DNA from: a virus
Virus record (IMG/VR): IMGVR_UViG_3300042317_001497
Direction: 5' to 3' (one strand)
Length of the DNA: 64,000 nt
A program made the position numbers and the translations under genes. Shown piece after piece: positions 1 through 64,000 of this stretch. How positions within the stretch are numbered: the stretch's first letter is position 1; the number at the start of each line of letters is the position of its first letter. The notes beneath the pieces are model-generated. The model did not search any database. It had not been told where the DNA came from and saw nothing but the letters and a program-made list of their open reading frames with translations.

Positions 1-1771
1 CATTAGGACCAGTACTTGTTTGTGTCATAACAATTGTGGTCAATTCATTTTTTAATTCTTCTATTTCCAACAAACACTCGCTTAAATTATCATAAATAGG
101 ATTCATTTCATCTTCTATAATATCTTTACCGTCTTTTTGCATTGTTAATCCTAAAGTTAAATTATCGAACCTAGGAAACAATAATACTTTATCTTCTAAG
201 TCTTTTCTTAAACCGTGATTAGCTTGTGCTGTCCAGTCTGCTTTAGCAAATTGTACTAGTTCTATAATGTGTAATCCTGGTTGAGAATCTGTATCTTTAG
301 TGGATGAGTCTTCTATAACTGGCCATATTAAATGCTCACCATCTTCGAGCTTGGCCGGGTCGTGTAGAGCCTCCTCTATTGCGACACCTCCTCCTTGAGC
401 ATCTATGCCTAGTCTGGCACAAGGAAAAGTTTTCATAAGATTACGAATTTTACGACAGCAAAATCCATAAAAATCATGGTCTTGTGCCAATCCTTTTTTA
501 AGTCTTTCTTTAAAATTATTTCTATTTGTTGTCCAGCAGTATACTAATCTATTATGATTTGGGTGAACTTCTATAATAGTAATACTAAAATTGTCCTGTT
601 CTGAGGCAGGGTCTACTCCGTATACATACGAGCAATTAGTATTTCCTTTAGTCGAAGCTTCAAAAAGAATGGTTTTATTATCTATCAGAATAGGATTAGT
701 ATCCGAAACAACACAGCTTTCTATCAAGCTTCGTCTAAAAAATCCCTCACTATCAGAAATAAAACAAGCAGCATACTCCATATTATATATTCCAGTATGT
801 ATAGTAGCTTTAGCTCTAGATACTTGTTTGTCATCCATGAATCCTTTTGGTATTAATTCATAAGGAACACGAATGATAGAATAGTCTTTCCAATTAAAAT
901 TATCCGGAATTTCTCCTTTAAAAATATCTTTTAGTTTCTGCTCGTCTCCTTTACTTTCTATAATACCTTTGTATCTTTTCCAATAATTGGCAAAGTGTTT
1001 AAAAGAGTAATCAGCTGTGCCAGAAATAATAGCCTGATTGCTCATTTTAATATTTAAAGATTCTAATTCATCATTCCATATTCCGGCATCTATCATCGCT
1101 TGTTTTTTTGCCTGATCTTTAACATTCTGAATAGGACTAGCAGATACAGCAGCGAATCCGGATACTACTGTTTCATAAATATCCGGACTAATAGAAGCAA
1201 ACTCATCAGCAATAATAATGTGCGCTCTTAATCCTCTAATTTTTGATCCATCTCCCAAAGGAATAGCAATCGTCCAACTATCTCCGAGTCTTATAGTACA
1301 TCTATCAACATCTCTTCGAGGTCCATCATCATTGCTATTAAAAATACTCCGTAAAATAGGGCTATTTCTCCATATTGTTTCCATATATTCAAATATAATT
1401 TTACTCTGTCTAAAAGCTGCACCAACTACTACTATTTTTGTACCGGGTACGAAAGTGCATTTAAGAACACAATATAAAGCCATCAGGAAAGACTTACCAA
1501 AACCACGGCTAGCTACGAACATAGGAAAAGATCTATGCCAAAACTCTTGCAATATTGCTATCTGGATAGGATGTAATTCTATATCGAAAAGAAGCTTAAC
1601 TGTACTTCCTATGTATTTTGTATTTCTCATAATCTTTAATAGATGAACATCAGGGTATGCTATATCCTGTTCAGATCTATTAATCATTAGATTATTAGGT
1701 ATTGCTAATGAATTAAGGTCTCCAAGACCTAGCCAAGCATTATCAAATATCTTTTTTTGTAAATCGCTCAA
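1..1771 (-). CDS. terL: Terminase large subunit (3' end runs off the window)
   Basis: Manual translation from TTG at 1771 is open to position 2: Walker A ASRGFGKS, motif IRGLRAHIIIADEF (Walker B), nuclease-domain YGVDPA and GIDAQGGG. Missing from the ORF track because it has no stop inside the window. Confidence 0.92.
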   Translation of the reverse strand, partial: MSDLQKKIFDNAWLGLGDLNSLAIPNNLMINRSEQDIAYPDVHLLKIMRNTKYIGSTVKLLFDIELHPIQIAILQEFWHRSFPMFVASRGFGKSFLMALYCVLKCTFVPGTKIVVVGAAFRQSKIIFEYMETIWRNSPILRSIFNSNDDGPRRDVDRCTIRLGDSWTIAIPLGDGSKIRGLRAHIIIADEFASISPDIYETVVSGFAAVSASPIQNVKDQAKKQAMIDAGIWNDELESLNIKMSNQAIISGTADYSFKHFANYWKRYKGIIESKGDEQKLKDIFKGEIPDNFNWKDYSIIRVPYELIPKGFMDDKQVSRAKATIHTGIYNMEYAACFISDSEGFFRRSLIESCVVSDTNPILIDNKTILFEASTKGNTNCSYVYGVDPASEQDNFSITIIEVHPNHNRLVYCWTTNRNNFKERLKKGLAQDHDFYGFCCRKIRNLMKTFPCARLGIDAQGGGVAIEEALHDPAKLEDGEHLIWPVIEDSSTKDTDSQPGLHIIELVQFAKADWTAQANHGLRKDLEDKVLLFPRFDNLTLGLTMQKDGKDIIEDEMNPIYDNLSECLLEIEELKNELTTIVMTQTSTGPN

Positions 1772-2222
1772 TGTAGTTCACCTTTTTAAGAATATGCTCT
1801 GCTATTTTTTGAGCATTAATTGCATTACCACAAAAAACAATTTTAATATTATGATTAATTTGTAATTCCAAAATGTGTTTGATAATAAATGCTGGAGATA
1901 TTTTAATTTTATCCCACATTCTTTTAGGCACTGTTGAGCCACGAGGATAGATTAATATGTCTTCTAAATCAAACTCTAATAATAAAAATGAATATTTAAG
2001 CTGGCTCATTCTTAATATTACATCTTTGAATCTACTTTCAACAATATTATTAGCAAATTCGCTGATACTTTTTTTTCTTTCAATGCCTAATAAATTCTCC
2101 AAGCCCTCTATGCTATAGTCTCCAGTATCTAGCTTTTTATTAGCAACAGAATATTCCGTAAATGTCCATGGTTGTTGTTCTCTTGTATCAACAATGATAG
2201 TAAAGTCATCATGTTTCGACAT
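1743..2222 (-). CDS. ERCC4-type nuclease domain protein
   Basis: IIVDTREQ, LDTGDYS and GIERK motifs of the ERCC4/XPF fold; start set at ATG 2222. Confidence 0.85.
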   Translation of the reverse strand: MSKHDDFTIIVDTREQQPWTFTEYSVANKKLDTGDYSIEGLENLLGIERKKSISEFANNIVESRFKDVILRMSQLKYSFLLLEFDLEDILIYPRGSTVPKRMWDKIKISPAFIIKHILELQINHNIKIVFCGNAINAQKIAEHILKKVNYIERFTKKDI

Positions 2223-2799
2223 TAACCACACTTTCTTTGGCTAGTAATCTTCTGGAAGTTTTGATAGCTTTTTTTACCATAGCTCTAGCTACCATATCTA
2301 TAAAAGGCAGATTTCTTTTTGTTGATTCGTCTTTGAGCCAACCAATAATAGTATCCATATTTTGTTCACACCAATCTGGTCCTTTAATATTCATATTAAT
2401 AGCATTTTGCCTACAAGAGCAATTAGGAGTAGGATTAATACCAAGAGTTTTTAACATGCCCGATAAAACAGATCCTGGTCCGTTAGGATGTTGCTCCATA
2501 GTAACCGGAAACTTGTTTTGAAGATAAGTCTGGGGATCTTTACCCATCTGAATTTTAACTATAGCTTCTGCCTGTTCTTGGGTCCAGTCTCCAGCATCAT
2601 CATAGGATTGTGCAGAAAAAATTAGAAAATTTAGGGGTAAAGACTCTGAGTTTGCTACTACAGTTTTCCTTTGAGGATTATCAATATAAACCAAATCTAA
2701 TGAGGTTAGAACTTTGGGTTCTGGAGTTATAACCTTATTTGTTGTGGGGTTGGTATATGGGGGCTGCTTTATAGTGATTGGGGGGTCAAAAGTGATCAT
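2209..2799 (-). CDS. Hypothetical protein with a Cys-containing C-terminal region (NCSC...WC)
   Basis: ORF track; overlaps both neighbours in the operon. Confidence 0.6.
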   Translation of the reverse strand: MITFDPPITIKQPPYTNPTTNKVITPEPKVLTSLDLVYIDNPQRKTVVANSESLPLNFLIFSAQSYDDAGDWTQEQAEAIVKIQMGKDPQTYLQNKFPVTMEQHPNGPGSVLSGMLKTLGINPTPNCSCRQNAINMNIKGPDWCEQNMDTIIGWLKDESTKRNLPFIDMVARAMVKKAIKTSRRLLAKESVVNVET

Positions 2800-3062
2800 T
2801 TTTTATCCTTTAACAATATCATTAAAAATGAAAAACTATATTCTTCTTCCATACCTTTAATAAGGTCATGATGAGCTTTACACAAGGTTATACCATTATT
2901 TGGATCAAATCTTAATCCTGGAAAACCGGCCCAAGTTTTTATATGATGAGCATTTAATCTTTTTTTACTATTACAATTAGGCCATCTACACTGAAATTTA
3001 TCTCTAGTATAAACTTGTTTACGCCACTTCTTATATTGGGGATCATCAAAATTACGACGCAT
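2796..3062 (-). CDS. HNH endonuclease
   Basis: WRKQVYTRDKFQC..C, AHHIK, NGITLCKAHH. Confidence 0.88.
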   Translation of the reverse strand: MRRNFDDPQYKKWRKQVYTRDKFQCRWPNCNSKKRLNAHHIKTWAGFPGLRFDPNNGITLCKAHHDLIKGMEEEYSFSFLMILLKDKK

Positions 3063-4053
3063 TTTTATATACTCTTATATCACTACTAACCATATCTTCT
3101 ACTAGAGCATCAAAAGAAATTGATGGTTGCCAATTAAGTTTATTTTTTGCTTTAGAAGAATCTCCTTTAAGGTAGTCTACTTCACAAGGACGATAAAAAG
3201 CAGGATCAATAGCTATATGGTCTAAATAATTTAAGTTGACTAAACTAAAAGCTTTATTTAAAAATTCTTCCACAGAATATGTGTGACCTGTTGATAATAT
3301 ATAATCATCCGGTTCTTGTTTTTGCAACATTAAATACATACCATAAACATAGTCTTTCGCATGGCCCCAGTCTCTTTTGGCTCTAATATTTCCTAGTTTT
3401 AATTTTTCGTTTTTATCAATTTTGTTATTTACTAATTGACCGATATACTTGGTAATTTTTCTAGTAACAAAGTTTTCGCCACGACGAGGACTTTCATGAT
3501 TAAAGAGTATACCCGAACAAGCATATAAACTATAAGATGTTCTATAAATATAAACCATATGATGAGAAGCTAGCTTAGATGCTCCATATGGACTTTGAGG
3601 TAGCATAGCCGTTAATTCATTTTGGAACTTGGTATGATTTTCATTTACTGAATAATTTCTCCCAAACATTTCGCTGGTGCTGGCCTGATAAAATTTAGTT
3701 GATGGAGATAATAATCTTATAGCTTCTAGTAGATTGGTAACTCCCAAAGTGTTGATACTAAAAGTTGTTAGGGGCTGACTAAAACTGGTACCAACATGGC
3801 TTTGTGCAGCAAGATTGTAAACTTCATCAGGTTTGTGCTGGTCTATAACTCTTGAGCATCCACTAGGATCTGTAATATCAAATTCTTCTAAAATAAAATT
3901 TGGTTTATCTATTAGATGATTAATACGACTAAAATTATTAGAACTACATCGTCTATGTAAGCCTACTACTATATAGTCTTTTTCTAATAGTAGATCGGCC
4001 AGATATGAACCGTCTTGTCCTGTGACTCCTGTTATTATAGCTTTTTTACTCAT
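3052..4053 (-). CDS. gmd: GDP-mannose 4,6-dehydratase
   Basis: ITGVTGQDGSYLA, YNLAAQSHV, YQASTSEMFG, SPYGASK, GILFNHESPRRGENFVTRKI, RDWGHAKDYV. Confidence 0.96.
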   Translation of the reverse strand: MSKKAIITGVTGQDGSYLADLLLEKDYIVVGLHRRCSSNNFSRINHLIDKPNFILEEFDITDPSGCSRVIDQHKPDEVYNLAAQSHVGTSFSQPLTTFSINTLGVTNLLEAIRLLSPSTKFYQASTSEMFGRNYSVNENHTKFQNELTAMLPQSPYGASKLASHHMVYIYRTSYSLYACSGILFNHESPRRGENFVTRKITKYIGQLVNNKIDKNEKLKLGNIRAKRDWGHAKDYVYGMYLMLQKQEPDDYILSTGHTYSVEEFLNKAFSLVNLNYLDHIAIDPAFYRPCEVDYLKGDSSKAKNKLNWQPSISFDALVEDMVSSDIRVYKNAS

Positions 4054-4876
4054 TATTTTCCTCTAATACAGACTCTGGAGTTAAAAATGGCTTATCTATT
4101 ATATTATCTTCATAGGTATGGTATTCTTGTAGTTTGCTTTTACTTTTTTCAGTAGCTAATGACAAAATCTCCATTTCTCGTCCTTCTTTTTCTCTGATAG
4201 TTTCGTCTTCTAACATTCGTATTAAGCCTGTCCAGCTACTTTTCCCGTCCTCTATTCTTTTGATTCTTTGCTCTCTGGTAGCTTTTAAATCTTTACTAAT
4301 CTTCTGCTGCTCATTTAATAGTTTAGTATATTCATTAGTATAGTTAGCAATACTATTTCGTGCAAAACTTAATTGAGTTTCCATATTAGCAAGTTTGGGA
4401 ATGTCTCTGTCAGTTTCTACTTTTTCATATTCTTTGTCTACTAGTTTTTGTAATTTATCAGTTTCAGCAATATGTCTTTTTCTTTCTTTCATACTTCGAT
4501 TAATAAGAATATCTATAGTGATAAACTGTTTAATCTGAAGCTCTTCTGCTGGTAAAACGTCTTCACGAAACTGTTTAATAAGTCCAATCCAGGTATCTTC
4601 AAAATACGCTCTTTCTCCGTTATCATCATCAAACTGTCTGGTTATTTCGGGCCAAAATGTTTTGCTGTGTAATTTTTGTTTTAAAAATTCTTGGGTGCTT
4701 TTATCACTATCTGATATTAATAGTTTATTTTCTGTAATATATCTTTGAACAGGGGCGGTACTTCTATTTAGTGATGAAGCTATTTGTTCTACTGATAGCG
4801 AACCAAAATTTTCCCTTATATATTGTTCTTCATCTAAGCTTAATTGTCCTCTTTTTTTGGGGGCTGAATTTCCCAT
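4046..4876 (-). CDS. Hypothetical protein, N-terminal HTH-like region plus coiled coil (possible small terminase or DNA-binding protein)
   Basis: LSVEQIASSLNRSTAPVQRYI is HTH-like; long heptad-rich segment; lies upstream of terL. Function is inference. Confidence 0.5.
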   Translation of the reverse strand: MGNSAPKKRGQLSLDEEQYIRENFGSLSVEQIASSLNRSTAPVQRYITENKLLISDSDKSTQEFLKQKLHSKTFWPEITRQFDDDNGERAYFEDTWIGLIKQFREDVLPAEELQIKQFITIDILINRSMKERKRHIAETDKLQKLVDKEYEKVETDRDIPKLANMETQLSFARNSIANYTNEYTKLLNEQQKISKDLKATREQRIKRIEDGKSSWTGLIRMLEDETIREKEGREMEILSLATEKSKSKLQEYHTYEDNIIDKPFLTPESVLEENNE

Positions 4877-5502
4877 TTTTTATTCTCCATTAATTGCGCA
4901 ATATGTTTTTGTAGTTTTATTAGTTGTTGTTTTGGAATATTGGAGCCGTGTTTTAATTTTAAATATGACTCTCTAAATTCTGACTGAATATTTTCATCTA
5001 AAAAAGATATAATTTCTTTATTCTGAATAAAATTGGTAGAATCAGATATTTGTAAATTAGGAATGGATAAATCTTGATCAATATGGGACGGTTGCATAAT
5101 GTTCTTTTTAGCTTCGTTTCTATTGGCCCATGCTGCATAAGGGGCACAATCATCTTTGTTTAAATATTTTGAACATTGATTGGTAGAACAAGCATAATTT
5201 TTATCAAATAGTGGACATGTTATGCAAGGTTTGTCGGGCCTTTGATAGTTATTTCTTTTGAAATTAAATAGTCTATTTCTCACATGGGTCCATAAAAAGT
5301 TTTCCAAGGGGCGACTACGATCATATTTTTGCAAACCTTCCATAGCAAATATGGCGGCTTGTTGTTTCATATCATCAAAATCATGGTATCCGAAACGAAA
5401 TTTATAACCCAATCTTTTGCTAATATTATCCAATACTATTAAAAATTCATCTTCAGTAACACCATTTGGTAAAATATCTTTATTCTTTTTCTTCTTGCTC
5501 AT
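4840..5502 (-). CDS. RNA polymerase sigma-70-like factor (region 2) with a Cys-rich insertion
   Basis: DFDDMKQQAAIFAMEGLQKYDRSRPLENFLWTHVRNRLFNFKR resembles sigma region 2; followed by CITC...C...C...C. Confidence 0.75.
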   Translation of the reverse strand: MSKKKKNKDILPNGVTEDEFLIVLDNISKRLGYKFRFGYHDFDDMKQQAAIFAMEGLQKYDRSRPLENFLWTHVRNRLFNFKRNNYQRPDKPCITCPLFDKNYACSTNQCSKYLNKDDCAPYAAWANRNEAKKNIMQPSHIDQDLSIPNLQISDSTNFIQNKEIISFLDENIQSEFRESYLKLKHGSNIPKQQLIKLQKHIAQLMENKKWEIQPPKKEDN

Positions 5503-5626
5503 TTATTAAACTGGCTATAGTTTTTCCTTCTGGTAATTTTAATTCTTCCTGAATATCTTCAGATAAAGATCCTGATGCTTTGACGATTAAAACGGAGTCT
5601 ATTAAATTAAATTCATCGTTTTTCAT
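5480..5626 (-). CDS. Small hypothetical protein (48 aa)
   Basis: Manual: MKNDEFNLIDSVLIVKASG...EEKE* with AAGGAGA RBS upstream. Confidence 0.55.
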   Translation of the reverse strand: MKNDEFNLIDSVLIVKASGSLSEDIQEELKLPEGKTIASLINEQEEKE

Positions 5627-5715
5627 AAGATCTCCTTGCGCAAAACTTATCAATACACTAATATAGTAGTGTTGATGGCTTTTTAGTCAATATAAATTTA
5701 TATACTGGAGGAATT

Positions 5716-5937
5716 ATGGCTAATTATAAGAAGTGGACTAGTGCAGAAACCGACTTTATTGGTAAAAATCATAATCTAATTTGTGATGAGGTTTTAGCAT
5801 CTAAGTTAAGTGAGATGACAGGACAAACTATAACAACAGCTATGGTTCGTCGTCAAAGAAGAAAATTAAGTTTAAAGAAGCCTCGTGGTCGTCCTTCCAA
5901 AATTAAAACATTTGAAGCTAATGGAGAAAATCTATAA
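5716..5937 (+). CDS. Small HTH-like DNA-binding protein with AT-hook-like PRGRP
   Basis: GGAGG RBS; KWTSAETDFI...LASKLSEM...KKPRGRPSK. Confidence 0.6.
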   Translation: MANYKKWTSAETDFIGKNHNLICDEVLASKLSEMTGQTITTAMVRRQRRKLSLKKPRGRPSKIKTFEANGENL

Positions 5938-6248
5938 TGAATAAATTATTCAATAGTTTTTGTATTCTGTTGGTGGTATTTTGTAGTATGGGAGCTGGTC
6001 CATGTTGGATAAAGTATAATCATGCTACTATTCAACCAGTTCCAGTGGTAGTTTATCCACCATATTTTCTTTATGGAAATCAATATATTCCTGTTATTGT
6101 GCAGCAACAGAGGTTTGTTCCTGTGGTGGAGAATAGGATAGAGTATAGACCGGTGGTTGGCCAGTTTTTTATGAATTATTCTCATTACTATAGTTATCCA
6201 CAGAATTATGGTTATTACTATACTAATTGGAATGAATATAATTATTAA
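5937..6248 (+). CDS. Hypothetical secreted Tyr/Pro-rich protein
   Basis: Hydrophobic N-terminus; stop-start coupled to the upstream ORF. Confidence 0.55.
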   Translation: MNKLFNSFCILLVVFCSMGAGPCWIKYNHATIQPVPVVVYPPYFLYGNQYIPVIVQQQRFVPVVENRIEYRPVVGQFFMNYSHYYSYPQNYGYYYTNWNEYNY

Positions 6249-6280
6249 TCTATAACAATAAACTAGCACAATAAGAAAAG

Positions 6281-6311
6281 GAGACAAGCAGAAGTGTTTG
6301 TCTCTTTTTTT
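6281..6311 (+). terminator. Intrinsic terminator
   Basis: GAGACAAGCA-GAAG-TGTTTGTCTC followed by a T tract. Confidence 0.7.
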
Positions 6312-6393
6312 ATACACACCCTTGATCTTGTGGCGACGCCGGGTATAAACCACTATATGTTGTGACTGGATTCTCAACCCGAAAGGACTCGAT

Positions 6394-7605
6394 ATGAAAC
6401 AACACGTTTTATCCTTAGAGAACCTAGAATCTAGAACTGTTTTGTCTAGTGTGGTAGCAATCGTTGATAGTGGTGCAGATATTAGTCATCCTTATCTGTC
6501 TGATAGATTGTGGACCAATCCTGGAGAGATTGCTGGCGATAATGTTGATAATGATAATAATGGATATGTTGATGATATTCATGGGTGGAATTTTGTAGAT
6601 AATAATAATAATGTGAGTGATGGGTATGGTCATGGTACAGCTGTAGCAGGATTAATTGTTTCAAATAATACTAGTAGTATCATGGTGTTGAGATTTCAAA
6701 ATAATCAGGGACTGGGATTTACTGGAGAAGCTATAAAAGCTATAGAATATGCGACATTAATGAAAAAAGAATATGGAGTTAATGTGAGTGCTATTAATGC
6801 TAGTTGGGGTGGGGGATTAGGATATTCTAGTTTATTGTATGCTGCTATCAATAATGCTGGAATTAATGATATAGCTTTTGTGGTTGCTGCTGGTAATAGT
6901 GGCTCTGATACTGATGCTGTTCCACGATATCCTGGATCTTATGATAGCTCTAATATTATTAATGTTGCGGCGGTGACTGATCAGAATTATTTGACCTCAT
7001 ATTCTAATTATGGAAAAAAGAGTGTAGATTTGGGGGCTCCTGCTAATGGGGTAAATACTACTTTTCCTAATAATACTTATAGATATTTTGCTGGTACTAG
7101 TGCTGCTGCTCCTAGAGTATCTAGTGCTGTGGGATATTTAAAATCTCAGAATCCTTCATGGAATATTGATGAAGTTAAAAGTTATATATTTAGTACTGTA
7201 GAAAAAAATAATAGTTTAGCAGATAGGTCGGTAAGTGGTGGGGTCTTGAATAAGAGTCTGGTTTTTAATGTTTCACAACCCATAAAGACTCCGGTTTCTA
7301 TTAGTATGCCGGTGATTAGTACTCCTATAGGAAATGTGGAAATTTTATCCTTAAAAAGAATTAAGGGATGGGCTTTTAGTGAAAATAGGGGAAACAAGTC
7401 TGTGGTGGTTAGTGTGGTTATAAATGATGTGGTGGTAAAAAGTGGTACTGCTAATGGTTATAGGGGGGATTTGAGAAAAGTTTTAGGTTCTAGTTACCAT
7501 GGATTTAATATGAAGCTAGCTCCTAGGTGGTTTAAGAGCGGGGAGAATAGTGTTAGGGTGGTTGTGGACGGTAACTCTATATGGAGTGGTAAAGTTTATA
7601 AATAG
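6394..7605 (+). CDS. Subtilisin-like S8 serine protease with planctomycete-type N-terminal export motif
   Basis: Triad AIVDSG / HGTAVAG / GTSAAAP, oxyanion AAGNSG; N-terminal LENLESRTVLS. Confidence 0.93.
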   Translation: MKQHVLSLENLESRTVLSSVVAIVDSGADISHPYLSDRLWTNPGEIAGDNVDNDNNGYVDDIHGWNFVDNNNNVSDGYGHGTAVAGLIVSNNTSSIMVLRFQNNQGLGFTGEAIKAIEYATLMKKEYGVNVSAINASWGGGLGYSSLLYAAINNAGINDIAFVVAAGNSGSDTDAVPRYPGSYDSSNIINVAAVTDQNYLTSYSNYGKKSVDLGAPANGVNTTFPNNTYRYFAGTSAAAPRVSSAVGYLKSQNPSWNIDEVKSYIFSTVEKNNSLADRSVSGGVLNKSLVFNVSQPIKTPVSISMPVISTPIGNVEILSLKRIKGWAFSENRGNKSVVVSVVINDVVVKSGTANGYRGDLRKVLGSSYHGFNMKLAPRWFKSGENSVRVVVDGNSIWSGKVYK

Positions 7606-7716
7606 TGGCTATTAAACTGGCTAATTATTTTATAGGGCCTGGACTATGTATGGACCACCCCAGGATTTGCGGAAATTCTGATGATATGATAAGTAAAACA
7701 AAAAAACCCCCTCTTC

Positions 7717-7798
7717 CCTAAACCTATGTGGCATAACAACTTAGGATCATTATACTCCGCAAAATTTTATGTAACTCCTTATGCCACAAGGATTTATG
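7717..7798. repeat. 82 bp paired-palindrome element, copy 1
   Basis: cctaaacctat-gtggcat-aacaacttagg / 24 nt / tgtaactcctt-atgccac-aaggatttatg. Confidence 0.85.
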
Positions 7799-7947
7799 AT
7801 GATTTTTGACGCAAAGACCGTGCTGCAAAAATTTTTCTCATTTGGCATGAAATTATATTCGAAAAATTGCAAAGATTTCTCTTGAAAGCGTCGATAAATA
7901 CTGTATAATTAAAGCACAAAGAGAACGATAACGCAAAGGACAAGAAA

Positions 7948-8377
7948 ATGAACAACAACGAAATCAAGCTGGGAGATGTGGTGGTGTGGAACTTTGTGTT
8001 TGACGTTCCGGAAGAGGATGGTGTTGTTGTAGGGTTGGACGGGGATAAAGTTCAAGTTGAGTATGTTGGATACATAATTGGTGGTGGTTCTAAGGTATGT
8101 CGGGAATGGCTGAACGTTGACGAAATCATGCTGGAATCGGAATACAATTCGCAGGTTTTCTAAGGTATTGACAAACACTTAGCCGATAAACTATAATAGA
8201 ATCAACACAAGAGAAAAAGGAAAAGAAATGACCATTCAAGTACAACACACCATTCGCCGCCTAGTTGCACATCATGGATATTCCGCAACATTTGTTCAGC
8301 ATATGGGCGAAGGCATTAGCCTCTATAGCATTGGTGGAATTATGTATCGTATTCGTGGCGATGGTACGATTCTCTAA
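7948..8377 (+). CDS. Two small hypothetical ORFs (7948-8163, 8228-8377)
   Basis: Each follows a TTGAAA/TTGACA...TATAAT promoter and a purine-rich leader; the second (49 aa) was translated manually. Confidence 0.65.
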
Positions 8378-8384
8378 AACTTGA

Positions 8385-8466
8385 CGTAAACTCTTACTGC
8401 TAAACGACTTACGACGAACGCGGCCGCAAAAATTTGCTGTAAGTACTTACCATATATAGACTTAGG
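8385..8466. repeat. 82 bp element, copy 2
   Basis: cgtaaactctt-actgcta-aacgacttacg / 24 nt / tgtaagtactt-accatat-atagacttagg. Confidence 0.9.
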
Positions 8467-8608
8467 GCTAATATAATGTTTAAGAGAAAATATTCTTTTG
8501 TTTTGGCATGAAATTATATTTGAAAAATTCCAAAAATTTCGCTTGCAACCTAAAGAATACTCTGTATAATGTCGATATAAGAGAAAAGGGAACGATAAAG
8601 AAAAGGGA

Positions 8609-9492
8609 ATGAAAATGATCACGCTGAACACTGTTGCTGAACTGACCAACTTCCTGAACAACAACGATATGCCCTCTCTGGTTGGAGAGGTTGTTTTCGC
8701 TGGTGATCTTCTCAGCCATGTTCGATCTCTCAACAATGCCATCAGTATCGACGAGGAAATCGGGTTTTGCGATGATGGTGGGGAGATTGTGATTGACGAT
8801 AACGGTAACGTTGTGAGCGATATGTATCTTCCGTAAGGGTATTGACAAGCAAAAATTGATAGGTATAATAGGAAGAAAGAAAGAGAGAAAGAAAATGCAG
8901 TTTGCTCTTGGTGATAAGGTGAAGGTTGACGGTAGGCTTGGACAGATCATTCTCTGGCATTTCGATGAGGGGAATATCTGGCACGTTGAGATTGACGGGG
9001 ATGAGTATGAGTGCTACGATGAGGATATGGAATTGATTTCCTAAAGAGGTAATAAGAATGTTTCTCACGTTTGACGATTTTTTGTTGTTGGGTGGTTTGC
9101 TCAGTTTTTGTGCTTTTATCACCTATACTGTGCATGAGGTGGGTAACGCTATCCGTTCTATGCTGGACATGGACAACTAAGCAAAGGAAAAGAAGATGAA
9201 TCACTGTGAAGCTGTTAAGATGGTGAAGGGAAAGGGTAATAAGAATACCCGTAAGGTGGGCAACAATACCTATGCGGAAATTCTTCCTGATGGTAGCGTG
9301 GGCATTATGCTACATAGTACCTATGTTGTTAAAATTCATCCCGACAATAGTGCTACCCTCAATACTGGGGGATGGTATACTAGCACCACGAAGGATCGAA
9401 TCAACAAGTATTCGCCCGTGCGTGTGTATCAAAAAAGGGGTGAATGGTATCTGAACAACGGTACACCATATGAGGATGGTATGGTGGTGTGA
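8609..9492 (+). CDS. Small hypothetical ORFs (8609-8836, 8895-9044, 9196-9492)
   Basis: ORF track plus purine-rich leaders; 9196-9492 carries GGWYTSTTKDRIN, a motif typical of a conserved phage family. Confidence 0.65.
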
Positions 9493-9522
9493 ACATCTGT
9501 ACGCTACTATACAAAAAATAGA

Positions 9523-9604
9523 CGTAAAGCCTTGACCCTAAACGACTTAGGGCGAGGCGGGCCGGCCCGGCTCGACGTAAGTACTTATGCCACAAGGGTT
9601 TATG
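9523..9604. repeat. 82 bp element, copy 3
   Basis: cgtaaagcctt-gacccta-aacgacttagg / 24 nt / cgtaagtactt-atgccac-aagggtttatg. Confidence 0.9.
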
Positions 9605-9734
9605 GCAAGTTTTGACGCAAGTGCTGTGCCACAAAATATTTTCTCATTTGGCATGAAATTATATTTGAAATTTCTCAAGATTTTGCTTGAAAGCGTCGAA
9701 TATATCTGTATAATGAAAGCACAGGAGAAAAACG

Positions 9735-9908
9735 ATGGAAAAGATGATTGACGAAAACGGCGAAGAATGGGTCGTGGGTTATGGAGAGGATGACGTTATG
9801 GATTTCGACGATTATTCGTGGGATCCGATCATGGGTGATGCCGATGAGCACATCGAAACGGACGATGAGTGGCTGGACGATTTTCAGGGTGAAGAAGAAT
9901 TTGCTTGA
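9735..9908 (+). CDS. Very acidic microprotein (57 aa)
   Basis: Manual: MEKMIDENGEEWVVGYGEDDVMDFDDYSWDPIMGDADEHIETDDEWLDDFQGEEEFA*; AGGAG RBS. Confidence 0.65.
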   Translation: MEKMIDENGEEWVVGYGEDDVMDFDDYSWDPIMGDADEHIETDDEWLDDFQGEEEFA

Positions 9909-10157
9909 AAGGAAAATGGTATGCTAGGGGCTATCCTGTTCGTGCTTTCATACATTGGACTTTTTTACGTTTGCGTGACTTGCAAGGAATAAAAAGGTAT
10001 AAGAATGAAAAACTGGATCTGCTACAATTTGTTTGGTGAGCATCCCGATGATGTGGACGCTTTCGGAATGATTAGTGGCTTGGGTATTCAAGCGTTTCTA
10101 ATCGGTTGGGCCGTCTATCTTTTTGTTTACGTTCCCTTCTTTTACTTTGGATGAAAA

Positions 10158-10334
10158 ATGAATATCTCTCAACTAAGCAAATGTACAGTACAAACCGCTT
10201 TAAGGATTGAGCAAATTCGTTTGCAATATGCTTTGAGCGAATCGGATAAAGAAAATATTAAAAATAGTATTAAGGAATTGTGTGCTGAACTACTGTATAG
10301 GTGGAAAAACGAGTTGCAAAACCTTAGCCCATAA
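10158..10334 (+). CDS. Hypothetical protein (58 aa); stop codon lies inside element copy 4
   Basis: Manual translation MNISQLSK...ELQNLSP*. Confidence 0.55.
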   Translation: MNISQLSKCTVQTALRIEQIRLQYALSESDKENIKNSIKELCAELLYRWKNELQNLSP

Positions 10335-10396
10335 GGAGTTACGACAAATTTTCGCCGCAAAATTTTCCCTAAGTACTTATGTACCAATAACTTACG
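10315..10396. repeat. 82 bp element, copy 4
   Basis: tgcaaaacctt-agcccat-aaggagttacg / 24 nt / cctaagtactt-atgtacc-aataacttacg. Confidence 0.9.
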
Positions 10397-10559
10397 ATAA
10401 GTTTTGACGCATATCGTATGCCAAAGCAAAATATTCTTTTTTGGCACGATATTCGCTGTGAGAAACCTTACGACATTGTAAGGAAACTACCAAAGATTTC
10501 GCTTGAAACCCAAAGAAAACTCTGTATAATGTCGGTATAAGAAGAAAGAGAGAAAGAAA

Positions 10560-10889
10560 ATGAAAACCAAGTTCCCTATCGTCGAAAACGCCAAGCGTCA
10601 AGCCAGACTGTGCTTCCTCGGGATTGCGATTCCTCACCAACCGTCCCTTGCGGATGGGGTGTATGGCCCGATCCGTAGTGAGAAGGTGCTGAAGTTCAAT
10701 CGCAAAGCCCTAAAGAATCTGGGCAAGATTCGCAAGGAAAAGGCTGATCCCCGCCTTGTTGGGGGTGAGGATCGCATGATTGTAAAGGTTGGCAAGCCGG
10801 GTTCGGCCGAAAGGGTTGCTGCTCTGGAGTCGCAATATGCCGCGATTCTTGCTTGTGGAGAGGAAGTATCCCCCTTTTCGGAGGGGTGA
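10560..10889 (+). CDS. Hypothetical basic protein
   Basis: ORF track; promoter and purine-rich leader upstream. Confidence 0.7.
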   Translation: MKTKFPIVENAKRQARLCFLGIAIPHQPSLADGVYGPIRSEKVLKFNRKALKNLGKIRKEKADPRLVGGEDRMIVKVGKPGSAERVAALESQYAAILACGEEVSPFSEG

Positions 10890-10917
10890 TCTTCTGTACA
10901 CTGTACAAAAAACTCGA

Positions 10918-10999
10918 CGTAAAGCCTTGCAGCATAAGGACTTACGGCGAATTTTTGCGGCCGAGCTTGACGTAAGTACTTATATACCAACGACTTACG
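10918..10999. repeat. 82 bp element, copy 5
   Basis: cgtaaagcctt-gcagcat-aaggacttacg / 24 nt / cgtaagtactt-atatacc-aacgacttacg. Confidence 0.92.
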
Positions 11000-11173
11000 T
11001 TCAATGCTTATATATTAGGCGTTTCTGCCTATATTCTGATCACTAGCAAATCCTGTGCCAAACTTGCTTCTCCAACCTTACAGCATTGTAAGGAAACTTT
11101 TTCTGATCTAGGCTATTGACATTGGACGATAATACTGGTATAATGATAGCACAAGAAAGAAAGAGAGAGAAAG

Positions 11174-11851
11174 ATGAATAGCAATATGATTGCAAAAGAG
11201 TTGAAGAAGTTGGGCTATACGCTGAAGAAGACTTCGGACATCGAAGCCCGTTGGATGGTCAGTTCTGACGTTCTCACCTACCATTGGGATTTCAAGGATT
11301 TGAAGGGTGTTCAGCGGTTCATGACCGATGAGCGAGCGTTGTATCGATATGCCAAAGCGAACGGTGCGACCACCCGATAGTGGGGGTTGACGATCAGAAA
11401 AAACTTCGCTAGAATACCAACACAAGAAAGAGAGAACAGAATGATTCAGATTGGTGATAGGGTTCAGGTTGGTTCAAGGATTGGTGTTGATCTGGCGTGG
11501 GCTGTGGTGGTGAACATCCTGCCAGCAATCGGGGACAGGGTAGCTATGTATTGTGTTCGGTTCGATGCCACTACCTCGAAACTGAATGAGTGCTGGGTGG
11601 ATGAGGGTATTGTGTATGGTCCGTTTCTTGATCAAAACTTTGGATGGAATTGAAAGGCTATACAAATGTTCTCACCGATGGAAAAAATTTGGATGAGCCT
11701 TGGCTTGCAAGGTGCTTTGGAAATGATGGACGCATCATGTTCTCTGGCCGAAAGGCTCACGGAAGAATGCGTGACTAATCCGGCAGTGAAAGATGCTCTA
11801 ATTCGAAGCATTGCTGCTGAAATTATAGGCAGTCGCCAAAGTATCTCCTAA
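11174..11851 (+). CDS. Small hypothetical ORFs (11174-11380, 11441-11653, 11666-11851)
   Basis: ORF track; the last stop codon lies in the left arm of element copy 6. Confidence 0.6.
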
Positions 11852-11928
11852 GTGCTTGCTATATAAAGACTTACGACAAACGGGGCGCGCCGGGCTTGAT
11901 GTAAGTACTTACCCCATAAGACTTTACG
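11847..11928. repeat. 82 bp element, copy 6
   Basis: cctaagtgctt-gctatat-aaagacttacg / 24 nt / tgtaagtactt-accccat-aagactttacg. Confidence 0.9.
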
Positions 11929-12084
11929 ACAACTTAGCAAATGGTGTGCCAAACCTCCACGAAATTACGAAAAGTTTTGTCAAAATCTTTTGACAATAAA
12001 ATTTCTGGATTTCTCTTGAAAGCTCAAGATGAGCATGGTATAATGTCGATATAAGAAGAAAGAAGAAAAGAAAGAGAGAAAAAA

Positions 12085-12246
12085 ATGGAATATCTGGATT
12101 ACGATCTGATGTCCGATTGCTGCGGTTCTGGTGTGGGCTTTCAAACCGGTGAGGGTGAGGACCGAATCGGAATTTGTATGGAGTGTCAAGACTGGTGTGG
12201 TGTGGTGGAAGATATTCCGGAAGATGAGGCCGCTAGTCTCAGCTAA
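12085..12246 (+). CDS. Acidic Cys-rich microprotein (53 aa)
   Basis: Manual: MEYLDYDLMSDCCGSG...GICMECQDWCGVVEDIPEDEAASLS*. Confidence 0.6.
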   Translation: MEYLDYDLMSDCCGSGVGFQTGEGEDRIGICMECQDWCGVVEDIPEDEAASLS

Positions 12247-12653
12247 TCCTGCGGATTTGGGCAAGCTGGGTATAGTCAGCAAGCTAGGGGAACCTTTCAA
12301 TATTGCAAGAAAATTTTCTAGTTGACAACTAAAGATTAGACTGTAGAATGTCGATATAAGAAGAAAGAGGAAAAAAGAAATGAAAACTTCACATCAAAAA
12401 GCTGTTGAAAGAATGGATCGGGAAACTAACCGTGCTATTAAACAGGTTAAGTTGTTGGAAAAACTCTATCTGGAAATGATGCAGAAGAAAGAGAAGGTTG
12501 GTAAATGACCACTATTATTATCATAAACGCTTGGATTTTTACCATCCTTGCTATGTATGCTTTTGCTAACGTGGCTTTCTGGTTGTTTGCTCAGGCTTTT
12601 GGTGTTGTTGATAATTATCTGCAAAATCAGTATTGGAAGAATAAGGAATAAAA

Positions 12654-12884
12654 ATGATTACTGTTGAACAAATTAGAGAATTGACCGATACTTACCTTGA
12701 GGGTTGTGAGGTTACTATTACCCGTTCGGGTTGTGGTTGGTCTACCCCTTGTGGTTGGCAAGTTTCTATTATTAGTGATATTCCCGGCGATCAGCATACA
12801 ATTTATTTGCGTGATGATAATACTGTGGATTCTGCTTGGTCTAAGATTACTACTCTTGCGGATAATGCTTTGAACCCCGCATAA
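12654..12884 (+). CDS. Hypothetical protein
   Basis: ORF track; AAGGA RBS. Confidence 0.6.
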   Translation: MITVEQIRELTDTYLEGCEVTITRSGCGWSTPCGWQVSIISDIPGDQHTIYLRDDNTVDSAWSKITTLADNALNPA

Positions 12885-13090
12885 TTAAAGAAAGGCGACA
12901 CGGATGGTCGATATTAACTGGGTGCAAATAGGTGTGGGATTTATTGCTGGCGTGTTGTGTTCTTGGTTTGTTTCTGATTTGGTTTTTTATGTAAGGAATA
13001 GTGAGGATAGCCATGATTAATTCGGATTCTATTATTCTGACCATTTCTTTTGTGGCTGGTTGCTTGGTTGCTTGGATTGTAAATTCTTAA

Positions 13091-13172
13091 CGCAAACCCT
13101 TGCCCTATAAAGACTTAGGGCAAACCGGGGCGGCCCCGCGAATCGTAACTCCTTTGATAGCATAGACTTACG
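13091..13172. repeat. 82 bp element, copy 7
   Basis: cgcaaaccctt-gccctat-aaagacttagg / 24 nt / cgtaactcctt-tgatagc-atagacttacg. Confidence 0.9.
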
Positions 13173-13320
13173 ACAAGCATTGACGCAAAAGCTGTGCCAC
13201 AAAAATATTTCCCGTTTGGCACAGAATTATATTTGAAAAATTCCAAAGATTTCGCTTGCATTGGCCGATAAACACTGTAGAATGACAGCATCACAAGGGA
13301 AACCACTAAGGGAAATACCA

Positions 13321-14043
13321 ATGCTTCACGATTTTGATGAAATCAATCTGATTCTGGCCGGTATGGTGGACGAGGGAATTGTTGAGCCGATTGACGATCC
13401 TAGCGTGGAAGTTGATTTTTGGGATTGGGCCGACATTGTTGGGGTTGTGGACGAGTGTGTACCGGAAGAGTATTCGGACAACCTTTCAATCTAGAAAGAT
13501 TCAAGAAAAGGTATTTGACAAGCCGATAATAGTAGTGTAGGATAGAGTGAAAGAAAGAGAAGGTGAATGATGAGTCGATATGATAACTGGAATGATGATG
13601 ACGATTCGGATGACGGCTATGATGCTGCTCGTGACGCTTACCTGACCGGCGAAGGTCCGGCTGTTACTCGTAGCCAAAGGCAAGAGGAAGAGGATTTGCG
13701 AGAAGAGTATCGCCGGAATCGGTGGTAGTCTCTTGACAAGCTAAGTTTTTTTGATAGACTGTGACCATAAGAAAGGAAAAGAAACATGAGCCATCCTGAT
13801 CCCCTTTACGATTTTGATAATTCTTATGATGATGATGCTGTTTTCTATGGAGAAGATAGTTCAAGCTATCATCCCGATGCGGAACATGAGGTTGAAAGTA
13901 ATTTTGATGATGAAGAAGATTTGGAGGACGAGGAGTATGATTCTTACAATGATAGCATGGATGGGGATTTTGATTCAGCCATGCGTGATGCGGGATTCGG
14001 AACGGATGAAGATTACGGTTACTACGGTGGAGAAGACTACTAA
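13321..14043 (+). CDS. Three acidic microproteins (13321-13494, 13567-13728, 13786-14043)
   Basis: D/E-rich translations, each with its own promoter-like TTGACA/TTGCAT element upstream. Confidence 0.65.
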
Positions 14044-14891
14044 TGAAATGCCGATTCTTTGATATTGTTGTGGAAAATGAAAATGGTGAACAGCCGATTT
14101 CGAGCGAGTATGTTCTAGACTTGCCGGAACATAACATGACAGATGCTGTTGACCGACAAGAGTTTCTTGGTATCATGTTTGATACTGTTGTGGCCGCTAG
14201 TGGCTTGAATGTTTGTTCTTTTAGTTCAGAGGAGATTGGAATATGAAATGTGTTGTAACTCATACCGATACTTTCGGTGGTGAAGCTAATTATGGTTGGG
14301 TGAAGCGTTGGGAGTTTGTTCCCAAGAATGACTCTCAGCGTAGCGTAACATATCATGCTAAGAAACTGGCTGGCATGACGGGCGTTAAGAGTGATACTTA
14401 TGATTTTGGCGATGGCTTTACAATTAAGCCTAGGGGTTATGCTCAAGTTATATTTGTAGACTTTGAATAATAACAGAAAGGATATTGATATGTATTATCG
14501 TAAGATTGCTACTGGTATGATTGAGTCTACATATGAAAATTATAAGGATTGGAAAAAGAATCACGAACTTTTCCATGAACTTAATAAATATAATACTTTT
14601 ATTCCGGTATGGAGAGATCTGAGCGATAATACTAAGTGTGCTGCGATTGAATATGTATATAATAATCGTGATACTCTAGAGTTACATTCTGGGATTGTTG
14701 AATCTTGGGTTCAGGCAACAGCATACTTTATGTTATTTGATTTTACTGCTATGTTGTTGCATAATGACGAAGAGCCAGAATTGGAAATCTTTTTTGATGA
14801 TCTAGATTTTATGATGGATGAGGAAACTCTAGAAGATAGTGATGTGCAGGAGATTTTGGGTATTAGCCCAGATTTTACGGGCAAATTCTGA
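14043..14891 (+). CDS. Coupled hypothetical ORFs (14043-14246, 14243-14470, 14463-14891)
   Basis: Overlapping stop/start codons; 14243-14470 carries HTDTFGGEANYGWV. Confidence 0.65.
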
Positions 14892-14899
14892 GAATCCGC

Positions 14900-14981
14900 T
14901 CTAAACCCTTGGTACATAAGTACTTAGGGCGAGCGGGGCCGCAAAAATTTGACGTAACTCTTTATGTATCAACACTTTACA
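14900..14981. repeat. 82 bp element, copy 8
   Basis: tctaaaccctt-ggtacat-aagtacttagg / 24 nt / cgtaactcttt-atgtatc-aacactttaca. Confidence 0.9.
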
Positions 14982-15064
14982 TCTAAAAAAAATTTTCTCA
15001 AGATTCCCTCTTGCATTGGTCGATAATAGATGGTAGAATGACAATACGAAAGAAGGGGTGAAAC

Positions 15065-15328
15065 ATGAGTCCTGACGGAACCTATAACGGCTATGCGAAC
15101 TACCAAACGTGGAACGTATGCCTTTGGATTAGCAATGATGAAGGTCTGAACGAATTTGCGACCGTGTGTCAAAATTATAAAGATTTCATGGCTAGGCTTA
15201 GAGAAATGGATATAGACTCGCCTATTGCTTATGAAACGCCCGATGGTGTGTCGTGGAATGATAGTGCGGTCAACCTTGCGGAAATGCAAGAGTATTGGAA
15301 AGAAAATTTTGTTCAAGTTGGGGCTTGA
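15065..15328 (+). CDS. Conserved-type phage protein (YNGYANYQTWNVCLWISND motif)
   Basis: Motif typical of a phage/plasmid hypothetical family; promoter upstream. Confidence 0.7.
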   Translation: MSPDGTYNGYANYQTWNVCLWISNDEGLNEFATVCQNYKDFMARLREMDIDSPIAYETPDGVSWNDSAVNLAEMQEYWKENFVQVGA

Positions 15329-15393
15329 CAAATGTCGATAATAGTTGTAGAATGCTGAGAGTTGAACGGTTGTTTTCTAACGAAAGGGTTGAT

Positions 15394-15795
15394 ATGGATA
15401 ATTTGTTTGTGATCGGCGGTCTTCTTACTGCTGCTGTTGTTGCTGGTTTTCTGTTCTATGCTGTCTATGGCGGTTCTAGAACTAGCCTTGCTAGTGCTGT
15501 TGAGGGTCAGGTTTTCAACTTTACCTACGAGCAGCCACTGCATGGAACTCATGAGCGATTCCTTGCTAAAGTGATCGGTAAGCAGACGCTTACTGCTGAT
15601 CAAATTCGCAAGCTGAATAGCAAGAGTCGGTATCGTGCTAATGATCCCAATTTCATTCGCACGAACCATCTGGTAACTTGTCGCACGTTCGACGGCAAGG
15701 TGCGTAACTTCTATGCAGAGCGTGTGACTAATTGTCGCAAGCCTCTGCTGGCTGGTACGCTGTTTACCAGCAAGGTTGCTAGCCTGCTGTTCTAG
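15394..15795 (+). CDS. Membrane-anchored hypothetical protein, possible WYL/Sm-like C-terminal fold
   Basis: N-terminal TM helix; GKVRNFYAERV loosely resembles the WYL R-x-F-x-x-x-R motif (inference). Confidence 0.5.
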   Translation: MDNLFVIGGLLTAAVVAGFLFYAVYGGSRTSLASAVEGQVFNFTYEQPLHGTHERFLAKVIGKQTLTADQIRKLNSKSRYRANDPNFIRTNHLVTCRTFDGKVRNFYAERVTNCRKPLLAGTLFTSKVASLLF

Positions 15796-15825
15796 TAGCA
15801 GCTTCTGCCCAAAGAATGCCCAACT

Positions 15826-15907
15826 CCTAACCCTTTGACACCAAAGGACTTAGGACGCGGGCGGGCGGCCCGTTTCGTCGTAAGTCTTTATATATCAACA
15901 CTTTACG
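15826..15907. repeat. 82 bp element, copy 9
   Basis: cctaacccttt-gacacca-aaggacttagg / 24 nt / cgtaagtcttt-atatatc-aacactttacg. Confidence 0.9.
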
Positions 15908-15988
15908 ACAATCTTTTTCGCTCAAGCTTTTCCTCTTGACAGGCCGATAATAGTAGTGTAGAATACAGGGAATCAAAAGGAGAAAAAG

Positions 15989-16889
15989 ATGCTGTTTACG
16001 CCATATGCTTTGACGGATAAGGTAACTCGCAAGGTTAGTGATGAGGGTATGATTGAGTTTAGTGGGCTGTCGGTTGGGGGTCGTCATTTTTCCATAGTCA
16101 CTCGACTTGACGATGCTAACCGCTGGGTCAACGGAGAGTTGATTCAAAATGCTTTCCCGTATCTTGGTGCGGATGATCGTGAGATTCTCAAAACGGGAAT
16201 TGATGCTCAGGGTTGGGAAGAAATGTTCCCAGAATCGGAGGAGGAGGAAGTATGAATACCGATACTTATATGGTTATGAGAGGATATAAACTTTTGGGTT
16301 ATGTTGAGGCCCAGAGTACCTATCATGCTATTAGATTAGCGGAAAAGTACTATGGGGATAATATCATCGTGGAAAGAATCACGCATAACTGTCCCGCCTA
16401 ACCCTGCCGGGTTGGTTGAGTGGGTATAGTCAGCCAGTAGTCGGGGCTTGACAAAAGGTTTTTAATAGAGTATATTGAGCAGAAAGGGAGAGAATTATGT
16501 TGACAACTGAAGAACGAGATGCTGTTTCTGATTGTGTGAGAAATTTTGCCATTTGTCTGATAAATGCTACCACTGTTGATGAGCAAGCTGTGCATACTGA
16601 AATGGATACTTTCTTTGAGTTCTTTTGTAAGGCTCTTGAGATTGCCAGAACTGATGGTATCGTTAGAGTTCGTGAGTCTATTGGGGCTAGTAATAACTAA
16701 GGGGATACCATGAGAGTTTGTCCATGTGGGTCTGGCAAGAAAAGTTGGTGGGAAAGTGATGCTAGGGGAATTCCACTGGGTAGGGTTTGTTTGGAGTGTT
16801 TAGATAAAAAGTTGAGTAAGTATCGACCGGAAGTGTTGACCAACTCCAACTACTACGCCGACGAGCCTATTGAGGCCGAGGACTATTAG
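15989..16889 (+). CDS. Small hypothetical ORFs (15989-16255, 16252-16401, 16497-16700, 16710-16889)
   Basis: ORF track and manual translation; 16710-16889 starts MRVCPCGSGKK (SEC-C-like motif). Confidence 0.62.
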
Positions 16890-16890
16890 T

Positions 16891-16972
16891 CGTAAGTCCT
16901 TATCCTTAAAGCACTTAGGGATAGGGCGAGCGGCCGAAATCGACGTAAGTCCTTACCTCTAAACGATTTGCG
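16891..16972. repeat. 82 bp element, copy 10
   Basis: cgtaagtcctt-atcctta-aagcacttagg / 24 nt / cgtaagtcctt-acctcta-aacgatttgcg. Confidence 0.92.
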
Positions 16973-17034
16973 TCTAAAAAGATTTTTTCAAGAAATACTC
17001 TTGACAAGACGATAATAGATGGTAGAATGATTGA

Positions 17035-17642
17035 AGAACAAGTGAAAACTTGTTGGTTGTGTCGGGCCGAGCAGCCGGTAAAAACGGTAGTTGATGTCCT
17101 AGGAAACGTCTTCTACAATCGGTCCTAACAATACAAATCAGTCAGAAGTATAATCGTAAAGTAAGAGAGGCCCGTGTTGACACGGATAACCTAGCGTAGT
17201 ATACTCTGACTGACAAACATCCGTGGGTCCATGCTCAAGGGACTAGATAGGGATAAGCCATTACGATAAACCTACCGGCACATTGAAATAGAAATACCGG
17301 TGGGGTTGACAGCGGGCTTATACGCTGTATAGTAGTGCCTATCTATGTGGGATTGCGTCCAGACCACGGCCAATACAATCCGGTATTATCCTTCATCGGG
17401 TAATAGAGTGAATTAACACCGCAACATTACGCTTGCGTTCTATCTTTCATCGGGTAGAATCACTGAAATAACAGCCGGATACCGAACAACCAGTAACCGT
17501 CGCCAAGAGCCAGACCAGAGTGGGTCTTATGTGCTAGCAATGCCCGCTTTGCAGGGAGGATTTCCGTGGACGGTTTACACAATGTCCGTAACAGGGTAGC
17601 ACGGTGAGCAAGAATCGGGGCGTAAAAGATTCGCTGGTTTTT
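17035..17642 (+). ncRNA. Large (~600 nt) structured noncoding RNA candidate
   Basis: No credible ORF; strong promoter TTGACA(17001)...TAGAAT(17023); many local and long-range helices; ends in a hairpin plus T tract. Confidence 0.72.
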
Positions 17643-17693
17643 AATACTTGACAGATAGAGAATAGATAGTAGAATGGTGGAAAAGGAGAAAAA

Positions 17694-18847
17694 ATGAGTC
17701 TTTTAGATGTGTTGCTGAGTGAAAACACTGAACGCCTGCCTACTTTCAACGAGTTGAAAAAGATTTTACTAGCAGTTTGTCCTAATGGGCAAATTGAATG
17801 GGATAATAATAATCAGATTATTTTTTATACTAACTTGACCGATAACGAAGACGGAACACTCAGGGAGTTTGAATGATGACTGTATCCGAACTGATTGAGC
17901 AGTTGAAGAATTACCCGTCCGATATGAGAATTCTTACCCTTGGATATGAGGGTGGGTATAATGATGTGGACCTCAAGACTGAGGATATTGTTTTTAATTT
18001 TTCCAAGAATGATACTTGGTATTATGGGCCTCATGAATGTGTGAAGTTTACCGATGGGGATACTGGTACAAAGTGCTTGGTTGTTGTGAGGACTAAATAA
18101 TGAACTGGCATTATGGACAACCTATTGTAAATGGATCATATATTTGTTGTATAACAGGTTATTCTTCTCCTATTGATCTTATTTGGAATAAAGAAGAGGG
18201 TGGCTGGGGCGATTGGTGGCACGGTGAATATGACGATGGTTTAGCCGAATGGAATCAGTTTGACAATGATCTAGTGGTATGCTATATTGGTTTTGATGAG
18301 ATTCCTATGCCGGAGAATTGGTGATGGAATGGTTTAACTCTCATAAGAATCCGCCTGCTGTTGGGCAGAAGGTCTATTACTTTGGTCCCAATATTGGATT
18401 GTTTATTGGTCATTATTCATATGAAGAACGATCATTTGAAACATACTCCTATAATGAATATAATCAAAAGGTGGTGGATAAGGTATTAAGTATTTGTCCA
18501 CACGTTTTTACTAATATGAGTTTTGGGGTATGTGATGCTTGTGACGCTCCGTTCTGGCTTCCATATGATGAGGAACGAGCAAAGAGTTGGTGTCCCATTA
18601 TCCCAGAAGAATATACTCAGGGGTTGTATGACTAATGGCTAAAAACTTTAAAGATTTGCATACCATAGATGCTAAAGATATGACTCGTGATCAGGCTATG
18701 ATTTATGTTATTAACTTTTTTAACTCTCGTATGGCAACAATGAGCAATGCTCACAGAAATAAGGTTAAAGAGTTAATTGGTATTCATGAGATTGCTACTA
18801 GTGAACTAGTTAATAAATATCTGGAGTTAGTTCTTGAAAACTCTTAG
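17694..18847 (+). CDS. Coupled small hypothetical ORFs (17694-17876, 17873-18100, 18100-18324, 18318-18635, 18635-18847)
   Basis: ORF track; consecutive stop/start overlaps. Confidence 0.65.
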
Positions 18848-18848
18848 A

Positions 18849-18930
18849 TGCAACTTCTGACAGCATAAGGACTTAGGAGAAATCCGGCGGGCGAAATTTG
18901 TTGTAAGTACTTGACCGCAAAAGACTTACG
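18849..18930. repeat. 82 bp element, copy 11
   Basis: tgcaacttctg-acagcat-aaggacttagg / 24 nt / tgtaagtactt-gaccgca-aaagacttacg. Confidence 0.88.
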
Positions 18931-19174
18931 TTCAAAAATATTTTTTAAAGACTTCTCTTGACATTTGCCGATAATAGAAGTATACTTAAATCAAGACGAT
19001 AGATGAGGGCCGCTGGCAGAATGATATCAAAGAAGCCACGGTTAAATGCAAAGCCGAGTATGGCATAACCCAATCTATTTGTCTTGCCTAATCCTACGGA
19101 TTTGGTGGTCTTGGCGATAGTCAGCGAGAATACGGGGTCTTGACAAGATCGTTTCTATAAGGTATAGTATAAGC

Positions 19175-19600
19175 ATGAAACAGAACAAACTACATGGCGA
19201 AGTTCGATTTCACCTGAGTAATGGCCAGCATTATATGCACTGGCAAATAAAGGTTAAGCAGGGTGGGGAAACAGTTGATGTATATTACGTTGACCCCAAA
19301 AAATATCAGTTAGAGATGCGGGGTTGTAAGTTGTGGAATAGGCCGAATAAGGCTAAACAGGTGTTTGAGGCTGGTGTACATGATGTGAGTGGATGGGTGC
19401 GATGTGAAGAAGTTATGCTAAGAAAAGATTTTCATCCAGCTTTGCCAGTTGACAATCTTGAGAAGTTATACTACAATCCGTTGAGAGATCCGCACTGGCG
19501 ACGAGAAAGTGATAGTAACGAATTCATTTGGGATGGTAGCGAGTATGCTACTCTCTTGACTAACGGTAAACAAGTTTATATTTTGGAGGAGAGAGAATGA
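19175..19600 (+). CDS. Hypothetical protein
   Basis: ORF track; promoter upstream. Confidence 0.7.
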   Translation: MKQNKLHGEVRFHLSNGQHYMHWQIKVKQGGETVDVYYVDPKKYQLEMRGCKLWNRPNKAKQVFEAGVHDVSGWVRCEEVMLRKDFHPALPVDNLEKLYYNPLRDPHWRRESDSNEFIWDGSEYATLLTNGKQVYILEERE

Positions 19601-19971
19601 TTAAGGTTGAACTGGGTGTTCGTGAGGCTCTTACCATGATTTCTAATGGTTGCAGTCTGGATATGTTCGAGAAGATTGTTTGCTCACTGGAAGTGGCACT
19701 GGGTGTGAACCAGCGTTGTATGGTGACAATCACCGGAGGTATGAATCTGGATAATCGCATCCCTTGCATCAAGGCGATTCGGATTGCTACTGGCTGGGGT
19801 TTGAAGGAAGGTAAGGAGTGGACCGATGGTATGGTGGGTGGCTGGAAGTATGATAGGTTCGTGCCTGCTACCCCAAACACCAAGCAGAGCATCACCCTAA
19901 AATCGCCCGAACTGGCTGAGAAGTTGCTGCGTGATCTGGTTGGGCTGGGTTGTGAGGGCTTTCTCTCTTGA
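19597..19971 (+). CDS. Protein with ribosomal L7/L12 C-terminal-like domain
   Basis: NRIPCIKAIRIATGWGLKEGKEWTD matches the L12 CTD pattern K-I-x-x-IK-x-x-R-x-x-TG-x-GLKEAK. Confidence 0.7.
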   Translation: MIKVELGVREALTMISNGCSLDMFEKIVCSLEVALGVNQRCMVTITGGMNLDNRIPCIKAIRIATGWGLKEGKEWTDGMVGGWKYDRFVPATPNTKQSITLKSPELAEKLLRDLVGLGCEGFLS

Positions 19972-20053
19972 CCTAAAGCCTTGTCTCTAAAGAACTTAGA
20001 GCAAGGCGGGCCGGCCAAATTTGACGTAACTCCTTATGCTTCAATAACTTAGA
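19972..20053. repeat. 82 bp element, copy 12
   Basis: cctaaagcctt-gtctcta-aagaacttaga / 24 nt / cgtaactcctt-atgcttc-aataacttaga. Confidence 0.9.
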
Positions 20054-20255
20054 ACAAATCATGAGAATACCAAAAAATCATTCATGCAAACACCTTGACG
20101 ATGACGATACTATATGGTAGAATGATAGCATCACACGACAAGACGCTGGTTGAACCCGAAAACACAAAGTTTCGACCTAGCCCTTGACAAGTGATAATGT
20201 TGGATGTATAATTGGTTTACTTGGTTCGATAACACTTTTGGAAAGGTTTTTTACA

Positions 20256-20507
20256 ATGAAGAAGTTTAGCTTTGTGGTTGATGTGGTTGCGGATGAGCTT
20301 GATCGTGACGGCGTTGTGGATTCGATTCGTTCTTGCCTGAGCGATAGCCTCCCTGGCGATGTTCATGCGAATGTCAAGGCTGGCGAGGTCAAGGCTTTTT
20401 CGGAGCAGGGTTATAAGGTCTGGCGTGCTAGGGTCACGGGCGTGACTGCGGAGCAGGCCGGTGATGCCCACTCTGGTAAGGTTGAGAAGGAAACAGTCGA
20501 GGCTTGA
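20256..20507 (+). CDS. Hypothetical protein
   Basis: ATG at 20256 after GGAAAGG; ORF track frame. Confidence 0.65.
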   Translation: MKKFSFVVDVVADELDRDGVVDSIRSCLSDSLPGDVHANVKAGEVKAFSEQGYKVWRARVTGVTAEQAGDAHSGKVEKETVEA

Positions 20508-20554
20508 TCTTGACAAACTGGACTATGCCAGTATAAATAGATTTTAGGCATAGT

Positions 20555-20725
20555 GCGGCGGGATTCGTCCCGCGTAATGATGTGGGCTCAGACCCACCTA
20601 GCAGAGTCTAACCAACTAATAACCGGCGTGGTTGCCGGGAAGGGGTCTGCTGCTAGTAATATAACGATGGTAAAGTGATCCCACCATCAAACCGTATAGC
20701 CTCTATGGGACGCCATAGGGGCTTG
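20555..20725 (+). ncRNA. Small structured RNA candidate (five consecutive stems)
   Basis: Hairpins at 20558-20573, 20582-20597, 20598-20656 (nested 20623-20638), 20667-20690, 20699-20722; no ORF. Confidence 0.45.
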
Positions 20726-20759
20726 CGGCATTGAGTGGATATGGTATAATAGATGGCAC

Positions 20760-20831
20760 GGCCCCATAGTTAAATGGATATAATAAGTGACTTCTAATCT
20801 CTAGTTGCAGGTTCGATTCCTGCTGGGGCTA
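20760..20831 (+). tRNA. tRNA-Arg(TCT)
   Basis: Acceptor GGCCCCA/TGGGGCT, loop CTTCTAA, T-loop TTCGATT. Confidence 0.88.
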
Positions 20832-20835
20832 TTAT

Positions 20836-20909
20836 GGGGGCGTAGATCAATTGGTTAGATCGCTAGCTTGTCACGCTAGAGGTTGCGGGTTCGAGTCCCG
20901 TCGCTCTCG
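20836..20909 (+). tRNA. tRNA-Asp(GTC)
   Basis: Stem CTAGC/GCTAG, loop TTGTCAC, GGTTCGAG, G73. Confidence 0.9.
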
Positions 20910-20990
20910 CTAAGTTGTTGGTATATAAAGACTTAGATCAAATCCGGGCGGCCCCGTTTGCCGTAAGTCCTTATGCCACAAGCCTTTGCA
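20909..20990. repeat. 82 bp element, copy 13 (abuts the tRNA-Asp 3' end)
   Basis: gctaagttgtt-ggtatat-aaagacttaga / 24 nt / cgtaagtcctt-atgccac-aagcctttgca. Confidence 0.9.
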
Positions 20991-21066
20991 TCAAAAAATA
21001 ATTTCTTCAAGAATTGGTCTTGACTAGCCGATAATATAGTGTAGAATCGGTAGACAAGGGAGAATA

Positions 21067-21780
21067 ATGATGAAAACTGCAAATGGTAATGATAAGTTGG
21101 GTAAGGAAAATTGTATTGTGGTTTCGCGTCCGGTTGGCGATAGTTGTCCGTCCGATTGTGATTTTCTCGGTAACGGATGCTATGCAGAAGATTTGGAAAA
21201 TATCTATCCCGGTGTTCGTCCTGCCGGTATGCAAAATCTTGTTACAGAAAAGAATAGTATTCGCTCCATGCTGGTGGATGCCGTCAAGAAAAATAAAGAT
21301 GTTCGCTGGCATGAGCGTGGCGACTTTTTCAAGTATGGTGAACTTGACAATGAATATGTTGATAATGTATTGTGGGCCTGTGAGAATATTCTTGCCAGTG
21401 GTGGTAGTCTGCCGACCATGTGGGCTTATACCCATATTTATGACACTAGATTGTCTATGGAACTTGGCAAGTATATCAATATGTATGCTAGTATCCATGA
21501 TGGTGAAGATATGAAACAGGCTAAGGCTGCTGGTTTCAAACTGTTCGCATGGTGTGATAGTGATACTAAAATTGCCCCTAAGCGTCCGCGTGGTAAGAAT
21601 AAGGTTGCAGCATGGCGATCAGCACTGCCGAAACTAGTTGTGCTGGAAGGTGAAAAGTTTGTCACTTGCCCGGAAATTCGTCGTGGTCGTGGAGTTGTCA
21701 CTTGCACAAAAACCAAAAATAGCGTACACTGTGACTTGTGCGTTCGTGGTTTGGCTAATGTTTTGTTTCCTGCACACTAA
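21067..21780 (+). CDS. Gp88-like Cys-rich phage protein
   Basis: N-x-KL...SC-x3-C-x5-CYA...VRWHERGDF...WAYTH and C-terminal C..C..C; pattern of the gene product 88-like family. Confidence 0.6.
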   Translation: MMKTANGNDKLGKENCIVVSRPVGDSCPSDCDFLGNGCYAEDLENIYPGVRPAGMQNLVTEKNSIRSMLVDAVKKNKDVRWHERGDFFKYGELDNEYVDNVLWACENILASGGSLPTMWAYTHIYDTRLSMELGKYINMYASIHDGEDMKQAKAAGFKLFAWCDSDTKIAPKRPRGKNKVAAWRSALPKLVVLEGEKFVTCPEIRRGRGVVTCTKTKNSVHCDLCVRGLANVLFPAH

Positions 21781-21791
21781 GGAGTTTAATA

Positions 21792-22028
21792 ATGTCTAAA
21801 TATTATATCAAGTGTGGTACTCTGGAACTAATTTACTCTACAGATAAAAGTTCTGTTGAAGCGGCGGTTACAAGTTTGTTTGAGAGTAATAAGTTTGATA
21901 CATTAGATGAATACTTCTATATTGATGAGCGTGGTTTTAGAGACTATCTAACTGCTGATAAGCAAACGGAAGTTTTGAAACTGAATGTAATCGCAAAGAT
22001 GGGTGGATGGACGCTAGGTAACGACTAA
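21792..22028 (+). CDS. Hypothetical protein
   Basis: ORF track; AAGGAG RBS. Confidence 0.65.
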   Translation: MSKYYIKCGTLELIYSTDKSSVEAAVTSLFESNKFDTLDEYFYIDERGFRDYLTADKQTEVLKLNVIAKMGGWTLGND

Positions 22029-22035
22029 AACTAAC

Positions 22036-22117
22036 CGCAAACCCTTACTGCATAAGCACTTAGGGCGAGCGGGGCCGGCCAAATTTGACGTAAGTGCAAT
22101 GGCCTCAACCACTTAGG
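22036..22117. repeat. 82 bp element, copy 14
   Basis: cgcaaaccctt-actgcat-aagcacttagg / 24 nt / cgtaagtgcaa-tggcctc-aaccacttagg. Confidence 0.88.
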
Positions 22118-22185
22118 ATTTTTTAAAGAAAAGGTTGACAAGTGCCGATAACTATGATATGATTAAACGGAAAGGATGGGACAGC

Positions 22186-22542
22186 GTGATCCAATGGATT
22201 GGGGTACTGATTGCTCTGTTAGGTTTGGCATATACTGGCGTTAAAGATTATCAAAAAGGTGATTTAAAAATTCCAAAAATACCATCTAGACAAAAGATTG
22301 TGTATCCTATACAATACTGTCTAATGGCTTATGATCCTAACATAGACAAAGTTTTTTATTTACACGACAATGGAATATGGCATGACTATGCACCACCTCA
22401 ACGACGATATTCGCCCACGACGCAACCACAACAAAATCAAGGTCAAGGTCAAGAAGCCTTGGGAGTTGTCAACGGGACACAAGGAACATCGGGATACCGT
22501 TATGGACAATCGCCCCAAGCGGTTGCGAACCCGATCCGCTGA
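22186..22542 (+). CDS. Membrane-anchored hypothetical protein (GTG start)
   Basis: TM helix IQWIGVLIALLGLAYTG; Q/G-rich C-terminus overlaps the next ORF. Confidence 0.55.
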   Translation: MIQWIGVLIALLGLAYTGVKDYQKGDLKIPKIPSRQKIVYPIQYCLMAYDPNIDKVFYLHDNGIWHDYAPPQRRYSPTTQPQQNQGQGQEALGVVNGTQGTSGYRYGQSPQAVANPIR

Positions 22543-22576
22543 AAAGCGTCGGGCTTGCGAGGATTATCACTATTGA
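22370..22576 (+). CDS. Small basic protein overlapping the previous ORF in another frame
   Basis: KIKVKVKKPWELSTGHKEHRDTVMDNRPKRLRTR; composition looks protein-like. Confidence 0.5.
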   Translation: MEYGMTMHHLNDDIRPRRNHNKIKVKVKKPWELSTGHKEHRDTVMDNRPKRLRTRSAEKRRACEDYHY

Positions 22577-22592
22577 TTATAATAGGTAGATT

Positions 22593-22663
22593 GCCCGCAT
22601 AGTATAATGGTAATACAGTTGATTTGTAATCATCTAATACTAGTTCGATTCTAGTTGTGGGCT
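22593..22663 (+). tRNA. tRNA-Thr(TGT)
   Basis: GCCCGCA/TGTGGGC, loop TTTGTAA. Confidence 0.82.
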
Positions 22664-22664
22664 C

Positions 22665-22735
22665 TCCGGGATGGTGTAACAGTAGCACAGAACACTTTGG
22701 ATGTTCTTGTCTAGGGGCGGAACCTAGTCCCGGAA
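22665..22735 (+). tRNA. tRNA-Gln(TTG) with atypical T-loop GGCGGAA
   Basis: TCCGGGA/TCCCGGA, stem GAACA/TGTTC, loop CTTTGGA. Confidence 0.78.
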
Positions 22736-22739
22736 TTTT

Positions 22740-22811
22740 ACGAAGGTAGCATAATGGTAGTGCCGCAAACTGTTAATTTGCTCTGTGTAGGTTCGACTCC
22801 TACCCTTCGTG
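22740..22811 (+). tRNA. tRNA-Asn(GTT)
   Basis: ACGAAGG/CCTTCGT, loop CTGTTAA. Confidence 0.88.
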
Positions 22812-22814
22812 CTT

Positions 22815-22899
22815 GGCTGGATGGCAGAGTGGTCTAATGCACCGGTTTACTAAACCGACGAGGAGAAATCCTCCACAAGTTCGAATCTTGTTCCAGCCG
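22815..22899 (+). tRNA. tRNA-Ser(ACT), A34 anticodon
   Basis: GGCTGGA/TCCAGCC, G73, long variable arm GAGGAGAAATCCTC, loop TTACTAA. Confidence 0.82.
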
Positions 22900-22903
22900 C
22901 TTA

Positions 22904-22985
22904 GGTAGATTACTCAAGCGGACAACGAGGGCAGACTGTAAATCTGCTGGCATTGCCTTCGCTGGTTCGAATCCAGCATCTACCA
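22904..22985 (+). tRNA. tRNA-Tyr(GTA)
   Basis: GGTAGAT/ATCTACC, stem GCAGA/TCTGC, loop CTGTAAA, variable arm. Confidence 0.9.
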
Positions 22986-23066
22986 CTAAGTTGTTGGTAT
23001 ATAAAGACTTAGAGCAAATTCAGCGGGCCGTTTTTGACGTAAGTGCTTATCAGATAACGACTTAGG
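22985..23066. repeat. 82 bp element, copy 15 (abuts the tRNA-Tyr 3' end)
   Basis: actaagttgtt-ggtatat-aaagacttaga / 24 nt / cgtaagtgctt-atcagat-aacgacttagg. Confidence 0.9.
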
Positions 23067-23123
23067 ATTTTCTAAAGACAGGACTTGACTCTTGCCGATA
23101 AGTAGAGTATGATTGAAAGACAC

Positions 23124-23199
23124 GGGGCGTAAGGTAAGCCGGTTGCATCCGTCACTCTTATAAGGTGATCATAGGTACGTTCGACTCGTACACGCCCTA
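23124..23199 (+). tRNA. tRNA-Ile(TAT)
   Basis: GGGGCGT/ACGCCCT, stem TCACT/GGTGA, loop CTTATAA, GTTCGA. Confidence 0.75.
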
Positions 23200-23239
23200 C
23201 TTTTAAGCTTCGGAGGCTGACGTTTGAGTTGCGATGGCT

Positions 23240-23311
23240 GGCCCCATAGTCTAACGGCTAGGACGACAGCCTTTCACGCTGTAGATCGGAGTTCGATTCT
23301 CCGTGGGGTCA
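23240..23311 (+). tRNA. tRNA-Glu(TTC)
   Basis: GGCCCCA/TGGGGTC, loop CTTTCAC. Confidence 0.9.
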
Positions 23312-23351
23312 CTTGACAAATAAAAAAAGAATGGTATACTAGAAAACCCTT

Positions 23352-23424
23352 GGGGGTGTAACTTAGCGACTAAAGTAGCGGTCTTTTAAACCGTTTATCG
23401 TGGGTTTGAGTCCCACCGCCCCCA
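23352..23424 (+). tRNA. tRNA-Lys(TTT)
   Basis: GGGGGTG/CGCCCCC, loop CTTTTAA. Confidence 0.85.
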
Positions 23425-23478
23425 CTTGACAAGTATGTTTGGTTGGTGTATAATGTTGGAAAGAAAGGAAGGTTGATT

Positions 23479-23649
23479 ATGCGTTATAGTGATGATTACG
23501 AACAGTATGATTATGACTATGATGAATTGGTAGAAAATGCCGATGATCTTGGTCTAGATGAAGAACCTTGGATGGATGAAGAAGAAGATGACGAGGTTCC
23601 TTCTTATGGAAAGAATTATTATCCTGACATAACAGAAGACGATTGCTAA
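23479..23649 (+). CDS. Very acidic microprotein (56 aa)
   Basis: MRYSDDYEQYDYDYDELVENADDLGLDEEPWMDEEEDDE... Confidence 0.65.
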   Translation: MRYSDDYEQYDYDYDELVENADDLGLDEEPWMDEEEDDEVPSYGKNYYPDITEDDC

Positions 23650-23654
23650 TTTTT

Positions 23655-23739
23655 GTGGATGCTTCTAGGTGGGACTAGACTCTTTTCTTTATCCTTTCTT
23701 TCTTTTCTTGAATAGCCGGTTCGAATCCGGCCATCCACA
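23655..23739 (+). pseudogene. tRNA-like element lacking an anticodon arm
   Basis: Acceptor GTGGATG/CATCCAC and T-arm GCCGG-TTCGAAT-CCGGC are intact; the middle is a pyrimidine tract. Confidence 0.55.
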
Positions 23740-23744
23740 CTTAT

Positions 23745-24254
23745 ATGAATGTTTTGAGCCAAAAGCCCGATGATTTTCGTCGTACTCCAGACGGTAAAGT
23801 TATTCAAGGTGCTAGCCACACTTGCCGTGTGCTAAATCATAAAGAGCGTAATAAGATTATTATTAAGGCTGTTTGTGATCTTAGGAAAATTAAGGATCAG
23901 TTTGATACTATAGCTTGTTGTGGCGTAAGTGGTTTGATGGTTGTTCCACAGATCGCTGAACTTCTAGATAAGCATATTTTAATTATTCGCAAAAATGAAA
24001 GATGCTACAGTGAATTTAGAACTGAGGGCGTTGCTCCTTTTCAATATGTGGTTGTTGATGATCTTGTTTGCTCTGGGGATACGATAAAGAGAATACAGAA
24101 TACTATTAAGGATGAATACCCAAGAGCAATTTGTAAGGGTATTTATTTCTATATTCCAGACCAGTGTGTTTATCGGCCAGACGAGGATGGCTCTAAACTA
24201 TGCTTGAGGGATCTAAAGGCCCCGCTCCTAAACCTAGGCCACCAAAAGACTTAG
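23745..24254 (+). CDS. Type I phosphoribosyltransferase-like protein
   Basis: PRPP-binding motif VVVDDLVCSGDT; CCGVSG loop; stop codon lies in element copy 16. Confidence 0.78.
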   Translation: MNVLSQKPDDFRRTPDGKVIQGASHTCRVLNHKERNKIIIKAVCDLRKIKDQFDTIACCGVSGLMVVPQIAELLDKHILIIRKNERCYSEFRTEGVAPFQYVVVDDLVCSGDTIKRIQNTIKDEYPRAICKGIYFYIPDQCVYRPDEDGSKLCLRDLKAPLLNLGHQKT

Positions 24255-24308
24255 GACGAACCGGGGCGGCCCCGCCCGACGTAAGTGCTTATATACCAAC
24301 GACTTGCG
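24227..24308. repeat. 82 bp element, copy 16
   Basis: cctaaacctag-gccacca-aaagacttagg / 24 nt / cgtaagtgctt-atatacc-aacgacttgcg. Confidence 0.9.
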
Positions 24309-24408
24309 TCACGAAATTTTTCCGCAAGTTTGCCCCTTGACACTGCCGATAATAGATGGTAGAATCAGCGTATCGGAACGAAGAATCAGTAACACGAAAG
24401 GGTTGATT

Positions 24409-25356
24409 ATGCCTGCTATGGTCGAAAAGATGATGTTTGTTGGTGCTACCCCTTGGCATGGTGAGGGTACGCAGCTCGATGAGAATCCCTCTATTTCTGA
24501 GGCGATTACCGCTGCTGGTCTGGATTGGGAAGTTGGTACGAAGCCGTTGTTTACGTCGGAAGGCGAGGAAGTCAACGCCAAGGCGACTTTCCGTAAGACC
24601 GATAATAGGGTGCTGGGAGTTGTGGGTCCGCGTTATACCCCTCTCCAGAATCAAGATGCTTTTGATTGGTTCCAGCCGTTTCTGGACGCTGGCGAGTGCC
24701 AACTGCACACCGCCGGTTCGCTCAGTGAGGGCGAGAAGGTTTGGGTGTTGGCTCAACTCAATCGTGCGAACAGCGAAATTGTTCCCGGCGATGAGGTGAG
24801 CAAGTTTATCCTGCTGAGTAACAGCCACGACGGTACAACGTCGATCCGCGTCGGATATACTCCGATCCGCGTGGTCTGCGTGAATACTCTCGCTGCTGCC
24901 CACTCCAACAAGGACAGCCAGTTGATTCGGATTCGTCACACACGCTCCAGCAAGACCAATCTGGATAACGTGCGAGACATCATGGATAATATCAACGTGC
25001 AGTTCGAGGCGACTGCGGAACAGTATAGGTTCCTCGCCTCTAAGGATTTCAATCAGAACGATATTCGTAAGTATGTCAAGATTCTGCTGGGGATTGATAA
25101 GACCCCGGACGAAGATATCAAGACTCGTACCCGCAATATCATGGATGAAATCTTGACGCTTGTGGAAGGCCCGAAGCAGAGTGCTACGAATGTTCGTGGA
25201 ACATGGTGGGCTGCCTATAATGGCTTCAATGAGTATCTGAACTATAGCAAGGGTCGCACGGTGAGCAATCGCCTCGACTCACTCTGGTTCGGACAGAATG
25301 GGGTTGATAACGTCAAGGCACTCAATACCGCAGTGGAGTTTGCGAACGCCGTCTGA
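24409..25356 (+). CDS. DUF932 (TIGR03299-like) phage/plasmid protein
   Basis: PWHGEG, LGVVGPRYTPLQN, TAGSLSEGEKVW, LLSNSHDG, TPIRVVCVNT, RIRHT, GTWWAAYN. Confidence 0.88.
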   Translation: MPAMVEKMMFVGATPWHGEGTQLDENPSISEAITAAGLDWEVGTKPLFTSEGEEVNAKATFRKTDNRVLGVVGPRYTPLQNQDAFDWFQPFLDAGECQLHTAGSLSEGEKVWVLAQLNRANSEIVPGDEVSKFILLSNSHDGTTSIRVGYTPIRVVCVNTLAAAHSNKDSQLIRIRHTRSSKTNLDNVRDIMDNINVQFEATAEQYRFLASKDFNQNDIRKYVKILLGIDKTPDEDIKTRTRNIMDEILTLVEGPKQSATNVRGTWWAAYNGFNEYLNYSKGRTVSNRLDSLWFGQNGVDNVKALNTAVEFANAV

Positions 25357-25381
25357 TCTTTTCGTGTCACGATGAAAAGGG

Positions 25382-25422
25382 GGAGGGCCGCGGCTGGGAA
25401 ACTGGCTGCGGCCTTCTCTTTT
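25382..25422 (+). terminator. Intrinsic terminator
   Basis: GAGGGCCGCGGCTGG-GAAA-CTGGCTGCGGCCTTCTC followed by TTTT. Confidence 0.75.
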
Positions 25423-25447
25423 GGTTGCTGCGAAACGGTTCACTAGA

Positions 25448-25529
25448 CGTAAGTACTTGCAACATAAGGACTTACGGCGAACCGGGCCGCGAAATTTTGT
25501 CGTAACTTTAGTATTCATAAGGACTTACG
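25448..25529. repeat. 82 bp element, copy 17
   Basis: cgtaagtactt-gcaacat-aaggacttacg / 24 nt / cgtaactttag-tattcat-aaggacttacg. Confidence 0.9.
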
Positions 25530-25732
25530 TCAAAAAAACTGTAGACAAGCACGGCAAATTCCGATATACTGTAGGGGGAGTAGACGTAAGGTATTGGTAT
25601 GAAAGAAGTTAGGGTAAGATTATTAAAATAGATTGTATAAAATCATATTATGATTGTCTTATCTAATCCACCGGATTTGCTGGTCTTGTTGATAGTCAGC
25701 CAAAAGTTAGGATCATTAGATTCTTTGATGAT

Positions 25733-25761
25733 TCTAAGTCTATGATACTAAACGAGTTGCG
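25733..25761. repeat. Lone 29 bp half-element
   Basis: tctaagtctat-gatacta-aacgagttgcg. Confidence 0.6.
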
Positions 25762-26011
25762 ACGAGTCCTCTCGTATGGTATACTAGTGGTATGGGAGAG
25801 TATGAGTTATTCTAATAATAGTTTTGAGATAAAGTCTCAATATTAAATTATTGTTAGATAGTTATAATCTCTACTATTTTGATAAGCTTAAGTATAGTCT
25901 GGCTTTATATGGGGCCACTTTGTTTTGTCTCAGCTTATCTTACGGATTTGCGGTCTTGGCGATAGTCAGCACGAATTCTTGGTCTATTAATTATGCAGGA
26001 GAAAATGAAAT

Positions 26012-26536
26012 ATGTCCAGAAAAGATGATCTGATTAAAAGCATGAACTATTGTATAGAGTGTGCTAAGATGAGAATACAATGGTATATGGAGACTGGTAC
26101 TATGAGGTATCTTAATGAGGGAAGTGATTATTTGAGTGTTGCTAATCTTTATGTTAAAGAAATTAATAATGAGTTGAGTGGGAATTATCATATGAATCTT
26201 AGTAATGAGAAGGCTGGGGAATTTGTATGAATAAAATACTGTGCATTATAATGTTACTAATTTCCCTTGTTGTGAGTAGAAACTATAGGTATAAATGTAA
26301 TACTTGTTATCTTATTTTTGAATATGGTGAACAAGGTACTAAAATTTGTCCTAGGGATGGGTCTTTTATGGTTCCTGATTATGAGGTTAATTATGCAAAT
26401 AGATATAAGTAAACAAGAGGCATGGAAACTACTAGACGCTATAAAGAACTATGTTAGTGATTATACTGTTGCTAAACCTGTTACTAAACTTTTAGATAGT
26501 GTTACTAAAAAACTCGAGAAAATTGTTCATGAGTAA
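26012..26536 (+). CDS. Small hypothetical ORFs (26012-26230, 26227-26412, 26393-26536)
   Basis: ORF track; coupled stop/starts. Confidence 0.55.
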
Positions 26537-26933
26537 AGATCAAAAAACCTCAACCGTGGCAGTTATAGATTCCTATAAAAAGTTATTAATTTTACGTCGT
26601 GGAAAATCTGCTCCATGGATGCCCGGCCGATATTGTTTGCCCGGTGGTCATGTTGAACCTAATGAAGATAACTCCTCTGCTGCTATTAGAGAATTAAATG
26701 AAGAAACTGGAATAAGTTATCCTATTGAAAATCTTAAGACTATTACTATTAACTACTCTAGTGGATATTCTAAAACTGTATGGATAGCAAATGTAGATAT
26801 CAACAATGTATCATTGAACTGGGAGCATGATCATTATCTTTGGGTATCGTCCATGGAATCCTTTCTGGTAAGCTTGGTGCCGGGTCTGGGGACTACTATT
26901 AAAACTCTTAGTGATTCCGGCCATCTGATCTAA
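26529..26933 (+). CDS. NUDIX hydrolase
   Basis: Nudix box GGHVEPNEDNSSAAIRELNEETG. Confidence 0.92.
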   Translation: MSKDQKTSTVAVIDSYKKLLILRRGKSAPWMPGRYCLPGGHVEPNEDNSSAAIRELNEETGISYPIENLKTITINYSSGYSKTVWIANVDINNVSLNWEHDHYLWVSSMESFLVSLVPGLGTTIKTLSDSGHLI

Positions 26934-26957
26934 ATCCTTTAAACTCAAGGGGTTGCG
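26929..26957. repeat. Lone 29 bp half-element overlapping the NUDIX stop codon
   Basis: tctaaatcctt-taaactc-aaggggttgcg. Confidence 0.6.
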
Positions 26958-27224
26958 GCGACCGATAGGTATGGTATACTGGTAGAGTGGGAGGTTGGTT
27001 TTATTCTAACTTCCAAGTTTTCTTTTGTCAACCAATGAACGGAGGATTTTATTTTCTTTTCAATCGCTATCTGTTTTAGTATTGCTCTTGGTTGTGTTAG
27101 TGGTTTGCGTGGCTGATAAGTAGTTATTATAGAAGCTAAGAGTCTATAGGTCCAACATAGATAGACCAGATAAAGTATCTAATTAGTACTCTTAGTATAT
27201 AGTATAACCTCCACCCGCTGCATA

Positions 27225-27252
27225 ATTATATTCTATTTCTATGTTTTGTCAA
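27225..27252 (-). promoter_or_regulatory. Minus-strand sigma70-type promoter in a plus-strand region
   Basis: Minus strand reads TTGACA-N16-TATAAT; no substantial minus-strand ORF follows. Confidence 0.55.
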
Positions 27253-27465
27253 GCAACCAAATTTTTGTATTATCGACATATCCGTAGTCGGACAATTGAT
27301 GAGGTCTCTTTAAAAAATTGTTAAGATATTGATTTGTTTGTTATCTCACCATCTGGTATAATGATCTAGTCAACGGAGCCAAATGTTAAACGTCTTGTGA
27401 GCAAAGACGAAGAACAATTGGAATCATGGGCAAAAGTGTTTTTAACTTTAACCATGAGGTGATTT

Positions 27466-28018
27466 ATGCGTGCTAGATATATTAGTGAGGTTAATCGTAA
27501 GGAAATTCAAAGAAAGTATATTGATCAGATACTTGGCGAAATGGATTTCATGCAGATTAAAGACTCTTTACGAGATTATCTAAGTAAAGAAAAGGATAAG
27601 TCTGGAAACTATTCTTTGGAATGTGAGATAAGAAAAGAAATTCCAGAACTGTTAGTAGATAATTGGCAAGACTTTGATAAGCCTGCTACCTTAGCCAAAA
27701 GGAAAGATAAGCATTATCATCTAGACGATCCTTCAACACAGGAGGAACTACATCATGCCTAGAACTTTTAGAAGAATAATTTCTTTTGAAGTAGAGGGTG
27801 AAATTTATGATAACTCTACATCAGCAGAAGATATTCTATTAAACTATAACTGGAACTTTAAAGGATTCCACGATAATCATGAAGATAAATGTTTCTTAGA
27901 ATCATCTCATGATGATCGTCGTGGCCGTATTACTAAAGTTATTAGAAAAGATAAAATTAGTAAAACGCATAGAGCAGATACAGAAACTTTTACAGTTAAT
28001 ACATTAGGTGCTTTATGA
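27466..28018 (+). CDS. Two hypothetical ORFs (27466-27762, 27755-28018)
   Basis: ORF track; GAGGTG RBS. Confidence 0.65.
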
Positions 28019-28321
28019 TTACATTACCAGTAGAGTATTGGTTTGTTGGTATTTTCATATTGTTAAGTTTGTTAACATGGATTGGATATAAATATTTTTA
28101 TCTTACTCAAAATTTTAATCCATAATCCATAATTAACTATATTTAGTCTAACCGATCCGGGCATTAGTCTCAGCTAATGTGCCGGATTTGGTTTTTTTGG
28201 TTGTAGTCAGCGAGATTGTAGGCCCCTTAAGAAATTTGTAGTTGACCCTTGAAACTGTATTCCTACTATAGAACATAAATCGGTCGCATGGACGCGACAT
28301 ACTTTAACAGGAGAAAAGTTT

Positions 28322-28930
28322 ATGATGAAGTTTGCGCTTGTGATTGCTCTTATGTTACTTGGCTCGTCAACTTATGCTGGTGAGTGTGTTAATGGTAATT
28401 GTACACTTCGTAGTCGAACTGTCAATGTTACAAGAGAACTAGTCTCAGTTCCAGTAACAGTAACACGCCGAACTGTTGAGGCTACTCGTAATTTTGGTCG
28501 TAGAACTGTGGCCCGCGTTCGTAGTGTTGTTCGTTGATTAATAGAAAGAGATCCGGCCGGACTTTTTCTTATCTATAATTAATTTTTCAAGGAAGGAACT
28601 TTTATGATTAGATTAGTACTATTGGTGGCATTATGCCTTTGTTCTTCAGTTGGTTATAGTCAGAATATAGTTTATAGTCAGGGTAAATATTACTCCTATT
28701 CCTCATATCAACCATCAACATCATCTGCTCAAGGTGTTGCCGAAATTCAGGCCCGCCGAAATAGCATGGGACATTGTGGTGGAAATAATGGATATGAAGG
28801 AGTTGGTTTTAGTAGTGTAAGTTCTGATGCTGCTATTAGAAACTGTTGTTACTGGGGACAAAAGACTCCAGTAGAAATAGGAGTAGCTAAAGGTAGGAGT
28901 GGATGGTATGCTTGTGTAAGATATAGGTGA
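28322..28930 (+). CDS. Two secreted Cys-containing proteins of planctomycete type (28322-28537, 28604-28930)
   Basis: Signal peptides; AGECVNGNC; SAQGVAE...GHCGG...EGVGFS...NCCYWG...GWYACVRY. Confidence 0.7.
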
Positions 28931-31900
28931 TTGTTTTACCTGAACATTCAGGGTTGGATTTTATGGATACAGTCAGTCAAAAATACTTTATAAGACTAGA
29001 TAAACAAATATCATGTGATCTTATATGCTCTCAGGTACAAAATTTAGTGACTAAATTCCAGAAATCCTTTCCTGATGTATCAGATAGTTTTATTAGTTTA
29101 GAAATAAAAAAAGTTAATCATAGTGTAGATAATATTTTATTGTTAGAACATCATAGTCCCACCTAAACCAGCAGATTTGGTTTAAGTGGTTATAGTCAGC
29201 GAGAATTAAATATGAATAAAAAGAAACCCAAGTCTGATTCTTCTAAGCCTAAAAAGAAAACAACCCCCAAAAAGAGTTGTGGTAAGAAGTGTGGTAAGAA
29301 TAATTGTTTATCAAAAGATGAAGCTCAGAAAATTTGTAACAATAAACTACCCACCTTGAAAAGCGAAGAAATAATTCTACAACCAGAGAGCAAAGCCAAC
29401 TATCTTCTTGGACTAATTAAAAAGGCTTTTGGTTATGGTTCAGATACTTAATCTTTTAGGTTTTCTAGTCTTGTCTGTAATATTAGTTGAAACAACAATA
29501 TATTTTTGTCATAAATTTTTTATAGACCATAATAATCCGCCCCCAAAATAAAATGACTATTATCGAAATTTTAGCCATAGCTGTTGGATGCTCAATAATA
29601 ATTAGCATTATTGCTTTTGCTCTTCTTATAAGCTATTATGATCCTAATGGATCAAGCTCCAGAGATATTAATGGATATAAGAAATGATAAGTTTATTTTT
29701 TCAGAATACAGTAGTAAGTAGACCACTACTACCAACATTCATTCATGATGACTTATCACGAATAGTAATAAGTATAATTGGAATTTTCTTGTTGGCCTAT
29801 ATTTTCAAAAGGATAGCGGACTATTATAATGCTTAATAATGATCCTCTTATATTATATGGCCCAGAGATTATTCTTTCCTGCACCATACTACATTGGGCA
29901 TTAGTTAGCTATTTACAAGATTATCTTTATGAGGACGATAATTATGACCAAAAGAAAAATTAATGAATTTCATGTGCCTTTTATCAAAGAACTAGTATTT
30001 GTGGGCCTAATTACAATAGTTTCTATGGTTTCTGTGCATTTTTTAATGAAAAAAGAGATATTTAATACATCAAATTCCACCATATATACCTCTCAAGAAT
30101 CCCAGATACTATCCAAGTAAGGGTTTATTAAGCTAATACGCTCTGTTTTATGGCTTAATCAATTAAAATTCACTTATTATCTTATCCGGTGGTGAAAAAT
30201 AGATTAAAGGCCACAATGGGAAATGGCCGATAAACCCTCTTGACAACCTCTATGGTTTCTGGTATACTAGCTACTACTGGTAATGGGAATATTTATAAGA
30301 GGTATAGTGAAAAATGTATAAGAATGTATTGTTGACCGATAAAGAAATAGCCCTTCTCAAGAGTGTTATTAATCAAACTCTACATGAGAAAATGAGCATT
30401 GACCGTAATAATTTGACCATTATTCTTAACCGTCTTAGAGGTATTCAACCCACAAAAACATATAATCAGAGTATCAATTAGGGAAATGAACCCACAAATG
30501 AACACTAAATCAAACAAGCATCATAAATCTAATATCAAAAAGGGTCATCAATCCAAAAATCAATATCAAATTGATCATGATCTATCTTTAATCATAGATA
30601 AAATCTCTCTAAAGAATGGGGAGATGTTTAGGGTGGACTTTTGGGATAATGGTGATATTCTTAATGATTATATATTGGATATGAACAGGGAAACTCTAAA
30701 GGGAATGGCCGATTTTATTTATAAAATTCTTGAAGAAGAAAAGAAATGAGTAGCTATATACCTAAACAGAATATTTTTGATGGTGAATATTTTGATCTTG
30801 CTATAGAGCGTGATCGTTTCGGTGGATATTCTGATAACTTAACCAGTTATGAGTATGGTATGGTCTTTAGAACAAACAAGAAGCATAATGTAATCAATCC
30901 ACCAACCACAAAAGAAGAATTACTAGCACTAGCGGATTTTATATATGATACTGTTGGAGAATAAATAATGAGTAACGAACTTAAAGAGACTATACAAACT
31001 TTTTTGACCGTTTATGAACAGGCTAATGAAATGCCTATTCTTAGGCCAATGAGTCATAATCAACGTAGTTATCTTTTGAGTATTGCTGTTGATATTTTAA
31101 CAATCTTGGAGAAAAATAATGACCAAGTTTGAACTTTCATGGAAAAGCGAAAAGTATCAAAATAACTCAATCGTCAAAGAGAAGATTGATGCTTTGTGTT
31201 TTGAAGATGTTGCAGATGAGTGGTTTAAGCGATTGGCCGATATTGGTCTATCTGAAAACGATTGTTGGTGGAAAATTATCTCAGTTGTTACAAACCATGT
31301 ATGTGTTGAGATGAATCCCGGTATGAAATGTATTGTTCGTGGGTGGTAATTAAATAAGAGATGAACAATGAACATTAATCTTGATAAGCATGAAATTGGC
31401 CTAATTCTTGACTCTCTGGAAAGTTACCAACTTGATATTGAGCATGGTAATGATAATGGTTGTAAATATCTTTGGACTGAAACTGATGTGGAAAATTTGA
31501 CTAAATATCTGAATGGTATACTGGAGAATAAATAATGAACTCAAAGACAGAATCAGAAACTTTATTGTGAGTTGGGATAATACTATTAATGATGAGTCTA
31601 TGGGATTGGCCGATTATGATTTATTTTTAGAAACGGCAATTAGTCTTCTAGAAGAAACTATTGAGGAAAAATAAATGACTACTAAGTTAAGTTACGAAGA
31701 TTTTAAGAACCAATATATAGCAAAAATTCCTTATGAAACAATATCTCAAATAGAGAAACTACACTATATAAAAGATTTAACAAAAAAAATTATTGAAGAA
31801 GAGATATTGAATCAATACAATAATTACTTGAATGAATCTATTGGGGAAAAATAAATGAACAGACCACAAACTAAAATGGAACTTTATGGAGTTCCTCAAG

Positions 31901-34393
31901 GTAATGAACTTGTTTGGGGGCGATTAATTCTTAGACAAACTGAAACTCACAAGTTTAAAAAGATCGCCTATTTTGACAACTATCTTGATGCTAATAATGC
32001 TTTTCATGAATGGTTGGAAGAATACTCTGAGCATCAATATTGTGATGGGGAAAAATAATGACTAAATCTTGGACAGAATTACTAGGAAAACCTAGTCAGA
32101 CTGATTGTATTGTGGGAAATGAGATAGTAAGAACAACTAATTATTTTACTCTGGGGGACTTTGGGGTAAGAAGGCCGATATTTGAAATCTTGTGGAAATT
32201 TGATTGTGACTCTAGGGCTAAAGAAGTATTTGATATTTGGATAAAGGAGAATAAATGAAATATGTTTATATATTACTATTAATGTCTGTTCCTTTGAATA
32301 GCCATATCAATAATAACAAACCTTGTGGTCAACAGTATGCTTTAGAACAAAATACTCCATTATGGTTTTATATTCCAGATCAGTTATGCTGGACTAGGGG
32401 TGAGACTATTTATTTGTGGGGATATTATCCGATGATATGTAGCGATTATGGTTTAGTAGATTTTAACGATGTTATATGGGAGACTAGATATGAATAAAGG
32501 GTTTGGCCGATTTTATTTATCAATCGGTTGGTAAAAACTATGAATGAAAAATTTGATAGTAAAGCAGATTATAAGAAATATCACGCAAGAGTATTAAAGT
32601 ATATCTGTTCAGAGTATAAAGATTTTCACTTTAATAGAATGAGGAATGGATCATTACTAATTCAGTTGGACCCCCTTCATAAACACGAATTTCATTTGTT
32701 AATTGGGGTAATGGCTGATCCAAAAAATAGCATTAGTAATATTGCTGGCATAGTGGTTAATCATATGTTTAAGTCTTTATATGGTCAATTCAAATTTAAA
32801 GAAATAAATAAATGAAGATTAGCATCTATCGTTATGATAACAGATATTGTTATAATATTTTTTATGGAGAAGATTTAAGATTGCAAGAGGGCTATGGATA
32901 TAGTTTGTGGGATGTTTTAGTACAAATCAATATTTTTAAACAAATAGTTCTGGAGAATAAATAATGACTAACGAACTAGAAGATAGAATCAAAAACCTTA
33001 TTGTTGATTGGGATAATACTAAAGACCGTGCTAATTGGTCAACTTGTGTTTTGTTTTTAGAAATGTCTATTGATCTTTTAAAGAAAGTTTTGGAGAATAA
33101 ATAATGACTGTTCAAGAACTTCGTAATAAAGGTTTTAAAGTAAAGGTTCTTCATAATCGACTTTATATGGGCAGATTTAAGTGGCAAACTGCTAATCCTT
33201 CAGTTATTATTGGCTCCTCTCCACTTGAGCCAGATACTAAGGGTGGATCAACTCATATCATTATTGATAGTCCTAATGGATTTCATTTTGAGGGAGTTGC
33301 TCTTTGTAGCAGAAATGATAATTATGATAAGAAGTTGGGGGTAAGAATTGCTCTTGGAAGATCTGGCGTTGTTGTATAACTAAAAGAATCAAAAATTTGG
33401 AGAATCTTTAATGAGTATTGTGATGAAAGACTTTTATAAGGCTGATGTTACCCGATTTGATATTGAAATGCTGTCGGAAAATATGGTCAAGTTTGATGTT
33501 AGTAATGTTATTAGTTGGGAATATCTGGCTGTTAGAATGACCAAGGACGAGTTAAGGGGATTGGGGAACTTTATTAAAAGCTTTCTAGGAGAAAATAACT
33601 AATGGTTGATAGAGATTATTATATGCAAACAGTTAATCCTGCTCATTATGATATTGATAAGGATATTAGTGTGGAAATGGTAACGAATGGAAATTCTTGT
33701 TATGTTTCGATTTATAATGATCGAAATGATAAGAGTGTTGCCTTTCAAGTGACTAAAGATAAGTTAAAGGGTTTGGCCGATTTTCTTAATAAAAATTTGG
33801 AGAATAACTAATGGCTGGTCTTGTATTGTTTGCTATTCTTGGCTATATGGCTAGTATTCGTATTTATGATTGGTGGAATGGATACGGAGAGTTGTTTTAA
33901 TGGAAAATAAAAATTTATCAAACAAGAGTACATTTAGAGCAGACTCTTTTAATCTTCATCTATTTCATAAAGGCATGATGTTTACTGATACTTATGGCTT
34001 AATGTTAGGCTGTACTAAAAATTATACTCATCCACCAATTACTCGGGAGGAATTAAAAGGTCTGGCCGATTTTATATATAAGTATTTGGAGCATAATCAA
34101 TGAATAATCAAGATTTTATTTCATCTCGTTCATGGAGATGGCCCCCACTATATATTCCAAACGAACTAGAAGAAGATATACTTTTGTCTGGAGAATCTAT
34201 AGTGACACAAAAAACTTGGATAGAACTATTGGGGCTTCCTCAATTTAATGAAGAAATAGACGGTAATGATATTGTTAGGGAAGTTGATCTTCATAAATTT
34301 AGGATAATTTATTCTTGTGATACTCATCAACAGGCTAAAGATGTTTATAATGCTTGGATACAAGAATATGAAACTATTGGGGAAAAGAAATGA
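28927..34393 (+). other. Dense run of short hypothetical ORFs including paralogous families
   Basis: ORF track (e.g. 30486-30749, 30746-30964, 31119-31349, 31855-32058, 32058-32258, 33104-33379, 33411-33602, 33602-33811, 33870-34103, 34100-34393), joined by GGAGAATAAATAATG-type junctions. Confidence 0.6.
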
Positions 34394-34472
34394 ATATTGA
34401 GAATTATATTCACTACTAAATTAGTGTATTTTAGAGTATCAAGGGGTTAAATTACTCTAAAGTATTGAGAAA

Positions 34473-35159
34473 ATGACCAAAAATTCAAAATTGCTGGATG
34501 CAATAATAATAAGTGATACTCATTTAGGAAGTAGTGTTTGCGAGAGCAAACAATTATATGCTTTTTTAGGATTAGTTTATACTAAAACAAATAAATTGAT
34601 TATTAATGGGGATTTTTTTGATAACTTAGATTTTCGTAGAATAAAGAAAAATCATTGGAAAATATTGTCTTTATTACGACGAATGAGTAAATATGTAGAA
34701 ATAGTCTGGATAAGAGGGAACCATGATGGAGATGCTGAAAACATATCTCATCTAATAGGATTAGATTTTAAGAATGAGTATATCTTTTCTAGTGGAGATA
34801 AAAACTTCTTGTGCTTGCATGGAGATCAATTTGACGATTTTATATATAAATATCCTAATACTACAAGAGTAGCAGATTTTATGTATAGAACAATTCAGAG
34901 ACTTGATAAAAGATTTTTGCCCAAATTTATTAAACATCGCTCAAAGACTTATTTAAGATGTAATGAGAATATGATGGAAAAATCCAGAAACTATTCAATA
35001 GGTAAACAAATTCATTGTGTTTGTTTGGGTCATACTCATTATCCTTTACTAGATAAAAACCATTCTGTATGGTATGCTAATAGTGGATGCTGGACAGAAA
35101 AAACCTGCACTTATTTAGGGATAAAAGATGGTATAATAACTTTAGAAAAGTTTGTATAG
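34473..35159 (+). CDS. Metallophosphoesterase, UDP-2,3-diacylglucosamine hydrolase-like
   Basis: ISDTHLG, INGDFFD, RGNHD, LHGD, GHTH, NSGCW. Confidence 0.85.
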   Translation: MTKNSKLLDAIIISDTHLGSSVCESKQLYAFLGLVYTKTNKLIINGDFFDNLDFRRIKKNHWKILSLLRRMSKYVEIVWIRGNHDGDAENISHLIGLDFKNEYIFSSGDKNFLCLHGDQFDDFIYKYPNTTRVADFMYRTIQRLDKRFLPKFIKHRSKTYLRCNENMMEKSRNYSIGKQIHCVCLGHTHYPLLDKNHSVWYANSGCWTEKTCTYLGIKDGIITLEKFV

Positions 35160-35222
35160 TTATTATCACATAATTAGAGTTTAGATATAATATTACTAAA
35201 GATGAATGAAAGAATATAATTA

Positions 35223-35876
35223 ATGATAGAAGATATATTAAAAAAACAAAATATAGATATTGATGATTCAAATATATTACTGATGTTTTCTGGTGGATTA
35301 GATTCTACTGGGGCTTTATGGCAATTATTACAGAACAAAGAGAACAAAATACATCTACATCATTTATATCTTCTGAATAAAGAACAAAGAGCAGAAGCGG
35401 AGCAGCGGTCTGTTAGAAATATTCTTTCGTATGTATCTCAATCATACAAAGTTAAATATAGTCAAAGTTATCATGAATATCCTTTTTATTCGTATTTAAC
35501 AGAAACGGCGGATGCTATAGTTATTAATCAAAATTTTATGTTTGATAGTGATATATACAATTTTATTGCGGCTTCTATTTGTAAGTGTTTACCTAATATT
35601 AAAAAAATTGCTGTAGGTCGCACAAAATCTGATATGGGTGCAGATATAGAAGAAAGAGCTATTAGGGGAACACAAATATTGAAACTATTTGTTCCAAATG
35701 TTGAAAAAGTATATCCTGTTGAACATTTAACAAAAGCAGAGATATATAATACTATTCCTACAGAACTAAGAAACATGACTTGGAGTTGTAGGACTCCTAT
35801 TATTAGTGATAAGGATATATTTAAAGAATGTGGAAAATGTAAAACTTGTATAGAACTCAATAAGATCAAAAATTAA
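35223..35876 (+). CDS. QueC-like PP-loop ATP pyrophosphatase
   Basis: FSGGLDST PP-loop; TWSC...CGKCKTC zinc site. Confidence 0.8.
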   Translation: MIEDILKKQNIDIDDSNILLMFSGGLDSTGALWQLLQNKENKIHLHHLYLLNKEQRAEAEQRSVRNILSYVSQSYKVKYSQSYHEYPFYSYLTETADAIVINQNFMFDSDIYNFIAASICKCLPNIKKIAVGRTKSDMGADIEERAIRGTQILKLFVPNVEKVYPVEHLTKAEIYNTIPTELRNMTWSCRTPIISDKDIFKECGKCKTCIELNKIKN

Positions 35877-35880
35877 AAAC

Positions 35881-36585
35881 ATGGAATATAGTAATATTTT
35901 TAGACATAGAGGACAGTCTTATGATTTGGCAATGAGTCTGTATCCTAACGCTAGGGATCAAGAATTTTATCAACTTTTTTCTAGATATCCTGTAAAAAAT
36001 AATGAAATAATATTAGACATACCATCTCTAGGAGGATATTTAAAAAAATATTGTCCAGAAGATAGTACAGTATTGTCATTAGACTTTTCTGAATCTATTA
36101 ATAATATATCAGTAGTTTCTCCATATGAAAAGTGGGATATTCCTAGTGTTGATAGAATTGTATGCTTGGCTTCTATACATCATATAGAAAAATTAGATCT
36201 TTTTTTAGAAAATATTTCATTACACATAAAAAATGAAGGTTTAATTCATTTAGCAGATGTTTCGTTAAATAGTAATATTTCTTTATTTTTAGATAATTTT
36301 ATTGGTCAATATACGTCAACGGGCGAACATAAAGGATTATACCATAACTGGTGCGATGTACGATTCCCCAAAGGTTTATCTGTATTAAATATTGCTGACA
36401 TAAAATGTCCTTGGGTCTTTAGTTCAAAAAATGATATGATCAATTATTGTAGATTATTATTTGATTTAAAAAATATTTCTGACAATCAAATACTTGATGG
36501 TTTAGAAAAATATATAGGATATGAACAGAATAAAGATAATATCTCTTTAAAATGGCATTTAACATATATAGATATTGGATTATGA
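35881..36585 (+). CDS. Class I SAM-dependent methyltransferase-like protein
   Basis: ILDIPSLGGYL motif I variant; VDRIVCLASIHH; GLIHLADV. Confidence 0.7.
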   Translation: MEYSNIFRHRGQSYDLAMSLYPNARDQEFYQLFSRYPVKNNEIILDIPSLGGYLKKYCPEDSTVLSLDFSESINNISVVSPYEKWDIPSVDRIVCLASIHHIEKLDLFLENISLHIKNEGLIHLADVSLNSNISLFLDNFIGQYTSTGEHKGLYHNWCDVRFPKGLSVLNIADIKCPWVFSSKNDMINYCRLLFDLKNISDNQILDGLEKYIGYEQNKDNISLKWHLTYIDIGL

Positions 36586-36649
36586 GAAACTCAACAATTT
36601 TTAAGATGGTTGTTGACACTACCAAGAACGGTATGGTATAATACTTTTT

Positions 36650-37381
36650 GTGAGAAAAATTTTACCAACCTTTAAGGAGTTTGTTATGACACCATTTAAG
36701 ATTAGTATTCTTGTTGCTGCTTTTCTAAGTTTCTCTTTAAGTACGGGATTATGGTTTAGCGGAGTTGAAAACGCAAAAGACTGCGGATTGTTCGTAGGAT
36801 TATGGGTTCCTAGTTTCTTGTCTCTTGGTAATCTATTACTAAAAAATAGCAAAGGAGATTAACATGGAAATCTATATTTTTGGTGCTGGCGTAATTATGA
36901 TGTTGATTGTTAGTTCCGGTTTAGCTATTAGTATTCTATTTTTAGGAGATCTAAATCCAAACTCAAAGGATAATCAGAAAGTAAATTATACCTTATCAGA
37001 TTTGAAAAACAGTGATACTCTAAAGAAATTGATTAAAGAAGTAAAAGAGCATAAAGTTAAGGTTGACGAGCAGTAAAATATGGAGATAAAGAATAATTTT
37101 TAAAGTGTGATCTTGACAAAAGCCGATAAGTACGATATGCTTGTACTACAAGGAGAACACTTATGAAACTTGAAAAGTATACTAATCTTGTTGCCGACTA
37201 TATTAGTGATGAGTATGATGGATTTAGTAAAGATGGTTTGATGACAGATGATGAAAAGTACGCTATTAAAAATATGCTACAAGCCCATTATGAATCTAAA
37301 GACAGCATAAATAATGCGGCTAATTATATCATGAACTATATTAAGCTGAACCGTCTGTGGATGAAAGAAAACTGTGAATAG
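36650..37381 (+). CDS. Small membrane and hypothetical ORFs (36650-36862, 36864-37076, 37163-37381)
   Basis: Hydrophobic helices in the first two (GLFVGLWVPSFLSLG). Confidence 0.6.
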
Positions 37382-37775
37382 TTTGACTGGTTTAAATGTT
37401 CAAGCCCCGTGGAGCAATCTTTTAATAAATGGTCTTAAAACCGTTGAAACACGAACGTATCAGCTTCCAGACAAATATCATGGAGAACCATTAGCACTCA
37501 TAGAAACTCCCGGCAAGAAAGGGAAGTTTAAAAGTCGCATTATTGGAATTATTACTTTTAGTCATTCTTTCACCTATCCCAACAAACAATCATGGATTGA
37601 TGATTATCAAAGACACAAAGTAGAAGAAGACGATAAAGACTATGGATGGAATGACAATAAACCTAAATATGGGTGGGTAGTATCAGACGTTATTAAGTTC
37701 GATAATCCGGTTGATCCGCCGACTAAAAAAGGAATAGTTTTTACTAACAATTGTTTAACAATGGAGACTAAATGA
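37374..37775 (+). CDS. ASCH domain protein
   Basis: LNVQAPWSNLLINGLKTVETR (GxKxxExR motif). Confidence 0.82.
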   Translation: MNSLTGLNVQAPWSNLLINGLKTVETRTYQLPDKYHGEPLALIETPGKKGKFKSRIIGIITFSHSFTYPNKQSWIDDYQRHKVEEDDKDYGWNDNKPKYGWVVSDVIKFDNPVDPPTKKGIVFTNNCLTMETK

Positions 37776-38066
37776 TGAAGAAGTTGATCTTGGTTTTTAT
37801 TCTGGCCCTGTCTGGAGTTGCAAGCCATAATTTTTATGGTGCTGATATTGTTAGTATTAGTGATAGTGATATTGATAAGATTCTAAAAGCTAAAGATATT
37901 GTTAGGGCCATGGTTAATTATCCTGACACTCTAGTTTTCCATGAATTTCACACTCTTGTAAAGGGAAATACTGTTACTCTTAAATTTACCTGTAAAAATG
38001 CTTTTGGTGTTCCAGAAACACATACGCTGGATATTAAGGTTAATTAATATTCTAATGCGTAAAATA

Positions 38067-38525
38067 ATGAATAGGTTGTTTTATACTTGGGATAACTTTG
38101 ACCATGATATTTTATATATCATCAGACAGTTGTATGCGGATAAGTGGATTCCAGACTATGTAGTGGGGGTTAAAAGGGGAGGATTAATTCCAGCCGTTAA
38201 GATTAGTCATACTTTAAATAAACCTCTAATTATGATGAGTTGTCAGCTTAGAGATAGTAATGATAATGAAGTTAGACTTTATGAAGTAGAAGAACTCTCT
38301 AAAGATCGTAATATCCTTATTGTGGATGATATATGTGATAGCGGAGGAACATTATCAAAAATCATCATAGAATTTATAGCAAAAGGATTTGATGTTAATC
38401 ATATAAAAACTTGCTCATTAATATTTAATAAGTCTCAGAGTTTTAAGATTGATTATAGAGCAAGAACTATAGATAGAGATATAGAGGATGGGTGGATTAT
38501 ATTCCCGTGGGAAAAGGATAATTAG
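38067..38525 (+). CDS. Purine phosphoribosyltransferase (Gpt-like)
   Basis: VGVKRGGLIPA, LIVDDICDSGGT, WIIFPWE. Confidence 0.88.
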   Translation: MNRLFYTWDNFDHDILYIIRQLYADKWIPDYVVGVKRGGLIPAVKISHTLNKPLIMMSCQLRDSNDNEVRLYEVEELSKDRNILIVDDICDSGGTLSKIIIEFIAKGFDVNHIKTCSLIFNKSQSFKIDYRARTIDRDIEDGWIIFPWEKDN

Positions 38526-39210
38526 TTATGAGAATTGACTCTCTAGACCTAACTAACGATATTATAGAGATACTATACAATCCGTCCCTAAAATATCGTC
38601 CTTTCCTATTACGTTTAACTAATTTTAGCAATGAAAGATACGAACTAAGGTTGAACAGAGAGCAACTCAATGACTTATACAATTTTTTAGGAGACTATGT
38701 AAAGGAACATTATAATGAGTGATAGATTTAAACTGGAAGAACAAATACTAAATACTTCAAATTTTTCTGATCAAATTAGATTAATATCAAAGAATATCTC
38801 CGATTATCAACTAGACAATGATCAGATTGTTAATGTTCTTGAGGGTTTAGCAATTTTAGTAGAACTTCATACTAATGATCTTTTTGTTACTTTTAAACAA
38901 GCTTTTAATCTAGATGAGTATAAATCATGACTAATGATTGGCTTATAACTCTTTGTCAGCATATTACAGAATTTGAATTTTATGTGGTATGTATTTTACT
39001 ACTATCCTCATTAATAATTATTATTATTAGTCCAATACTAATGCTGTATTATGGTTTGAGCGGATTAACTATCAAAATTAAACAACACAAGAAAAAATCA
39101 GCACAAAAAAGAATGGAAAGTTCTTTAGAAAATGGGAATAGAGATGCTTATATTATGCAACTAGAGCAGATGGTATACTCAAAACCACTCAAGAAAAAGA
39201 AAAAGCACAA

Positions 39211-39816
39211 ATGATAAAGATTATTGGCGATGTCCACGGTAAATACCAAAACTATCTTAATATAGTAAAGAACCATGAATATACAATACAGCTTGGTGAC
39301 TATGGCTTTAAGTACGAGAGTCTTAAAGACGTTGATCATACTAAACATCTAATTATTGGAGGTAATCATGATAACTATGATATTTGCTATAACTATCCTC
39401 ATTTTCTCTCAGATTATGGTTATACGGTTAATTTTAACGGAATAGATTTCTTCTATTATAGAGGTGCTTATAGTGTTGATCGTCAACATAGAACTATTGG
39501 TATTGATTGGTGGCAAAATGAGCAAGTAACTATTGAATCTTTTATTGAGGCTAGAGAACTTTATCGTTCAATCAAACCCGATATATTTTTATCTCATGAC
39601 TGTCCAGATTTTATGGTTCGTGATTATATCGGGCCATATGCTAGAGTATATGAGAATATTACTAATTGGGCTTTGGGAGAATTGTATAAGATTCATCAGC
39701 CTAAATTGTGGATTCATGCTCATTATCATCAGTCAAAAACTACAGTTTATGAAAATACTAAATTTATCTGTTTGGATGAGTTAGAAATTTACTCTTTGGT
39801 TAAAGATGAGTATTGA
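39211..39816 (+). CDS. Metallophosphoesterase
   Basis: IGDVHG, QLGDYG, GGNHD, GAYSVDR, LSHDCP, WIHAHYH. Confidence 0.85.
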   Translation: MIKIIGDVHGKYQNYLNIVKNHEYTIQLGDYGFKYESLKDVDHTKHLIIGGNHDNYDICYNYPHFLSDYGYTVNFNGIDFFYYRGAYSVDRQHRTIGIDWWQNEQVTIESFIEARELYRSIKPDIFLSHDCPDFMVRDYIGPYARVYENITNWALGELYKIHQPKLWIHAHYHQSKTTVYENTKFICLDELEIYSLVKDEY

Positions 39817-41709
39817 CAAGTGCCGATAGCATGATAGAATAAAAATGTTGATGCCGAAAGGTTATGGTCGCGGGTATCCATTTAATCAACAGCCGTAAAG
39901 TTTCGGCAGGGTTTCTATAAGATTGAAACGCTGTTTTTATTTCCTTTAGATAAATTTTCTTTTGCCCATAATGGTTGCAAATTTGTATAATGAAAACAAA
40001 TTTTTTACCGAATTGTATATAAATATTTTAGAGATTTTTGCTTGAGCATATATTTAAGTATTACGGAGATAGAATAATGAGTTGGGAATATAGAGTAGTA
40101 AAAAAAGTAAATAAAATACCGGTTTTCTTAAAAAAGAACAATCCCGATGTTGGTGACTTTGATATTTTGTATGAAATTCATGATGTATATTATGATAAAA
40201 ATTTGGATAAACCAAGCATAGGAAGAATATCACTTCCTTTATCTGATACTGTTGAAGATTTACAATGGCGTTTGGAAAAAATGATTGAGGCTTGTAAAAA
40301 GCCAGTTATAGACTATAATACTGGAGAAGAACTGAATTAACAGTCACATTTGAGTTGATCACCAAATGTAACGTCCTGTTGCTCTAATACTTGTATAGTT
40401 GAGATTCCTCACAAAAAGTATTAACCAACGATAATGGGGGCGTTTTCGATACAAAGGAAAAAATGTGGAAAACTTATGAGTAACCAAAACACAATAGAAA
40501 AAGAACTATATGCTAGTGATCTGTCGTTAAAACAATTGTTACGAGAAGCAGAAGATTTGTGTTATGAACATCATGTAGAATATGATGAGCGAAAAATTTT
40601 TGTAACTACAGATTATGGAAGTCATGTAATAATATTCTATAGGGAAAAAGATGAATAAAACTTGGCAACAAAAACAGAAAGAAAGTATACAATCCGGCTA
40701 TAGTCGAGCTAAAGAATTAGCAAAAGAAATATGGCTAGAGGGAGATCACGAAGGAACAGCTAATGATTTTTACTATTTTCAGTGTGGATTTGTGGCGGGC
40801 TTAAATTATCAGAGACTAAAAGCTTTAGATAAACTTAATGAACTTGATCAAGAGTTGGGATTAGAATAAATAATGACTAATACAAATTCTGAACATCAAG
40901 AAAATTTACCAGATAGTAAAATTCCTTGGTGGGATAATCACTATGAGGATGTTTATAGTGAAGACCCTGAAGATGGATACCCTTATGATATGGGAAGCAA
41001 GGTGCAGGAATGACCAATAGAGAAAAACTACTACAAATCCGTAAACTGCTTAAAGAAGCATACGATCATTATTTTCAGAATGATCCCGATCCATCATGTA
41101 AAAGTGCAGAAGGACAAATGAGTGTTTATTTCGGAAACTATTGGGAAGATGGTGATGATCTAGTAATTAGAGCTATTGAAATATATAGCTATGTATTTGG
41201 GCCTACTAGACTTCATACTTTCAAAAGTGTTGATGAAGCTTTAGAAACTGTTAAGGGTTGGCATAAAGAACAAATGAACATTGACTATGAATTAGAAGCT
41301 ATAAAAGAAAAACATTACTGGGATGATTACTATAAAAAGTATCCAGAAAAAAGGCTAGAAATATCAGACCTTGATCAAGAATTGGGATCAGTATGACCCA
41401 ATATCCAGACCTAGAAAAAGATCTACTAAATAGCGATATTATAAGGAGTAAATGCAAGGATAGTATTTATAGTCAGAATTTATATGCTGCCCTCTGTAAT
41501 AATAGATTCTTTTATGAAGAACAAGAGTGGACTTGTAGCTGGAGATATTCTGGGGGAATAGTAGCAGAATTAGTAGATAAGAATGGAAACTATTTAGATT
41601 ACTATTGTAGTGGAATATATTCAGAAGAAAAGAATGGCTATGTTAGCGAGGGAGTAGTTACAGAAGTTATAAGAAATGATTTATTAAATTTAGGTTGGAG
41701 AGTTAAGCC

Positions 41710-42264
41710 TTGATATATTTTACATCTGATACTCATTTTGGACACTACAATATTATAAAGCATTGTAATCGTCCGTTTCTTAATGCTCATATTATGGATC
41801 AAATTATGTTTGATGCTATAAATGAACTTGTTGGACACGATGATACACTTTATATTCTTGGAGATTTTTGTTTTAGGGGCAAAAAACCTATAGATTATAG
41901 ACTTCGTATAAACTGCCGCGATGTTCACCTTATATTTGGCAATCACGATAAAAGAACAGACTATTATCCAGACGATAAGACTGTTGATATGAATGGGTTT
42001 ACGTCTATTCAGGATGTTAAAGAAATAATATATTGTAATCAAAGAATATATCTAAGTCATTATCCTCATAGATCGTGGCCCGCTAGTCATAAAGGGAGTT
42101 ATATGCTGTATGGTCATGTTCATTCTAGATTAGATTATGAAGATAAAACGTCTAATAGATTAACTCTTGATGTTGGAGTTGACAATACCACAAACTATGG
42201 TAAAATGTTTGGACAGCCGTGGAGTTTTAAAGAACTTCAAAAACTATTCAACAGCAAAACATGA
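41710..42264 (+). CDS. Metallophosphoesterase (phage type)
   Basis: FTSDTHFGH, LGDF, GNHD, LSHYP, LYGHVH, DVGVD. Confidence 0.88.
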   Translation: MIYFTSDTHFGHYNIIKHCNRPFLNAHIMDQIMFDAINELVGHDDTLYILGDFCFRGKKPIDYRLRINCRDVHLIFGNHDKRTDYYPDDKTVDMNGFTSIQDVKEIIYCNQRIYLSHYPHRSWPASHKGSYMLYGHVHSRLDYEDKTSNRLTLDVGVDNTTNYGKMFGQPWSFKELQKLFNSKT

Positions 42265-43042
42265 AAACATATAAAAAGAAAACGGTAAAAGCAGTAGATA
42301 AAATCCTGTGCGATGCTTGTGGAAAAGATTGCACAATTACCGAACCAGTAAGTGACCATGAATATGCTGAATTAACTGCTACATGGGGATATTTTTCCCA
42401 ACAAGATGGTATGCAGTACGATATTCATTTGTGTGAAACTTGTTTTAATGAAGTGCTAGGTTTTATTAAGGAAAAAAGAAGGAAGATTCTTGGCCCTTTT
42501 AACTACCCTTATGAAACAGATCCCCTAGAAGGGACTCAATATTTATGACATTTGAAGATTGGATGAATGAGATAGATTATGTAAAAACAGGCCACAAAAG
42601 ATCTGATACTATCTATAGCGAAACTGTTTCTTATGCTCCAGAATATGTAATGGATCATTGGATGCTTATAAAAAAATGGCTTAAAACAGCTTATATTTGT
42701 GGGAAAATAGATGGTAGCAAACATAATATGGACGTTATAGCAGAACTGCAAAACAGATTAAAAGGACATTTATGAGTTTACTAGAAGGTTTTAGTAGTCT
42801 ATTTAATTAGATATTTCCATCATGAAAGTTACATTTGAATTAGTTTTGCCAGAAGATCAGCATGAATATGATGTAATGAATCAAGCAAATAAAATGCAAT
42901 CATGCTTGTGGGACTTTAGTCAACAACTAAGATCATGGCGTAAATATAACAATAATTTTACAAATGCTAGTGATGCTCTAGAAAAAATCACAACAGAGTT
43001 TCATAGATTGCTTAATAATCACGGAGTAAATATTGATCTATA

Positions 43043-43774
43043 ATGTTCAAACTTAATAAAAGAAGTCGTTTCAATTATTGGAGTTGTTCCAAATTTGCCG
43101 ACTGGATTAGAGGCATTGAAAAACCCTATGCTCTTGGATGGGATGAATGGGGAGTTTGGAGAAAAGAATCAAAACAAAAACACCCGTTTAGATACTGGGT
43201 TGCTGAAAAACTGTTAAATTTTTTGCAGGATATTGTGAATCTACCTATGGATATTTATCATACCATAGAAGTATACATTCGCAATCGTTATATAGATAAA
43301 ATGCACTATCTTAGAACAGGACTAAAGCCGGGACAATATTACGATCTTGATTATAGAATACTTCACGGTCTTTTTAATGAGTTGACAATTTATGTGGAGA
43401 GTGAACTGGCTCATCTTAGTAAATGGAAATCTGAGAAGAAATATAAATTTATCGGCGGCAGATGTGCGGAGGCAGGATTGGATTACCTAAACTGGGCAGG
43501 TCAACTAAAGATGAACGAAGATTATGGAATTAATCCTGACCATAAAGACTATAACAAACCTACCGCCCAAGCAATATCATCTCAAAAAGTATTAGAGCTT
43601 TACAACTGGTGGAAGAATAGAGACTATAGAACTGATCCAGACTCTGTGTTTACCAAAGAAAAAGATGGTAAAAGCTACTATAAAAAAATAGCCAAGATCA
43701 TGGATGATTACGATAAAGAAGATACAAAAATGTTGATTGAATTAATTAAAATTCGTGGGAGTTTATGGTCATGA
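43043..43774 (+). CDS. Hypothetical protein
   Basis: 243 aa ORF within a coupled operon. Confidence 0.7.
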   Translation: MFKLNKRSRFNYWSCSKFADWIRGIEKPYALGWDEWGVWRKESKQKHPFRYWVAEKLLNFLQDIVNLPMDIYHTIEVYIRNRYIDKMHYLRTGLKPGQYYDLDYRILHGLFNELTIYVESELAHLSKWKSEKKYKFIGGRCAEAGLDYLNWAGQLKMNEDYGINPDHKDYNKPTAQAISSQKVLELYNWWKNRDYRTDPDSVFTKEKDGKSYYKKIAKIMDDYDKEDTKMLIELIKIRGSLWS

Positions 43775-44912
43775 GATTAGATCAAGCAATGAAGCTTAAT
43801 ATTGGAGACAAGGTGGTAAATTGTTTTATAGATGAGCTTATTATATCAAAAATAGATAATAGCTACCCTGGAAGGAACGATCCAAAACCACCAGTTTTTA
43901 TTGCATTAGATACTAGACTACAAAAACATTATTTATGGTTTGATGAAATTTATCATCCAGACCTAGCTGATATTTGCGATGAAGAAAAAAGTTTCATTCT
44001 GTGGGCTAAAGATAATAGAGAATTTGTCGGAGAAAATTTTAGATTACTAAAGACAGTTTATATGCAGGGTTTTGCTATGGGATTTGAATCTAAAAAGAAA
44101 ATGACCCATGAAGAGACTATGCAAAAATGAATGAGCAAGATTATAAACTATTAATAAATATCTGTTATCATTGTTTACGATCAAATAATCTTACAATACA
44201 ACAAGTATCAGACATAGATCAAATTATAAGTAAATTACATGAGACTGTTTCTCAGATAAAAACAAAGGAAAATATATGCTTTGGAAAGAAATCAAAAGCT
44301 GGTGCAAAACTAATGGATATAAAGCTGACAGATCCAAAACAGATAAAGAAAACTCATACATCTATAATTGGTCAAAAATAGATGACGAATCAATAAACGG
44401 AACAACAACGAGTGTTAGTAAATTAGCGTTTGCTATATATAATCATATGACAAATAACGAACATATAACATATCAGTCAGGATATAAAATGCAACAGCTA
44501 GAAAAGGATATATCTCATGAAACAGAAGGATGGGGCAAATCGTTCTAAAATTCAATGTGTTACTATAACCCTGACCGGACTTGTTGCATCGGCTATTAAT
44601 GGTATTATAGCTTATGTAGCTGTTTATTTTTTTAAGCCATTGTGGGAAAAAATAGTTAAGCTTTTTCTAGATAAGAATAATGTACGTTAAATTTATATCT
44701 AAAGATAACGAATGGTTTGATAGTGGCACAGAGGTTTTTGATGCTACTGTTTGTGATTGGGGAAGAACCCTGAAAAGAATGACCAAAGAAAATTACGAAA
44801 ATGTTTGGATTAAAGCGGGCCATATACTAGGACGAGGATTAAGAAATGGTTTTTGGGATGAGGAACTTTGTCCATTAGAAGAATTTGAAATACTATATAC
44901 AGAGGATCAAAT

Positions 44913-45545
44913 ATGAATGTAAAACTAATCAGTGTAACTCCAGATGCAGAAAAATTAATAGCCTATTGTGCCAAGGTAAGCAACCCTAAAGGACAAGATA
45001 GCGACAACTATGCTAAATTACTAAAGTATTGCATAGAGCATCACCATTGGAGCATATTTGAAATGGCATTTCTAACTCTTGAGATTAACACTACAAGAGG
45101 AATTGCTGCTCAAATTCTACGACATAGATCGTTCACTTTTCAAGAATTCTCACAGAGATATGCTGATGCTTCATTGCTATCAGAAGAAATTCCAGTATTT
45201 GAATTACGTCGCCAAGATACTAAGAATAGACAAAATAGTATAGATGATATAGCCGATGAAACAAGAGTTAAATGGAATACTAAAATTCGTGAGCATTTTG
45301 CTAAAAGCAAAGCTCTTTATGATGGTATGATAGCTGATGGAATAGCTAAAGAATGTGCTAGATTCATACTACCATTAGCAACCCCAACCAAACTTTATAT
45401 GAGTGGCAGCATACGGTCATGGACCCACTATATTAATCTAAGGTCTGCTCATGGAACTCAAAAAGAACATATGGATATTGCTAATGAAGCTAAAGAAATT
45501 TTTAAAACTCAATTCCCTATTATATCGGAGGCTTTAGAATGGTAG
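44913..45545 (+). CDS. thyX: FAD-dependent thymidylate synthase
   Basis: HHHWSIFE, QILRHRSFTFQEFSQRY, ECARFILP, GSIRSW, AHGTQKEH. Confidence 0.95.
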   Translation: MNVKLISVTPDAEKLIAYCAKVSNPKGQDSDNYAKLLKYCIEHHHWSIFEMAFLTLEINTTRGIAAQILRHRSFTFQEFSQRYADASLLSEEIPVFELRRQDTKNRQNSIDDIADETRVKWNTKIREHFAKSKALYDGMIADGIAKECARFILPLATPTKLYMSGSIRSWTHYINLRSAHGTQKEHMDIANEAKEIFKTQFPIISEALEW

Positions 45546-45735
45546 AAAAAGAATTCATTGTAACTGGACAACTTAAAGAGACAAATGGAACAGACAAACA
45601 GATGTTAATTTTACATCGTTCTTTTTTTACTTCATCCAAAGAAGAAGCTATCAAAAACTTTCATACTTATTTTGAACCGGAACTAAAAGTAATTAAGATT
45701 TTTTCTGTGGTAGACGATAAAGGAATTTTAGTATA

Positions 45736-46368
45736 ATGGATACCAAATTAGACTTCACTCTAAAAGTAGTAAAAGAATTACTATCTCATCAGTTTTCTGT
45801 CAAGCTATTAAATGTGGACAACATTGATGGTTATGGTGGATGGTTTGGAACAGATGAAGGTGAAGAAGAATTTGTGGTCGCTATGAAACATCATATGGGT
45901 TTTGAAATTTTGATTCATGAGTATTGTCATTTTTTACAGTGGAAACATGATCGTAAATTATGGGATAAGAGTATATTGACCTATGATATTCTATTTGATT
46001 GGATTAGTTTCCCGTCACTAAAATACTCAGAAGATATTAAAGATTGTGAATATACAAATGAACAATTAGATCAGAGTTTACATGATATTCTAGAAATAGA
46101 ACATGATTGTGAAAAAAGAGTTCTAAAATTAGTAGCAAATAATCCTATAGAAAATTTTGATACCGACAAATATATCCGGGCAGTTAATGCTTATTTATGG
46201 AGTTATCATCTAAATAGAGAATTAAGGAAAAGGCCGGTTAGACCAATATATTCAGAAAGAGTTTTAACTGGTATGCCAAATACTTTTAATAAATCTTTAG
46301 AGTATTATCTTGATTCCTCTAATTTAACCAACGATATGCGTTTAGCATTGTTGCAAGAATACGCATAA
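45736..46368 (+). CDS. Hypothetical protein with HExxH zincin-like motif
   Basis: ILIHEYCHFLQW and a downstream E-x-DCE. Confidence 0.6.
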   Translation: MDTKLDFTLKVVKELLSHQFSVKLLNVDNIDGYGGWFGTDEGEEEFVVAMKHHMGFEILIHEYCHFLQWKHDRKLWDKSILTYDILFDWISFPSLKYSEDIKDCEYTNEQLDQSLHDILEIEHDCEKRVLKLVANNPIENFDTDKYIRAVNAYLWSYHLNRELRKRPVRPIYSERVLTGMPNTFNKSLEYYLDSSNLTNDMRLALLQEYA

Positions 46369-46429
46369 AAATTCAAGAACTGTTGACAACAACGCCGATA
46401 AGTGATATAATCAGCGAAACGGAGATTTT

Positions 46430-47353
46430 ATGAGTATCAGACCGGGGCTTTGTTGTATAAGTTTAACACTTCAAGAACGTGATCCTCCAGTTAAATTCCA
46501 GACAATGACATATAAGCGATTTTCTAGTTTGCCTAGAAACGAAGCACTGGAAATACTAGGTAACAGGATTCTTAATAATCTTGAAACTACTAATGAAACT
46601 ATCAAATTTTGTGCTGAAAATAATTGGGTTTATCGTGTTAGTAGCGATATTTTCCCACTAATTACTTATGATCAAGCGAATGTAAACCTAGAAGATTTGC
46701 CAAATTATGAAGATATTCAAGATGAGTTTGATAATATCTCACAAACTATTTCCTCTACTAATGTTCGGGTTTCTGCTCATCCTAGTGAATTTAATAGTTT
46801 GTCAAGCCTCAACGAAAAAGTTGTTGAAAAAACAATCACAGAACTTAATTTCTACAGCAGTTTCTTTGATAGAATTGGACTTCCAGCAGATACTAGATCG
46901 GCCATGAATTTTCATATCCATAACAATAATGGTACTAGAGAAGAAATATCCCACAGATTTTACAACAACTTTAAAAAGCTTGATGAAAACTGTCAAGCCC
47001 GCACTGTAATAGAAAATGATGACAAACTTAATTGTTGGAGTGTTAAAGAACTAGTAGATATTTTTCATCCAATTACCCGTATACCTATTACTTTCGACTA
47101 TTTGCATCACAAATGTCATCCAAATAATTTGACAGAATGTGAGGCGATTAATATGTGTTATGATACATGGCAAACTCGTCCACTTTTTCATTATAGTGAA
47201 AGTAGGCCCGGTAATAATCCAAGAGCCCATAATGATTATGCCGAAAACTATTTCGATAGTTATGGGTTAGAGTTTGACTGTGATTTTGAACTAAAAGCAA
47301 AATGTTTTGCTATTAAAAAATGGACCGATTCTTTTATTACTACAGGAGTTTAA
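46430..47353 (+). CDS. uvsE: UV damage endonuclease
   Basis: GLCCIS, YRVSSDIFP, RVSAHP, IENDDK, TFDYLHH, FHYSE, AHND, ELKAK. Confidence 0.92.
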   Translation: MSIRPGLCCISLTLQERDPPVKFQTMTYKRFSSLPRNEALEILGNRILNNLETTNETIKFCAENNWVYRVSSDIFPLITYDQANVNLEDLPNYEDIQDEFDNISQTISSTNVRVSAHPSEFNSLSSLNEKVVEKTITELNFYSSFFDRIGLPADTRSAMNFHIHNNNGTREEISHRFYNNFKKLDENCQARTVIENDDKLNCWSVKELVDIFHPITRIPITFDYLHHKCHPNNLTECEAINMCYDTWQTRPLFHYSESRPGNNPRAHNDYAENYFDSYGLEFDCDFELKAKCFAIKKWTDSFITTGV

Positions 47354-48132
47354 TTATGCCCCAAGTTGGAACTATTGTAATTAGTGACAGTGTTAATACT
47401 CAAGCTATGATTAACTTGATCAAAACAGATCCTAAGCTTACTATAGGTAAGGAACAGGTTACAGAAAATGGCGTTAGATACGTTCCAATAGAAAAGAACT
47501 AATATGAGTGCATGGCTTATTATTTTTACTGGTTTTGTATACGCTTATGTTGCAATAGAACAGGGGTGTAAAGGTAATACTGGTATGCTTATAGCGTATA
47601 CTGGTTATGCCTTTGCTAATATAGGATTATATCTATTAGCTTCTAAGTAAAAGGAAAGTTATGAATAAACCTAATAAGCCTAATCCAAGACCATTAAATC
47701 CAGAATCTCCAAGATCTAAAAAGGTTAATGTTACTCCGTTACCTAAAATTCATCCAGAAGATGCTGATGATATTTATATCTTGGATGAAGTAAATAAAAA
47801 GCTGAATGAAATTTATAATGAAGATAATAAAGAAGGCTAAATAGCAAGGAAGCTATTATGAAATACGGAAATTGTTTTACCGGAGCAGTTATGCTCTTGT
47901 GGACACAGAGAGATCATAAACCAAGACTAATATTAAGAACAAGACCGGGAACTATGGTTCCTCATTTTATGGTTAAAACAAACTCTGAAATTCACCATTA
48001 TAAGGTGCATAAGGAAATTCTTCCTTGGCCTTTATGTTATTTCTTTTTTGAGGGAAGATTCCAAACTGTTCCAGATGCTATTGACGAATCCTTTTAGTGT
48101 GATATACTAGAGTCTCACTAACAGAGAAGTTT

Positions 48133-48591
48133 ATGAAGATAATTCAAAAAACTATTAAGAAAGCATACAATAGCTGGAATCCTTGTAAGGAAATTCGTTG
48201 CTATCATTTTGCCGCTGCCTTTGATGGTACTAAGCTTATAGGATTCACTCAAAATAATCCTATTAAAACTCATACTGGTGCTTATAGAATAGGTGAAAAT
48301 TTCAATCTTCCCAAATATAAGGAACATCCATTTTATCATGCTGAGTCTCATCTTGTATCTCAATTACTTGATAGGTATAATTCCATTGATCCTAATTGGT
48401 CACTTGTTGTTATGCGAATTAACAGAAGAGGACTTGTACTAGGAAGTAAGCCTTGCGAGAATTGTAGTCAGCTTCTTAATGCTGTAGGATTAGATACTAT
48501 TTATTATAGTACTGATGATGGAGATTTTACCAATAGTTTTGGAACTTTGATTGGAGTTGGCGGCTTGACAATGCCGATGATGATGGTATAA
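48133..48591 (+). CDS. Zinc-dependent deaminase (CMP/dCMP deaminase fold)
   Basis: HAE...SKPCENC. Confidence 0.82.
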   Translation: MKIIQKTIKKAYNSWNPCKEIRCYHFAAAFDGTKLIGFTQNNPIKTHTGAYRIGENFNLPKYKEHPFYHAESHLVSQLLDRYNSIDPNWSLVVMRINRRGLVLGSKPCENCSQLLNAVGLDTIYYSTDDGDFTNSFGTLIGVGGLTMPMMMV

Positions 48592-48611
48592 TTCGTAAAC
48601 GGAGGCTACCT

Positions 48612-48830
48612 ATGAATTGTATTTATTGCAAAAATTGCGTTGGTGTTGACCGTTACGAATTTCTTGTAGAAACTGGTCGTAAAGTTATTTGCAAAGAATG
48701 TAGCGTCGAGGATCGTGCTGTGGGATTTATGGATTGGGGACATAAAACAGCACCAAGTTTAGTGATGGTTCCTAGTAACGCTAAAGAAACTATTCGTATT
48801 TTAGATAGAGCAAACAGGAGAAGCAGATGA
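48612..48830 (+). CDS. DksA/TraR-like C4 zinc-finger protein
   Basis: CIYCKNCVGVDRYEFL...ICKEC. Confidence 0.6.
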   Translation: MNCIYCKNCVGVDRYEFLVETGRKVICKECSVEDRAVGFMDWGHKTAPSLVMVPSNAKETIRILDRANRRSR

Positions 48831-49410
48831 ATAAAATGACTTGGCTTGATCTTTATACTTTTCTGAATGAAAAAGCTAATAGTGTTAAATCTATTGGTAC
48901 TTTTGACTGGAATCGTCCCGTTTTGGTACACGATGCTGATACTGGTGATGAATTTATCTGCGATACATATTATGTGACAGATAATCGTGGAGATGATAGG
49001 CTTGTGCTTATTACTAATATTGAAAAGATTTTTGAGGAGAATCGTTAATGGATTTTGAAATTGAGAGTTTGCTTTTTAAACAGGTAACGAAGCCCAAGTA
49101 TTATTTGATGACTAAAATTAATAAATTGTGGGAAAATAGATACAGAGTTAATGTTTATATTCAAATAGAAGAAGAAGGTCTTGCAAAAAAACGTATTCAT
49201 GATAGTTATTTTTGTCATTATGATCCCGGTAAGTTAACCATTATTCCAGAAAAGGATTATGCGTCCAAACTTACAGGATAATTTAAAAACCTCAAGTATA
49301 TTTGGTGCTAGGTTTGAAAAATCCAGAATCGTCTAAAGAGTACCCCTTGACAACTCCGATAACTGTGTTATACTTAGAGCGTATCAACTACACTTCACAG
49401 GAGATTAAAG

Positions 49411-49824
49411 ATGGGACTTGGTAAGGGTAAAAAAGCTTGTCCAGATTGCGGAACTACAACTGGCCCAAGGGCATATTGTTGCAAAAAGTGCAATCATATT
49501 TTTATATTTAAGCCCAAGAGCAAAGAGGCTAAGAATACTAAGATCATTCAAAAGGTTGATTGGAAAACTCTGGTCAAGGGAGAGAGAATAAAGGTTGCTG
49601 GTGGACCGTACTATGTATCCAAGGGCGAATTTATTCCTATGGGATATAGAGGGCGTTTTGTTGTTGAGAGCGTAGACGATAAAGGTATTCGTGCTTATGG
49701 TCTTGACAAGTCCAGCGGCTTCTGTCATATTTATATGGGAAGGGATTTTCAAAATCCAGAAACAGGAGTTTGGAAAACAAAGCACAAACTGATGAAACTC
49801 AAACCTAAAACGGAGACTGTCTAA
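49411..49824 (+). CDS. Zinc-ribbon hypothetical protein
   Basis: CPDC...CCKKC; own promoter at 49347. Confidence 0.65.
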   Translation: MGLGKGKKACPDCGTTTGPRAYCCKKCNHIFIFKPKSKEAKNTKIIQKVDWKTLVKGERIKVAGGPYYVSKGEFIPMGYRGRFVVESVDDKGIRAYGLDKSSGFCHIYMGRDFQNPETGVWKTKHKLMKLKPKTETV

Positions 49825-51078
49825 TGAGTCTTGAAGGAGGTTTTACTAAAACTCAAAAAGACCAATTAAATAATCTGTTGGATCATAGAGATTCTATAGT
49901 CAATAATTTATATCATATAGAGAGAATTCTTAAAGTATATTTTCCAGAAGAGTTTGAATTAGCATATCAGCATTGGATTCCACAGATTATTACTGCTCTT
50001 TATGAAGATGGTCGTTGGTTGCCTAGAGGAGATCAAACTATGCAAAAAACTTTGAATAGATTATTGGATAAAAGTAGTCAAAAAATAGATCAAACAGTTA
50101 AGAAATTTATTTAATTGGGGTATATTACTATGAGTGAGATTTATTCTATTAGCGATTTGAACAGGTATGCTGAAAGTATTAGAAAAAATGCTGCTCTATC
50201 ATTTACAGAATTTTATGATGAAAATCTTGATGATTTTATCAGCATAGTCCAAACTACCAATTTGATTAAAAGCAACTGTATCGGAGAGGATGAGGACGGC
50301 AACCTATTAATTGATGAAGATAGCTACAATAGAACTTTTGAAGAAGTCACAATGTGGCTATATAATGTTGGTTTGGCAAAACTAGCTGCTGAAGGCAGAG
50401 TAGAGTGTGCTTGGGATGATAAATTAAACGAAATGGTTTTCTGGATATCTTCTAGTGAATTAACATTAAAGACCCAAGATGATGAACCACAACCACAACC
50501 AAAACGAAAAACTTCTAAAAGAAATAACAAGCCTAAAAGCTAAATTAGATGAATTAAAAGAGCGGTTTGATTCTGACTATTGTAAGAAGTGTAGAGAAAT
50601 AGAGACAGAGATTCAAGGATGCGAACAAGAAATTATGGATCTGAAAAATCTTTTTGTAACATGATGGGGAATTTGAGAGAGTGGTCGCTTAACCTTTCTT
50701 TCAAAAGGAGACTTTGTTATATCTCTGGTGAAAATCTATGGTTTAAAATAGCATATCGTGGCAGAAAGAAAGTTTGGAGTATTATAGATAATGGACGATC
50801 AATCAACGATGATATATGGATATCTCAAAAAGAATACTTCAATATGATAAGAAAAGGAAAGTTAAATGTGTAATAGACCACTATGGAAATTAAGTTTTTT
50901 TGTTTTGCTCTTTGGATCATTGTTACTGTCTCTTGGTTATAATTTACATTTGATTAATTGTGTTAACAAGCTAGAGAATTCACTACAGAATAATCATTGG
51001 ATTACTGATCAAGAATATAGTGAAATAAAAAAAGAGCTTTTGAGACTCGAAAAGGTTAAATACGAATAATTTTATATG

Positions 51079-51431
51079 GGGGGCGTAACGGTATCGACTG
51101 GATATGGAAAATTATATTAGCAAGTAGTAGTTGATCTGGTGGCTACTTTAAAACCAGATTAAACGCTTAACTGGCGTAAATCAGTTAGCCCTTGCTGCTT
51201 AATTAAATAGCAGCAACAATCTTAGGAAGCGATAAAGGTAGCGTCCAAAAGATTGTCGTAAAATCCTTTGGCTCCTGTTAGTGGTGACGGTTAACAGGCT
51301 AAGATGTGTCACTAGGATTGATGAATGTTTTTTATTCTTTAGTCATATCCAAAATTTTATGAATAAAATAAACTTGTAGAAGATGTAATTAGAAATATCG
51401 CAGCAAATGGGTTCGACTCCCATCGCCTCCA
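51079..51431 (+). ncRNA. ssrA: tmRNA
   Basis: 5' GGGGGCGTAACGGTATCGAC; 3' GGGTTCGACTCCCATCGCCTCCA; G3-U70 alanine pair; tag frame 51173-51202 GVNQLALAA*. Confidence 0.93.
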
Positions 51432-51453
51432 CTGTTTAAGAAGAGAAAAAGCT

Positions 51454-52020
51454 ATGCAACATATACATAATAATATCCCAGGCTGGTTTAATTTTATTGA
51501 TTTTTACAATTATATTATTGATAATATTCCAAACGATTTTCTCTTTGTAGAAGTAGGAGTATGGCAAGGCAAAAGTCTTTCTTATTTTGTTGTAGAGAGC
51601 ATTAATAGGAATAAGTTTGGTAAAACCTATGCTGTTGATCATTGGCTAGGGAGTATGGAGCATCAAAAAGGTTCTTGGGCTTATGATTCTGTTTTGGATA
51701 CAGAAGATGCCTTATATAGTAGTTATTTGCAACATACCAACCAAATTCAGCAGCACATAACTAATCTAAGAAAAACTTCATTAGAAGCTGCTTCTTTATT
51801 TAAAGATCAAAGTATAGATGCTATCTTTATAGATGCAAGCCATGATTATGATAATGTTTGTCAAGATATTAATTGTTGGTTTCCTAAAATAAAAACTGGA
51901 GGGATAATATCTGGTCATGATTATGACTGGCCCGAGGTTAGTAGGGCTGTTAATGATTGTGCTAAAAAATATAATCTAAATATTAGACAACATGATACTT
52001 CATGGGAATACTATAAATAA
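51454..52020 (+). CDS. Class I SAM methyltransferase (Methyltransf_24-like)
   Basis: VEVGVWQGKS, AVDHW, IFIDASHDY, GGIISGHDY. Confidence 0.88.
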   Translation: MQHIHNNIPGWFNFIDFYNYIIDNIPNDFLFVEVGVWQGKSLSYFVVESINRNKFGKTYAVDHWLGSMEHQKGSWAYDSVLDTEDALYSSYLQHTNQIQQHITNLRKTSLEAASLFKDQSIDAIFIDASHDYDNVCQDINCWFPKIKTGGIISGHDYDWPEVSRAVNDCAKKYNLNIRQHDTSWEYYK

Positions 52021-52027
52021 CCCTATT

Positions 52028-52369
52028 ATGAGAAAAATTTGTTCATATTGTGGAAAAAGAAAAAACAAGGGAAGTTTCCCTAAGCACAGTATGTATAAAG
52101 ATAATCTGGATACTAGATGTAAAAAGTGCGTAAAGAAACACTCCAAGGTAAGAAGTGGTCTTCATAAAATAGCACCACCTAGACCAGAGTTTTGTGAGTG
52201 TTGTAAAAAAATACCTATTAAATGGGTATTAGATCACGATCATGGTAATGATAGTTTTAGGGGTTGGGTCTGTGATCGTTGTAATACCGGTATAGGAAAA
52301 TTAGGAGATAATTTACAAGGAATTGTTAATGCTATGAACTATTTTCTTTCAAGGCCCAAAGATAAATGA
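52028..52369 (+). CDS. Endonuclease VII-like protein
   Basis: CECC...LDHDH...FRGWVCDRCNTGIG; N-terminal CxxC...CxxC. Confidence 0.85.
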   Translation: MRKICSYCGKRKNKGSFPKHSMYKDNLDTRCKKCVKKHSKVRSGLHKIAPPRPEFCECCKKIPIKWVLDHDHGNDSFRGWVCDRCNTGIGKLGDNLQGIVNAMNYFLSRPKDK

Positions 52370-52581
52370 GAAAAATAATTAAACAACATCTAATAGAAAA
52401 TCATATGACTTATTATCAGCATTTAAAATTTGCTATTTTCTATGGACTTGTTTGTTTGGTTGCTGGTTTATGTCTAATAGTTCATGCTATATTCCCTTGT
52501 TGGTTTCAAACTTCTGGAAGCGATCTGGTACAATATATGGCGATTGTGTTCAAGAAACGGCAAAGATTAGACGATACTTGA
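52366..52581 (+). CDS. Small membrane protein (DUF6356-like)
   Basis: HLIENHMTYYQHLKFA...IVHAIFPCWF. Confidence 0.65.
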   Translation: MRKIIKQHLIENHMTYYQHLKFAIFYGLVCLVAGLCLIVHAIFPCWFQTSGSDLVQYMAIVFKKRQRLDDT

Positions 52582-52630
52582 CAAGAGGGTTGTGTTGTGA
52601 TATGATGTTGGAACACACAGGAGAAAAAAG

Positions 52631-53944
52631 ATGATTCACGATTTTGATTATGTTTGGGGAATGGTTCGTGATCTTAGAGCTACCAGCAGTACTATTGATA
52701 AGCAGGGTATTATTGAGGACTATTGTAATCATAGCAGTGCCGCTGCTAGTTTTACGAAGAATATTCTGTTGTATACCTATCATCCGTTGTGGCAATACAA
52801 TGTCACTAGCGACAATCTCAAGAAGAAGAATCATCTTGTAGCCAGAAAGAATGAATATAAAAACTTCTTTGATCTTCTTGATGCTCTTAAAAGCAGACAG
52901 ATTACCGGGCATGATGCTATATCTGCTGTTAATAGTTTTATTGAACATTATTCAGAATACGAGGAACTGATTCATTGTATTATTGACAAGGACTTGAAAA
53001 CCCGTGCTGGGGATAAGATTATAAATAAAGCAATCTCAGATCATATTCCGGAGTTTAGTGTGGCTCTTGCTGATAAATACGAGCCTAAAATTGTTGACTG
53101 GAAGGATGGATGGTATGTTAGCAGAAAGATTGACGGTGCTAGATGTATTGCTATTGTTGATGCTAATGGTGATACTACCTTCTATTCCCGCACGGGAAAG
53201 GAATTTGATACTCTTGCTATCGTTAGGGGCGGTATTAAGGCTCTTGGTATTACTAATGTAGTATTGGATGGTGAGCTTTGCCTTGTAGATGATGAGGGCA
53301 ATGAAGATTTTCAAGGAGTTATGAAACAACTTAAAAAGAAAGATCATACTATTCCTAATCCATCTTTTAAGATTTTTGATATGATTAGTCACGATGAATT
53401 CTATAGCAAGAAAGGCGAGAAGAATCGTCCTTATTCTATTCGTTTGGCAAATTTGACAGAGATTATGACTAAGAATGAATGTCCATGTCTCACCCTCCTT
53501 GAACAAGAATTGATTCATAATGATGAGCATTTTCAAGAGTGGGTTAAAGAAGCCTCCGATTATGGTTGGGAAGGAGTTATGCTACGAGCAGACGAACCAT
53601 ATAAAGGTAAGCGATCCAAAGACCTACTCAAAGTTAAAAAGTTTTTTGATGATGAGTATGAAGTAGTTGATACTGAAATGGGTCCATTCCGATATGTTCT
53701 TAATGGAAAAGAGCATGAGGAAACCATGTTAAGTTGTGTAACCATTAAGCATAAAAATTATGATGTTAGAGTAGGGTCTGGCTTTACTATTGAGCAGCGT
53801 CAAGACTTTTATAAGCATCCAAAAAAGATTCTTGGGAAAATCATAACTGTCCAGTATTTTGCTGAGAGCAACAACCAAGAGGGTGGGATTAGTTTGAGAT
53901 TTCCTACTTTTAAAATATTACATGGTGAGTCTAGGGTGGTATAA
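52631..53944 (+). CDS. ATP-dependent DNA ligase
   Basis: Motif I KIDGAR, III LDGEL, IIIa FKIFD, IV EGVMLR, V LLKVK, VI LRFPTF. Confidence 0.95.
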   Translation: MIHDFDYVWGMVRDLRATSSTIDKQGIIEDYCNHSSAAASFTKNILLYTYHPLWQYNVTSDNLKKKNHLVARKNEYKNFFDLLDALKSRQITGHDAISAVNSFIEHYSEYEELIHCIIDKDLKTRAGDKIINKAISDHIPEFSVALADKYEPKIVDWKDGWYVSRKIDGARCIAIVDANGDTTFYSRTGKEFDTLAIVRGGIKALGITNVVLDGELCLVDDEGNEDFQGVMKQLKKKDHTIPNPSFKIFDMISHDEFYSKKGEKNRPYSIRLANLTEIMTKNECPCLTLLEQELIHNDEHFQEWVKEASDYGWEGVMLRADEPYKGKRSKDLLKVKKFFDDEYEVVDTEMGPFRYVLNGKEHEETMLSCVTIKHKNYDVRVGSGFTIEQRQDFYKHPKKILGKIITVQYFAESNNQEGGISLRFPTFKILHGESRVV

Positions 53945-54299
53945 TGAAATATCGTCCTACTAAATCTAGAAGATGGGCAGATCAACGTAGAAATCGTAGA
54001 ATTATCCAAGAATATGGTTTGCAGGAGGCCAAAAGAGTTGGTGCTTTGGATTCCACAAAAGAGCAAAAAAAGAAAGAAAAAGACATAAAGAAACAATTAA
54101 AGATACAAAAAAAACAACAAATTCAATCAGCAAAATCTAAAACAGGACATATGGTTGGCGAGAATTATGCTAAAGAACTATCTAAATTTATAGAAGATGG
54201 GGGCGATCCAAATTCCTGTCCTTTTGATTAGAGCTAATTAATAATGATTATAGAGATAATTAATCTTCTTTAAAAAACTGGAAATAATAGAGAAATATA

Positions 54300-54857
54300 A
54301 TGAATAGAATTCAATTTTTAAAAAATGTTGCTAAACAATTACCGGAAAACCCTATTTGTATAGAAATAGGAGTTTATGATGGATTTTTTGCACAAAAAAT
54401 ATATGAAATTCTAAACCCAACAAAATTATACTTAGTAGATCCTTGGGAAGTTAGTAGTGATAAAAATACTGATCAAAAAACATATAGTGGACCATTATCT
54501 CATTTAAATACAGCATATAGTACAAATAATGAATACTTAAAAGTATCTCAATTATTTAAACAACACATAATTGATGAAAAAATAATCTTAAAAAAGGGAT
54601 TTTCTTATGATGTTGTAAATGATTTTTCAGATCAATATTTTGATTTTATTTATATTGATGCTACTCATATATATGAATGTGTCAAAGCTGATTTGAATAT
54701 GTATTTTCCAAAATTAAAAAAGACAGGATTAATATGTGGACACGATTATATTAATCATCCTAGTTTTAGTGTTATTCCAGCAGTTGATGAATTTGTCAAA
54801 CAAAATAACAGTAGAATAATTTTTCTCTCAAACGAGGGAGATTTTGCAATTCAATAA
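54300..54857 (+). CDS. Class I SAM methyltransferase (Methyltransf_24-like)
   Basis: IEIGVYDG, LVDPW, FIYIDATH, ICGHDY. Confidence 0.88.
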   Translation: MNRIQFLKNVAKQLPENPICIEIGVYDGFFAQKIYEILNPTKLYLVDPWEVSSDKNTDQKTYSGPLSHLNTAYSTNNEYLKVSQLFKQHIIDEKIILKKGFSYDVVNDFSDQYFDFIYIDATHIYECVKADLNMYFPKLKKTGLICGHDYINHPSFSVIPAVDEFVKQNNSRIIFLSNEGDFAIQ

Positions 54858-54985
54858 TATATTGAAACTATATTGCAATGAGGTTTTCAAAAATTGGATA
54901 AAACCTAAAGTAGCGTGGCTTGACAAGCCGATAACACTAATGTAGAATCGTAGCATACCTGTTGGAAACACTTTTTGGAGATACT

Positions 54986-55684
54986 ATGAGCGAAACAGTG
55001 CTTGAGAAGAAACCTGTTGTAATGAGTACGTCTAAGGCTGACGAGTTTTTTAAGAACTTTCCTAAAGATAAGGTAGTGTCCTATAAGGACTATTGGGAAA
55101 GCGTTCGTCCACAAAATAATGACGATATTTTCCGCCGCTACCTCTTTGCCTATTGCAGCGTTCATACTACTTGGCAGGGTAATGTTAAGGGTTATAACGC
55201 TATCAAGAATTTTAGCGAATGGGTAGATAGCAAAGAAATTCTTTTGGAAAAACTCCACAAGAGCGGAGTCGGGCTGCACAATAATCGTACTAATTATATC
55301 TGGGATTTCAGTACCAAGTTTTGGGCCAATCCTAAAGATTTTTATCTCACCACTAAGAAGTATCACGTTAAGAAGCGAGACAGTATTCTAAATAAGATTA
55401 GCGGTATTGGTTTGGCTAAGATTAGCTTTGCTCTGGAAATGATTCATCCTAATGAGGCTAGGATTTTGTGTGGAGATATTCACCAGTTGAGACTTTACGA
55501 TGTGGAGTCTCTGAAATATAATAAGAGCAAAGCAGGATCAACTATTTATAAAAAGATGGAGCGTCACTGGATGATTAACTGTGGCAAATTGAAAGTCCCA
55601 TCTTATGTAGCAAGGTCGATCTATTGGGATGCTCTTCAAAAGAAAGAAGATAGCCGTTACTGGAGTTATGTTCTGGAGAATTAA
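54986..55684 (+). CDS. HhH-GPD-like DNA glycosylase candidate
   Basis: GVGLHNNRTNYI, HhH ISGIGLAKISFAL, GDIH; own promoter at 54920. Confidence 0.6.
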   Translation: MSETVLEKKPVVMSTSKADEFFKNFPKDKVVSYKDYWESVRPQNNDDIFRRYLFAYCSVHTTWQGNVKGYNAIKNFSEWVDSKEILLEKLHKSGVGLHNNRTNYIWDFSTKFWANPKDFYLTTKKYHVKKRDSILNKISGIGLAKISFALEMIHPNEARILCGDIHQLRLYDVESLKYNKSKAGSTIYKKMERHWMINCGKLKVPSYVARSIYWDALQKKEDSRYWSYVLEN

Positions 55685-56600
55685 GAATGTCTAATGGAAA
55701 AGGTTCAAAAAGACGAGTTAGTTTAGTCTCTCAAGATACTTGGAACAAAAATTACGAAAGAATTTTTAGAAAGAAGAAGCATGGGAAGCGTAACAAATCT
55801 AAAAGAAAATAAGACTATTTTTATTCCTTGTGGTTGTAGAAGTGAAATTTTAGTTATTGAATATGATCATGAAATTGGGGCTGCTGATTTTGCTATTTAT
55901 GAAAATCTAACATCCTATAAACACAAGATGTCATTTTGGCAGCGTTTAAGGTATTGTTACCAAGTTTTAGTTCATAAAAAGCCTTATGCTGATCAAATAT
56001 TCTTAGATAATAAACAACTTTTGGATTTAAAAAACTTTTTGTACAGACTTAATCTAAATTTATAATGGTGTATATTTTGTTAGCCATTTACCACAGGAGG
56101 TTACTATGGTAGTCAAGAGTATGAACAGTTATGTTGCTGATGAACTTGCTAATAAAGTTAAACATCTACAGCTTGCTCTAGACCAAGCAAAAAATATCAT
56201 AAGTATGCTTGAAACTGAAAATGATAGACTAAAAGACGTTCTTAATGGCCTAACGTCAGAAAATAACGAAGGTTATATGCTTCACAGTGAGGCTTTTAAT
56301 GAGCCGGTGTACTCAGTCTAATAAGGGTAAAAATACCAGAATAATCACACAAATAGGCGAAAAAGAATATTTGGTAGAAGGAGAAAGCGAGTGGGCTAGA
56401 TTTGGTTGTCAAAACGATCCTTCTGTTATAACTTCAGCTAATCTAGATGGTGGTCCGTTTTTATTGGTTGGAGATTCTTTTTTGGGTAAAGGACAAATTA
56501 AATCAATACAAAATATTGAGAGTAATAGAGATGGATATTTAATAATTAAAATTACTCTGCACTCCCCAAAAGAAAATAATACTTAATAAAGGATTTACTT

Positions 56601-56786
56601 ATGAGCAAGTTTCATAAAAGCAATAAAAACAGAACCTTTTTAGGGGTTTGTGGTGGCTTGTCTGAATCCACCGGAATAGATGTATCTTTGATTAGGATTG
56701 GTTTTATTTTAGGAACTATTTTTAGCGGTAGTATTCTGTTATGGATTTATCTATTATTGGCACTGGTGCTACCAACTGAGGACTGA
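56601..56786 (+). CDS. PspC domain protein
   Basis: KSNKNRTFLGVCGGLSESTGIDVSLIR...YLLLALVLP. Confidence 0.88.
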   Translation: MSKFHKSNKNRTFLGVCGGLSESTGIDVSLIRIGFILGTIFSGSILLWIYLLLALVLPTED

Positions 56787-57025
56787 TCGACAATAGACTC
56801 TAATCTAGCTTATAGGACAGACTTTAAAAATTGAGAGAGCGGTTGCCTTGTTCTGTTCTTTTAAAAAAGATTTGCGAATAATTCTGACAGAACCGAAAAA
56901 AAATCAAGGATACCCATTGACAATGCCGATAAGGTGTTGTACAATCAAAAAGACAACGAGAGGTAATATCAATCATGCGATTGAGCCTCAAGTTGAAAGA
57001 TTGGATAGGAATTTGGAGGTTTATT

Positions 57026-57310
57026 ATGACTGAAGTTACTACTACTGCTGATAAGCAGACCCGTGTTCGTTGTTCTGATGAGCAGTTTCTTGAGGCAGTT
57101 TTTTCTAGCAAGACCTATGCTGAGATTGCGTCAAAGACTGGTCAGAAGATTGCTAGTACGATGGCACGATATGCTCGTACAAAGGCGGCTCTGTCTAAGA
57201 AGGGTGTTGAACTTCCCGCTATGGAGCGTCAGAAGCCTGTTAAGACGGTTGATAATGTTGAGGCTATGGCAGACATTGTTCGTCGCCTCAAGGCTCATAC
57301 TAACGGCTGA
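57026..57310 (+). CDS. Hypothetical DNA-binding protein (HTH-like)
   Basis: SKTYAEIASKTGQK; GGAGG RBS; promoter at 56917. Confidence 0.6.
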   Translation: MTEVTTTADKQTRVRCSDEQFLEAVFSSKTYAEIASKTGQKIASTMARYARTKAALSKKGVELPAMERQKPVKTVDNVEAMADIVRRLKAHTNG

Positions 57311-57417
57311 GTTTAGTTTAAGCCAAATGCTTCCAACTACATCACTCATAAATATTGTTAGAGACAACATAGACAAAATCTAACTAATTGTTATGATATG
57401 TAGTTCGGAAGTGTTAT

Positions 57418-57692
57418 GGGAGCATAGCCCAATTAGGCAGAGGCAATGGACTTTTTTCGTTAAATTGAGTGCTTAAAGAGAAATTTTTAAAGTAGAACCT
57501 GTCAAATTCGGTGAAGGCTTAACTGCTAATACCGAGCCAAGCATAGTAATATGAAGGTGTAGAGACTTGACGGCAGGAACCTAAAGTGAAAACTATGGTT
57601 AAGGTAAAGTCCAGACTACAAACAGTAATGGTAACGAAAGTTATAGTAGTACGAAAATCCATACAGTGAGGGTTCGATCCCCTCTGCTCCTA
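57418..57692 (+). tRNA. tRNA-Leu(TAA) split by an intron; exons 57418-57453 and 57654-57692
   Basis: Spliced loop ATGGA-CTTAAAA-TCCAT; acceptor GGGAGCA/TGCTCCT; T-arm GAGGG-TTCGATC-CCCTC. Confidence 0.88.
57454..57653 (+). mobile_element. Group I intron (IC3-like, 200 nt, no ORF)
   Basis: P AAATTCGGTGAA, Q AATACCGAGC, R GTGTAGAGACTTGACGG, S AAGGTAAAGTCCA; 5' exon ends in U, intron ends in G. Confidence 0.9.
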
Positions 57693-58719
57693 CTGAAAGA
57701 AATTTATGACATTCGACCAATGGATCAATCAAAACGAAGGATTCGGCCCAAGAATTGAGCGAATGTTGGACGATGTAAAAGTTGCAGTTGAACAAGAAAA
57801 AACAGACGATATAATTAAGTGGCTGAAAGCTGCTTATATTATGGGTCATGAACAAGGATATGATGCTGGATATTATGATTGTTCTGATGAAGAAGATCTC
57901 TAAATAAAAGGAAAACTATGAGCAAAAATGTTCTAGAATTATATAAGATTGGGAGCAAGGTTAAGCTGGCAGATGATGTTTATGGTACAATTGTTAGTAT
58001 TAATATTCATGGAGATAATAATATTACATATGAGTGTGGATGGTGGAATAGTCGCTCATACTCAACCCACTCTTTTGCTCCAAACGAAATAGAAGTTACA
58101 ATTAGTGATAAAACAAGAATAGGTTTTGTATGATGATGCCTTCTGATAACGAAAAGAATTCTAATCCTTTGGATACTCTTATTGATTTTGCTTGGTCAAG
58201 TGGTGCTGATATTTTTTGGGTTAATAATGCTAAGGATGAACTTAAAAAACTCAAAAAAGAACTAGAGTGTTATAGAAAGTCTTTTGAGACTCCAGTTGCT
58301 TGGGCTAAAACTAATAAGCATAATGATTTATTTGATTTGCGAATTCAGAATAATCCTTATATAAATCAAGATATTGTTGTTCCATTATATAGGAAATCTC
58401 ATGATAGCCAAAAATAGATTTTATCAAGGATATTGTTTGAATACTGGCAATAATTCATCTCACCTTAGACTTTATAAAATTGAGACAGAAAGGGAGATTA
58501 GTGACTATGAAGGTGGTACTGTTATTGAGAGTATTAAAAGCGTAGAAGATTATTGGGACGATACTGAAACTGTTGGTGAGCCGTTCTATACAATTTATGG
58601 TTCGTTCAAAATTGATTTTGTACAATCTTCATTAAAAATCGCTAGTACAGATTCTTTGCAAGAAGCGATAAGCTTAGTCGAACATCTTTCTGGAAATAAA
58701 ATTTCTGAAAATTATTATA

Positions 58720-59238
58720 ATGGCTAACTACCTAATTGATAATGACTCTTGGTTTAAAGAGGGAGGATATGCTCAATTATATCCAATATTAAATTATGAT
58801 AACTTAGCTTTTAAAGAATTTCCATCCAAGAAAAAAGCCGACTATGCTAGAAAAATTCAGTATGAATTATCTATATTTGATTTGGCCCCCAAGGTAATAA
58901 GTAAAACTATAAAATTAGAATACGCTAAATCTATAGAAGGATATATTCCCGAACAAAGCGAATGGGGATATATTACTGAACTAGCACAACACGGGACGGT
59001 ATCTAGTGTACGAATACAGAACCTAGTTAATAAGATTTTTTTAAAAACTAGACTAAAATTCTGGGATTGTCATTATTCAAATATCGGATATATTAAAAGA
59101 CGAGGGAAGTCTAAAGTAGTTTGCATTGATACTGGGAAAGAAAGTTTTGATGGTCGTGCAAATGCTTGGGGAAATCCCGATCCCGGCCCAAAATGTAGTT
59201 ATTGTTTTAAATATGAATGTAATTGTATAGACTTATAA
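58720..59238 (+). CDS. Protein-kinase-like fold protein
   Basis: EGGYAQLY (Gly-loop-like), AFKEF (VAIK-like), DCHYSNIG (catalytic loop), CIDTG (DFG-like). Confidence 0.68.
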   Translation: MANYLIDNDSWFKEGGYAQLYPILNYDNLAFKEFPSKKKADYARKIQYELSIFDLAPKVISKTIKLEYAKSIEGYIPEQSEWGYITELAQHGTVSSVRIQNLVNKIFLKTRLKFWDCHYSNIGYIKRRGKSKVVCIDTGKESFDGRANAWGNPDPGPKCSYCFKYECNCIDL

Positions 59239-59250
59239 TAGGAAAAAAAT

Positions 59251-60156
59251 ATGCCATATATTAATGAAGACGAAAGACTTGAACTAAATAGTGCAATAGA
59301 GGTTTTGTCTAATGTTATACTAAATAGCAAAACTAATCTGAATAATCCTCGTGATTTTAGCCGGTATCTTGGGCGAATAAACTATTGTTTTTCTCGCATC
59401 ATAATGAATGTAATGGGGGACGTATCTTATAGCAAGATTGCTATGGCTACTGGTGTATTAGAGAATATTAAGCAAGAACTGTATCGCAGGGTGGCTGGAG
59501 ATTATGAGGATAAGAAGATTGCTGAAAATGGAGATATAAAAGAGTACAAAAATTTAAATTTTTAAGGATGATATAATGTCAAAAAATATAGATGATGTAA
59601 TAAAAGAAGTAATGAAAAGTAATAAAGAAATTCATAGAGTAGACAATAAACTATCAAAAGACATAGATACTACCCATAGAGAAATACAATCACTAAAGAA
59701 AGAAGTAAAACTAGTATCTGCAAAAATAGACTCTGTACTAGAAATACTTAATACATTAACTATATTTATAGAAGATGCAGAACAAATAATAGACGACGAA
59801 GATATTGATGAAGAATATTCTTCTAATGAGGGATGGATACCAGAAGTAAATAATTGGGAAGATAAAAATACCGATGATGAAGACGAAGAAGATGAGATTC
59901 AGTAATGGCTAGTTTGGCTCTGATAGTAACAATAATCTTTTTTTCTGTGATAATTATAGGACCATTAAGTTACATCTTATCTTTATTTAATTGGATGCCA
60001 AGGTTTTTTGTGTGGATCATGGGATTGCTCTGCATACTTGTTGGATGTATGACGTTTACTTTGCCTGTGGTCTTTTTAAAAGTTTTGGGTCTGATAGACA
60101 TAGCCATAGGCTTTAAAATAATATCAGACAGACAACAAAAGAAAACTGATGCTTGA
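59251..60156 (+). CDS. Hypothetical ORFs (59251-59565, 59576-59905, 59905-60156)
   Basis: ORF track; the third is a membrane protein. Confidence 0.65.
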
Positions 60157-60219
60157 CAAGAGGTTTTGCCGATGGTATACTCTAGCCATCACAGGGAACG
60201 ATAACACTTTTGGAGAAAA

Positions 60220-62910
60220 ATGATGAAGTTGGCAGATAGGACGATTGAGACTCACAGCGTTGGTGTTACGAGCAAGAATCAGTTTAATATTGCTCAAACA
60301 AGCAAAATGTTTAAAATCCTTTCAGATTCTCTTTATTCTGACAAGGTTATGGCTGCAATTCGTGAGCTTTCAACTAATGCTTATGATAGCCACATTTCTG
60401 CTGGTAATAAGAATCCTTTTAAGGTAACTCTGCCCACCGCTGCTAATCCAACTTTTATGGTTAGAGATTACGGTACTGGTCTTAGTCAGGATGATATGGA
60501 GGACTTGTATACAACCTATGGAGCGTCCAACAAGAATGATAGCAATGATTTTGTTGGTTGTCTTGGTCTAGGGTCTAAGAGTCCGTTTGCTTATACCAAG
60601 AGTTTTACGACCGCATCTTATTATAATGGTAAGAAATATACTTATATTGCGGCGATTGATGAGAGTGGTGTTCCTACCCTCAATCTTTTTAATACTTCTA
60701 ATACATCTGAGCCTAATGGTCTTGAGATTAGTTTTGCTGTTAAGCAGCATGACTTCCAAGAATTTACAGATAAGGCTAAGAGAATCTTCCATTATTTCCG
60801 TATGAAACCTATTATTGAGGGTGGTATTGGTGTTAATCTTCAAGACCACAAGTACAGTAATACTAACATCGTTATTAGTGGTGACGGGTGGAGAGTTTGC
60901 CGACTGAATAATGATACTCAATACTATCCTAATAGTTATCATCGTATTGATAGTGGTGTTGTAGCTATCATGGGTAATATTGCGTATCCTGTTCAGACCG
61001 CACAGATTGTGGGTCAAGAAAAGGAAGAGATGCCTGATCATATTCAGAAGTGGAATAGAGCTTTCCAGAAAGCAGATATTGATAGCTGGAAGAGTTTTGT
61101 TAGTGAGATTATCAACTCCGGTCTTTATCTTGAGTTGGATTTTAATATCGGTCAACTTGAGATGGACGTAAGCCGGGAAGGATTGCAGTATACTAAAGAT
61201 GTGATCAAGACCCTTCGTAAAAAGACTCAAGAAATTTATATTGAGATGAAGGAAGAATTCTCCAAGAAAATTCAAACTTCTAAAACTAAAGTAGAAGCCA
61301 TTACTTCATACTATACCATGAACGAACTGGCTGGAGGATGGGGAGTTGGTGCATCTTGGACCGATCCCAAGGGCAAAGATCATCCCATCAATTCTGGTAA
61401 CGATCTGGAATATAAAATTCCGGCTGGCAAGAGTCTGTATGTTTTTAATTACAAGACTGCTGGGTTTCGTTCTCGTCGCATGGTTGCTCTGACTGATAAG
61501 ATTCATCACGAAACTCTTACTGGTAAAGGTTATAGTTATTGGAATAACCAGAAAAAGAAAGGTCAGATGAGTTTCTTTGTGTGTGACGTTAAGGGTGAAG
61601 AGACTGCTAAGAAAATTATTACAAAATATTGTAATACAAATGATTGCTTTGCATACCTCTTGATTGATACTAAGGATCATACAAAAAGCGGAGAAGGTTT
61701 TGATCAACTGATTGAAGATGTTGGGGCTGAAAATCTACTCAAGGTTTCAGACTACAAACATCTGACGCAAAGTTCTGGACCAAGAAAGTCTTACAATAGA
61801 AATTCTAATGGTAGCGTTAGCGATCAAGACGTATTCTTTATTCATGGTTATGATAAGGATAGCAAGCAGATTACCAATCCTTACAACGACGCTACTTGTC
61901 TGAGAATTCTTTCAGAAGAACAACTGGAAGATTTTCTGGAACAAGATGAGATCGTCTATGTTCCTATGCTTCGCTATAAGACTGAACCTGCGTCTGGCTA
62001 TCCACAGATTAATGATATCTCTATTACTCTTAGAGATGAAACGCTCAAGAGTATAGTCAAGGACTTGGTTGGAGATAGTAAGGTTTATGCTATCAAAACA
62101 GCTTTTGCTAAAAAGCTTGAGAAAGACGGATACAATCTTGTTAACTTCAATGACTTTTTGAAGAGACAGCTTAAAGTTGTAGCAGAAAAACATTTTAAGA
62201 ATCTTGCTTCTATCAACAAGCTTGTTGAATATTGTAAGAAGGACTATGCAGAAGATGAGAAGTACACGGGAGGGGGTTATAGATATTATAACCATGGAAC
62301 AACAGATAAGCAGTTTATGTTTCATATTCTGAATATCTTTGGTCTAGATTATGATAGGTTTATTGGCAACAAGACTCTTGTAGATTGTTTGAACAAGACT
62401 ATGCTAACAGAGTTCTTTGCTAATACTGTTCATATGAGTCCTTTTAATATTAGTAAGTTTAAGCAAACAGAATATCTATCTCATATCTCTAAGCTTATGA
62501 AAGAAATTGGCATTGAAGATGTTGACGGTAAGGAGATTCGTAATGCTAATTTGGCCTACAATACCTTGACTCGCATGATCTCCAACTCTTTGTACTCTGG
62601 AGATAATAGTACAAAAGCAGAGGGTTATCTCAAGATTATTCGTGGGACTTCTACTCAAGATATTAAGACATGGAAGATCTCTGAGATTAGGGAAAAGATC
62701 AAAACTGAGGTAGATAAGAATCCTATGCTGAAACTTATTATGGGGAATCATCAAGTATCTGGTAATCTGACAGAACTAAAGCCTAGTCAGAATCCTATTC
62801 TTGAGGATCGTCACTCATACTATGGAAATTCTGCTAAGGATTGGATCCATCAGATGAGTCAGGAGAATATTGATCTGTTAAAGATTCAGTTGAGCAGTTT
62901 GATAAAGTAG
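60220..62910 (+). CDS. rIIA: rIIA-like protein (N-terminal GHKL/HATPase domain)
   Basis: KILSDSLYSDK, IRELSTNAYDSH, VRDYGTG, GCLGLGSKSPFAY; followed by an rIIB-like gene. Confidence 0.88.
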   Translation: MMKLADRTIETHSVGVTSKNQFNIAQTSKMFKILSDSLYSDKVMAAIRELSTNAYDSHISAGNKNPFKVTLPTAANPTFMVRDYGTGLSQDDMEDLYTTYGASNKNDSNDFVGCLGLGSKSPFAYTKSFTTASYYNGKKYTYIAAIDESGVPTLNLFNTSNTSEPNGLEISFAVKQHDFQEFTDKAKRIFHYFRMKPIIEGGIGVNLQDHKYSNTNIVISGDGWRVCRLNNDTQYYPNSYHRIDSGVVAIMGNIAYPVQTAQIVGQEKEEMPDHIQKWNRAFQKADIDSWKSFVSEIINSGLYLELDFNIGQLEMDVSREGLQYTKDVIKTLRKKTQEIYIEMKEEFSKKIQTSKTKVEAITSYYTMNELAGGWGVGASWTDPKGKDHPINSGNDLEYKIPAGKSLYVFNYKTAGFRSRRMVALTDKIHHETLTGKGYSYWNNQKKKGQMSFFVCDVKGEETAKKIITKYCNTNDCFAYLLIDTKDHTKSGEGFDQLIEDVGAENLLKVSDYKHLTQSSGPRKSYNRNSNGSVSDQDVFFIHGYDKDSKQITNPYNDATCLRILSEEQLEDFLEQDEIVYVPMLRYKTEPASGYPQINDISITLRDETLKSIVKDLVGDSKVYAIKTAFAKKLEKDGYNLVNFNDFLKRQLKVVAEKHFKNLASINKLVEYCKKDYAEDEKYTGGGYRYYNHGTTDKQFMFHILNIFGLDYDRFIGNKTLVDCLNKTMLTEFFANTVHMSPFNISKFKQTEYLSHISKLMKEIGIEDVDGKEIRNANLAYNTLTRMISNSLYSGDNSTKAEGYLKIIRGTSTQDIKTWKISEIREKIKTEVDKNPMLKLIMGNHQVSGNLTELKPSQNPILEDRHSYYGNSAKDWIHQMSQENIDLLKIQLSSLIK

Positions 62911-63004
62911 TCAGAAATTGTTCAAGACCCCTTGACAAGCTTGCCGATTAGTGTAAAATGACAGTATCACAGGTATCGAAACTTTAATTTTTAGGAGTTG
63001 GATT

Positions 63005-63877
63005 ATGGCTGTTCCGTTTATGTTTGTGGATGGTAATTTGACACTGGTTCTAAATAACCAGAGTTATCAGGTGTTGCCGGATCATATCAACTATAAGTTG
63101 ATTCTGGAAAAACTTCCCTCTGCTACAGCAGAGGAACTGTTGGAGGTTGTTGATGTTCAAAAAGCCGTTGCTACTTTTAGTGATGGTCTTGTGGAGATCA
63201 AGAATGGTCAGGTCACTTATGAAGGTGAGCCTGTTCATGGATCAATTAGCAAAAGAATTCTAGAGTTTATGAGCAAGGGACTACCGTTCCAACCGCTCGT
63301 TAATTTCCTGAATAATATTATGGAAAATCCCAGTATGCAGAGTCAAAAGGAACTTTATGATTTCCTTGAACATGAGCATCTGCCAATTACTGAGGATGGT
63401 CACTTTCTGGCTTATAAGGCAGTAAGGAGTGATTATAAGGATAAGTATCGTGGGGTTTTTGATAATCGCGTTGGTCAGATTTGCACTATGCAAAGAGCAA
63501 AGGTTGATGATAATCGTGCTAGGGGCTGTTCTGATGGGCTTCATGCTGGTGCATTGAACTACGTTGCTGGTTATGGCAGCCTAGAATCTGGTGATAGGAT
63601 TGTGATTGTTAAGATTAATCCGAAAGATGTTGTGAGTGTTCCAAGCGATTGCAACTGCGAAAAGCTTCGCACATGCCGATATGAAGTTGTTGGAGAATAT
63701 GAGGGTGAACTTCTAAAGCCCCTGTATTCTGCTGATTTTAGTCAGGATGACTATGAGGATGAGGACGAAGATTATACCAATGAAGAAGGGTATTGGGATC
63801 AGTTTGATGAGGATGAGGAAGAGGAAGAATATGAAGAAGATGATCTTGATGAGGATGATTGGAATAATCAGTACTAA
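63005..63877 (+). CDS. rIIB: rIIB-like protein with acidic tail
   Basis: LYDFLEHEHLPITEDGHFLAYKAV, CSDGLHAG, VKINPKDVVSVP, KLRTCRYEVV. Confidence 0.9.
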   Translation: MAVPFMFVDGNLTLVLNNQSYQVLPDHINYKLILEKLPSATAEELLEVVDVQKAVATFSDGLVEIKNGQVTYEGEPVHGSISKRILEFMSKGLPFQPLVNFLNNIMENPSMQSQKELYDFLEHEHLPITEDGHFLAYKAVRSDYKDKYRGVFDNRVGQICTMQRAKVDDNRARGCSDGLHAGALNYVAGYGSLESGDRIVIVKINPKDVVSVPSDCNCEKLRTCRYEVVGEYEGELLKPLYSADFSQDDYEDEDEDYTNEEGYWDQFDEDEEEEEYEEDDLDEDDWNNQY

Positions 63878-64000
63878 GAGATAGTCAAAAGGTGGAGTCT
63901 GGTGACTAAAGATATTAGCCTCTAGCTATAAAGCATACGCTAATTGAGAGGGTTCGATTCCCTCCCACATTTTTAGAGATATTGCTTTTGATAGTAGTGT

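Follow-up and report, generated by a model that had tools for sequence, protein, structure and literature searches.

Organization of the repeat array

The window, a stretch of 64,000 nucleotides of viral DNA, contained 17 copies of an 82-bp repeat, each composed of 29+24+29 bp, with all starts and the geometry given in the original prediction being reproduced. The elements (paired IHF-type sites) were scored without a strand. Elements 1 (7717-7798), 2 (8385-8466) and 3 (9523-9604) were followed by sigma-70-type promoters at 7882-7909, 8543-8570 and 9687-9714, respectively, with a reversed sigma-54-type -24/-12 box on the minus strand (9617-9631) located 12 bp from the end of element 3. Elements 4 (10315-10396; promoter 10503-10530), 5 (10918-10999; promoter 11116-11144), 6 (11847-11928; promoter 12016-12044) and 7 (13091-13172; promoter 13256-13283) were accompanied by reversed boxes on the minus strand at 10409-10423 (with a forward box starting at 10442), 11046-11060, 11937-11951 and 13185-13199, respectively. 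Elements 8 (14900-14981) and 9 (15826-15907), whose right sites match the full IHF consensus, preceded promoters at 15011-15039 and 15936-15964. Further downstream lay elements 10 (16891-16972; promoter 17001-17028), 11 (18849-18930; promoter 18958-18986), 12 (19972-20053; promoter 20095-20123), 13 (20909-20990; promoter 21020-21047), whose slot was compared across 79 related loci, 14 (22036-22117; promoter 22135-22163), 15 (22985-23066; promoter 23085-23113), 16 (24227-24308), whose promoter (24337-24365) precedes a DUF932 gene, and 17 (25448-25529; promoter 25542-25570). Several upstream open reading frames (ORFs) terminated at or within the left edge of an element.

Scored with a symmetric matrix, the 34 window sites reached 19-33 bits, compared with a best score of 9.9 in three shuffled windows. 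The same scan detected single IHF-type sites, again without a strand, at 25585-25613 (20.9 bits), 25733-25761 (20.5 bits) and 26929-26957 (23.9 bits). Contigs from an independent lake run matched long stretches of the region without differences. Across 115 IMG/VR loci, 504 site pairs were spaced at 53 bp, whereas any other short spacing occurred at most nine times, and the two-site upstream platform was repeated at about 10-24 promoters within one phage family. Only 13 matches to the paired form were obtained from GTDB, of which 12 lay on phage-like contigs. The phages carrying the elements are roughly 200-240 kb in size and belong to an abundant, uncultured freshwater group.

Linkage and phasing to sigma-70 promoters

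A same-strand sigma-70-type promoter was located 12-106 bp downstream of 16 of the 17 elements and 116 bp downstream of the remaining one. In relatives, 335 of 434 elements had such a promoter within 150 bp downstream, as opposed to 9 upstream. The gaps between element and promoter clustered at 18, 28-29, 39, 50 and 60-62 bp, in steps of about 10.5 bp, with a best period of 10.75 bp (R = 0.63; n = 515, a sample that includes kin phages and is thus non-independent), and the orthologous promoter of a single gene was found at gaps of 18, 28, 39 or 49 bp across related phages. Many strong promoters in the region lacked an element.

Bound host proteins could instead act as roadblocks or insulators that mark module ends, block read-through, isolate supercoiling between strong promoters that lie close together and replace the terminator hairpin of PeSL cassettes. 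The scarcity of terminator-like sites, which were not clearly enriched (20 vs 14.1 +/- 4.2 in shuffles), and the ORF ends at the left edges of elements speak for such a role, but a roadblock would not have to be in phase with the -35 box that follows, and we consider it improbable.

Evaluation of the elements as recombination sites

The elements had initially been proposed to form an integron-like or Xer-like cassette array. They do bound early modules, and relatives have gained, lost and rearranged such modules; this part of the idea held. A site-specific mechanism found no support, given that a recombinase, attC cores, matching cores, covariation and confined junctions were all missing. A search of 27 large related genomes for a tyrosine recombinase (PF00589), such as the integron integrase IntI, found none, and a resolvase was not found in 5 related genomes. 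A lone weak match to PF00589 was rejected as an ATP-grasp-like gene. The attC inverse core RYYYAAC and core GTTRRRY were present at the ends of 0 of 17 window elements and 0 of 581 related elements on either strand. The spacer measures 7 bp compared with 6 bp in XerC/XerD sites, and the element arms matched 2.2 and 3.0 of 11 positions of the E. coli Xer arms.

The 7-nt cores comprised 30 distinct sequences among the 34 window sites, and neighbouring copies never shared an identical core. Contrary to the claim that the two cores of a copy tend to be reverse complements, 43 of 119 positions matched, as against 44.1 after permutation (p = 0.61). Complementarity was perfect only in copy 1 of the 17 window copies, was not elevated in 434 related copies (z = -2.2) and within copies did not exceed a base bias shared by the window cores. 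The suggested integron-like folding could likewise not be substantiated: copy 1 can form a long hairpin, but covariation was detected neither for any hairpin pairing in the window and relatives nor for the linker in relatives (z = 1.0), and 8 copies folded as DNA had no common fold. These results also bear on the idea that the elements act as stems in RNA processing or termination, for which the palindromic arms and the hairpin of copy 1 could be invoked; with no compensatory change for any pairing, no common fold and no Rfam match, it appears extremely unlikely.

As anticipated, modules of related phages changed at junctions within or next to the elements; the breakpoints, however, were not confined to the 7-nt core. 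Chimeric junctions fell into arms 1, 2, 3 and 4 and the linker, most often in the linker or past the right core. As to excised mini-circles, there was no element-to-element joint among the 15 listed of 51 contig joints (from assembled contigs only); the joints had short sides and probably come from other phages. Sister phages (type B) kept modular arrays without the 11-7-11 pairs, and one relative encodes RecA and RuvB. Some recombinases use IHF as a cofactor, which, together with the 11-7-11 layout and the changes of modules at elements, could favour cassette excision or shuffling by a recombinase of the host or an undetected one of the phage. Weighed against the lack of a detected recombinase and of attC motifs in related genomes, the unmatched, non-covarying cores, the similar occurrence of junctions in all arms and the linker, and the arrays of type B phages, this explanation is largely refuted and retains only a very slight probability. 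The elements are not a phage integron, and the sequence comparisons suggest that module shuffling is homology-driven and PeSL-like.

Match to IHF-type sites at promoters of the probable host

YAA and TTR were kept in all 34 window sites, with TTR positioned four bases past the AA step on both sides. Two AA/TT dinucleotide steps 9 bp apart were present in 27 of these sites and conserved at more than 90% per position in relatives. YAA/TTR and spaced dinucleotide steps are canonical elements of IHF sites (PMC1874591). Of the E. coli consensus WATCAA, only YAA was kept, and the full consensus occurred in 2 of 34 window sites and 51 of 2360 half-sites. Since the ATC is poorly kept, a different host protein that shares this geometry may be the one that binds. 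A matrix derived from the window alone, which favours AT-rich DNA and therefore inflates the host-promoter test, peaked 30-70 bp upstream of sigma-54 boxes in 10 of 13 Planctomycetota hsp20 promoters (p = 3e-5) and at 14 of 19 Planctomycetota groES loci (p = 2e-6; 7 at -53 to -55, scores up to 19.7), two sets that share some loci (L355 = L442, L354 = L412). In sigma-54 systems, IHF acts between the enhancer and the promoter (PMC13682980).

No HU/IHF gene was detected in 5 phage genomes, and 41 of 41 Planctomycetota carried one. Judged by their sequence, the 29-mers are most likely binding sites for a host protein of the IHF/HU family, and the host of the phages is probably a member of the Planctomycetota; ThyX homologues, rIIA hits and Atlas provided no clue to the host. 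A paired regulator or enhancer array, previously listed as an alternative to recombination sites, emerged as the supported reading.

Exchange of the paired sites in sister phages

In the type B phages, every pair was replaced by paired TGCCA-N3-TGGCA sites that occupy the same slots and retain a similar GC-rich centre and the helical phasing, and the two pair types never co-occurred as pairs in 12 large genomes. TGCCA-N3-TGGCA is a probable sigma-54 enhancer at the same host chaperone promoters; across Planctomycetota genomes, the exact motif showed no enrichment (15 sites vs 13 controls), with only its position being informative. A quick gene tree of ORF 21067 mixed types A and B, with at least 4-5 forced changes, but gene exchange confounds this tree, so that it does not count type switches.

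Reversed sigma-54 boxes were found in the first modules of both phage types and outnumbered forward ones (124 vs 44 in type A, 26 vs 3 in type B), sitting hard against the element in a non-productive layout. Searches of the phages detected neither a sigma-54 gene nor one for an enhancer protein; PF00158 matches were rejected as enhancer proteins and assigned to RuvB. Among 12 genomes, there was nothing convincing in the way of a type-specific or dimorphic DNA-binding phage protein. This result, together with the occurrence of both motifs as single sites at defined host promoter slots, argues against operators of a phage-encoded activator or repressor whose specificity differs between types A and B. 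A regulator swap could drive the switching of whole arrays, and the paired form is phage-specific in GTDB, yet we give such operators only a small chance.

Both pair types could also hit one circuit as a decoy array, in which high-affinity copies of IHF, enhancer and -24/-12 sites trap host proteins and mute the stress response. Consistent with this notion, host chaperone promoters combine all three of the phage motifs, sigma-54 is predicted to target chaperone genes in Planctomycetota (PMC12316311), the phage boxes are mostly reversed and non-productive, and the phages are without a detected sigma-54 or enhancer-protein gene. A sponge, however, needs neither the sigma-70 helical register nor an invariant 53-bp spacing. 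Moreover, IHF is abundant in cells, so that the 37 sites brought in with each genome would be too few to deplete it. A decoy function is the main rival of the platform proposed below but is rather unlikely.

Proposed function

Based on the geometry of the elements, their linkage to and phasing with promoters, their fit to the host IHF slot, motif interchange, spread of junctions and failure to find a recombinase, all computed here, we propose (probability about 0.6) that the elements are a host-protein DNA-bending platform upstream of early sigma-70 promoters, which they boost or shield. The 82-bp element would serve as a double-stranded docking platform, with two symmetric IHF/HU-family sites five helical turns apart, a GC-rich centre between them and a helical register shared with the host sigma-70 early promoter. 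Bound IHF would introduce two sharp bends in the same direction upstream of RNA polymerase, and these bends would either raise promoter strength or protect the promoter against silencing and neighbouring transcription. Promoter activation may be the effect of the elements by analogy with the early promoter of phage Mu, which is reported to be strengthened or shielded by IHF (PMID 9082117). Ordinary RecA/RuvB recombination would shuffle modules at the element-promoter units, each of which, being repeated, would double as a homology patch.

Activation alone leaves the exact 53-bp pairing, the reversed sigma-54 boxes and the substitution by enhancer sites unexplained. It is conceivable, though we hold this extension only tentatively, that a widespread phage family assembles its early cassettes from interchangeable parts of the host's sigma-54 heat-shock switch, namely paired IHF or paired enhancer sites together with parked sigma-54 boxes, with the same DNA driving phage sigma-70 transcription and trapping or sensing the host stress machinery, and with entire arrays being converted from one part to the other by concerted evolution.

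Literature searches revealed no description of such paired elements. The relatives represent a natural promoter-design experiment, in which the platform was swapped wholesale between the sites of two host proteins while the GC centre and helical face were kept; with a reporter, activation or counter-silencing of the IHF type on incoming phage DNA thereby becomes directly testable. The arrays also supply candidates for the IHF and heat-shock enhancer motifs of the Planctomycetota, a phylum with poorly mapped regulation, and offer a hint from sequence as to which host this phage group infects.

Comparison with known systems

Integron attC and Xer dif (pdif) sites are likewise palindromic repeats between small genes, with 11-bp arms around a short spacer. 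The elements differ from them in that no integrase was found in the related genomes, in having no core sites or conserved bottom-strand hairpin, in their unmatched spacers and in the presence of one promoter per module. To sigma-54 promoters, arranged as enhancer, IHF site and -24/-12 box, they are related in that all three parts found in the phages match host chaperone promoters (PMC13682980, PMC12316311); in the phages, however, the parts are doubled, rearranged, mostly reversed and placed before sigma-70 promoters, with a productive geometry being rare.

Phage lambda pL is an IHF-assisted sigma-70 promoter. The Mu early promoter is similarly reported to have an IHF-type site upstream on a fixed helix face (PMID 9082117). 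Both of these have a single asymmetric site, whereas the elements consist of two symmetric sites at a distance of 53 bp and are repeated at 15-24 promoters. The PeSL cassettes of T4-type phages resemble the array as repeated intergenic units with host sigma-70 promoters in a hypervariable early region (PMC2839356, PMC4122927), whose repeats act as homology patches for the gain, loss and shuffling of modules. In contrast to PeSL units, the elements lack a GC stem-loop terminator and instead form a rigid palindrome pair that is phased to the promoter and swappable for a second host motif.

Structure and genomic setting of the element

The array of 82-bp elements is a real feature: the 17 copies described in the original prediction (7717-25529) were confirmed in the window and lie far above chance expectation. 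Each 29-mer follows the pattern YAA-N4-TT-N7-AA-N4-TTR with conserved flanks, and pairs of this kind (type A), nearly always spaced by 53 bp, occurred 504 times in 115 IMG/VR loci. In whole genomes, they were restricted to one stretch of ~20 kb containing up to 24 pairs. The GTDB genomes yielded the pair 13 times only, with 12 of these cases located on phage-like contigs binned into MAGs, some of them marine. Mis-binned phage contigs are present in several GTDB MAGs. The 53-bp paired element was also present on three MAG contigs (L203, L198 and L199), at least one of which is marine (Tara Red Sea), so that its range is wider than the lake clade; in L203 and L199 it precedes sigma-70-type promoters. 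Single 29-mers, or one 29-mer combined with a GC linker and a reversed sigma-54 box, were seen in eight lineages (L133, L134, L136, L137, L155, G015, G017 and G018), which possibly represent intermediate cassette forms. No paper describing the paired-site element was found.

The window has a GC content of 36% and belongs to a large tailed phage; it encodes tRNAs, a tmRNA (51079-51432, plus strand), ThyX, DNA ligase, UvdE and an rIIA-like gene. Its phage DNA occurs in lake and freshwater metagenomes, and its largest relatives measure 220-244 kb. The array region consists of small plus-strand ORFs, with every ORF group preceded by its own host-type promoter. Ten tRNAs were called at 20760-23425 (plus strand), and element 13 begins at the tRNA-Asp 3' end, element 15 at that of tRNA-Tyr; a Pistol ribozyme (Rfam RF02679, 55.7 bits; 20517-20579, plus strand) separates the first tRNAs from an ORF. 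Another repeat family (D6), ~52 nt long and unrelated to the 82-bp element, is placed between modules (12234, 19079, 25654, 28165, 28931 and 29154, with further copies near 16400 and 25925). The ~600 nt after element 10 (17035-17640) contain few ORFs and several promoter-like sites, are kept in the relatives L125 and L129 and had no match in Rfam; they are a candidate noncoding RNA. An ORF at 19597-19971 (plus strand) weakly matches the ribosomal protein L7/L12 C-terminal domain (E=2e-4). A sigma-70 region-2-like gene (4840-5502, minus strand) and a possible DNA-binding gene (4046-4876, minus strand), divergent from the left edge of the array, are kept in 12/12 related genomes.

Promoter linkage and candidate binding protein

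A same-strand sigma-70-type promoter was located downstream of 335 of the 434 elements and upstream of only 9. The gaps between element and -35 box clustered at 18, 28-29, 39, 50 and 60-62 bp, which places the centre of the proximal site near -68, -79 or -90. The best period for type A was 10.75 (R=0.63; R=0.48 after removal of the modal class), and the orthologous promoters of ORF 21067, the gene downstream of element 13, gave gaps of 18, 28-30, 39 and 49 when analysed alone. Such phasing would be predicted for a protein working from one helix face. Many promoters, in type A phages and in those with the second site type (type B, below) alike, show a short conserved motif directly after the -35 box (in the window, e.g. 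15936-15964 and 24337-24365).

The canonical IHF site combines a pair of AA steps at 9-bp spacing with WATCAA and a TTR four bases on (PMC1874591); the 29-mer differs in being mirror-symmetric, with the steps and TTR kept on both sides and ATC hardly kept. No HU/IHF was identified in 5 phage genomes. The protein was present in 41/41 Planctomycetota, in which the single-site pattern gave 76 matches versus 22 for controls, three of the matches representing a phage contig. At 10/13 hsp20 and 14/19 groES loci, two sets with loci in common, the best score of an AT-biased matrix trained on the window fell 30-70 bp upstream of the sigma-54 box, and these peaks clustered at -42/-44, -53/-55 and -65/-67. 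These putative binding sites occupy the IHF slot of sigma-54 systems, which lies between enhancer and promoter (PMC13682980).

Judged from sequence, we assign a probability of roughly 0.6 to a model in which host IHF occupies both sites of each element, so that the DNA ahead of every early promoter is folded on a fixed helix face. The folded DNA would raise promoter output or block silencing, and the repetition of the unit would turn it into a recombination patch as a by-product. A comparable IHF effect has been reported at the early promoter of phage Mu (PMID 9082117).

Replacement by a second site type and host chaperone promoters

The 29-mer pairs were missing in ~17 of the 79 related loci compared for ORF 21067. 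In nearly all of these, the slots were filled instead by pairs of TGCCA-N3-TGGCA palindromes (type B). The two palindromes of a pair are spaced by 29 bp, flank a GC-rich centre similar to that of type A and keep phase with the -35 box (period 10.25, R=0.74). Six large genomes contained B pairs only, five A pairs only and one single A sites only; the related locus L124 shares 92% identity with the window in the ORF 21067 protein and is type B throughout. No type-specific phage protein was found, and binding by a phage regulator is improbable. Nor was a sigma-54 or activator gene found in the phages.

In Planctomycetota chromosomes, the B motif precedes hsp20, groEL, groES and clpB in 6/11 loci, and 9/12 B sites around groES have a sigma-54 box 89-150 bp downstream of them (expected number, 0.5), with an A-type site in between (e.g. 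at loci L355 and L357); the B motif was found in 1/61 Bacteroidota. Planctomycetota loci L354-L359 and L400-L460 combine B motif, IHF-type site and sigma-54 box before hsp20, groES/EL and clpB. The motif is a candidate heat-shock enhancer motif, for which no paper was found. Given its position and the prediction of these chaperone genes as sigma-54 targets (PMC12316311), it most probably serves a sigma-54 activator of the host as its enhancer, which makes Planctomycetota the likely host.

Both phage types also contain sigma-54 boxes, mostly reversed, 5-13 bp from the element end and mainly in the first 3-8 modules. Simple activation accounts neither for these boxes nor for the exchange with an enhancer-protein site. 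Both features keep two other models alive: that the elements act as a decoy against the host stress circuit, which is doubtful, or as a roadblock, which we consider somewhat less probable still.

Module exchange

Modules move, as the original prediction anticipated: several differ between the window and its 97% identical relative L118, and one sits at another place in L125/L129. The breakpoints were not confined to the 7-nt core. Among 811 elements, pairs with one flank common and the other different gave switch points in all arms and the linker (distinct but not independent cases: arm 1, 11+11; arm 2, 10+5; linker, 22+5; arm 3, 6+7; arm 4/beyond, 5+21), a distribution that matches the homology-driven exchange described for promoter-early stem-loop (PeSL) cassettes (PMC2839356). 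Genes for RecA- and RuvB-family proteins are present in the nearest large relative.

A search of 27 large related records identified no tyrosine recombinase, 5 related genomes yielded no resolvase, and the elements contain no attC core or inverse-core motif. The 34 window sites have 30 different cores, none identical in neighbouring copies, and the proposed reverse complementarity of cores within a copy did not exceed their shared bias. With the spread switch points and the lack of covariation in the proposed pairings across 434 elements, these results speak against an integron- or Xer-like system; site-specific recombination at the elements is very unlikely. The bottom strands share no common fold, and a function as RNA stems is the most improbable reading of all.

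Relation to known systems

The element belongs to neither the integron family nor the Xer family. Its working would combine that of a PeSL cassette, whose hairpin it lacks, with that of an IHF-assisted promoter.

Follow-up and report, generated by a model that had tools for sequence, protein, structure and literature searches.

A rigid 88-bp double palindrome was found to be repeated among the early genes of a lake phage of ~230 kb that has not been cultured, with its copies placed at the ends of gene modules and a promoter following each copy. This arrangement, noticed in a first-pass annotation of the 64-kb stretch of DNA analysed here (the window), was confirmed and is stronger than first stated. 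In the best explanation, to which we give about an even chance, the element would be a protein site on double-stranded DNA coupled to a phase-locked early promoter, and the resulting units would punctuate early transcription and serve as substrates for homologous recombination.

An nhmmer search whose model was derived from the copies themselves located 17 full 88-bp elements in the window, all at 7715–25533 and none elsewhere (Table 1). All 17 are co-oriented, the plus-strand score exceeding the minus-strand score every time. The start-to-start spacing was recomputed as 603–1958 nt with a mean of 1108 nt, in agreement with the ~1.1 kb given before. In each element, four near-palindromic TAAG-NN-CTTA boxes make up two 11-7-11 dyads flanking a GC-rich core (GGCCGGCC); like boxes are 53 bp apart, i.e. 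~5 helical turns, and the dyad spacers vary from element to element. Centres carry G-run/C-run sequences, e.g. CCGGGGCGGCCCCG, followed by TTTG. The element length is invariant, with 340 of 344 family matches free of indels, and 92% of family copies are co-oriented; the dissenting copies are ambiguous, with a median difference of 2.9 bits between the two orientations.

Table 1. Elements of the window with the nearest upstream 3′ end and the following promoter. Element offsets give the last upstream 3′ end relative to element model position 1.
Element	Coordinates (strand)	nhmmer (bits)	Upstream 3′ end	Offset (nt)	Promoter (strand)	Promoter offset (nt)	Promoter sequence, remarks
1 (class I unit)	7715..7802 (+)	49	S8 protease gene, stop 7605	−110	7882..7909 (+)	79	TTGAAA-16-TATAAT
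2	8383..8470 (+)	60.5	ORF stop 8377	−6	8543..8570 (+)	72	TTGCAA-16-TATAAT
3	9521..9608 (+)	70.2	ORF stop 9492	−29	9687..9714 (+)	78	TTGAAA-16-TATAAT
4	10313..10400 (+)	52.4	ORF stop 10334, within box B	+21	10503..10530 (+)	102	TTGAAA-16-TATAAT
5	10916..11003 (+)	74.2	ORF stop 10889	−27	11116..11144 (+)	112	TTGACA-17-TATAAT
6	11845..11932 (+)	66.1	ORF stop 11851, box A TAA	+6	12016..12044 (+)	83	TTGAAA-17-TATAAT
7	13089..13176 (+)	61.9	ORF stop 13020 (13090 if a doubtful 29-aa ORF is counted)	−69 (+1)	13256..13283 (+)	79	TTGCAT-16-TAGAAT, TG extension; read from sequence, below scan threshold
8	14898..14985 (+)	68.0	ORF stop 14891	−7	15011..15039 (+)	25	TTGCAT-17-TAGAAT, TG extension; read from sequence
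9 (boundary D/J; orthologous in G2, G4, G5)	15824..15911 (+)	65.7	ORF stop 15795	−29	15936..15964 (+)	24	
10 (boundary J/E)	16889..16976 (+)	62.1	stop 16889, flank TAG	0	17001..17028 (+)	24	
11	18847..18934 (+)	59.3	ORF stop 18847	0	18958..18986 (+)	23	
12	19970..20057 (+)	69.4	ORF stop 19971	+1	20095..20123 (+)	37	
13	20907..20994 (+)	64.3	tRNA-Asp 3′ end 20910, adjoining	+3	21020..21047 (+)	25	
14	22034..22121 (+)	67.9	ORF stop 22028	−6	22135..22163 (+)	13	
15	22983..23070 (+)	60.2	tRNA-Tyr 3′ end 22986, adjoining	+3	23085..23113 (+)	14	
16	24225..24312 (+)	62.7	ORF stop 24254, within box B	+29	24337..24365 (+)	24	
17 (last)	25446..25533 (+)	62.0	DUF932 gene, stop 25356	−90	25542..25570 (+)	8	TAGACA-17-TATACT

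In 13–14 of the 17 copies, a gene or tRNA 3′ end was found no more than 29 nt from where the element starts, which bears out the earlier statement that genes stop at or inside the left site; the stops listed for it (8377, 10334, 11851, 14891, 16889, 18847, 19971, 22028 and 24254) were all recovered as plus-strand ORF ends. Stops at or inside the element use conserved triplets of the alignment, namely TAG at columns 9–11, TAA at columns 15–17 and 30–32, and TAG at columns 38–40. For 304 family copies in related IMG/VR phages, an ORF end (ORFs of at least 50 aa) was present at −40 to +45 of the element start in 65% of cases, compared with 22% at random positions. Upstream genes reach or enter the left edge and borrow its TAG and TAA stops because the unit lies in the sole non-coding gap between gene sets.

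Downstream, every element is followed at 8–112 nt by a sigma70-type promoter, within the ~150 bp proposed before. Fifteen of these promoters agree with the consensus at 10 or more of its 12 positions; the other two (13256 and 15011) read TTGCAT-16/17-TGnTAGAAT, the one at 13256 falling below the scanner threshold. For the 304 copies of relatives, a sense promoter within 130 nt downstream was detected in 72%, versus 20% in controls and 9% on the antisense strand. In the family copies, the −35 hexamer lies at distances from the element that form an ~11-nt ladder (14, 24/25, 35/36, 46/47 and 58 nt), and the periodogram, calculated with near-duplicates removed, has its maximum at 11–11.5 nt (R = 0.55). 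This ladder could also arise from phased A-tract linker units instead of contact with an element-bound protein. The array region contains 25 near-consensus promoters (at least 11/12), every one on the plus strand; at 27–47 kb of the window promoters were not enriched. Strong promoters number roughly 35–40 against 17 elements, a ratio of about two to one, and since about half of the strong array promoters have no element upstream, the element is not required for promoter activity.

Between the elements lie small ORFs, most of them ORFans, together with tRNAs, a Pistol ribozyme and stretches free of ORFs, in line with the cargo of microproteins, tRNAs and ncRNAs expected beforehand. All tRNAs, Pfam-supported genes and strong promoters lie on the plus strand and the long minus-strand ORFs gave no family matches, so that the assignment of all cargo to the plus strand was upheld. 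Two long minus-strand ORFs shadow the DUF932 and GP88 genes. No DNA-binding domain was matched among the array ORFs. The description of the intervals as promoter-bearing cassettes held in part: a strong promoter opens and an element closes each interval, but the surplus of strong promoters means that they are not single-promoter units.

The layout is common to hundreds of related phages. Five relatives of ~230 kb (among them G1, G2, G4 and G5), rated 100% complete, were compared; each has 16–17 elements, which lie together in a region of ~20 kb. Over two thirds of the array the boundaries are orthologous, and element positions relative to gene ends, which the first-pass annotation had singled out for examination, are kept in homologous genomes. 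In the left third, where the longer repeated class I blocks lie, the genomes differ by whole modules. The comparison of module content that had been suggested gave whole-module gain, loss or duplication, limited to part of the array. In G1 and G2, both element 15 and tRNA-Tyr are missing from the corresponding position. Between L016 and L053, a one-module indel has a 34-nt overlap in the promoter or leader. Element 10 is a mosaic, with its left half orthologous to G2, G4 and G5 and its right half not (left halves ~94% and right halves ~50% identical between window and G2). Across elements, the types of the two halves assort independently of each other: a shared left half was seen in 384 pairs, a shared right half in 176 and both in only 38. 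One-sided flank homology was present at 80% of real boundaries and 61% of mid-module pseudo-boundaries, a modest enrichment. There is no single crossover point, junctions being located at the left edge, centrally or in the promoter/leader. A RecA/UvsX-like gene is present in all five complete genomes; HU/IHF was not found in these. Co-oriented repeats at intervals of ~1.1 kb would offer RecA/UvsX-type recombination a means of duplicating, deleting and exchanging modules.

Punctuation at the RNA level, in which the centre, with or without the dyads, would fold in the plus-strand transcript and either terminate or attenuate transcription of the upstream unit or give it a processing or stabilising 3′ structure, before the promoter restarts transcription, is an unlikely alternative. 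It is consistent with elements that immediately follow stops and tRNA 3′ ends, with their orientation along transcription and with the G-run/C-run centres and adjacent TTTG. The GC-rich centre is foldable (mean −7.6 kcal/mol) and in this resembles the polyG/polyC stem-loops of PeSL (promoter-early stem-loop) cassettes, which terminate transcription in reporter assays (PMC2839356), and canonical terminators are not otherwise enriched in the array (19 found, 13.7 expected). However, covariation was absent in every register. Variable columns of the family alignment pair at chance level (Watson–Crick 0.22–0.35, mutual information ~0.03), the conserved positions being the box letters; in the 17 window copies 62.2% of cells pair compared with 64.6% in shuffles, and their covariation score was reached by 494 of 500 shuffles. 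Local dyad stems gave neither a pairing excess over the column-independent expectation nor a bias of G–U over A–C, and the folding energy of centre, right half and whole element equals that of column-permuted controls. Further points against RNA folding are a U-tract of just 2–3 nt, a terminator scan that matched a single element, and a search that found no phage RNase III; the constant length of more than 340 copies, the four conserved boxes and the helical ladder to the promoter are left unexplained by it. A weak terminator hairpin encoded in the centre by base composition alone is possible. The word cassettes had further implied an integron-like mechanism, with the 11-7-11 dyads as recombinase core sites moving promoter-bearing cassettes, which we consider improbable. 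The dyads do match tyrosine-recombinase core-site geometry, a pair of simple sites on either side of a variable centre is reminiscent of the integron 59-base element, stops lie inside the left site as with attC, and both the crossover in the centre of element 10 and the independent assortment of halves would suit such a system. Nevertheless, no tyrosine (PF00589) or serine (PF00239) recombinase was matched in the five complete genomes, while control genomes were matched in both searches, and no Y1 transposase was found in the five. The other junctions are scattered over left edge, promoter and leader, two thirds of the array is syntenic, the length is fixed without an attC-like covarying fold, and strand exchange by a tyrosine recombinase would be blocked because the dyad spacers differ between elements.

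Minus-strand TGGCAC-N5-TTGC motifs, pointing leftwards into the elements, were detected 0–60 nt after 49 of 301 family elements, compared with ~8 elsewhere in sampled ~790-nt stretches; they also follow window elements 3–7, where the 5-nt spacer changes and the GG and GC positions are kept. That the elements act as enhancer or leader for such antisense sigma54-type promoters is nevertheless very improbable: the motif accompanies only ~15% of elements, the element would lie downstream of the promoter, an unusual place for an enhancer, and the reading would require a host with sigma54. A search for phage activators of the Sigma54_activat type found none, the weak matches (E ~0.002–0.005) being read as generic AAA+ ATPases. 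Least credible of all is a selfish miniature repeat (MITE- or REP-like), itself functionless, that spread into intergenic gaps. Many copies, palindromic ends and intergenic sites would be expected of it, but the copies are limited to one ~20-kb region per 230-kb genome, 92% share one orientation, their register with promoters is fixed, their positions are orthologous across genomes, and neither a transposase nor a RAYT was found.

For the preferred reading of a double-stranded DNA site with a phased promoter, we infer protein binding, transcriptional effect and recombination mechanism as follows. The rigid element, fused in helical register with a strong sigma70-type early promoter, would most likely be read as double-stranded DNA by a putative binding protein. 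Together, element, A/T linker and promoter form a composite unit that would punctuate a promoter-dense, GC-enriched early region of ~20 kb. The putative bound protein may control the downstream promoter, block upstream read-through in the manner of polar stoperators, or both, and the phage's own RecA/UvsX-type recombination would probably use the repeated units for duplication, deletion and exchange of modules, as in PeSL cassettes.

By analogy, the units most resemble the PeSL promoter/terminator cassette of T4-type phages rather than an integron, with a repeat that is different and more elaborate. PeSL are likewise composite motifs that recur within a plastic early region and combine a GC-rich element with an A/T-rich upstream tract and a strong early promoter of the sigma70 type; small ORFans are flanked by them, relatives gain, lose or replace modules with junctions in the repeat, and phage homologous recombination is invoked in place of a dedicated recombinase (Arbiol et al. 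2010, PMC2839356; Comeau et al. 2014, PMC4122927). In contrast to the simple PeSL stem-loop, the elements here are length-invariant 88-bp double dyads with four conserved boxes, lack structural covariation, are helically phased to the promoter and occur only in one GC-enriched array of ~20 kb. The stoperators of cluster A mycobacteriophages (L5 gp71) are 13-bp asymmetric sites spread genome-wide, bound by the monomeric immunity repressor of temperate phages and thought to halt elongation as well as initiation (PMC9283540). Both kinds of site recur many times in the short intergenic gaps where genes end, point in the direction of transcription and are protein-bound, here putatively; the present site is instead 88 bp long, built of dyads and restricted to the early array, and the complete relatives have no integrase or resolvase match.

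Integron attC sites are also imperfect inverted repeats of two simple sites, lie right after the cassette ORF, often holding its stop, and form co-oriented arrays of roughly 1-kb units. They vary in length and sequence, have a covarying folded bottom strand and need IntI next to attI, and their cassettes are mostly promoterless, whereas the elements here are fixed in length and sequence, show no covariation, have no integrase, carry a promoter per unit and keep most boundaries syntenic. The host-takeover module of Bacillus phage SPO1 is similar in its dense small early genes, arranged in many short units with their own strong host-type promoters. SPO1 uses ordinary terminators and a few RNase III sites, and is not known to have a conserved 88-bp double dyad like the present one. 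The terminase of the clade, which matches cultured phages only distantly (~25% identity, as also with Bacillus phages), sets it apart from both SPO1 and the PeSL phages as well.

The early region was resolved by repeat finding and alignment into 17 copies of one 88-bp element, which aligned with one another without gaps. A profile built from these copies recovered exactly the same 17 in the 64 kb, all within 7715–25533 (the array), and at every window copy the plus strand outscored the minus strand. The element consensus is cTnGaCGTAAa.CCTTg...c.tAAGGACTTAGGGC.Ag...GGCcGGCC...tTtGaCGTAAGTcCTTAt....CAAcGACTTACGaCaA. with four boxes (A, B, C, D), each a near-palindrome TAAG-NN-CTTA, arranged as two 11-7-11 dyads (A-B and C-D) round a GC-rich core. 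Box A resembles C and B resembles D in direct repeat, 53 bp apart, and the element overall is an imperfect inverted repeat as well. Its orientation is set by small, consistent asymmetries; box A is mostly GTAAAC/GTAAGT, box D mostly GACTTAC, and the A/T tract is confined to the right side of the core. Length is invariant, with 340 of 344 strong family matches free of indels. At a permissive threshold, no Rfam family fitted the elements. Beyond the array, weak partial matches to the element model were seen (see table).

The first-pass annotation had placed the elements behind gene ends and ahead of promoters, and both parts were borne out. Every stop codon it had named proved to be the end of a plus-strand ORF, and the last 3′ end lay at most 29 nt from the element start in 13–14 of 17 intervals. 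Stops falling inside the site are conserved triplets of the element (TAG in the left flank, TAA in box A, TAA or TAG in box B), and the 3′ ends of tRNA-Asp and tRNA-Tyr reach 3 nt into the weakly conserved first model columns. A sigma70-type promoter lies 8–112 nt downstream of every one of the 17 elements, with an A/T-rich upstream tract within the repeated motif: 10 copies have a short layout (−35 hexamer 8–37 nt past the element) and seven the long class I layout (offsets of 72–112, extra conserved block). The near-consensus promoters of the array, 25 in number, all lie on the plus strand and are overall twice as many as expected from shuffles, so that promoters stand at about 2:1 over elements; no promoter enrichment was found in the following 20 kb.

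The distance from element end to −35 peaked at 14, 24/25, 35/36, 46/47 and 58 nt, also after removal of near-duplicate linkers, with a periodogram maximum at 11–11.5 nt, in statistics that count related sequences and hence not independent events. Linker growth is by A/T-tract units, which together with the ladder of about 11 nt argues that element and promoter are held on a fixed mutual helix face. Such phasing is in line with a nucleoprotein complex sitting upstream of the promoter, or with curved DNA in phase, and speaks against a terminator that an unrelated promoter happens to follow. The −35/−10 spacer holds a conserved (G)CCGATAAT/CGATACT motif, family-wide, and the −10 is often TGnTAGAAT; spacer conservation is so strong that it suggests an extra recognition step. 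Minus-strand TGGCAC-N5-TTGC motifs of the sigma54 −24/−12 type aim leftwards into class I elements. They occur 0–60 nt past 49 of 301 family elements, with only about eight other occurrences in the sampled flanks, and their left arm also makes a GTGCCA-N17-19-TGGCA dyad with TTTGGCA(T/C) downstream. Matches to Sigma54_activat in the five complete genomes were weak only and were read as generic AAA+ ATPases.

A fixed-spacing pattern derived from the invariant columns gave 20 window matches, which between them take in each of the 17 elements, and no match in shuffles. It matched more than 117 IMG/VR contig stretches, many with 5–9 copies, and the profile located 369 elements in 100 of the pattern-matched loci. 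Flank statistics were taken from the 304 copies with enough flank (ORF ≥50 aa; promoter ≥10/12 positions). An ORF ended within −40 to +45 of the element start in 65% of these, compared with 22% of random positions, with sharp peaks at the conserved TAG and TAA positions; a sense promoter started within 130 nt in 72%, compared with 20% in controls and 9% on the opposite strand. Orientation agreed with that of the copy's own array in 92% of copies, and that of the remainder is ambiguous, the median difference in strand score being just 2.9 bits. In each of five genomes rated 100% complete (223–238 kb), 16–17 copies lie in one region of about 20 kb and none elsewhere. Related terminases are encoded on at least 595 IMG/VR contigs (tblastn E ≤ 1e-3), with 77–84% identity for the best 80, and some terminase relatives carry degenerate full or single-dyad element variants with profile scores below 35 bits. 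Such weak or variant elements lie in the related locus L265 (reverse-complemented upstream flank, 7130–7230 and 9210–9290).

Modules, the gene sets between elements, were mapped in the window and the five complete relatives (G1–G5). The order D J E F G H C (C) I is shared over the right two thirds with elements at the same gene ends; element positions are thus conserved relative to gene ends, as the earlier proposal of a genome comparison had anticipated. Orthologous elements keep their dyad spacers and drift in their centres. The left third varies by whole modules between genomes, with paralogous A modules in 2–4 copies (including a Kyano_Gp96-like gene), unique modules, and K, B and L present or absent; the longer repeated class I blocks are located here.

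Junctions were read from metagenome contigs at 70–95% identity. Two related loci, L016 and L053 (93% identity), differ by a clean indel of one module plus one element, with a 34-nt overlap in promoter or leader. In G3, which has no module J, the homology to D breaks off at the stop codon on the left edge of the element. At the J|E boundary, the element of the window and that of G2 are about 94% identical in the left half and about 50% in the right half, and the next module is not common to both. G1 and G2 lack tRNA-Tyr and element 15 together. Within the window, a 90-nt repeat (79% identity) comprises a tRNA 3′ end (Asp or Tyr) and the left half of the next element. Over all element pairs, 384 had a common left half, 176 a common right half and 38 both, a near-independent assortment of half types in counts that include related sequences and hence not independent events. 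One-sided flank homology was found at 80% of real boundaries vs 61% of mid-module pseudo-boundaries. By these sequence comparisons, the elements appear to be preferred but non-exclusive exchange points. Junction sites varied between element left edge, element centre, and promoter or leader, and neither HSP-end histograms nor pooled identity profiles had a sharp switch indicating a single crossover point. Logan contigs of four runs broke at repeats, and their element joints had only 19–39 letters on the shorter side (one exception, 75); because of this short side the joints probably derive from related phages or repeats, and they were not used as recombination evidence.

Three pairing models were tested: a global hairpin, local A:B and C:D hairpins, and the centre. 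Under the global model, variable columns were Watson–Crick paired in 22–35% of copies, which is chance level; in the 17 window copies pairing was 62.2% vs 64.6% for shuffled copies, and the covariation score was reached by 494 of 500 shuffles. The dyad stems paired no better than predicted from independent columns, had 2–3 mismatches per 11 bp and did not favour G-U over A-C. Mutual information was dominated by adjacent columns, all long-range pairs being ≤0.22 bits. Folding energies of the GC-rich centre (mean −7.6 kcal/mol), the right half and the whole element equalled those of column-permuted controls, and single-sequence folds were mutually inconsistent. The left half folded 3 kcal/mol better than its controls, spread over several heterogeneous registers; pair covariation was rejected as the cause, the advantage being explained by correlated adjacent letters in box A. 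Rigid length, conserved letters and the absence of compensatory change point to the element as a site of sequence-specific duplex recognition.

Tyrosine recombinases, serine recombinases, Y1 transposases (PF01797), HU/IHF and RNase III were absent from the five complete genomes, and a RecA/UvsX-like gene was present in each. PF00589 had 0 matches in these genomes, with 14 of 14 control genomes matched in the same search, and no integrase of this type was seen in the window flanks either. Array genes comprise DUF932, GP88/DUF7227, DUF7249, Kyano_Gp96, a weak PRTase-like match and many ORFans, the majority of array ORFs having no family. Pfam gave no DNA-binding domain in 37 plus-strand ORFs in and around the array. 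The first ORF (103 aa) is conserved, has the look of a Tyr-rich protein with a signal peptide, and was found again only in L048, a related locus. At about 70% DNA identity, a tblastx frame tally gave no information on the coding strand.

A composite of protein site and promoter, shuffled by homologous recombination, is given about even credence; phage homologous recombination could exchange such repeated promoter-bearing boundary units. By analogy, the units may behave like the promoter-early stem-loop cassettes (PeSLs) of T4-type phages (PMC2839356, PMC4122927), which likewise recur as promoter-bearing boundary motifs of a plastic early region. Both have a strong sigma70 early promoter and an A/T-rich tract in the repeat (17/17; family 72% vs 20%), ORFan flanks in a hyperplastic region (most array ORFs are family-less), and indels or replacements attributable to inter-copy recombination, here module indels, paralogue expansion and mosaic elements. 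PeSLs occur in T4-type myoviruses (Tevenvirinae and relatives); the array phage has rIIA, rIIB, a DNA ligase and a UvsX/RecA-like gene, but its terminase is nearest to a Bacillus siphophage type (25%). The upstream component of the unit resembles a four-box protein site, not a stem-loop. The adjacent PeSL stem-loop terminates upstream transcription; an RNA-level terminator of this type is unlikely here. The G-run/C-run centre would, PeSL-like, fold in most copies from composition alone, a fold that column-permuted controls do not tell apart; its energy equals that of these controls, and the U-tract is short. An intrinsic terminator (hairpin followed by ≥5 U) was not found, the post-centre consensus being tTtGaCG, and a terminator scan of the array region gave 19 sites vs 13.7 expected, only one of them inside an element. 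For an RNase III processing site (T7 / SP82 type), defined as a long double-stranded RNA hairpin maintained by compensatory changes, covariation was lacking in global and local registers, as was a phage RNase III.

Site-specific recombination is judged very unlikely. Like integron attC sites, the elements lie right after or overlapping a stop in a co-oriented array. However, attC sites span 57–141 bp with covarying folded arms, whereas the element has a fixed length and chance-level pairing; IntI is encoded with its array, whereas a tyrosine recombinase is missing with element arrays in five complete genomes; and attC has one fixed crossover point in the core site, whereas element junctions lie at several places. 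The integron likeness raised by the first-pass annotation therefore held for position and architecture and failed in every mechanistic test applied (fold, length, recombinase, crossover). REP/RAYT or MITE families have a cognate transposase and dispersed copies, whereas here PF01797 is absent and the copies are restricted to one region of about 20 kb in each of the five genomes. Quite unlikely, too, is that the double dyads are sites of a new phage-encoded DNA-transaction system without a recognisable recombinase or repressor family, in which a protein tetramerising on the two 11-7-11 sites would act as an insulator between early transcription units and would also catalyse or steer exchange within the GC-rich core. 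Minor or unknown options take the rest of the probability. For the protein site of the favoured composite, the stoperators of cluster A mycobacteriophages, oriented sites in intergenic gaps at which a sequence-specific repressor halts elongation (PMC9283540), offer a functional analogy: element orientation and intergenic position fit, and a candidate binder was found neither among the array ORFs nor as HU/IHF.

The clade of freshwater phages is very large and uncultured, with complete genomes of about 230 kb, and in all members examined a single, tightly constrained 88-bp element organises the immediate-early region. Should a protein bind it, the element would serve as a small module, dependent on orientation, for insulating or regulating strong bacterial promoters, and as a way to the phage factor in charge of the early programme. 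Were the DNA-transaction system real, lytic jumbo phages would have an integron-like platform on which host-takeover genes, tRNAs and ribozymes are carried as promoter-bearing cassettes. Independently of that system, the array takes the view behind PeSLs, in which repeats with a regulatory role are also recombined to shuffle accessory genes, beyond T4-type coliphages and vibriophages; since left and right halves of the repeat are separately traceable, the system is well suited to this question.

The window is part of a large phage genome and encodes an ATP-dependent DNA ligase, a tmRNA, ten tRNAs and a Pistol ribozyme besides terminase, rIIA and rIIB. The last two, the ligase and the UvsX/RecA-like gene would be in keeping with a T4-type affinity; the best terminase matches, however, are Bacillus siphophage-type terminases at only about 25% identity. 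Cultured relatives were sought by megablast and blastn of the array and a single element against 50,697 phage records, which gave nothing relevant. The sequence recurs in many lake-water metagenomes, all 24 listed runs being lake or freshwater DNA metagenomes. In prokaryote genomes, single element matches were at chance level and the few multi-copy matches lay on short contigs of MAGs with inconsistent taxa; these were interpreted as phage DNA in the wrong bins and yielded no host assignment.

G+C content is 41–46% from about 8 to 26 kb vs about 32% elsewhere in the window, and this compositional island coincides with the element array (about 8000–26000); structured RNAs, early codon usage and foreign origin are possible causes. 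The Pistol self-cleaving ribozyme is intra-module and precedes tRNA-Arg and tRNA-Asp by about 180 nt. A second repeat family (…CTAATCC..CGGATTTG…GATAGTCAGC…), without an Rfam match, has 4–5 copies inside modules and right after the last element. ORF-poor stretches with their own promoters, in or after modules, are candidate non-coding RNA genes.

Coordinates of features in the window
Feature	Position	Strand	Remark
Large terminase subunit (minus strand)	2–1771		
Weak Sigma70 region 2 match and ERCC4-type nuclease, adjoining the array	4840–5502, 1743–2231	−	E 5e-4 (below Pfam cut-off) and E 4e-8
First ORF	5937–6248		
TGGCAC-N5-TTGC motif	9612–9632, 10404–10425, ~11050–11070, 11937–11955, 13180–13201	−	
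Second repeat family	12234–12285, 16421–16446, 19079–19130, 25654–25705, 25924–25982		repeat finding
Promoter spacer motif (examples)	15936–15964, 17001–17028, 24337–24365		
ORF-poor stretches	17035–17642, 25540–26000		
Pistol ribozyme	20517–20579	+	Rfam RF02679, 55.7 bits vs gathering score 34.5
90-nt repeat	20885–20974, 22961–23050		
Weak partial element-model matches	25582–25617, 25732–25770, 26916–26959		E 0.02–0.7
tmRNA, phage-encoded	51079–51434	+	tag peptide GVNQLALAA
rIIA	60220–62910		
rIIB	63005–63877

Follow-up and report, generated by a model that had tools for sequence, protein, structure and literature searches.

The early region of the viral genome recorded as IMGVR_UViG_3300042317_001497 carries short sequences that resemble bacterial sigma-54 (RpoN) -24/-12 promoters, lie beside repeated palindromic elements and point away from genes. 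The contig is contained in lake samples, JGI 3300034103 and ENA ERZ27272098 among them. This raises the question of what such boxes do in front of early genes, and which protein would read them.

Sigma-54-type boxes in the early cassettes

In the window, i.e. the whole 64-kb stretch of DNA analysed, the pattern TGGCAYNNNNNWTGC (TGGCAY-N5-WTGC) has five matches where 0.27 are expected, a number reached in none of 100 shuffles. All five lie on the minus strand between 9617 and 13199, and four carry the exact TGGCAC-N5-TTGC. The original prediction had placed minus-strand boxes at 9617, 10409, 11046, 11937 and 13185, all of which we recovered, and it was also right about the degenerate box that follows element copy 1 and about the plus-strand partners, in which the -12 is broken. 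The features are listed below.

4840..5502, minus strand: gene for a sigma-70-family protein of ~220 aa, not a sigma-54
7811..7827, minus strand: decayed box after element copy 1 (the plus strand reads GCAAAGACCGTGCTGCA)
9522..9606, no strand: palindromic boundary element, copy 3, ~84 bp by nhmmer
9617..9631, minus strand: sigma-54-type box TGGCACAGCACTTGC after element copy 3, pattern match
9649..9663, plus strand: variant TGGCATGAAATTATA, no GC, 38-39 bp before the -35
9687..9714, plus strand: sigma-70-type early promoter of the cassette, TTGAAA-N16-TATAAT
10409..10423, minus strand: sigma-54-type box TGGCATACGATATGC after element copy 4, pattern match
10442..10456, plus strand: partner TGGCACGATATTCGC, with TCGC as its -12
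10466..10483, plus strand: hairpin/dyad CCTTACGACATTGTAAGG, 24 bp after the plus-box start
11046..11060, minus strand: box TGGCACAGGATTTGC, 45 nt past element copy 5, then a hairpin
11937..11951, minus strand: box TGGCACACCATTTGC, 7 nt past element copy 6
13185..13199, minus strand: box TGGCACAGCTTTTGC after element copy 7

The boundary element, two CGTAAG..CTTACG units flanking a GC-rich core, is present in 17 copies in the window (copies 1-7 at 7717, 8383, 9522, 10314, 10917, 11847 and 13090), and boxes are confined to copies 1-7. Early promoters equivalent to that at 9687 begin at 7882, 8543, 10503, 11116, 12016 and 13256, and the ten best promoter matches all precede small ORFs and are on the plus strand. 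The boxes extend over 5.5 kb, with a single set to each such cassette and always just upstream of the sigma-70 promoter. The variant TGGCATGAAATTATA, with its broken -12, recurs at 7843 and 8504, a further partner with a broken -12 at 13217 reads TGGCACAGAATTATA, and a second copy of CCTTACGACATTGTAAGG lies at 11076-11093. The box at 10409 and its partner at 10442 diverge, with 33 bp from one start to the other, and the decayed box at 7811..7827 has an intact orthologue in a relative (L002, 9653). The boxes split the early cassettes into those of copies 1-7 and the boxless ones of copies 8-17, which suggests that the two classes may correspond to immediate-early and delayed-early genes. The window also encodes rIIA and rIIB, and the ~220-aa sigma-70-family gene is found in all five related records searched.

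A rigid motif conserved in related phages

Related IMG/VR phages yielded 57 unique boxes in 11 loci, all within ~5 kb of the start of the early region; in five related records (26-140 kb) every match fell in the early region, in a stretch of a few kb next to the S8 peptidase gene, and reversed-pattern controls in these five gave 0-1 matches. The matrix built from the 57 unique sites reads TT-TGGCA-C/T-R-nn-A-T-TTGC-T and agrees with the extended sigma-54 consensus YTGGCACG-N4-TTGCW, and the boxes have GG at -24 and GC at -12 with exactly 10 bp between, as sigma-54 promoters do. In the literature the consensus is given as TGGCAC-N5-7-TTGCT (PMC12316311). In 50 of 55 cases across the 11 loci, TGGCAY and TTGC are separated by a gap of five, so that the GG-N10-GC spacing, whose conservation in related phages had been proposed as a check, is indeed kept. 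Between paralogous and orthologous cassettes the half-motifs are fixed while the N5 spacer differs: GCAA never changes, and six of seven cases retain GTGCCA, the exception being window copy 1, where it has decayed. In this phage and its relatives the motif is clearly under selection, and its grammar, TTTGGCAC-R-NN-ATTTGC-T, is exactly that of sigma-54, in agreement with the -24/-12 reading originally given to the boxes.

Box pairs are found in at least 202 further IMG/VR loci with GC contents of 0.22-0.68, a breadth that argues for a widely conserved binder. When the box region was compared at the nucleotide level with cultured phages, nothing matched. Among cultured phages with related terminases, Microcystis phage Mvi-Yong1342-1 has two matches in its complete genome, without enrichment, and the 9-13 kb terminase neighbourhoods of Venkman, Rhodoferax P26218 and MW202481 hold 0-1; identity between the window's own terminase and that of cultured phages is only 25%.

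Register, orientation and the palindromic element

The minus boxes had been described as lying in a fixed 12-nt register that would put the first transcribed base at the edge of the element. This register stands for copies 1, 3, 4 and 7, which have the linker AAGTTTTGACGCAA in common: the box begins 11 nt past the nhmmer-defined element end in copies 3, 4 and 7 and, as read from the sequence, also 11 nt from the element end at 7799 in copy 1. It does not hold in homologues, where 27 cases give distances anywhere between 7 and 60 nt (copies 5 and 6 of the window have 45 and 7 nt), and a +1 at the element edge is therefore not a conserved feature. The proposal that the element is transcribed as an antisense double-hairpin RNA found no support, as the mean fold of 79 elements was -23.8 versus -23.1 kcal/mol on the two strands (p = 0.40) and the predicted minus-strand transcripts folded no better than shuffled sequence (z = -0.03 to -1.6). 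Nor is the element an enhancer dedicated to the boxes, as had also been suggested, because 10 of its 17 copies have none. We also rejected it as an intrinsic terminator: it has no T-tracts, and a terminator scan found none at the elements.

In related phages the boxes occur in both orientations, as divergent pairs at 22-23 or 32-33 bp, one helical turn apart, as convergent pairs at 19-20 bp and as triples (L048 7949/7971/7991; L042 8910/8932/8951). The footprints within pairs and triples overlap, and hence not all sites can act as promoters. Neither are the boxes consistently co-oriented with a downstream gene or RNA as sigma-54 promoters should be, those of the window all facing the palindromic element with no ORF downstream and those of relatives being mixed. 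On the other side, a hairpin, CCTTAC-N6-GTAAGG, follows plus-oriented boxes of relatives by 23-25 bp; it would stand at the 5' end of a sigma-54 transcript, so that some boxes may be real promoters. Boxes start 38-40, 52-53, 61, 70 or 78-79 bp upstream of the sigma-70 -35 hexamer, at about -73 to -114 relative to the predicted start, and are clear of the hexamer itself; these regular distances are owed in part to shared cassette ancestry and not to constraint. Three other readings were discarded: paired boxes as an RNA hairpin (the N5 of pair members do not covary), a sigma-70 promoter TTGACG-N17-AATATT over the type I boxes (only 9 of 12 positions agree, and it is absent from other box contexts), and a target of the phage's own sigma-70-family factor, an ECF-type promoter or a MotA-like box (by inspection, the spacings do not fit).

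Candidate binders and rival explanations

We consider it somewhat better than an even bet that the boxes are selected, orientation-independent docking sites upstream of immediate-early sigma-70 promoters. One sequence-specific protein would occupy each 15-bp bipartite box at the DNA level, between the palindromic boundary element and the strong early promoter of the first five to seven cassettes, and the boxes would act on the immediate-early block as sites of upstream control or of parking instead of as promoters of antisense hairpin RNA. Both the binding and the identity of the binder are inferred here from sequence. Sigma-54 holoenzyme sits on DNA in an inactive closed complex, and at about even odds the binder would be host sigma-54 RNA polymerase in this silent state, acting as a roadblock, as an insulator or by titrating a scarce sigma. 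Silent and intragenic sigma-54 binding sites are described in E. coli (PMC4591121). Pfam six-frame searches of the five related records found no sigma-54 gene, tblastn with three sigma-54 or DNA-binding-domain queries found no sigma-54-like protein in the window and 62 viral loci, and the enhancer-binding protein domain (PF00158) is absent from the five related and 48 other box-bearing viral records. With neither type of gene found in the records searched, silent docking fits better than firing.

The other half of the probability goes to another host or phage protein that would use the sigma-54 grammar, since the signs are of a cyanobacterial host and few cyanobacteria possess rpoN. ThyX shares 70-73% identity with cyanophage ThyX and, at the nucleotide level, 65-69% with small-genome cyanobacteria, and it matched none of 201 Pseudomonadota; for the tRNA-Leu group I intron, matches were obtained in 25 of 301 Cyanobacteriota versus one of 201 Bacteroidota. 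ThyX and the intron together point to a cyanobacterial host, which, if so, would almost certainly be devoid of sigma-54; the sigma-54 DNA-binding domain PF04552 scores above cut-off in three of 301 Cyanobacteriota genomes. Of the other markers tried for the host, GDP-mannose dehydratase reaches no more than 50% identity, and this with many phyla, tmRNA has only short, weak matches in three phyla, and psbA, nblA and HIP1 are absent; a Kyano_Gp96 family hit was dropped as a cyanophage marker, its BLAST relatives being Pseudomonas, Caulobacter and Burkholderia phages. The earlier idea of RpoN parked as a roadblock is compatible with the data, but it requires a host with rpoN, and the host evidence favours cyanobacteria. 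Among the phage genes we found no candidate for a cognate DNA-binding protein, such as a repressor-operator array would have.

If the boxes were productive sigma-54 promoters, which we regard as unlikely, the minus boxes would make short antisense RNAs into the palindromic element and the plus boxes of relatives early mRNAs with a 5' hairpin, both activated by a host enhancer-binding protein. The perfect consensus match, the rigid spacing, the CCTTAC-N6-GTAAGG at +23-25 after plus boxes, near the expected +1, and the sigma-54-like promoter published for Pseudomonas phage YuA (PMC10914365) speak for such promoters. However, the five window boxes aim away from genes into an ORF-less element, box-to-element distances vary from 7 to 60 nt, convergent pairs and triples would block one another, the minus RNAs fold like shuffled sequence and the elements have no strand bias, the 5 + 48 box-bearing phage records searched revealed no enhancer-binding protein, and the likely host group is usually without rpoN. 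Genome handling, with the boxes as small-terminase (pac) sites, replication iterons or end protection, strikes us as quite improbable: a large-terminase gene does lie within 3 kb of the boxes in 94 of the 202 other loci, many of these with tandem arrays of ~47 bp period, but here the boxes form no compact site, being dealt out cassette by cassette before sigma-70 promoters, with the terminase gene (2-1771) 6-11 kb away. Moreover, across the 202 loci the boxes are not consistently joined by any one family of small DNA-binding proteins, and genomes complete with terminal repeats have them as one internal cluster away from the assembly ends.

Chance sequence in a decayed right half-unit of the element, spread by cassette duplication, would leave the boxes functionless. 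The type I box does resemble the half-unit (GACGCAAGTGCTGTGCCACAA versus GACGTAAGTACTTATGCCACAAGG), copies 1, 3, 4 and 7 have the whole linker and downstream region in common, and the box after copy 1 has decayed; yet boxes appear in both orientations and in surroundings of quite different sequence, N5 varies around fixed half-sites at a spacing that is exact in 50 of 55 cases, and unrelated viral contigs carry the same box pairs, so that this reading is already disfavoured and very improbable.

Docking sites of the kind we favour have partial counterparts in known systems. With bacterial sigma-54 promoters the boxes have in common the identical bipartite motif, the flanking preferences and the rigid GG-N10-GC, but they point either way, overlap as inverted pairs or triples and lie upstream of sigma-70 promoters, with no activator found in the records and a host that may lack rpoN. 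MarA, SoxS and Rob are monomeric activators with two helix-turn-helix motifs, and their asymmetric marbox works in either orientation. The marbox is likewise an asymmetric bipartite site upstream of sigma-70 promoters, with recognition elements one helical turn apart, but its sequence differs and no protein of this type was identified in the phage. T4-type phages reportedly have PeSL (promoter-early stem-loop) cassettes, described by Arbiol et al. in 2010. These resemble the 17 elements of the window, in which a dyad followed by a strong early sigma-70 promoter is repeated between small early ORFs in a plastic region, but the element here, a double palindrome, is long and has no T-tract, and sigma-54-type boxes are added in the first seven cassettes. 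We know of no such boxes in PeSLs. Use of sigma-54 by phages is rare but published: YuA, in what Putzeys et al. 2024 (PMC10914365) relate of it, is a virulent phage that reportedly relies on host sigma-54 plus sigma-70, with a sigma-54-dependent promoter credited to Ceyssens et al. 2008. In that account it has one promoter region with a mapped start, unlike the multi-copy, two-orientation layout here, and the exact TGGCAY-N5-WTGC is absent from its genome (NC_010116).

Should sigma-54 holoenzyme dock at the boxes, this would be a phage strategy that we found in no paper, common among uncultured phages, in which the sole bacterial sigma that binds DNA without firing is exploited as a parked complex, insulator or sink in the first minutes of infection. 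Should the host lack sigma-54, a new regulator would read the same 15-bp grammar, which would be a warning against calling sigma-54 promoters from sequence only. We tentatively raise the possibility, doubtful as it is, that sigma-54-grammar boxes are a widespread, undescribed phage module that parks sigma-54 RNA polymerase and that, in the present phage family with its cyanobacterial affinities, would capture a mimic protein instead. One cyanobacterial chromosome encodes a stand-alone sigma-54 DNA-binding-domain protein of 202 aa, which may be an example of such a mimic.

Boxes and elements of the early region

The window derives from a large uncultured phage that encodes DNA ligase, UvdE and ThyX along with 10 tRNAs and one tmRNA, and no nucleotide similarity of the region to cultured phages was found. 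The early block (~7.7 to 25.6 kb) is made up of very small plus-strand ORFs and has a GC content of 0.41-0.46, versus 0.31-0.33 in the rest of the window. All of the best ten matches to sigma-70-type promoters within 7600-13400 lie on the plus strand upstream of very small ORFs (10/10), and an early promoter comes after every copy of a palindromic element of ~84 bp (17 copies across the early region by nhmmer), in which a GC-rich core is flanked by two CGTAAG..CTTACG units. This layout is similar to that of the PeSL cassettes of T4-type phages (PMC2839356).

Features of the window
2-1771, minus strand: large terminase gene
9617, minus strand: box
10409, minus strand: box
11046, minus strand: box
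11937, minus strand: box
13185, minus strand: box
10466-10483: CCTTAC-N6-GTAAGG dyad
11076-11093: CCTTAC-N6-GTAAGG dyad
13264, 18967, 21027, 54927: example promoters with G(C/T)CGATAA
60220-63877: rIIA and rIIB

The 15-bp sigma-54-type -24/-12 motif TGGCAY-N5-WTGC (box) has five matches in 64 kb versus 0.27 expected, a number that 0/100 shuffles reach, and all but one of the matches read TGGCAC-N5-TTGC exactly. They lie on the minus strand after element copies 3-7, where the original prediction had placed them; the decayed box that it reported after copy 1 (7811) also checks out, and so do the plus-strand partner boxes at 7843, 8504, 9649, 10442 and 13217, whose -12 is broken. The box observation holds, and the motif is genuine. 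As far as we found in the literature, this layout has not been described; for sigma-54 use by a phage, the published precedent comes from YuA alone (PMC10914365), which lacks the exact TGGCAY-N5-WTGC motif.

The claim of a fixed box register held only in part. The gap from element end to minus-strand box is 11 nt in copies 3, 4 and 7 and also in copy 1 (measured from the element end at 7799 plus sequence), but it is 45 nt in copy 5 and 7 nt in copy 6, and the 12-nt register is not conserved in homologues, where the distance ranges from 7 to 60 nt (27 homologous cases). Since the linker AAGTTTTGACGCAA is common to copies 1, 3, 4 and 7, as is most of their downstream sequence, the identical register reflects common descent.

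Several early promoters carry a conserved CCTTAC-N6-GTAAGG dyad 27-40 bp upstream of the -35, in which two words of the ~84-bp palindromic element, CTTAC and GTAAG, recur. In most strong TTGACA-type promoters (7880-57000) G(C/T)CGATAA directly follows the -35 hexamer on its 3' side, with YAAAG 16-17 nt upstream in 21/38 of these motifs, a pairing that resembles the sigma-28 (FliA) consensus TAAA-N15-GCCGATAA; GCCGATAA has 14 plus-strand and two minus-strand occurrences in the window. A 98-aa early protein (9196-9492) was assigned to the Kyano_Gp96 family (27.2 bits); its BLAST relatives are encoded in the early regions of T7-like phages of Pseudomonas and Burkholderia and within terminal repeats of phiCbK-like Caulobacter phages.

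Box conservation in related and unrelated phages

Related IMG/VR contigs were retrieved through the adjacent S8 peptidase and, for more of them, through the element pattern, and 57 unique boxes were counted in their early regions, at 11 loci. In five records of 26-140 kb all matches cluster within a span of a few kb in the early region, with 0-1 matches for reversed-pattern controls. The consensus derived from these boxes, TT-TGGCA-C/T-R-nn-AT-TTGC-T, is that of sigma-54 (PMC12316311). The GG-GC spacing, proposed as a check on the prediction, is conserved in homologues (TGGCAY-to-TTGC gap of 5 in 50/55 cases), and an alignment of cassettes shows an invariant GCAA, GTGCCA retained in 6/7 and a variable N5. 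Judged from this conserved spacing, the fixed half-sites and the variable N5, selection acts on the motif as a bipartite unit.

Pattern scans of IMG/VR gave at least 120 loci with divergent pairs and at least 120 with convergent pairs, combining to at least 202 viral loci that each carry 2-14 boxes and range from 0.22 to 0.68 in GC content; ~16 of the 202 listed loci belong to the same phage family as the window. Among the matches listed, tandem arrays of TGGCAY-N5-TTGC with a period of ~47 bp are frequent in both orientations, and at 94/202 the boxes have a large-terminase gene no more than 3 kb away. In complete genomes with terminal repeats the boxes form a single internal cluster. That such different phages have the same motif argues for a widely conserved binder. 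To our knowledge, sigma-54 is the sole protein with this specificity.

Features of comparison loci
L002, 11030, 12801, 13814: CCTTAC-N6-GTAAGG dyad, relative
L007, 12837, 14926: CCTTAC-N6-GTAAGG dyad, relative
L162:3441-3625: box array
L225:4802-5000: box array
L236:418-911: box array
L147:4915-5523: stand-alone PF04552 protein, ~7 Mb chromosome contig of a Cyanobacteriota genome

Promoter or docking site

The boxes are best supported as putative orientation-independent docking sites within the region controlling the first seven early cassettes. Among relatives, boxes are mostly on the plus strand in L007, exclusively on the minus strand in L003 and L005 and mixed in many others, and they occur as divergent pairs (32-33 or 22-23 bp), convergent pairs (19-20 bp) and triples. 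In convergent pairs 4-5 bp separate one -12 end from the other; two polymerases could not bind or initiate at both sites. Boxes lie at discrete distances 5' of the sigma-70 -35 hexamer (38-40, 52-53, 61, 70 and 78-79 bp), which is the placement of an upstream control site. Some boxes may still initiate transcription productively as sigma-54 promoters, as in relatives the CCTTAC-N6-GTAAGG dyad lies 23-25 bp past plus-strand boxes, near the expected sigma-54 transcript start.

An antisense hairpin RNA from the element, as originally proposed, is not supported: both strands of 79 elements fold equally stably (p = 0.40), and the structures of the predicted minus-strand transcripts are no more stable than those of shuffled sequence. 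Nor is the element a dedicated enhancer for the boxes, since 10/17 elements have none. Paired boxes were also rejected as an RNA hairpin, because their N5 spacers do not covary. RpoN parked as a roadblock would hold only with an rpoN-bearing host.

Host and candidate binder

Phage ThyX is 70-73% identical to Synechococcus phage ThyX, its top matches all being cyanophages, with no match among 201 Pseudomonadota, and at nucleotide level the gene is 65-69% identical to thyX of cyanobacteria whose genomes measure 1.6-1.9 Mb. The phage tRNA-Leu is interrupted by a group I intron (RF00028, 55.3 bits; 57444-57629), which matches 25/301 Cyanobacteriota genomes (70-77% identical) versus 1/201 Bacteroidota. 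Together, ThyX and the intron point to a cyanobacterial host. This assignment is weakened by psbA and nblA not being found in related records, by the early-promoter motif YAAAG-N16/17-GYCGATAA, which is like a sigma-28 -10 element, and by the tmRNA (one-piece, 51079-51434, tag GVNQLALAA), which does not look cyanobacterial: BLAST against sampled Cyanobacteriota, Pseudomonadota and Bacteroidota tmRNAs gave no substantial similarity. psbA was also absent from the 48 parent records of box loci searched. The sigma-54 DNA-binding domain (PF04552) exceeds the cut-off in just 3/301 Cyanobacteriota genomes, a rarity consistent with the published literature (PMC12316311).

Five related records, of which one is 94% complete, yielded no sigma-54 gene; neither they nor a further 48 box-bearing viral records yielded an enhancer-binding-protein gene, and tblastn with sigma-54 proteins found nothing in the window and 62 viral loci. 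A ~220-aa sigma-70-family protein is encoded beside the early region in all relatives and was rejected as box reader because its expected promoter geometry does not match the boxes. Given the signs of a cyanobacterial host, the rarity of rpoN there and the points that weaken this assignment, we consider sigma-54 holoenzyme and another protein of the same grammar about equally probable as the putative binder.

The 202-aa L147 protein consists of the sigma-54 DNA-binding domain alone (PF04552, 62 bits), whose RRTVTKY resembles an RpoN box; it lacks core-binding and activator-interacting regions and is flanked by phosphoribulokinase/SAM-synthetase genes and a transporter gene. In the window, a Pistol ribozyme (RF02679, 55.7 bits; 20517-20579) lies immediately 5' of the first tRNA pair. 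Over the whole window GCGC is strongly depleted (6 observed versus 62 expected) and CGCG is depleted as well (18 versus 62), which may reflect restriction avoidance.

Follow-up and report, generated by a model that had tools for sequence, protein, structure and literature searches.

The interval from 17035 to 17642 of the window, by which we mean the whole 64,000-nucleotide stretch of viral DNA analyzed here (IMG/VR record IMGVR_UViG_3300042317_001497), is a locus at which a T4-like freshwater phage encodes non-coding RNA; genes for rIIA, rIIB, DNA ligase and terminase were found in the same 64-kb window. The reading that we favor, and consider reasonably probable, is that the interval is transcribed early as a string of separately folding RNAs of the phage tRNA island, and that this string is matured into units which would serve as tRNA-like mimics and of which the 3′ unit would pair with itself. 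The string would consist of module A, a lineage-specific hairpin, a pseudoknotted 5′ unit, a twin-hairpin unit and the 3′ unit (Table 1), each closed by its own terminal helix and most separated from the next by (C)AAUACAA.

Table 1. Features of the RNA locus, in window coordinates
Feature	Position	Strand	Remarks
Promoter P1	17001-17028	+	TTGACA-N16-TAGAAT, TG-extended, 11/12 matches
Module A	17035-17137	+	optional structured 5′ unit; ends in CAAUACAAA
Lineage-specific hairpin	17138-17212	+	insert with P2; window, L111 and L185 only (among the matches listed)
Promoter P2	17177-17205	+	TTGACA-N17-TATACT; inside the lineage-specific hairpin
5′ unit	17213-17369	+	pseudoknotted, 157 nt here (~150 nt); gap-free four-way junction
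H1	17222-26/17364-68	+	closing helix of the 5′ unit
H2	17227-29/17241-43	+	5′ unit
H3	17244-51/17338-45	+	TAGATAGG/CCTATCTA; covariation-supported
Pseudoknot	17253-59 with 17315-21	+	ATAAGCC-GGCTTAT; covariation-supported
H4	17271-78/17297-17304	+	predicted, from sequence and single-sequence fold alone
H5	17310-14/17323-27	+	CAGCG/CGCTG hairpin; covariation-supported
H6	17346-51/17358-63	+	last hairpin of the 5′ unit
AAUACAA spacer	17372-17378	+	second copy 17130-17136; degenerate 17213-17219, 17483-17489
Twin-hairpin unit	17378-17480	+	closed by AUCCGG/CCGGAU, 17378-83/17475-80 (6 bp)
Twin TTCATCGGGTA hairpins	17384-17405, 17438-17459	+	UUCAUC loops
Middle hairpin of twin-hairpin unit	17420-17437	+	
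3′ unit	17486-17642	+	157 nt here (~115-190 nt)
H7	17488-94/17633-39	+	closing helix; 7 bp, invariant
H8	17495-17501/17569-75	+	one pair covaries
H9	17516-24/17543-51	+	variable hairpin with palindromic tip
Apical loop of H9	17532-17539	+	UGCUAGCA, self-complementary; candidate kissing-loop site
Variable hairpin of 3′ unit	~17578-17606	+	
H11	17612-16/17628-32	+	loop GGGGCGUAAAA; covaries
T tract	17638-17642	+	directly after the closing helix; promoter of the next gene at 17648-17675

On the + strand, the region 17027-17693 holds a single open reading frame of at least 30 amino acids (17027-17128, 33 amino acids), the ATG of which falls within the -10 hexamer of P1. This agrees with an earlier note on this DNA, made by eye, which had described an ORF-free stretch with its own promoter: the strong P1 precedes the interval. 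Further, the lengths of indels among homologues show no multiple-of-three pattern, and the variable columns of module A are distributed over the three codon phases as 9, 5 and 8, that is, without phase; the interval is therefore not coding. Three near-consensus promoter-like sites were seen in the interval (at 17001, 17177 and 17306). The third, at 17306-17333, was rejected as a conserved promoter, since relatives have TTGCCA and GATAGT there and the hairpin that it overlaps covaries. Transcription from P2 would start at ~17212, where family conservation begins. Of 139 family copies among the matches listed, 128 have a sigma-70-type promoter no more than 250 nt upstream, and 69 of those 128 resemble P2 in that 0-19 nt separate the end of the -10 element from the 5′ unit. 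We envisage that the + strand would be transcribed from two early-type sigma-70 promoters, P1 and P2.

At the other end, the T tract that had been noted after the 3′ domain is present, and ~60% of distinct copies have a T-run behind the 3′ unit; in the remaining copies a promoter, or a ribosome-binding site (RBS) and ATG, comes next. An RBS with ATG at most 45 nt after the 3′ unit was found in 49 of 132 distinct copies (the gap is ~20 nt in locus L041), an arrangement that would suit a long cis-acting leader, such as a 5′ UTR or an element like a riboswitch, with control over the gene that follows. However, the downstream ORFs come from at least eight unrelated families, many loci have no such ORF, another promoter follows at least 38 copies, and in the window the T tract and a separate promoter intervene before the next gene, so that we disfavor a leader as highly improbable. 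No conserved protein gene flanks the RNA across loci, and no Pfam family was found for the neighboring small ORFs.

We next relate the interval to known RNA families. The check proposed in the earlier note, a search of Rfam for GOLLD, ROOL, OLE, introns and RNase P, was run and gave no match, even permissively. At the gathering threshold, a search of the window returned no family in 17035-17642; nor was there a match at E ≤ 10 for 16850-17750 or at E ≤ 1 for five loci with minimal forms of the RNA. RNase P RNA, tmRNA, group I and II introns, 6S RNA and SRP RNA were likewise without an Rfam match in the interval or the minimal forms. As to whether the RNA is GOLLD, ROOL or something new, a choice that could not be made by eye, it belongs to neither of these nor to any other Rfam family, as judged by covariance-model matches. 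A blastn search of 16900-17700 against 50,697 phage records found no match, and neither ARAGORN nor the Rfam tRNA model (RF00005) called a tRNA in 17035-17642; ARAGORN also found none inside the long linkers of ten loci.

Homologues were nevertheless plentiful. A scan for the twin-loop motif gave 35 matches, seven of which were true relatives, the other 28 being rejected as unrelated coding tandem repeats. With further scans for a 3′ motif, two core anchors and a pattern of invariant positions, the total came to 74 viral contigs and at least 120 metagenome contigs. Profile searches placed the 3′ unit in at least 194 loci, the window included, and the 5′ unit in 164 of those. The homologues come from contigs of uncultured T4-like phages and from lake metagenomes. 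At least 123 of the copies are both unique and full-length; they measure 230-655 nt (median 345), the minimal forms being 230-310 nt long. One true copy (L087) comes from a Lake Lanier contig of 4.6 kb that carries the label of an Alphaproteobacteria MAG and is probably mis-binned phage DNA; a candidate in a Betaproteobacteria MAG (L086) was discarded as a chance match. No published description of these RNAs was found in databases or the literature. The survey of IMG/VR by Fremin et al. (2023) lists 8,495 candidate structured RNA motifs of 29-151 nt (PMC10690425); because those motifs do not exceed 151 nt, at most fragments of these RNAs could be listed there, and such fragments may be among them.

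The homologues supply strong evidence of structure. Forty full-length copies were aligned with MAFFT without regard to structure; on this alignment, an explicit nine-helix structure that includes the pseudoknot gave 97.4% standard pairs, compared with 32-42% when partners were slid by 1-3 columns. Both-sided changes occurred in 22 of 53 pairs (10 in shuffled and 3-6 in slid controls), and none of 500 shuffles reached the observed value on any of five measures. Similarly, across 120 distinct sequences of the 5′ unit, 96.6% of cells were paired against 38-42% in slid controls, and both-sided changes were present in 20 of 34 pairs, a result matched by 0 of 500 shuffles. Several G-U pairs are invariant or dominant (UG in 40 of 40, GU in 116 of 120); because near-constant G-U pairs would be A-C on the opposite strand, the RNA corresponds to the + strand. 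The single-sequence folding energy is modest (z = -2.2 for the + strand and -0.7 for the - strand, against shuffles), and the case therefore rests on covariation among homologues. Overall, the locus specifies RNA-level structure on the + strand, with a pseudoknot, as the earlier note had supposed when it called for homologues and covariation; both have now been obtained (40 full-length copies and 120 5′ units), and compensatory changes and one-strand G-U pairs identify a structured non-coding RNA of the + strand.

These results also bear on whether the interval acts at the DNA level, as a cluster of three promoters or as protein-binding or recombination sites without a functional RNA. The three near-consensus promoter-like sites inside the interval would accord with such a feature, as would an island dense in promoters and repeated elements. 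Yet the 17306-17333 site is not kept in relatives, where the overlapping hairpin covaries instead, the G-U pairs are maintained on one strand only, and compensatory changes occur at 20-22 helix positions. We consider a DNA-level feature the least credible explanation, even less so than a leader.

The 5′ unit, at the start of which family conservation sets in (17213), is built of H1, H2, H3 and H6 around the junction, and H3 encloses two hairpins and the pseudoknot. Both H3 and the H5 hairpin, with the pairing of ATAAGCC to the H5 loop GGCTTAT, had been read from the single sequence in the earlier note; they are present and show compensatory changes in the 40 and the 120 homologues. Four of the seven pseudoknot pairs covary among the 120 sequences, one pair being split between CG (67) and GC (52). 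H6 sits directly on H1, the same layout as that of H11 on H7 in the 3′ unit. A resemblance of AAGCC/GGCUU to P4 of RNase P was dismissed, since a G-C pair switches to C-G and there is no Rfam signal.

Upstream of the 5′ unit, module A is 93-98% identical in 38 loci among the matches listed, in 35 of which it lies directly upstream of the 5′ unit, and its consensus fold has a long-range helix that encloses three hairpins. Other loci have module A and the 5′ unit contiguous, without the 17138-17212 hairpin. L111 and L185, with which the window shares this hairpin, both come from 34,690-bp contigs, which are probably the same contig. Thus, the helix of 17138-17152 with 17200-17213, offered previously as a long-range helix, does pair (14 bp with one bulge) but is a lineage-specific feature and not a family-wide one. 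More generally, the helices described as long-range exist, but each lies within a single module.

We compared two readings of the locus, namely one two-domain RNA with a variable linker and separate small RNAs joined by a ACAAUACAA spacer. In L153, L173, L150, L084, L194 and L114 the 3′ unit was found alone, with a promoter of its own lying 6-12 nt ahead of it, and in L070, L088, L052 and L098 it follows a different unit, X. The 5′ unit runs directly into an RBS and gene, without a 3′ unit, in L238, L247, L250 and L251, and occurs in tandem in five loci (L001, 7344-7634 on the - strand; L036, 13087-13387 on the + strand; L124; L204; L095). A scan with a 5′-unit pattern, unbiased with respect to the 3′ unit, returned 72 loci, ~65 of them with enough downstream DNA; 59 of these evaluable 5′ units (~91%) were accompanied by a 3′ unit and two by a decayed remnant, the other four being L238, L247, L250 and L251. 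Where they are linked, the 5′ and 3′ units always occur in the same order. Covariation between units, sought as antiparallel runs of pairing columns, was not detected, as the runs were identical after random reassignment of the 3′ units. The (C)AAUACAA spacer was found after 76 of 108 distinct 5′-unit ends and ahead of 98 of 136 distinct 3′ units. Solitary 3′ units behind a promoter lack it, and it may be no more than a tail at the 3′ end of whichever unit comes before it. The idea that AATACAA punctuates the RNA genes of the phage in general was rejected, as it is neither enriched in the window nor found next to tRNAs.

Because units stand alone, occur in tandem and are swapped, and because of the lack of inter-unit covariation and the spacer statistics, the units are separable. 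The locus is modular, and its units are gained, lost, duplicated and swapped among related phages as independent evolutionary units. The proposal of a single ornate fold of ~600 nt was accordingly not borne out: the interval has five parts, and its 5′ and 3′ units also occur alone without covarying with each other. What does survive of that proposal is that the RNA is carried as its own module, here a promoter-driven unit in a phage tRNA island.

The 5′-3′ linkage and the fixed order also fit one two-domain RNA. On this account, the locus would encode one large multi-domain RNA of the GOLLD/ROOL kind, in which 5′ and 3′ domains frame an exchangeable linker and which forms kissing-loop dimers or larger RNA-only complexes. 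Besides the ~59 of 65 evaluable 5′ units with a 3′ unit in fixed order downstream, it can draw on the phage origin of the RNA and its place in a tRNA island, on a loop that switches between palindromes, and on the variable linker, at times T-arm-like (L048, L074 and L065), which parallels the ROOL linker and the tRNAs of the GOLLD linker (PMC12286853). It has difficulty with units that each also occur alone, with their own promoter or before a gene, with a 5′ unit that a different unit can replace, and with candidate inter-domain runs that stay identical when partners are permuted. Every unit, moreover, has its own closing helix, there is no Rfam match, and the minimal forms are just 230-310 nt. 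A single RNA is therefore, in our judgment, unlikely, and we prefer the string of separate units.

The place between the 5′ and 3′ units can be taken by at least six alternative, unrelated inserts, of which the twin-hairpin unit is one and all of which have a closing helix of their own. This linker ranges from 0 to ~360 nt, and 63 of 123 unique full-length copies among the matches listed have no insert at all. In keeping with what had been seen in the window, the twin hairpins sharing TTCATCGGGTA are conserved in 13 distinct versions of the unit, with compensated changes in all three of its hairpins. The UUCAUC loops of both twin hairpins are near-invariant (one CUCAUC among 13 versions) while the stems change, and this constancy suggests a sequence-specific partner. 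The loops might act as anticodon mimics or pair with a GAUGRR site; such a site was not seen by eye in the same RNA. Other inserts, in L048 (6466-6613), L074 (14021-14179) and L065 (13806-14025), carry a T-arm-like GGTTCGATTCC / GGGTTTGAATCCC and a hairpin with the palindrome UGAUCA in its loop of 7 nt, CUGAUCA; ARAGORN called no tRNA in these three inserts. Unit X, which takes the place of the 5′ unit (~145 nt; ~3534-3680 on the - strand of L070, ~3537-3679 on the + strand of L088, and in L052 and L098), is tRNA-shaped with a large internal domain, and has a 7-bp terminal stem ACGUAUG/CAUACGU, a GGGUUGGAUUCCC arm and a T-arm-like UCGGG-UUGGAUU-CCCGA. Locus L168 contains two complete 5′+3′ strings (3042-3315 and 4437-4749), 1.3 kb apart.

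The 3′ unit is closed by H7, which pairs in 88-100% of copies and never varies, so that it gives no covariation signal; the search patterns had contained part of it. H11, of 5 bp, abuts the 3′ strand of H7 with zero intervening bases in 123 of 127 copies, and in 135 distinct 3′ units four of its five pairs show at least three standard pair types, pairing in 99-100% of cells. The 11-nt H11 loop GGGGCGUAAAA (17617-17627) is the most conserved unpaired stretch, with CGUAAA near-invariant, and resembles the universal 16S rRNA segment GGGCGUAAAG. The 3′ domain had been thought to be closed by GTGCTA/TAGCAC and CCAG/CTGG: the latter pairing holds, as part of the 7-bp H7, whereas GTGCTA/TAGCAC is complementary in the window but was rejected as a family feature (loop-to-hairpin complementarity of 4.11 compared with 4.10 in shuffles). 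A small hairpin, GGGA/UUCC at 17554-17565, was also set aside, being only 77-87% paired.

The apical segment of H9 is self-complementary in most of the family. A palindrome of at least 6 nt is present in 59 of 74 distinct H9 apical segments, compared with 26 ± 4 in shuffled segments (maximum 39 in 1000 shuffles); a perfect palindrome is absent in the remaining 15. The palindrome is centered on the tip of H9 (relative position 0.53 ± 0.06), and nine central hexamers (GCUAGC, UCAUGA, UGAUCA, GGUACC, UCUAGA, UGCGCA, CCUAGG, CUAUAG and AUAUAU) occur on many stems, so that the loop switches from one palindrome to another between lineages; what distinguishes two close relatives is the change UCUAGA/CCUAGG, which is symmetric. 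Since most palindromes are flanked by non-complementary bases (e.g. GAG-UCAUGA-AC), they would not pair within their own loop. No conserved intramolecular partner for the loop was found across family copies, and the palindrome is kept in 8 of 11 copies that do not have the GTGCTA/TAGCAC partner hairpin and also in stand-alone 3′ units. Because the loop switches among palindromes and has no conserved intramolecular partner, two copies of the 3′ unit probably pair with each other, as far as can be judged from these sequences, by a kissing interaction of their palindromic loops. Kretsch et al. argued from palindrome switching that OLE and GOLLD form symmetric kissing loops between molecules, contacts that were seen by cryo-EM (PMC12286853). 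With such loops, the 3′ unit shares a self-complementary apical sequence of 6-8 nt that is palindromic across lineages and does not pair within its own loop. The retroviral dimerization initiation site (DIS) of HIV-1 is another symmetric kissing loop. The likeness to OLE L9.3, GOLLD L21a and the HIV-1 DIS is one of mechanism only, and dimerization of the window RNA is a prediction.

The 5′ and 3′ units could together form a self-assembling RNA scaffold of a new class, a dimer or larger assembly held by the palindromic loop with an exchangeable "cargo slot" in between; we rate this as rather improbable, a shade below the single large RNA, and a second symmetric contact that would permit cages was not found. 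If the scaffold reading were true, tRNA-shaped or other small RNA units would plug into the slot, and the locus would be comparable to the nanocages of GOLLD and ROOL, though smaller and modular.

The locus belongs to a tRNA island. Across the family, 75 of 90 loci of at least 8 kb contain tRNAs (mean 4.3), and all 466 of 466 are on the strand of the RNA. In the window, ten tRNA genes lie at 20.7-23.4 kb, within an island (8000-26000) of about 41-46% G+C in a genome of about 31-33%. Near-consensus sigma-70 promoters are dense in this island (52 found, 20 expected), which also contains, along with the tRNA genes and the 17035-17642 RNA, tiny ORFs, repeated 86-nt elements and a Pistol ribozyme. 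The ribozyme (RF02679, 20517-20579, + strand; 55.7 bits, gathering threshold 34.5) is just upstream of tRNA-Arg and tRNA-Asp. A tmRNA gene at 51079-51434 on the + strand (Rfam, 107 bits; ARAGORN tag GVNQLALAA) is ~28 kb from the tRNA island. ARAGORN also assigned 22815-22900 and 23124-23200 to a tRNA-Ser with anticodon ACU and a tRNA-Ile with anticodon UAU; an unmodified A34 in tRNA-Ser(ACU) would be unusual.

The closest parallels in setting are rnaC (species 1, 139 nt) and rnaD (species 2, 119 nt) of phage T4 (AF158101, 70908-71171), which are small structured RNAs of a T4-type phage. Both are co-oriented with the tRNA cluster, at its end behind tRNA-Arg, and are arranged head to tail and separated by short spacers; a tRNA-like T-arm is present in rnaC and also in some units of the family described here, and neither T4 RNA has an Rfam family. 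What is shared is thus the placement of small RNA genes within or beside a phage tRNA cluster, on the same strand. Homology was rejected, as nhmmer --max with both unit profiles gave no match to the T4 tRNA region containing rnaC and rnaD at E ≤ 10. The units of the window are, in contrast, larger, with a covarying pseudoknot in one and a palindromic loop in another, and they use the AAUACAA spacer and their own promoters, several kilobases from the tRNAs of the window. To our knowledge, few small stable RNAs of T4-type phage tRNA clusters were known before, and we know of no function established for them over some fifty years.

With GOLLD (RF01998) and ROOL (RF03087), the family shares its phage origin, its proximity to tRNA islands and conserved parts that frame a variable linker; the ROOL linker is variable and that of GOLLD holds tRNAs (PMC12286853). 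GOLLD also has palindrome-switching loops that point to symmetric kissing contacts (PMC12286853). The window string is, however, much smaller (units of ~150 nt, 230-655 nt as a whole), its parts occur independently, and its minimal forms of 230-310 nt fall short of a single integrated fold of >500 nt. With tRNA, tmRNA and RNA1 and RNA2 of phage T5, the units share a terminal helix of 6-7 bp and a hairpin of 5-6 bp adjoining it without an intervening base; the four-way junction of the 5′ unit has its arms in tRNA order, and the tRNA-island location is a further likeness. They differ from tRNA in that ARAGORN and Rfam do not recognize them, no CCA is encoded, the loops of the window copy are not canonical T-loops, and a pseudoknotted domain occupies the position of the anticodon arm.

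Under the string reading that we favor, the last hairpin of the 5′ and 3′ units would stack on the closing helix like a T-arm on an acceptor stem, and this acceptor/T-arm geometry is what tRNA-processing enzymes read. Host tRNA- or RNA-processing nucleases might then cut the units apart at the spacers, as in the precursors of T4 tRNAs, which are closely spaced, multimeric and matured by RNase P (PMC11143913). The 3′ unit would dimerize through its kissing loop. The weakest step, which we put forward tentatively and think doubtful at present, is that the units are stable tRNA-like mimics that engage host factors for tRNA handling or translation early in infection.

In kind, both the small stable RNAs of phage tRNA clusters and ornate phage RNAs that pair with themselves are already known. 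New are the present families, their pseudoknot set on a tRNA-like frame, a palindrome that switches, and units that are shuffled at a spacer they have in common. This adds at least two large, well-supported RNA families without a database entry, in at least 194 loci including the window, and their natural variation, with units present or absent, swapped inserts and nine palindromes, constitutes a ready-made mutational series for structural and genetic work. If the units assemble, they would add small natural examples to the newly recognized RNA-only assemblies; and if they mimic tRNA or assemble, they would bear on how phages manipulate host translation or tRNA-directed defenses.
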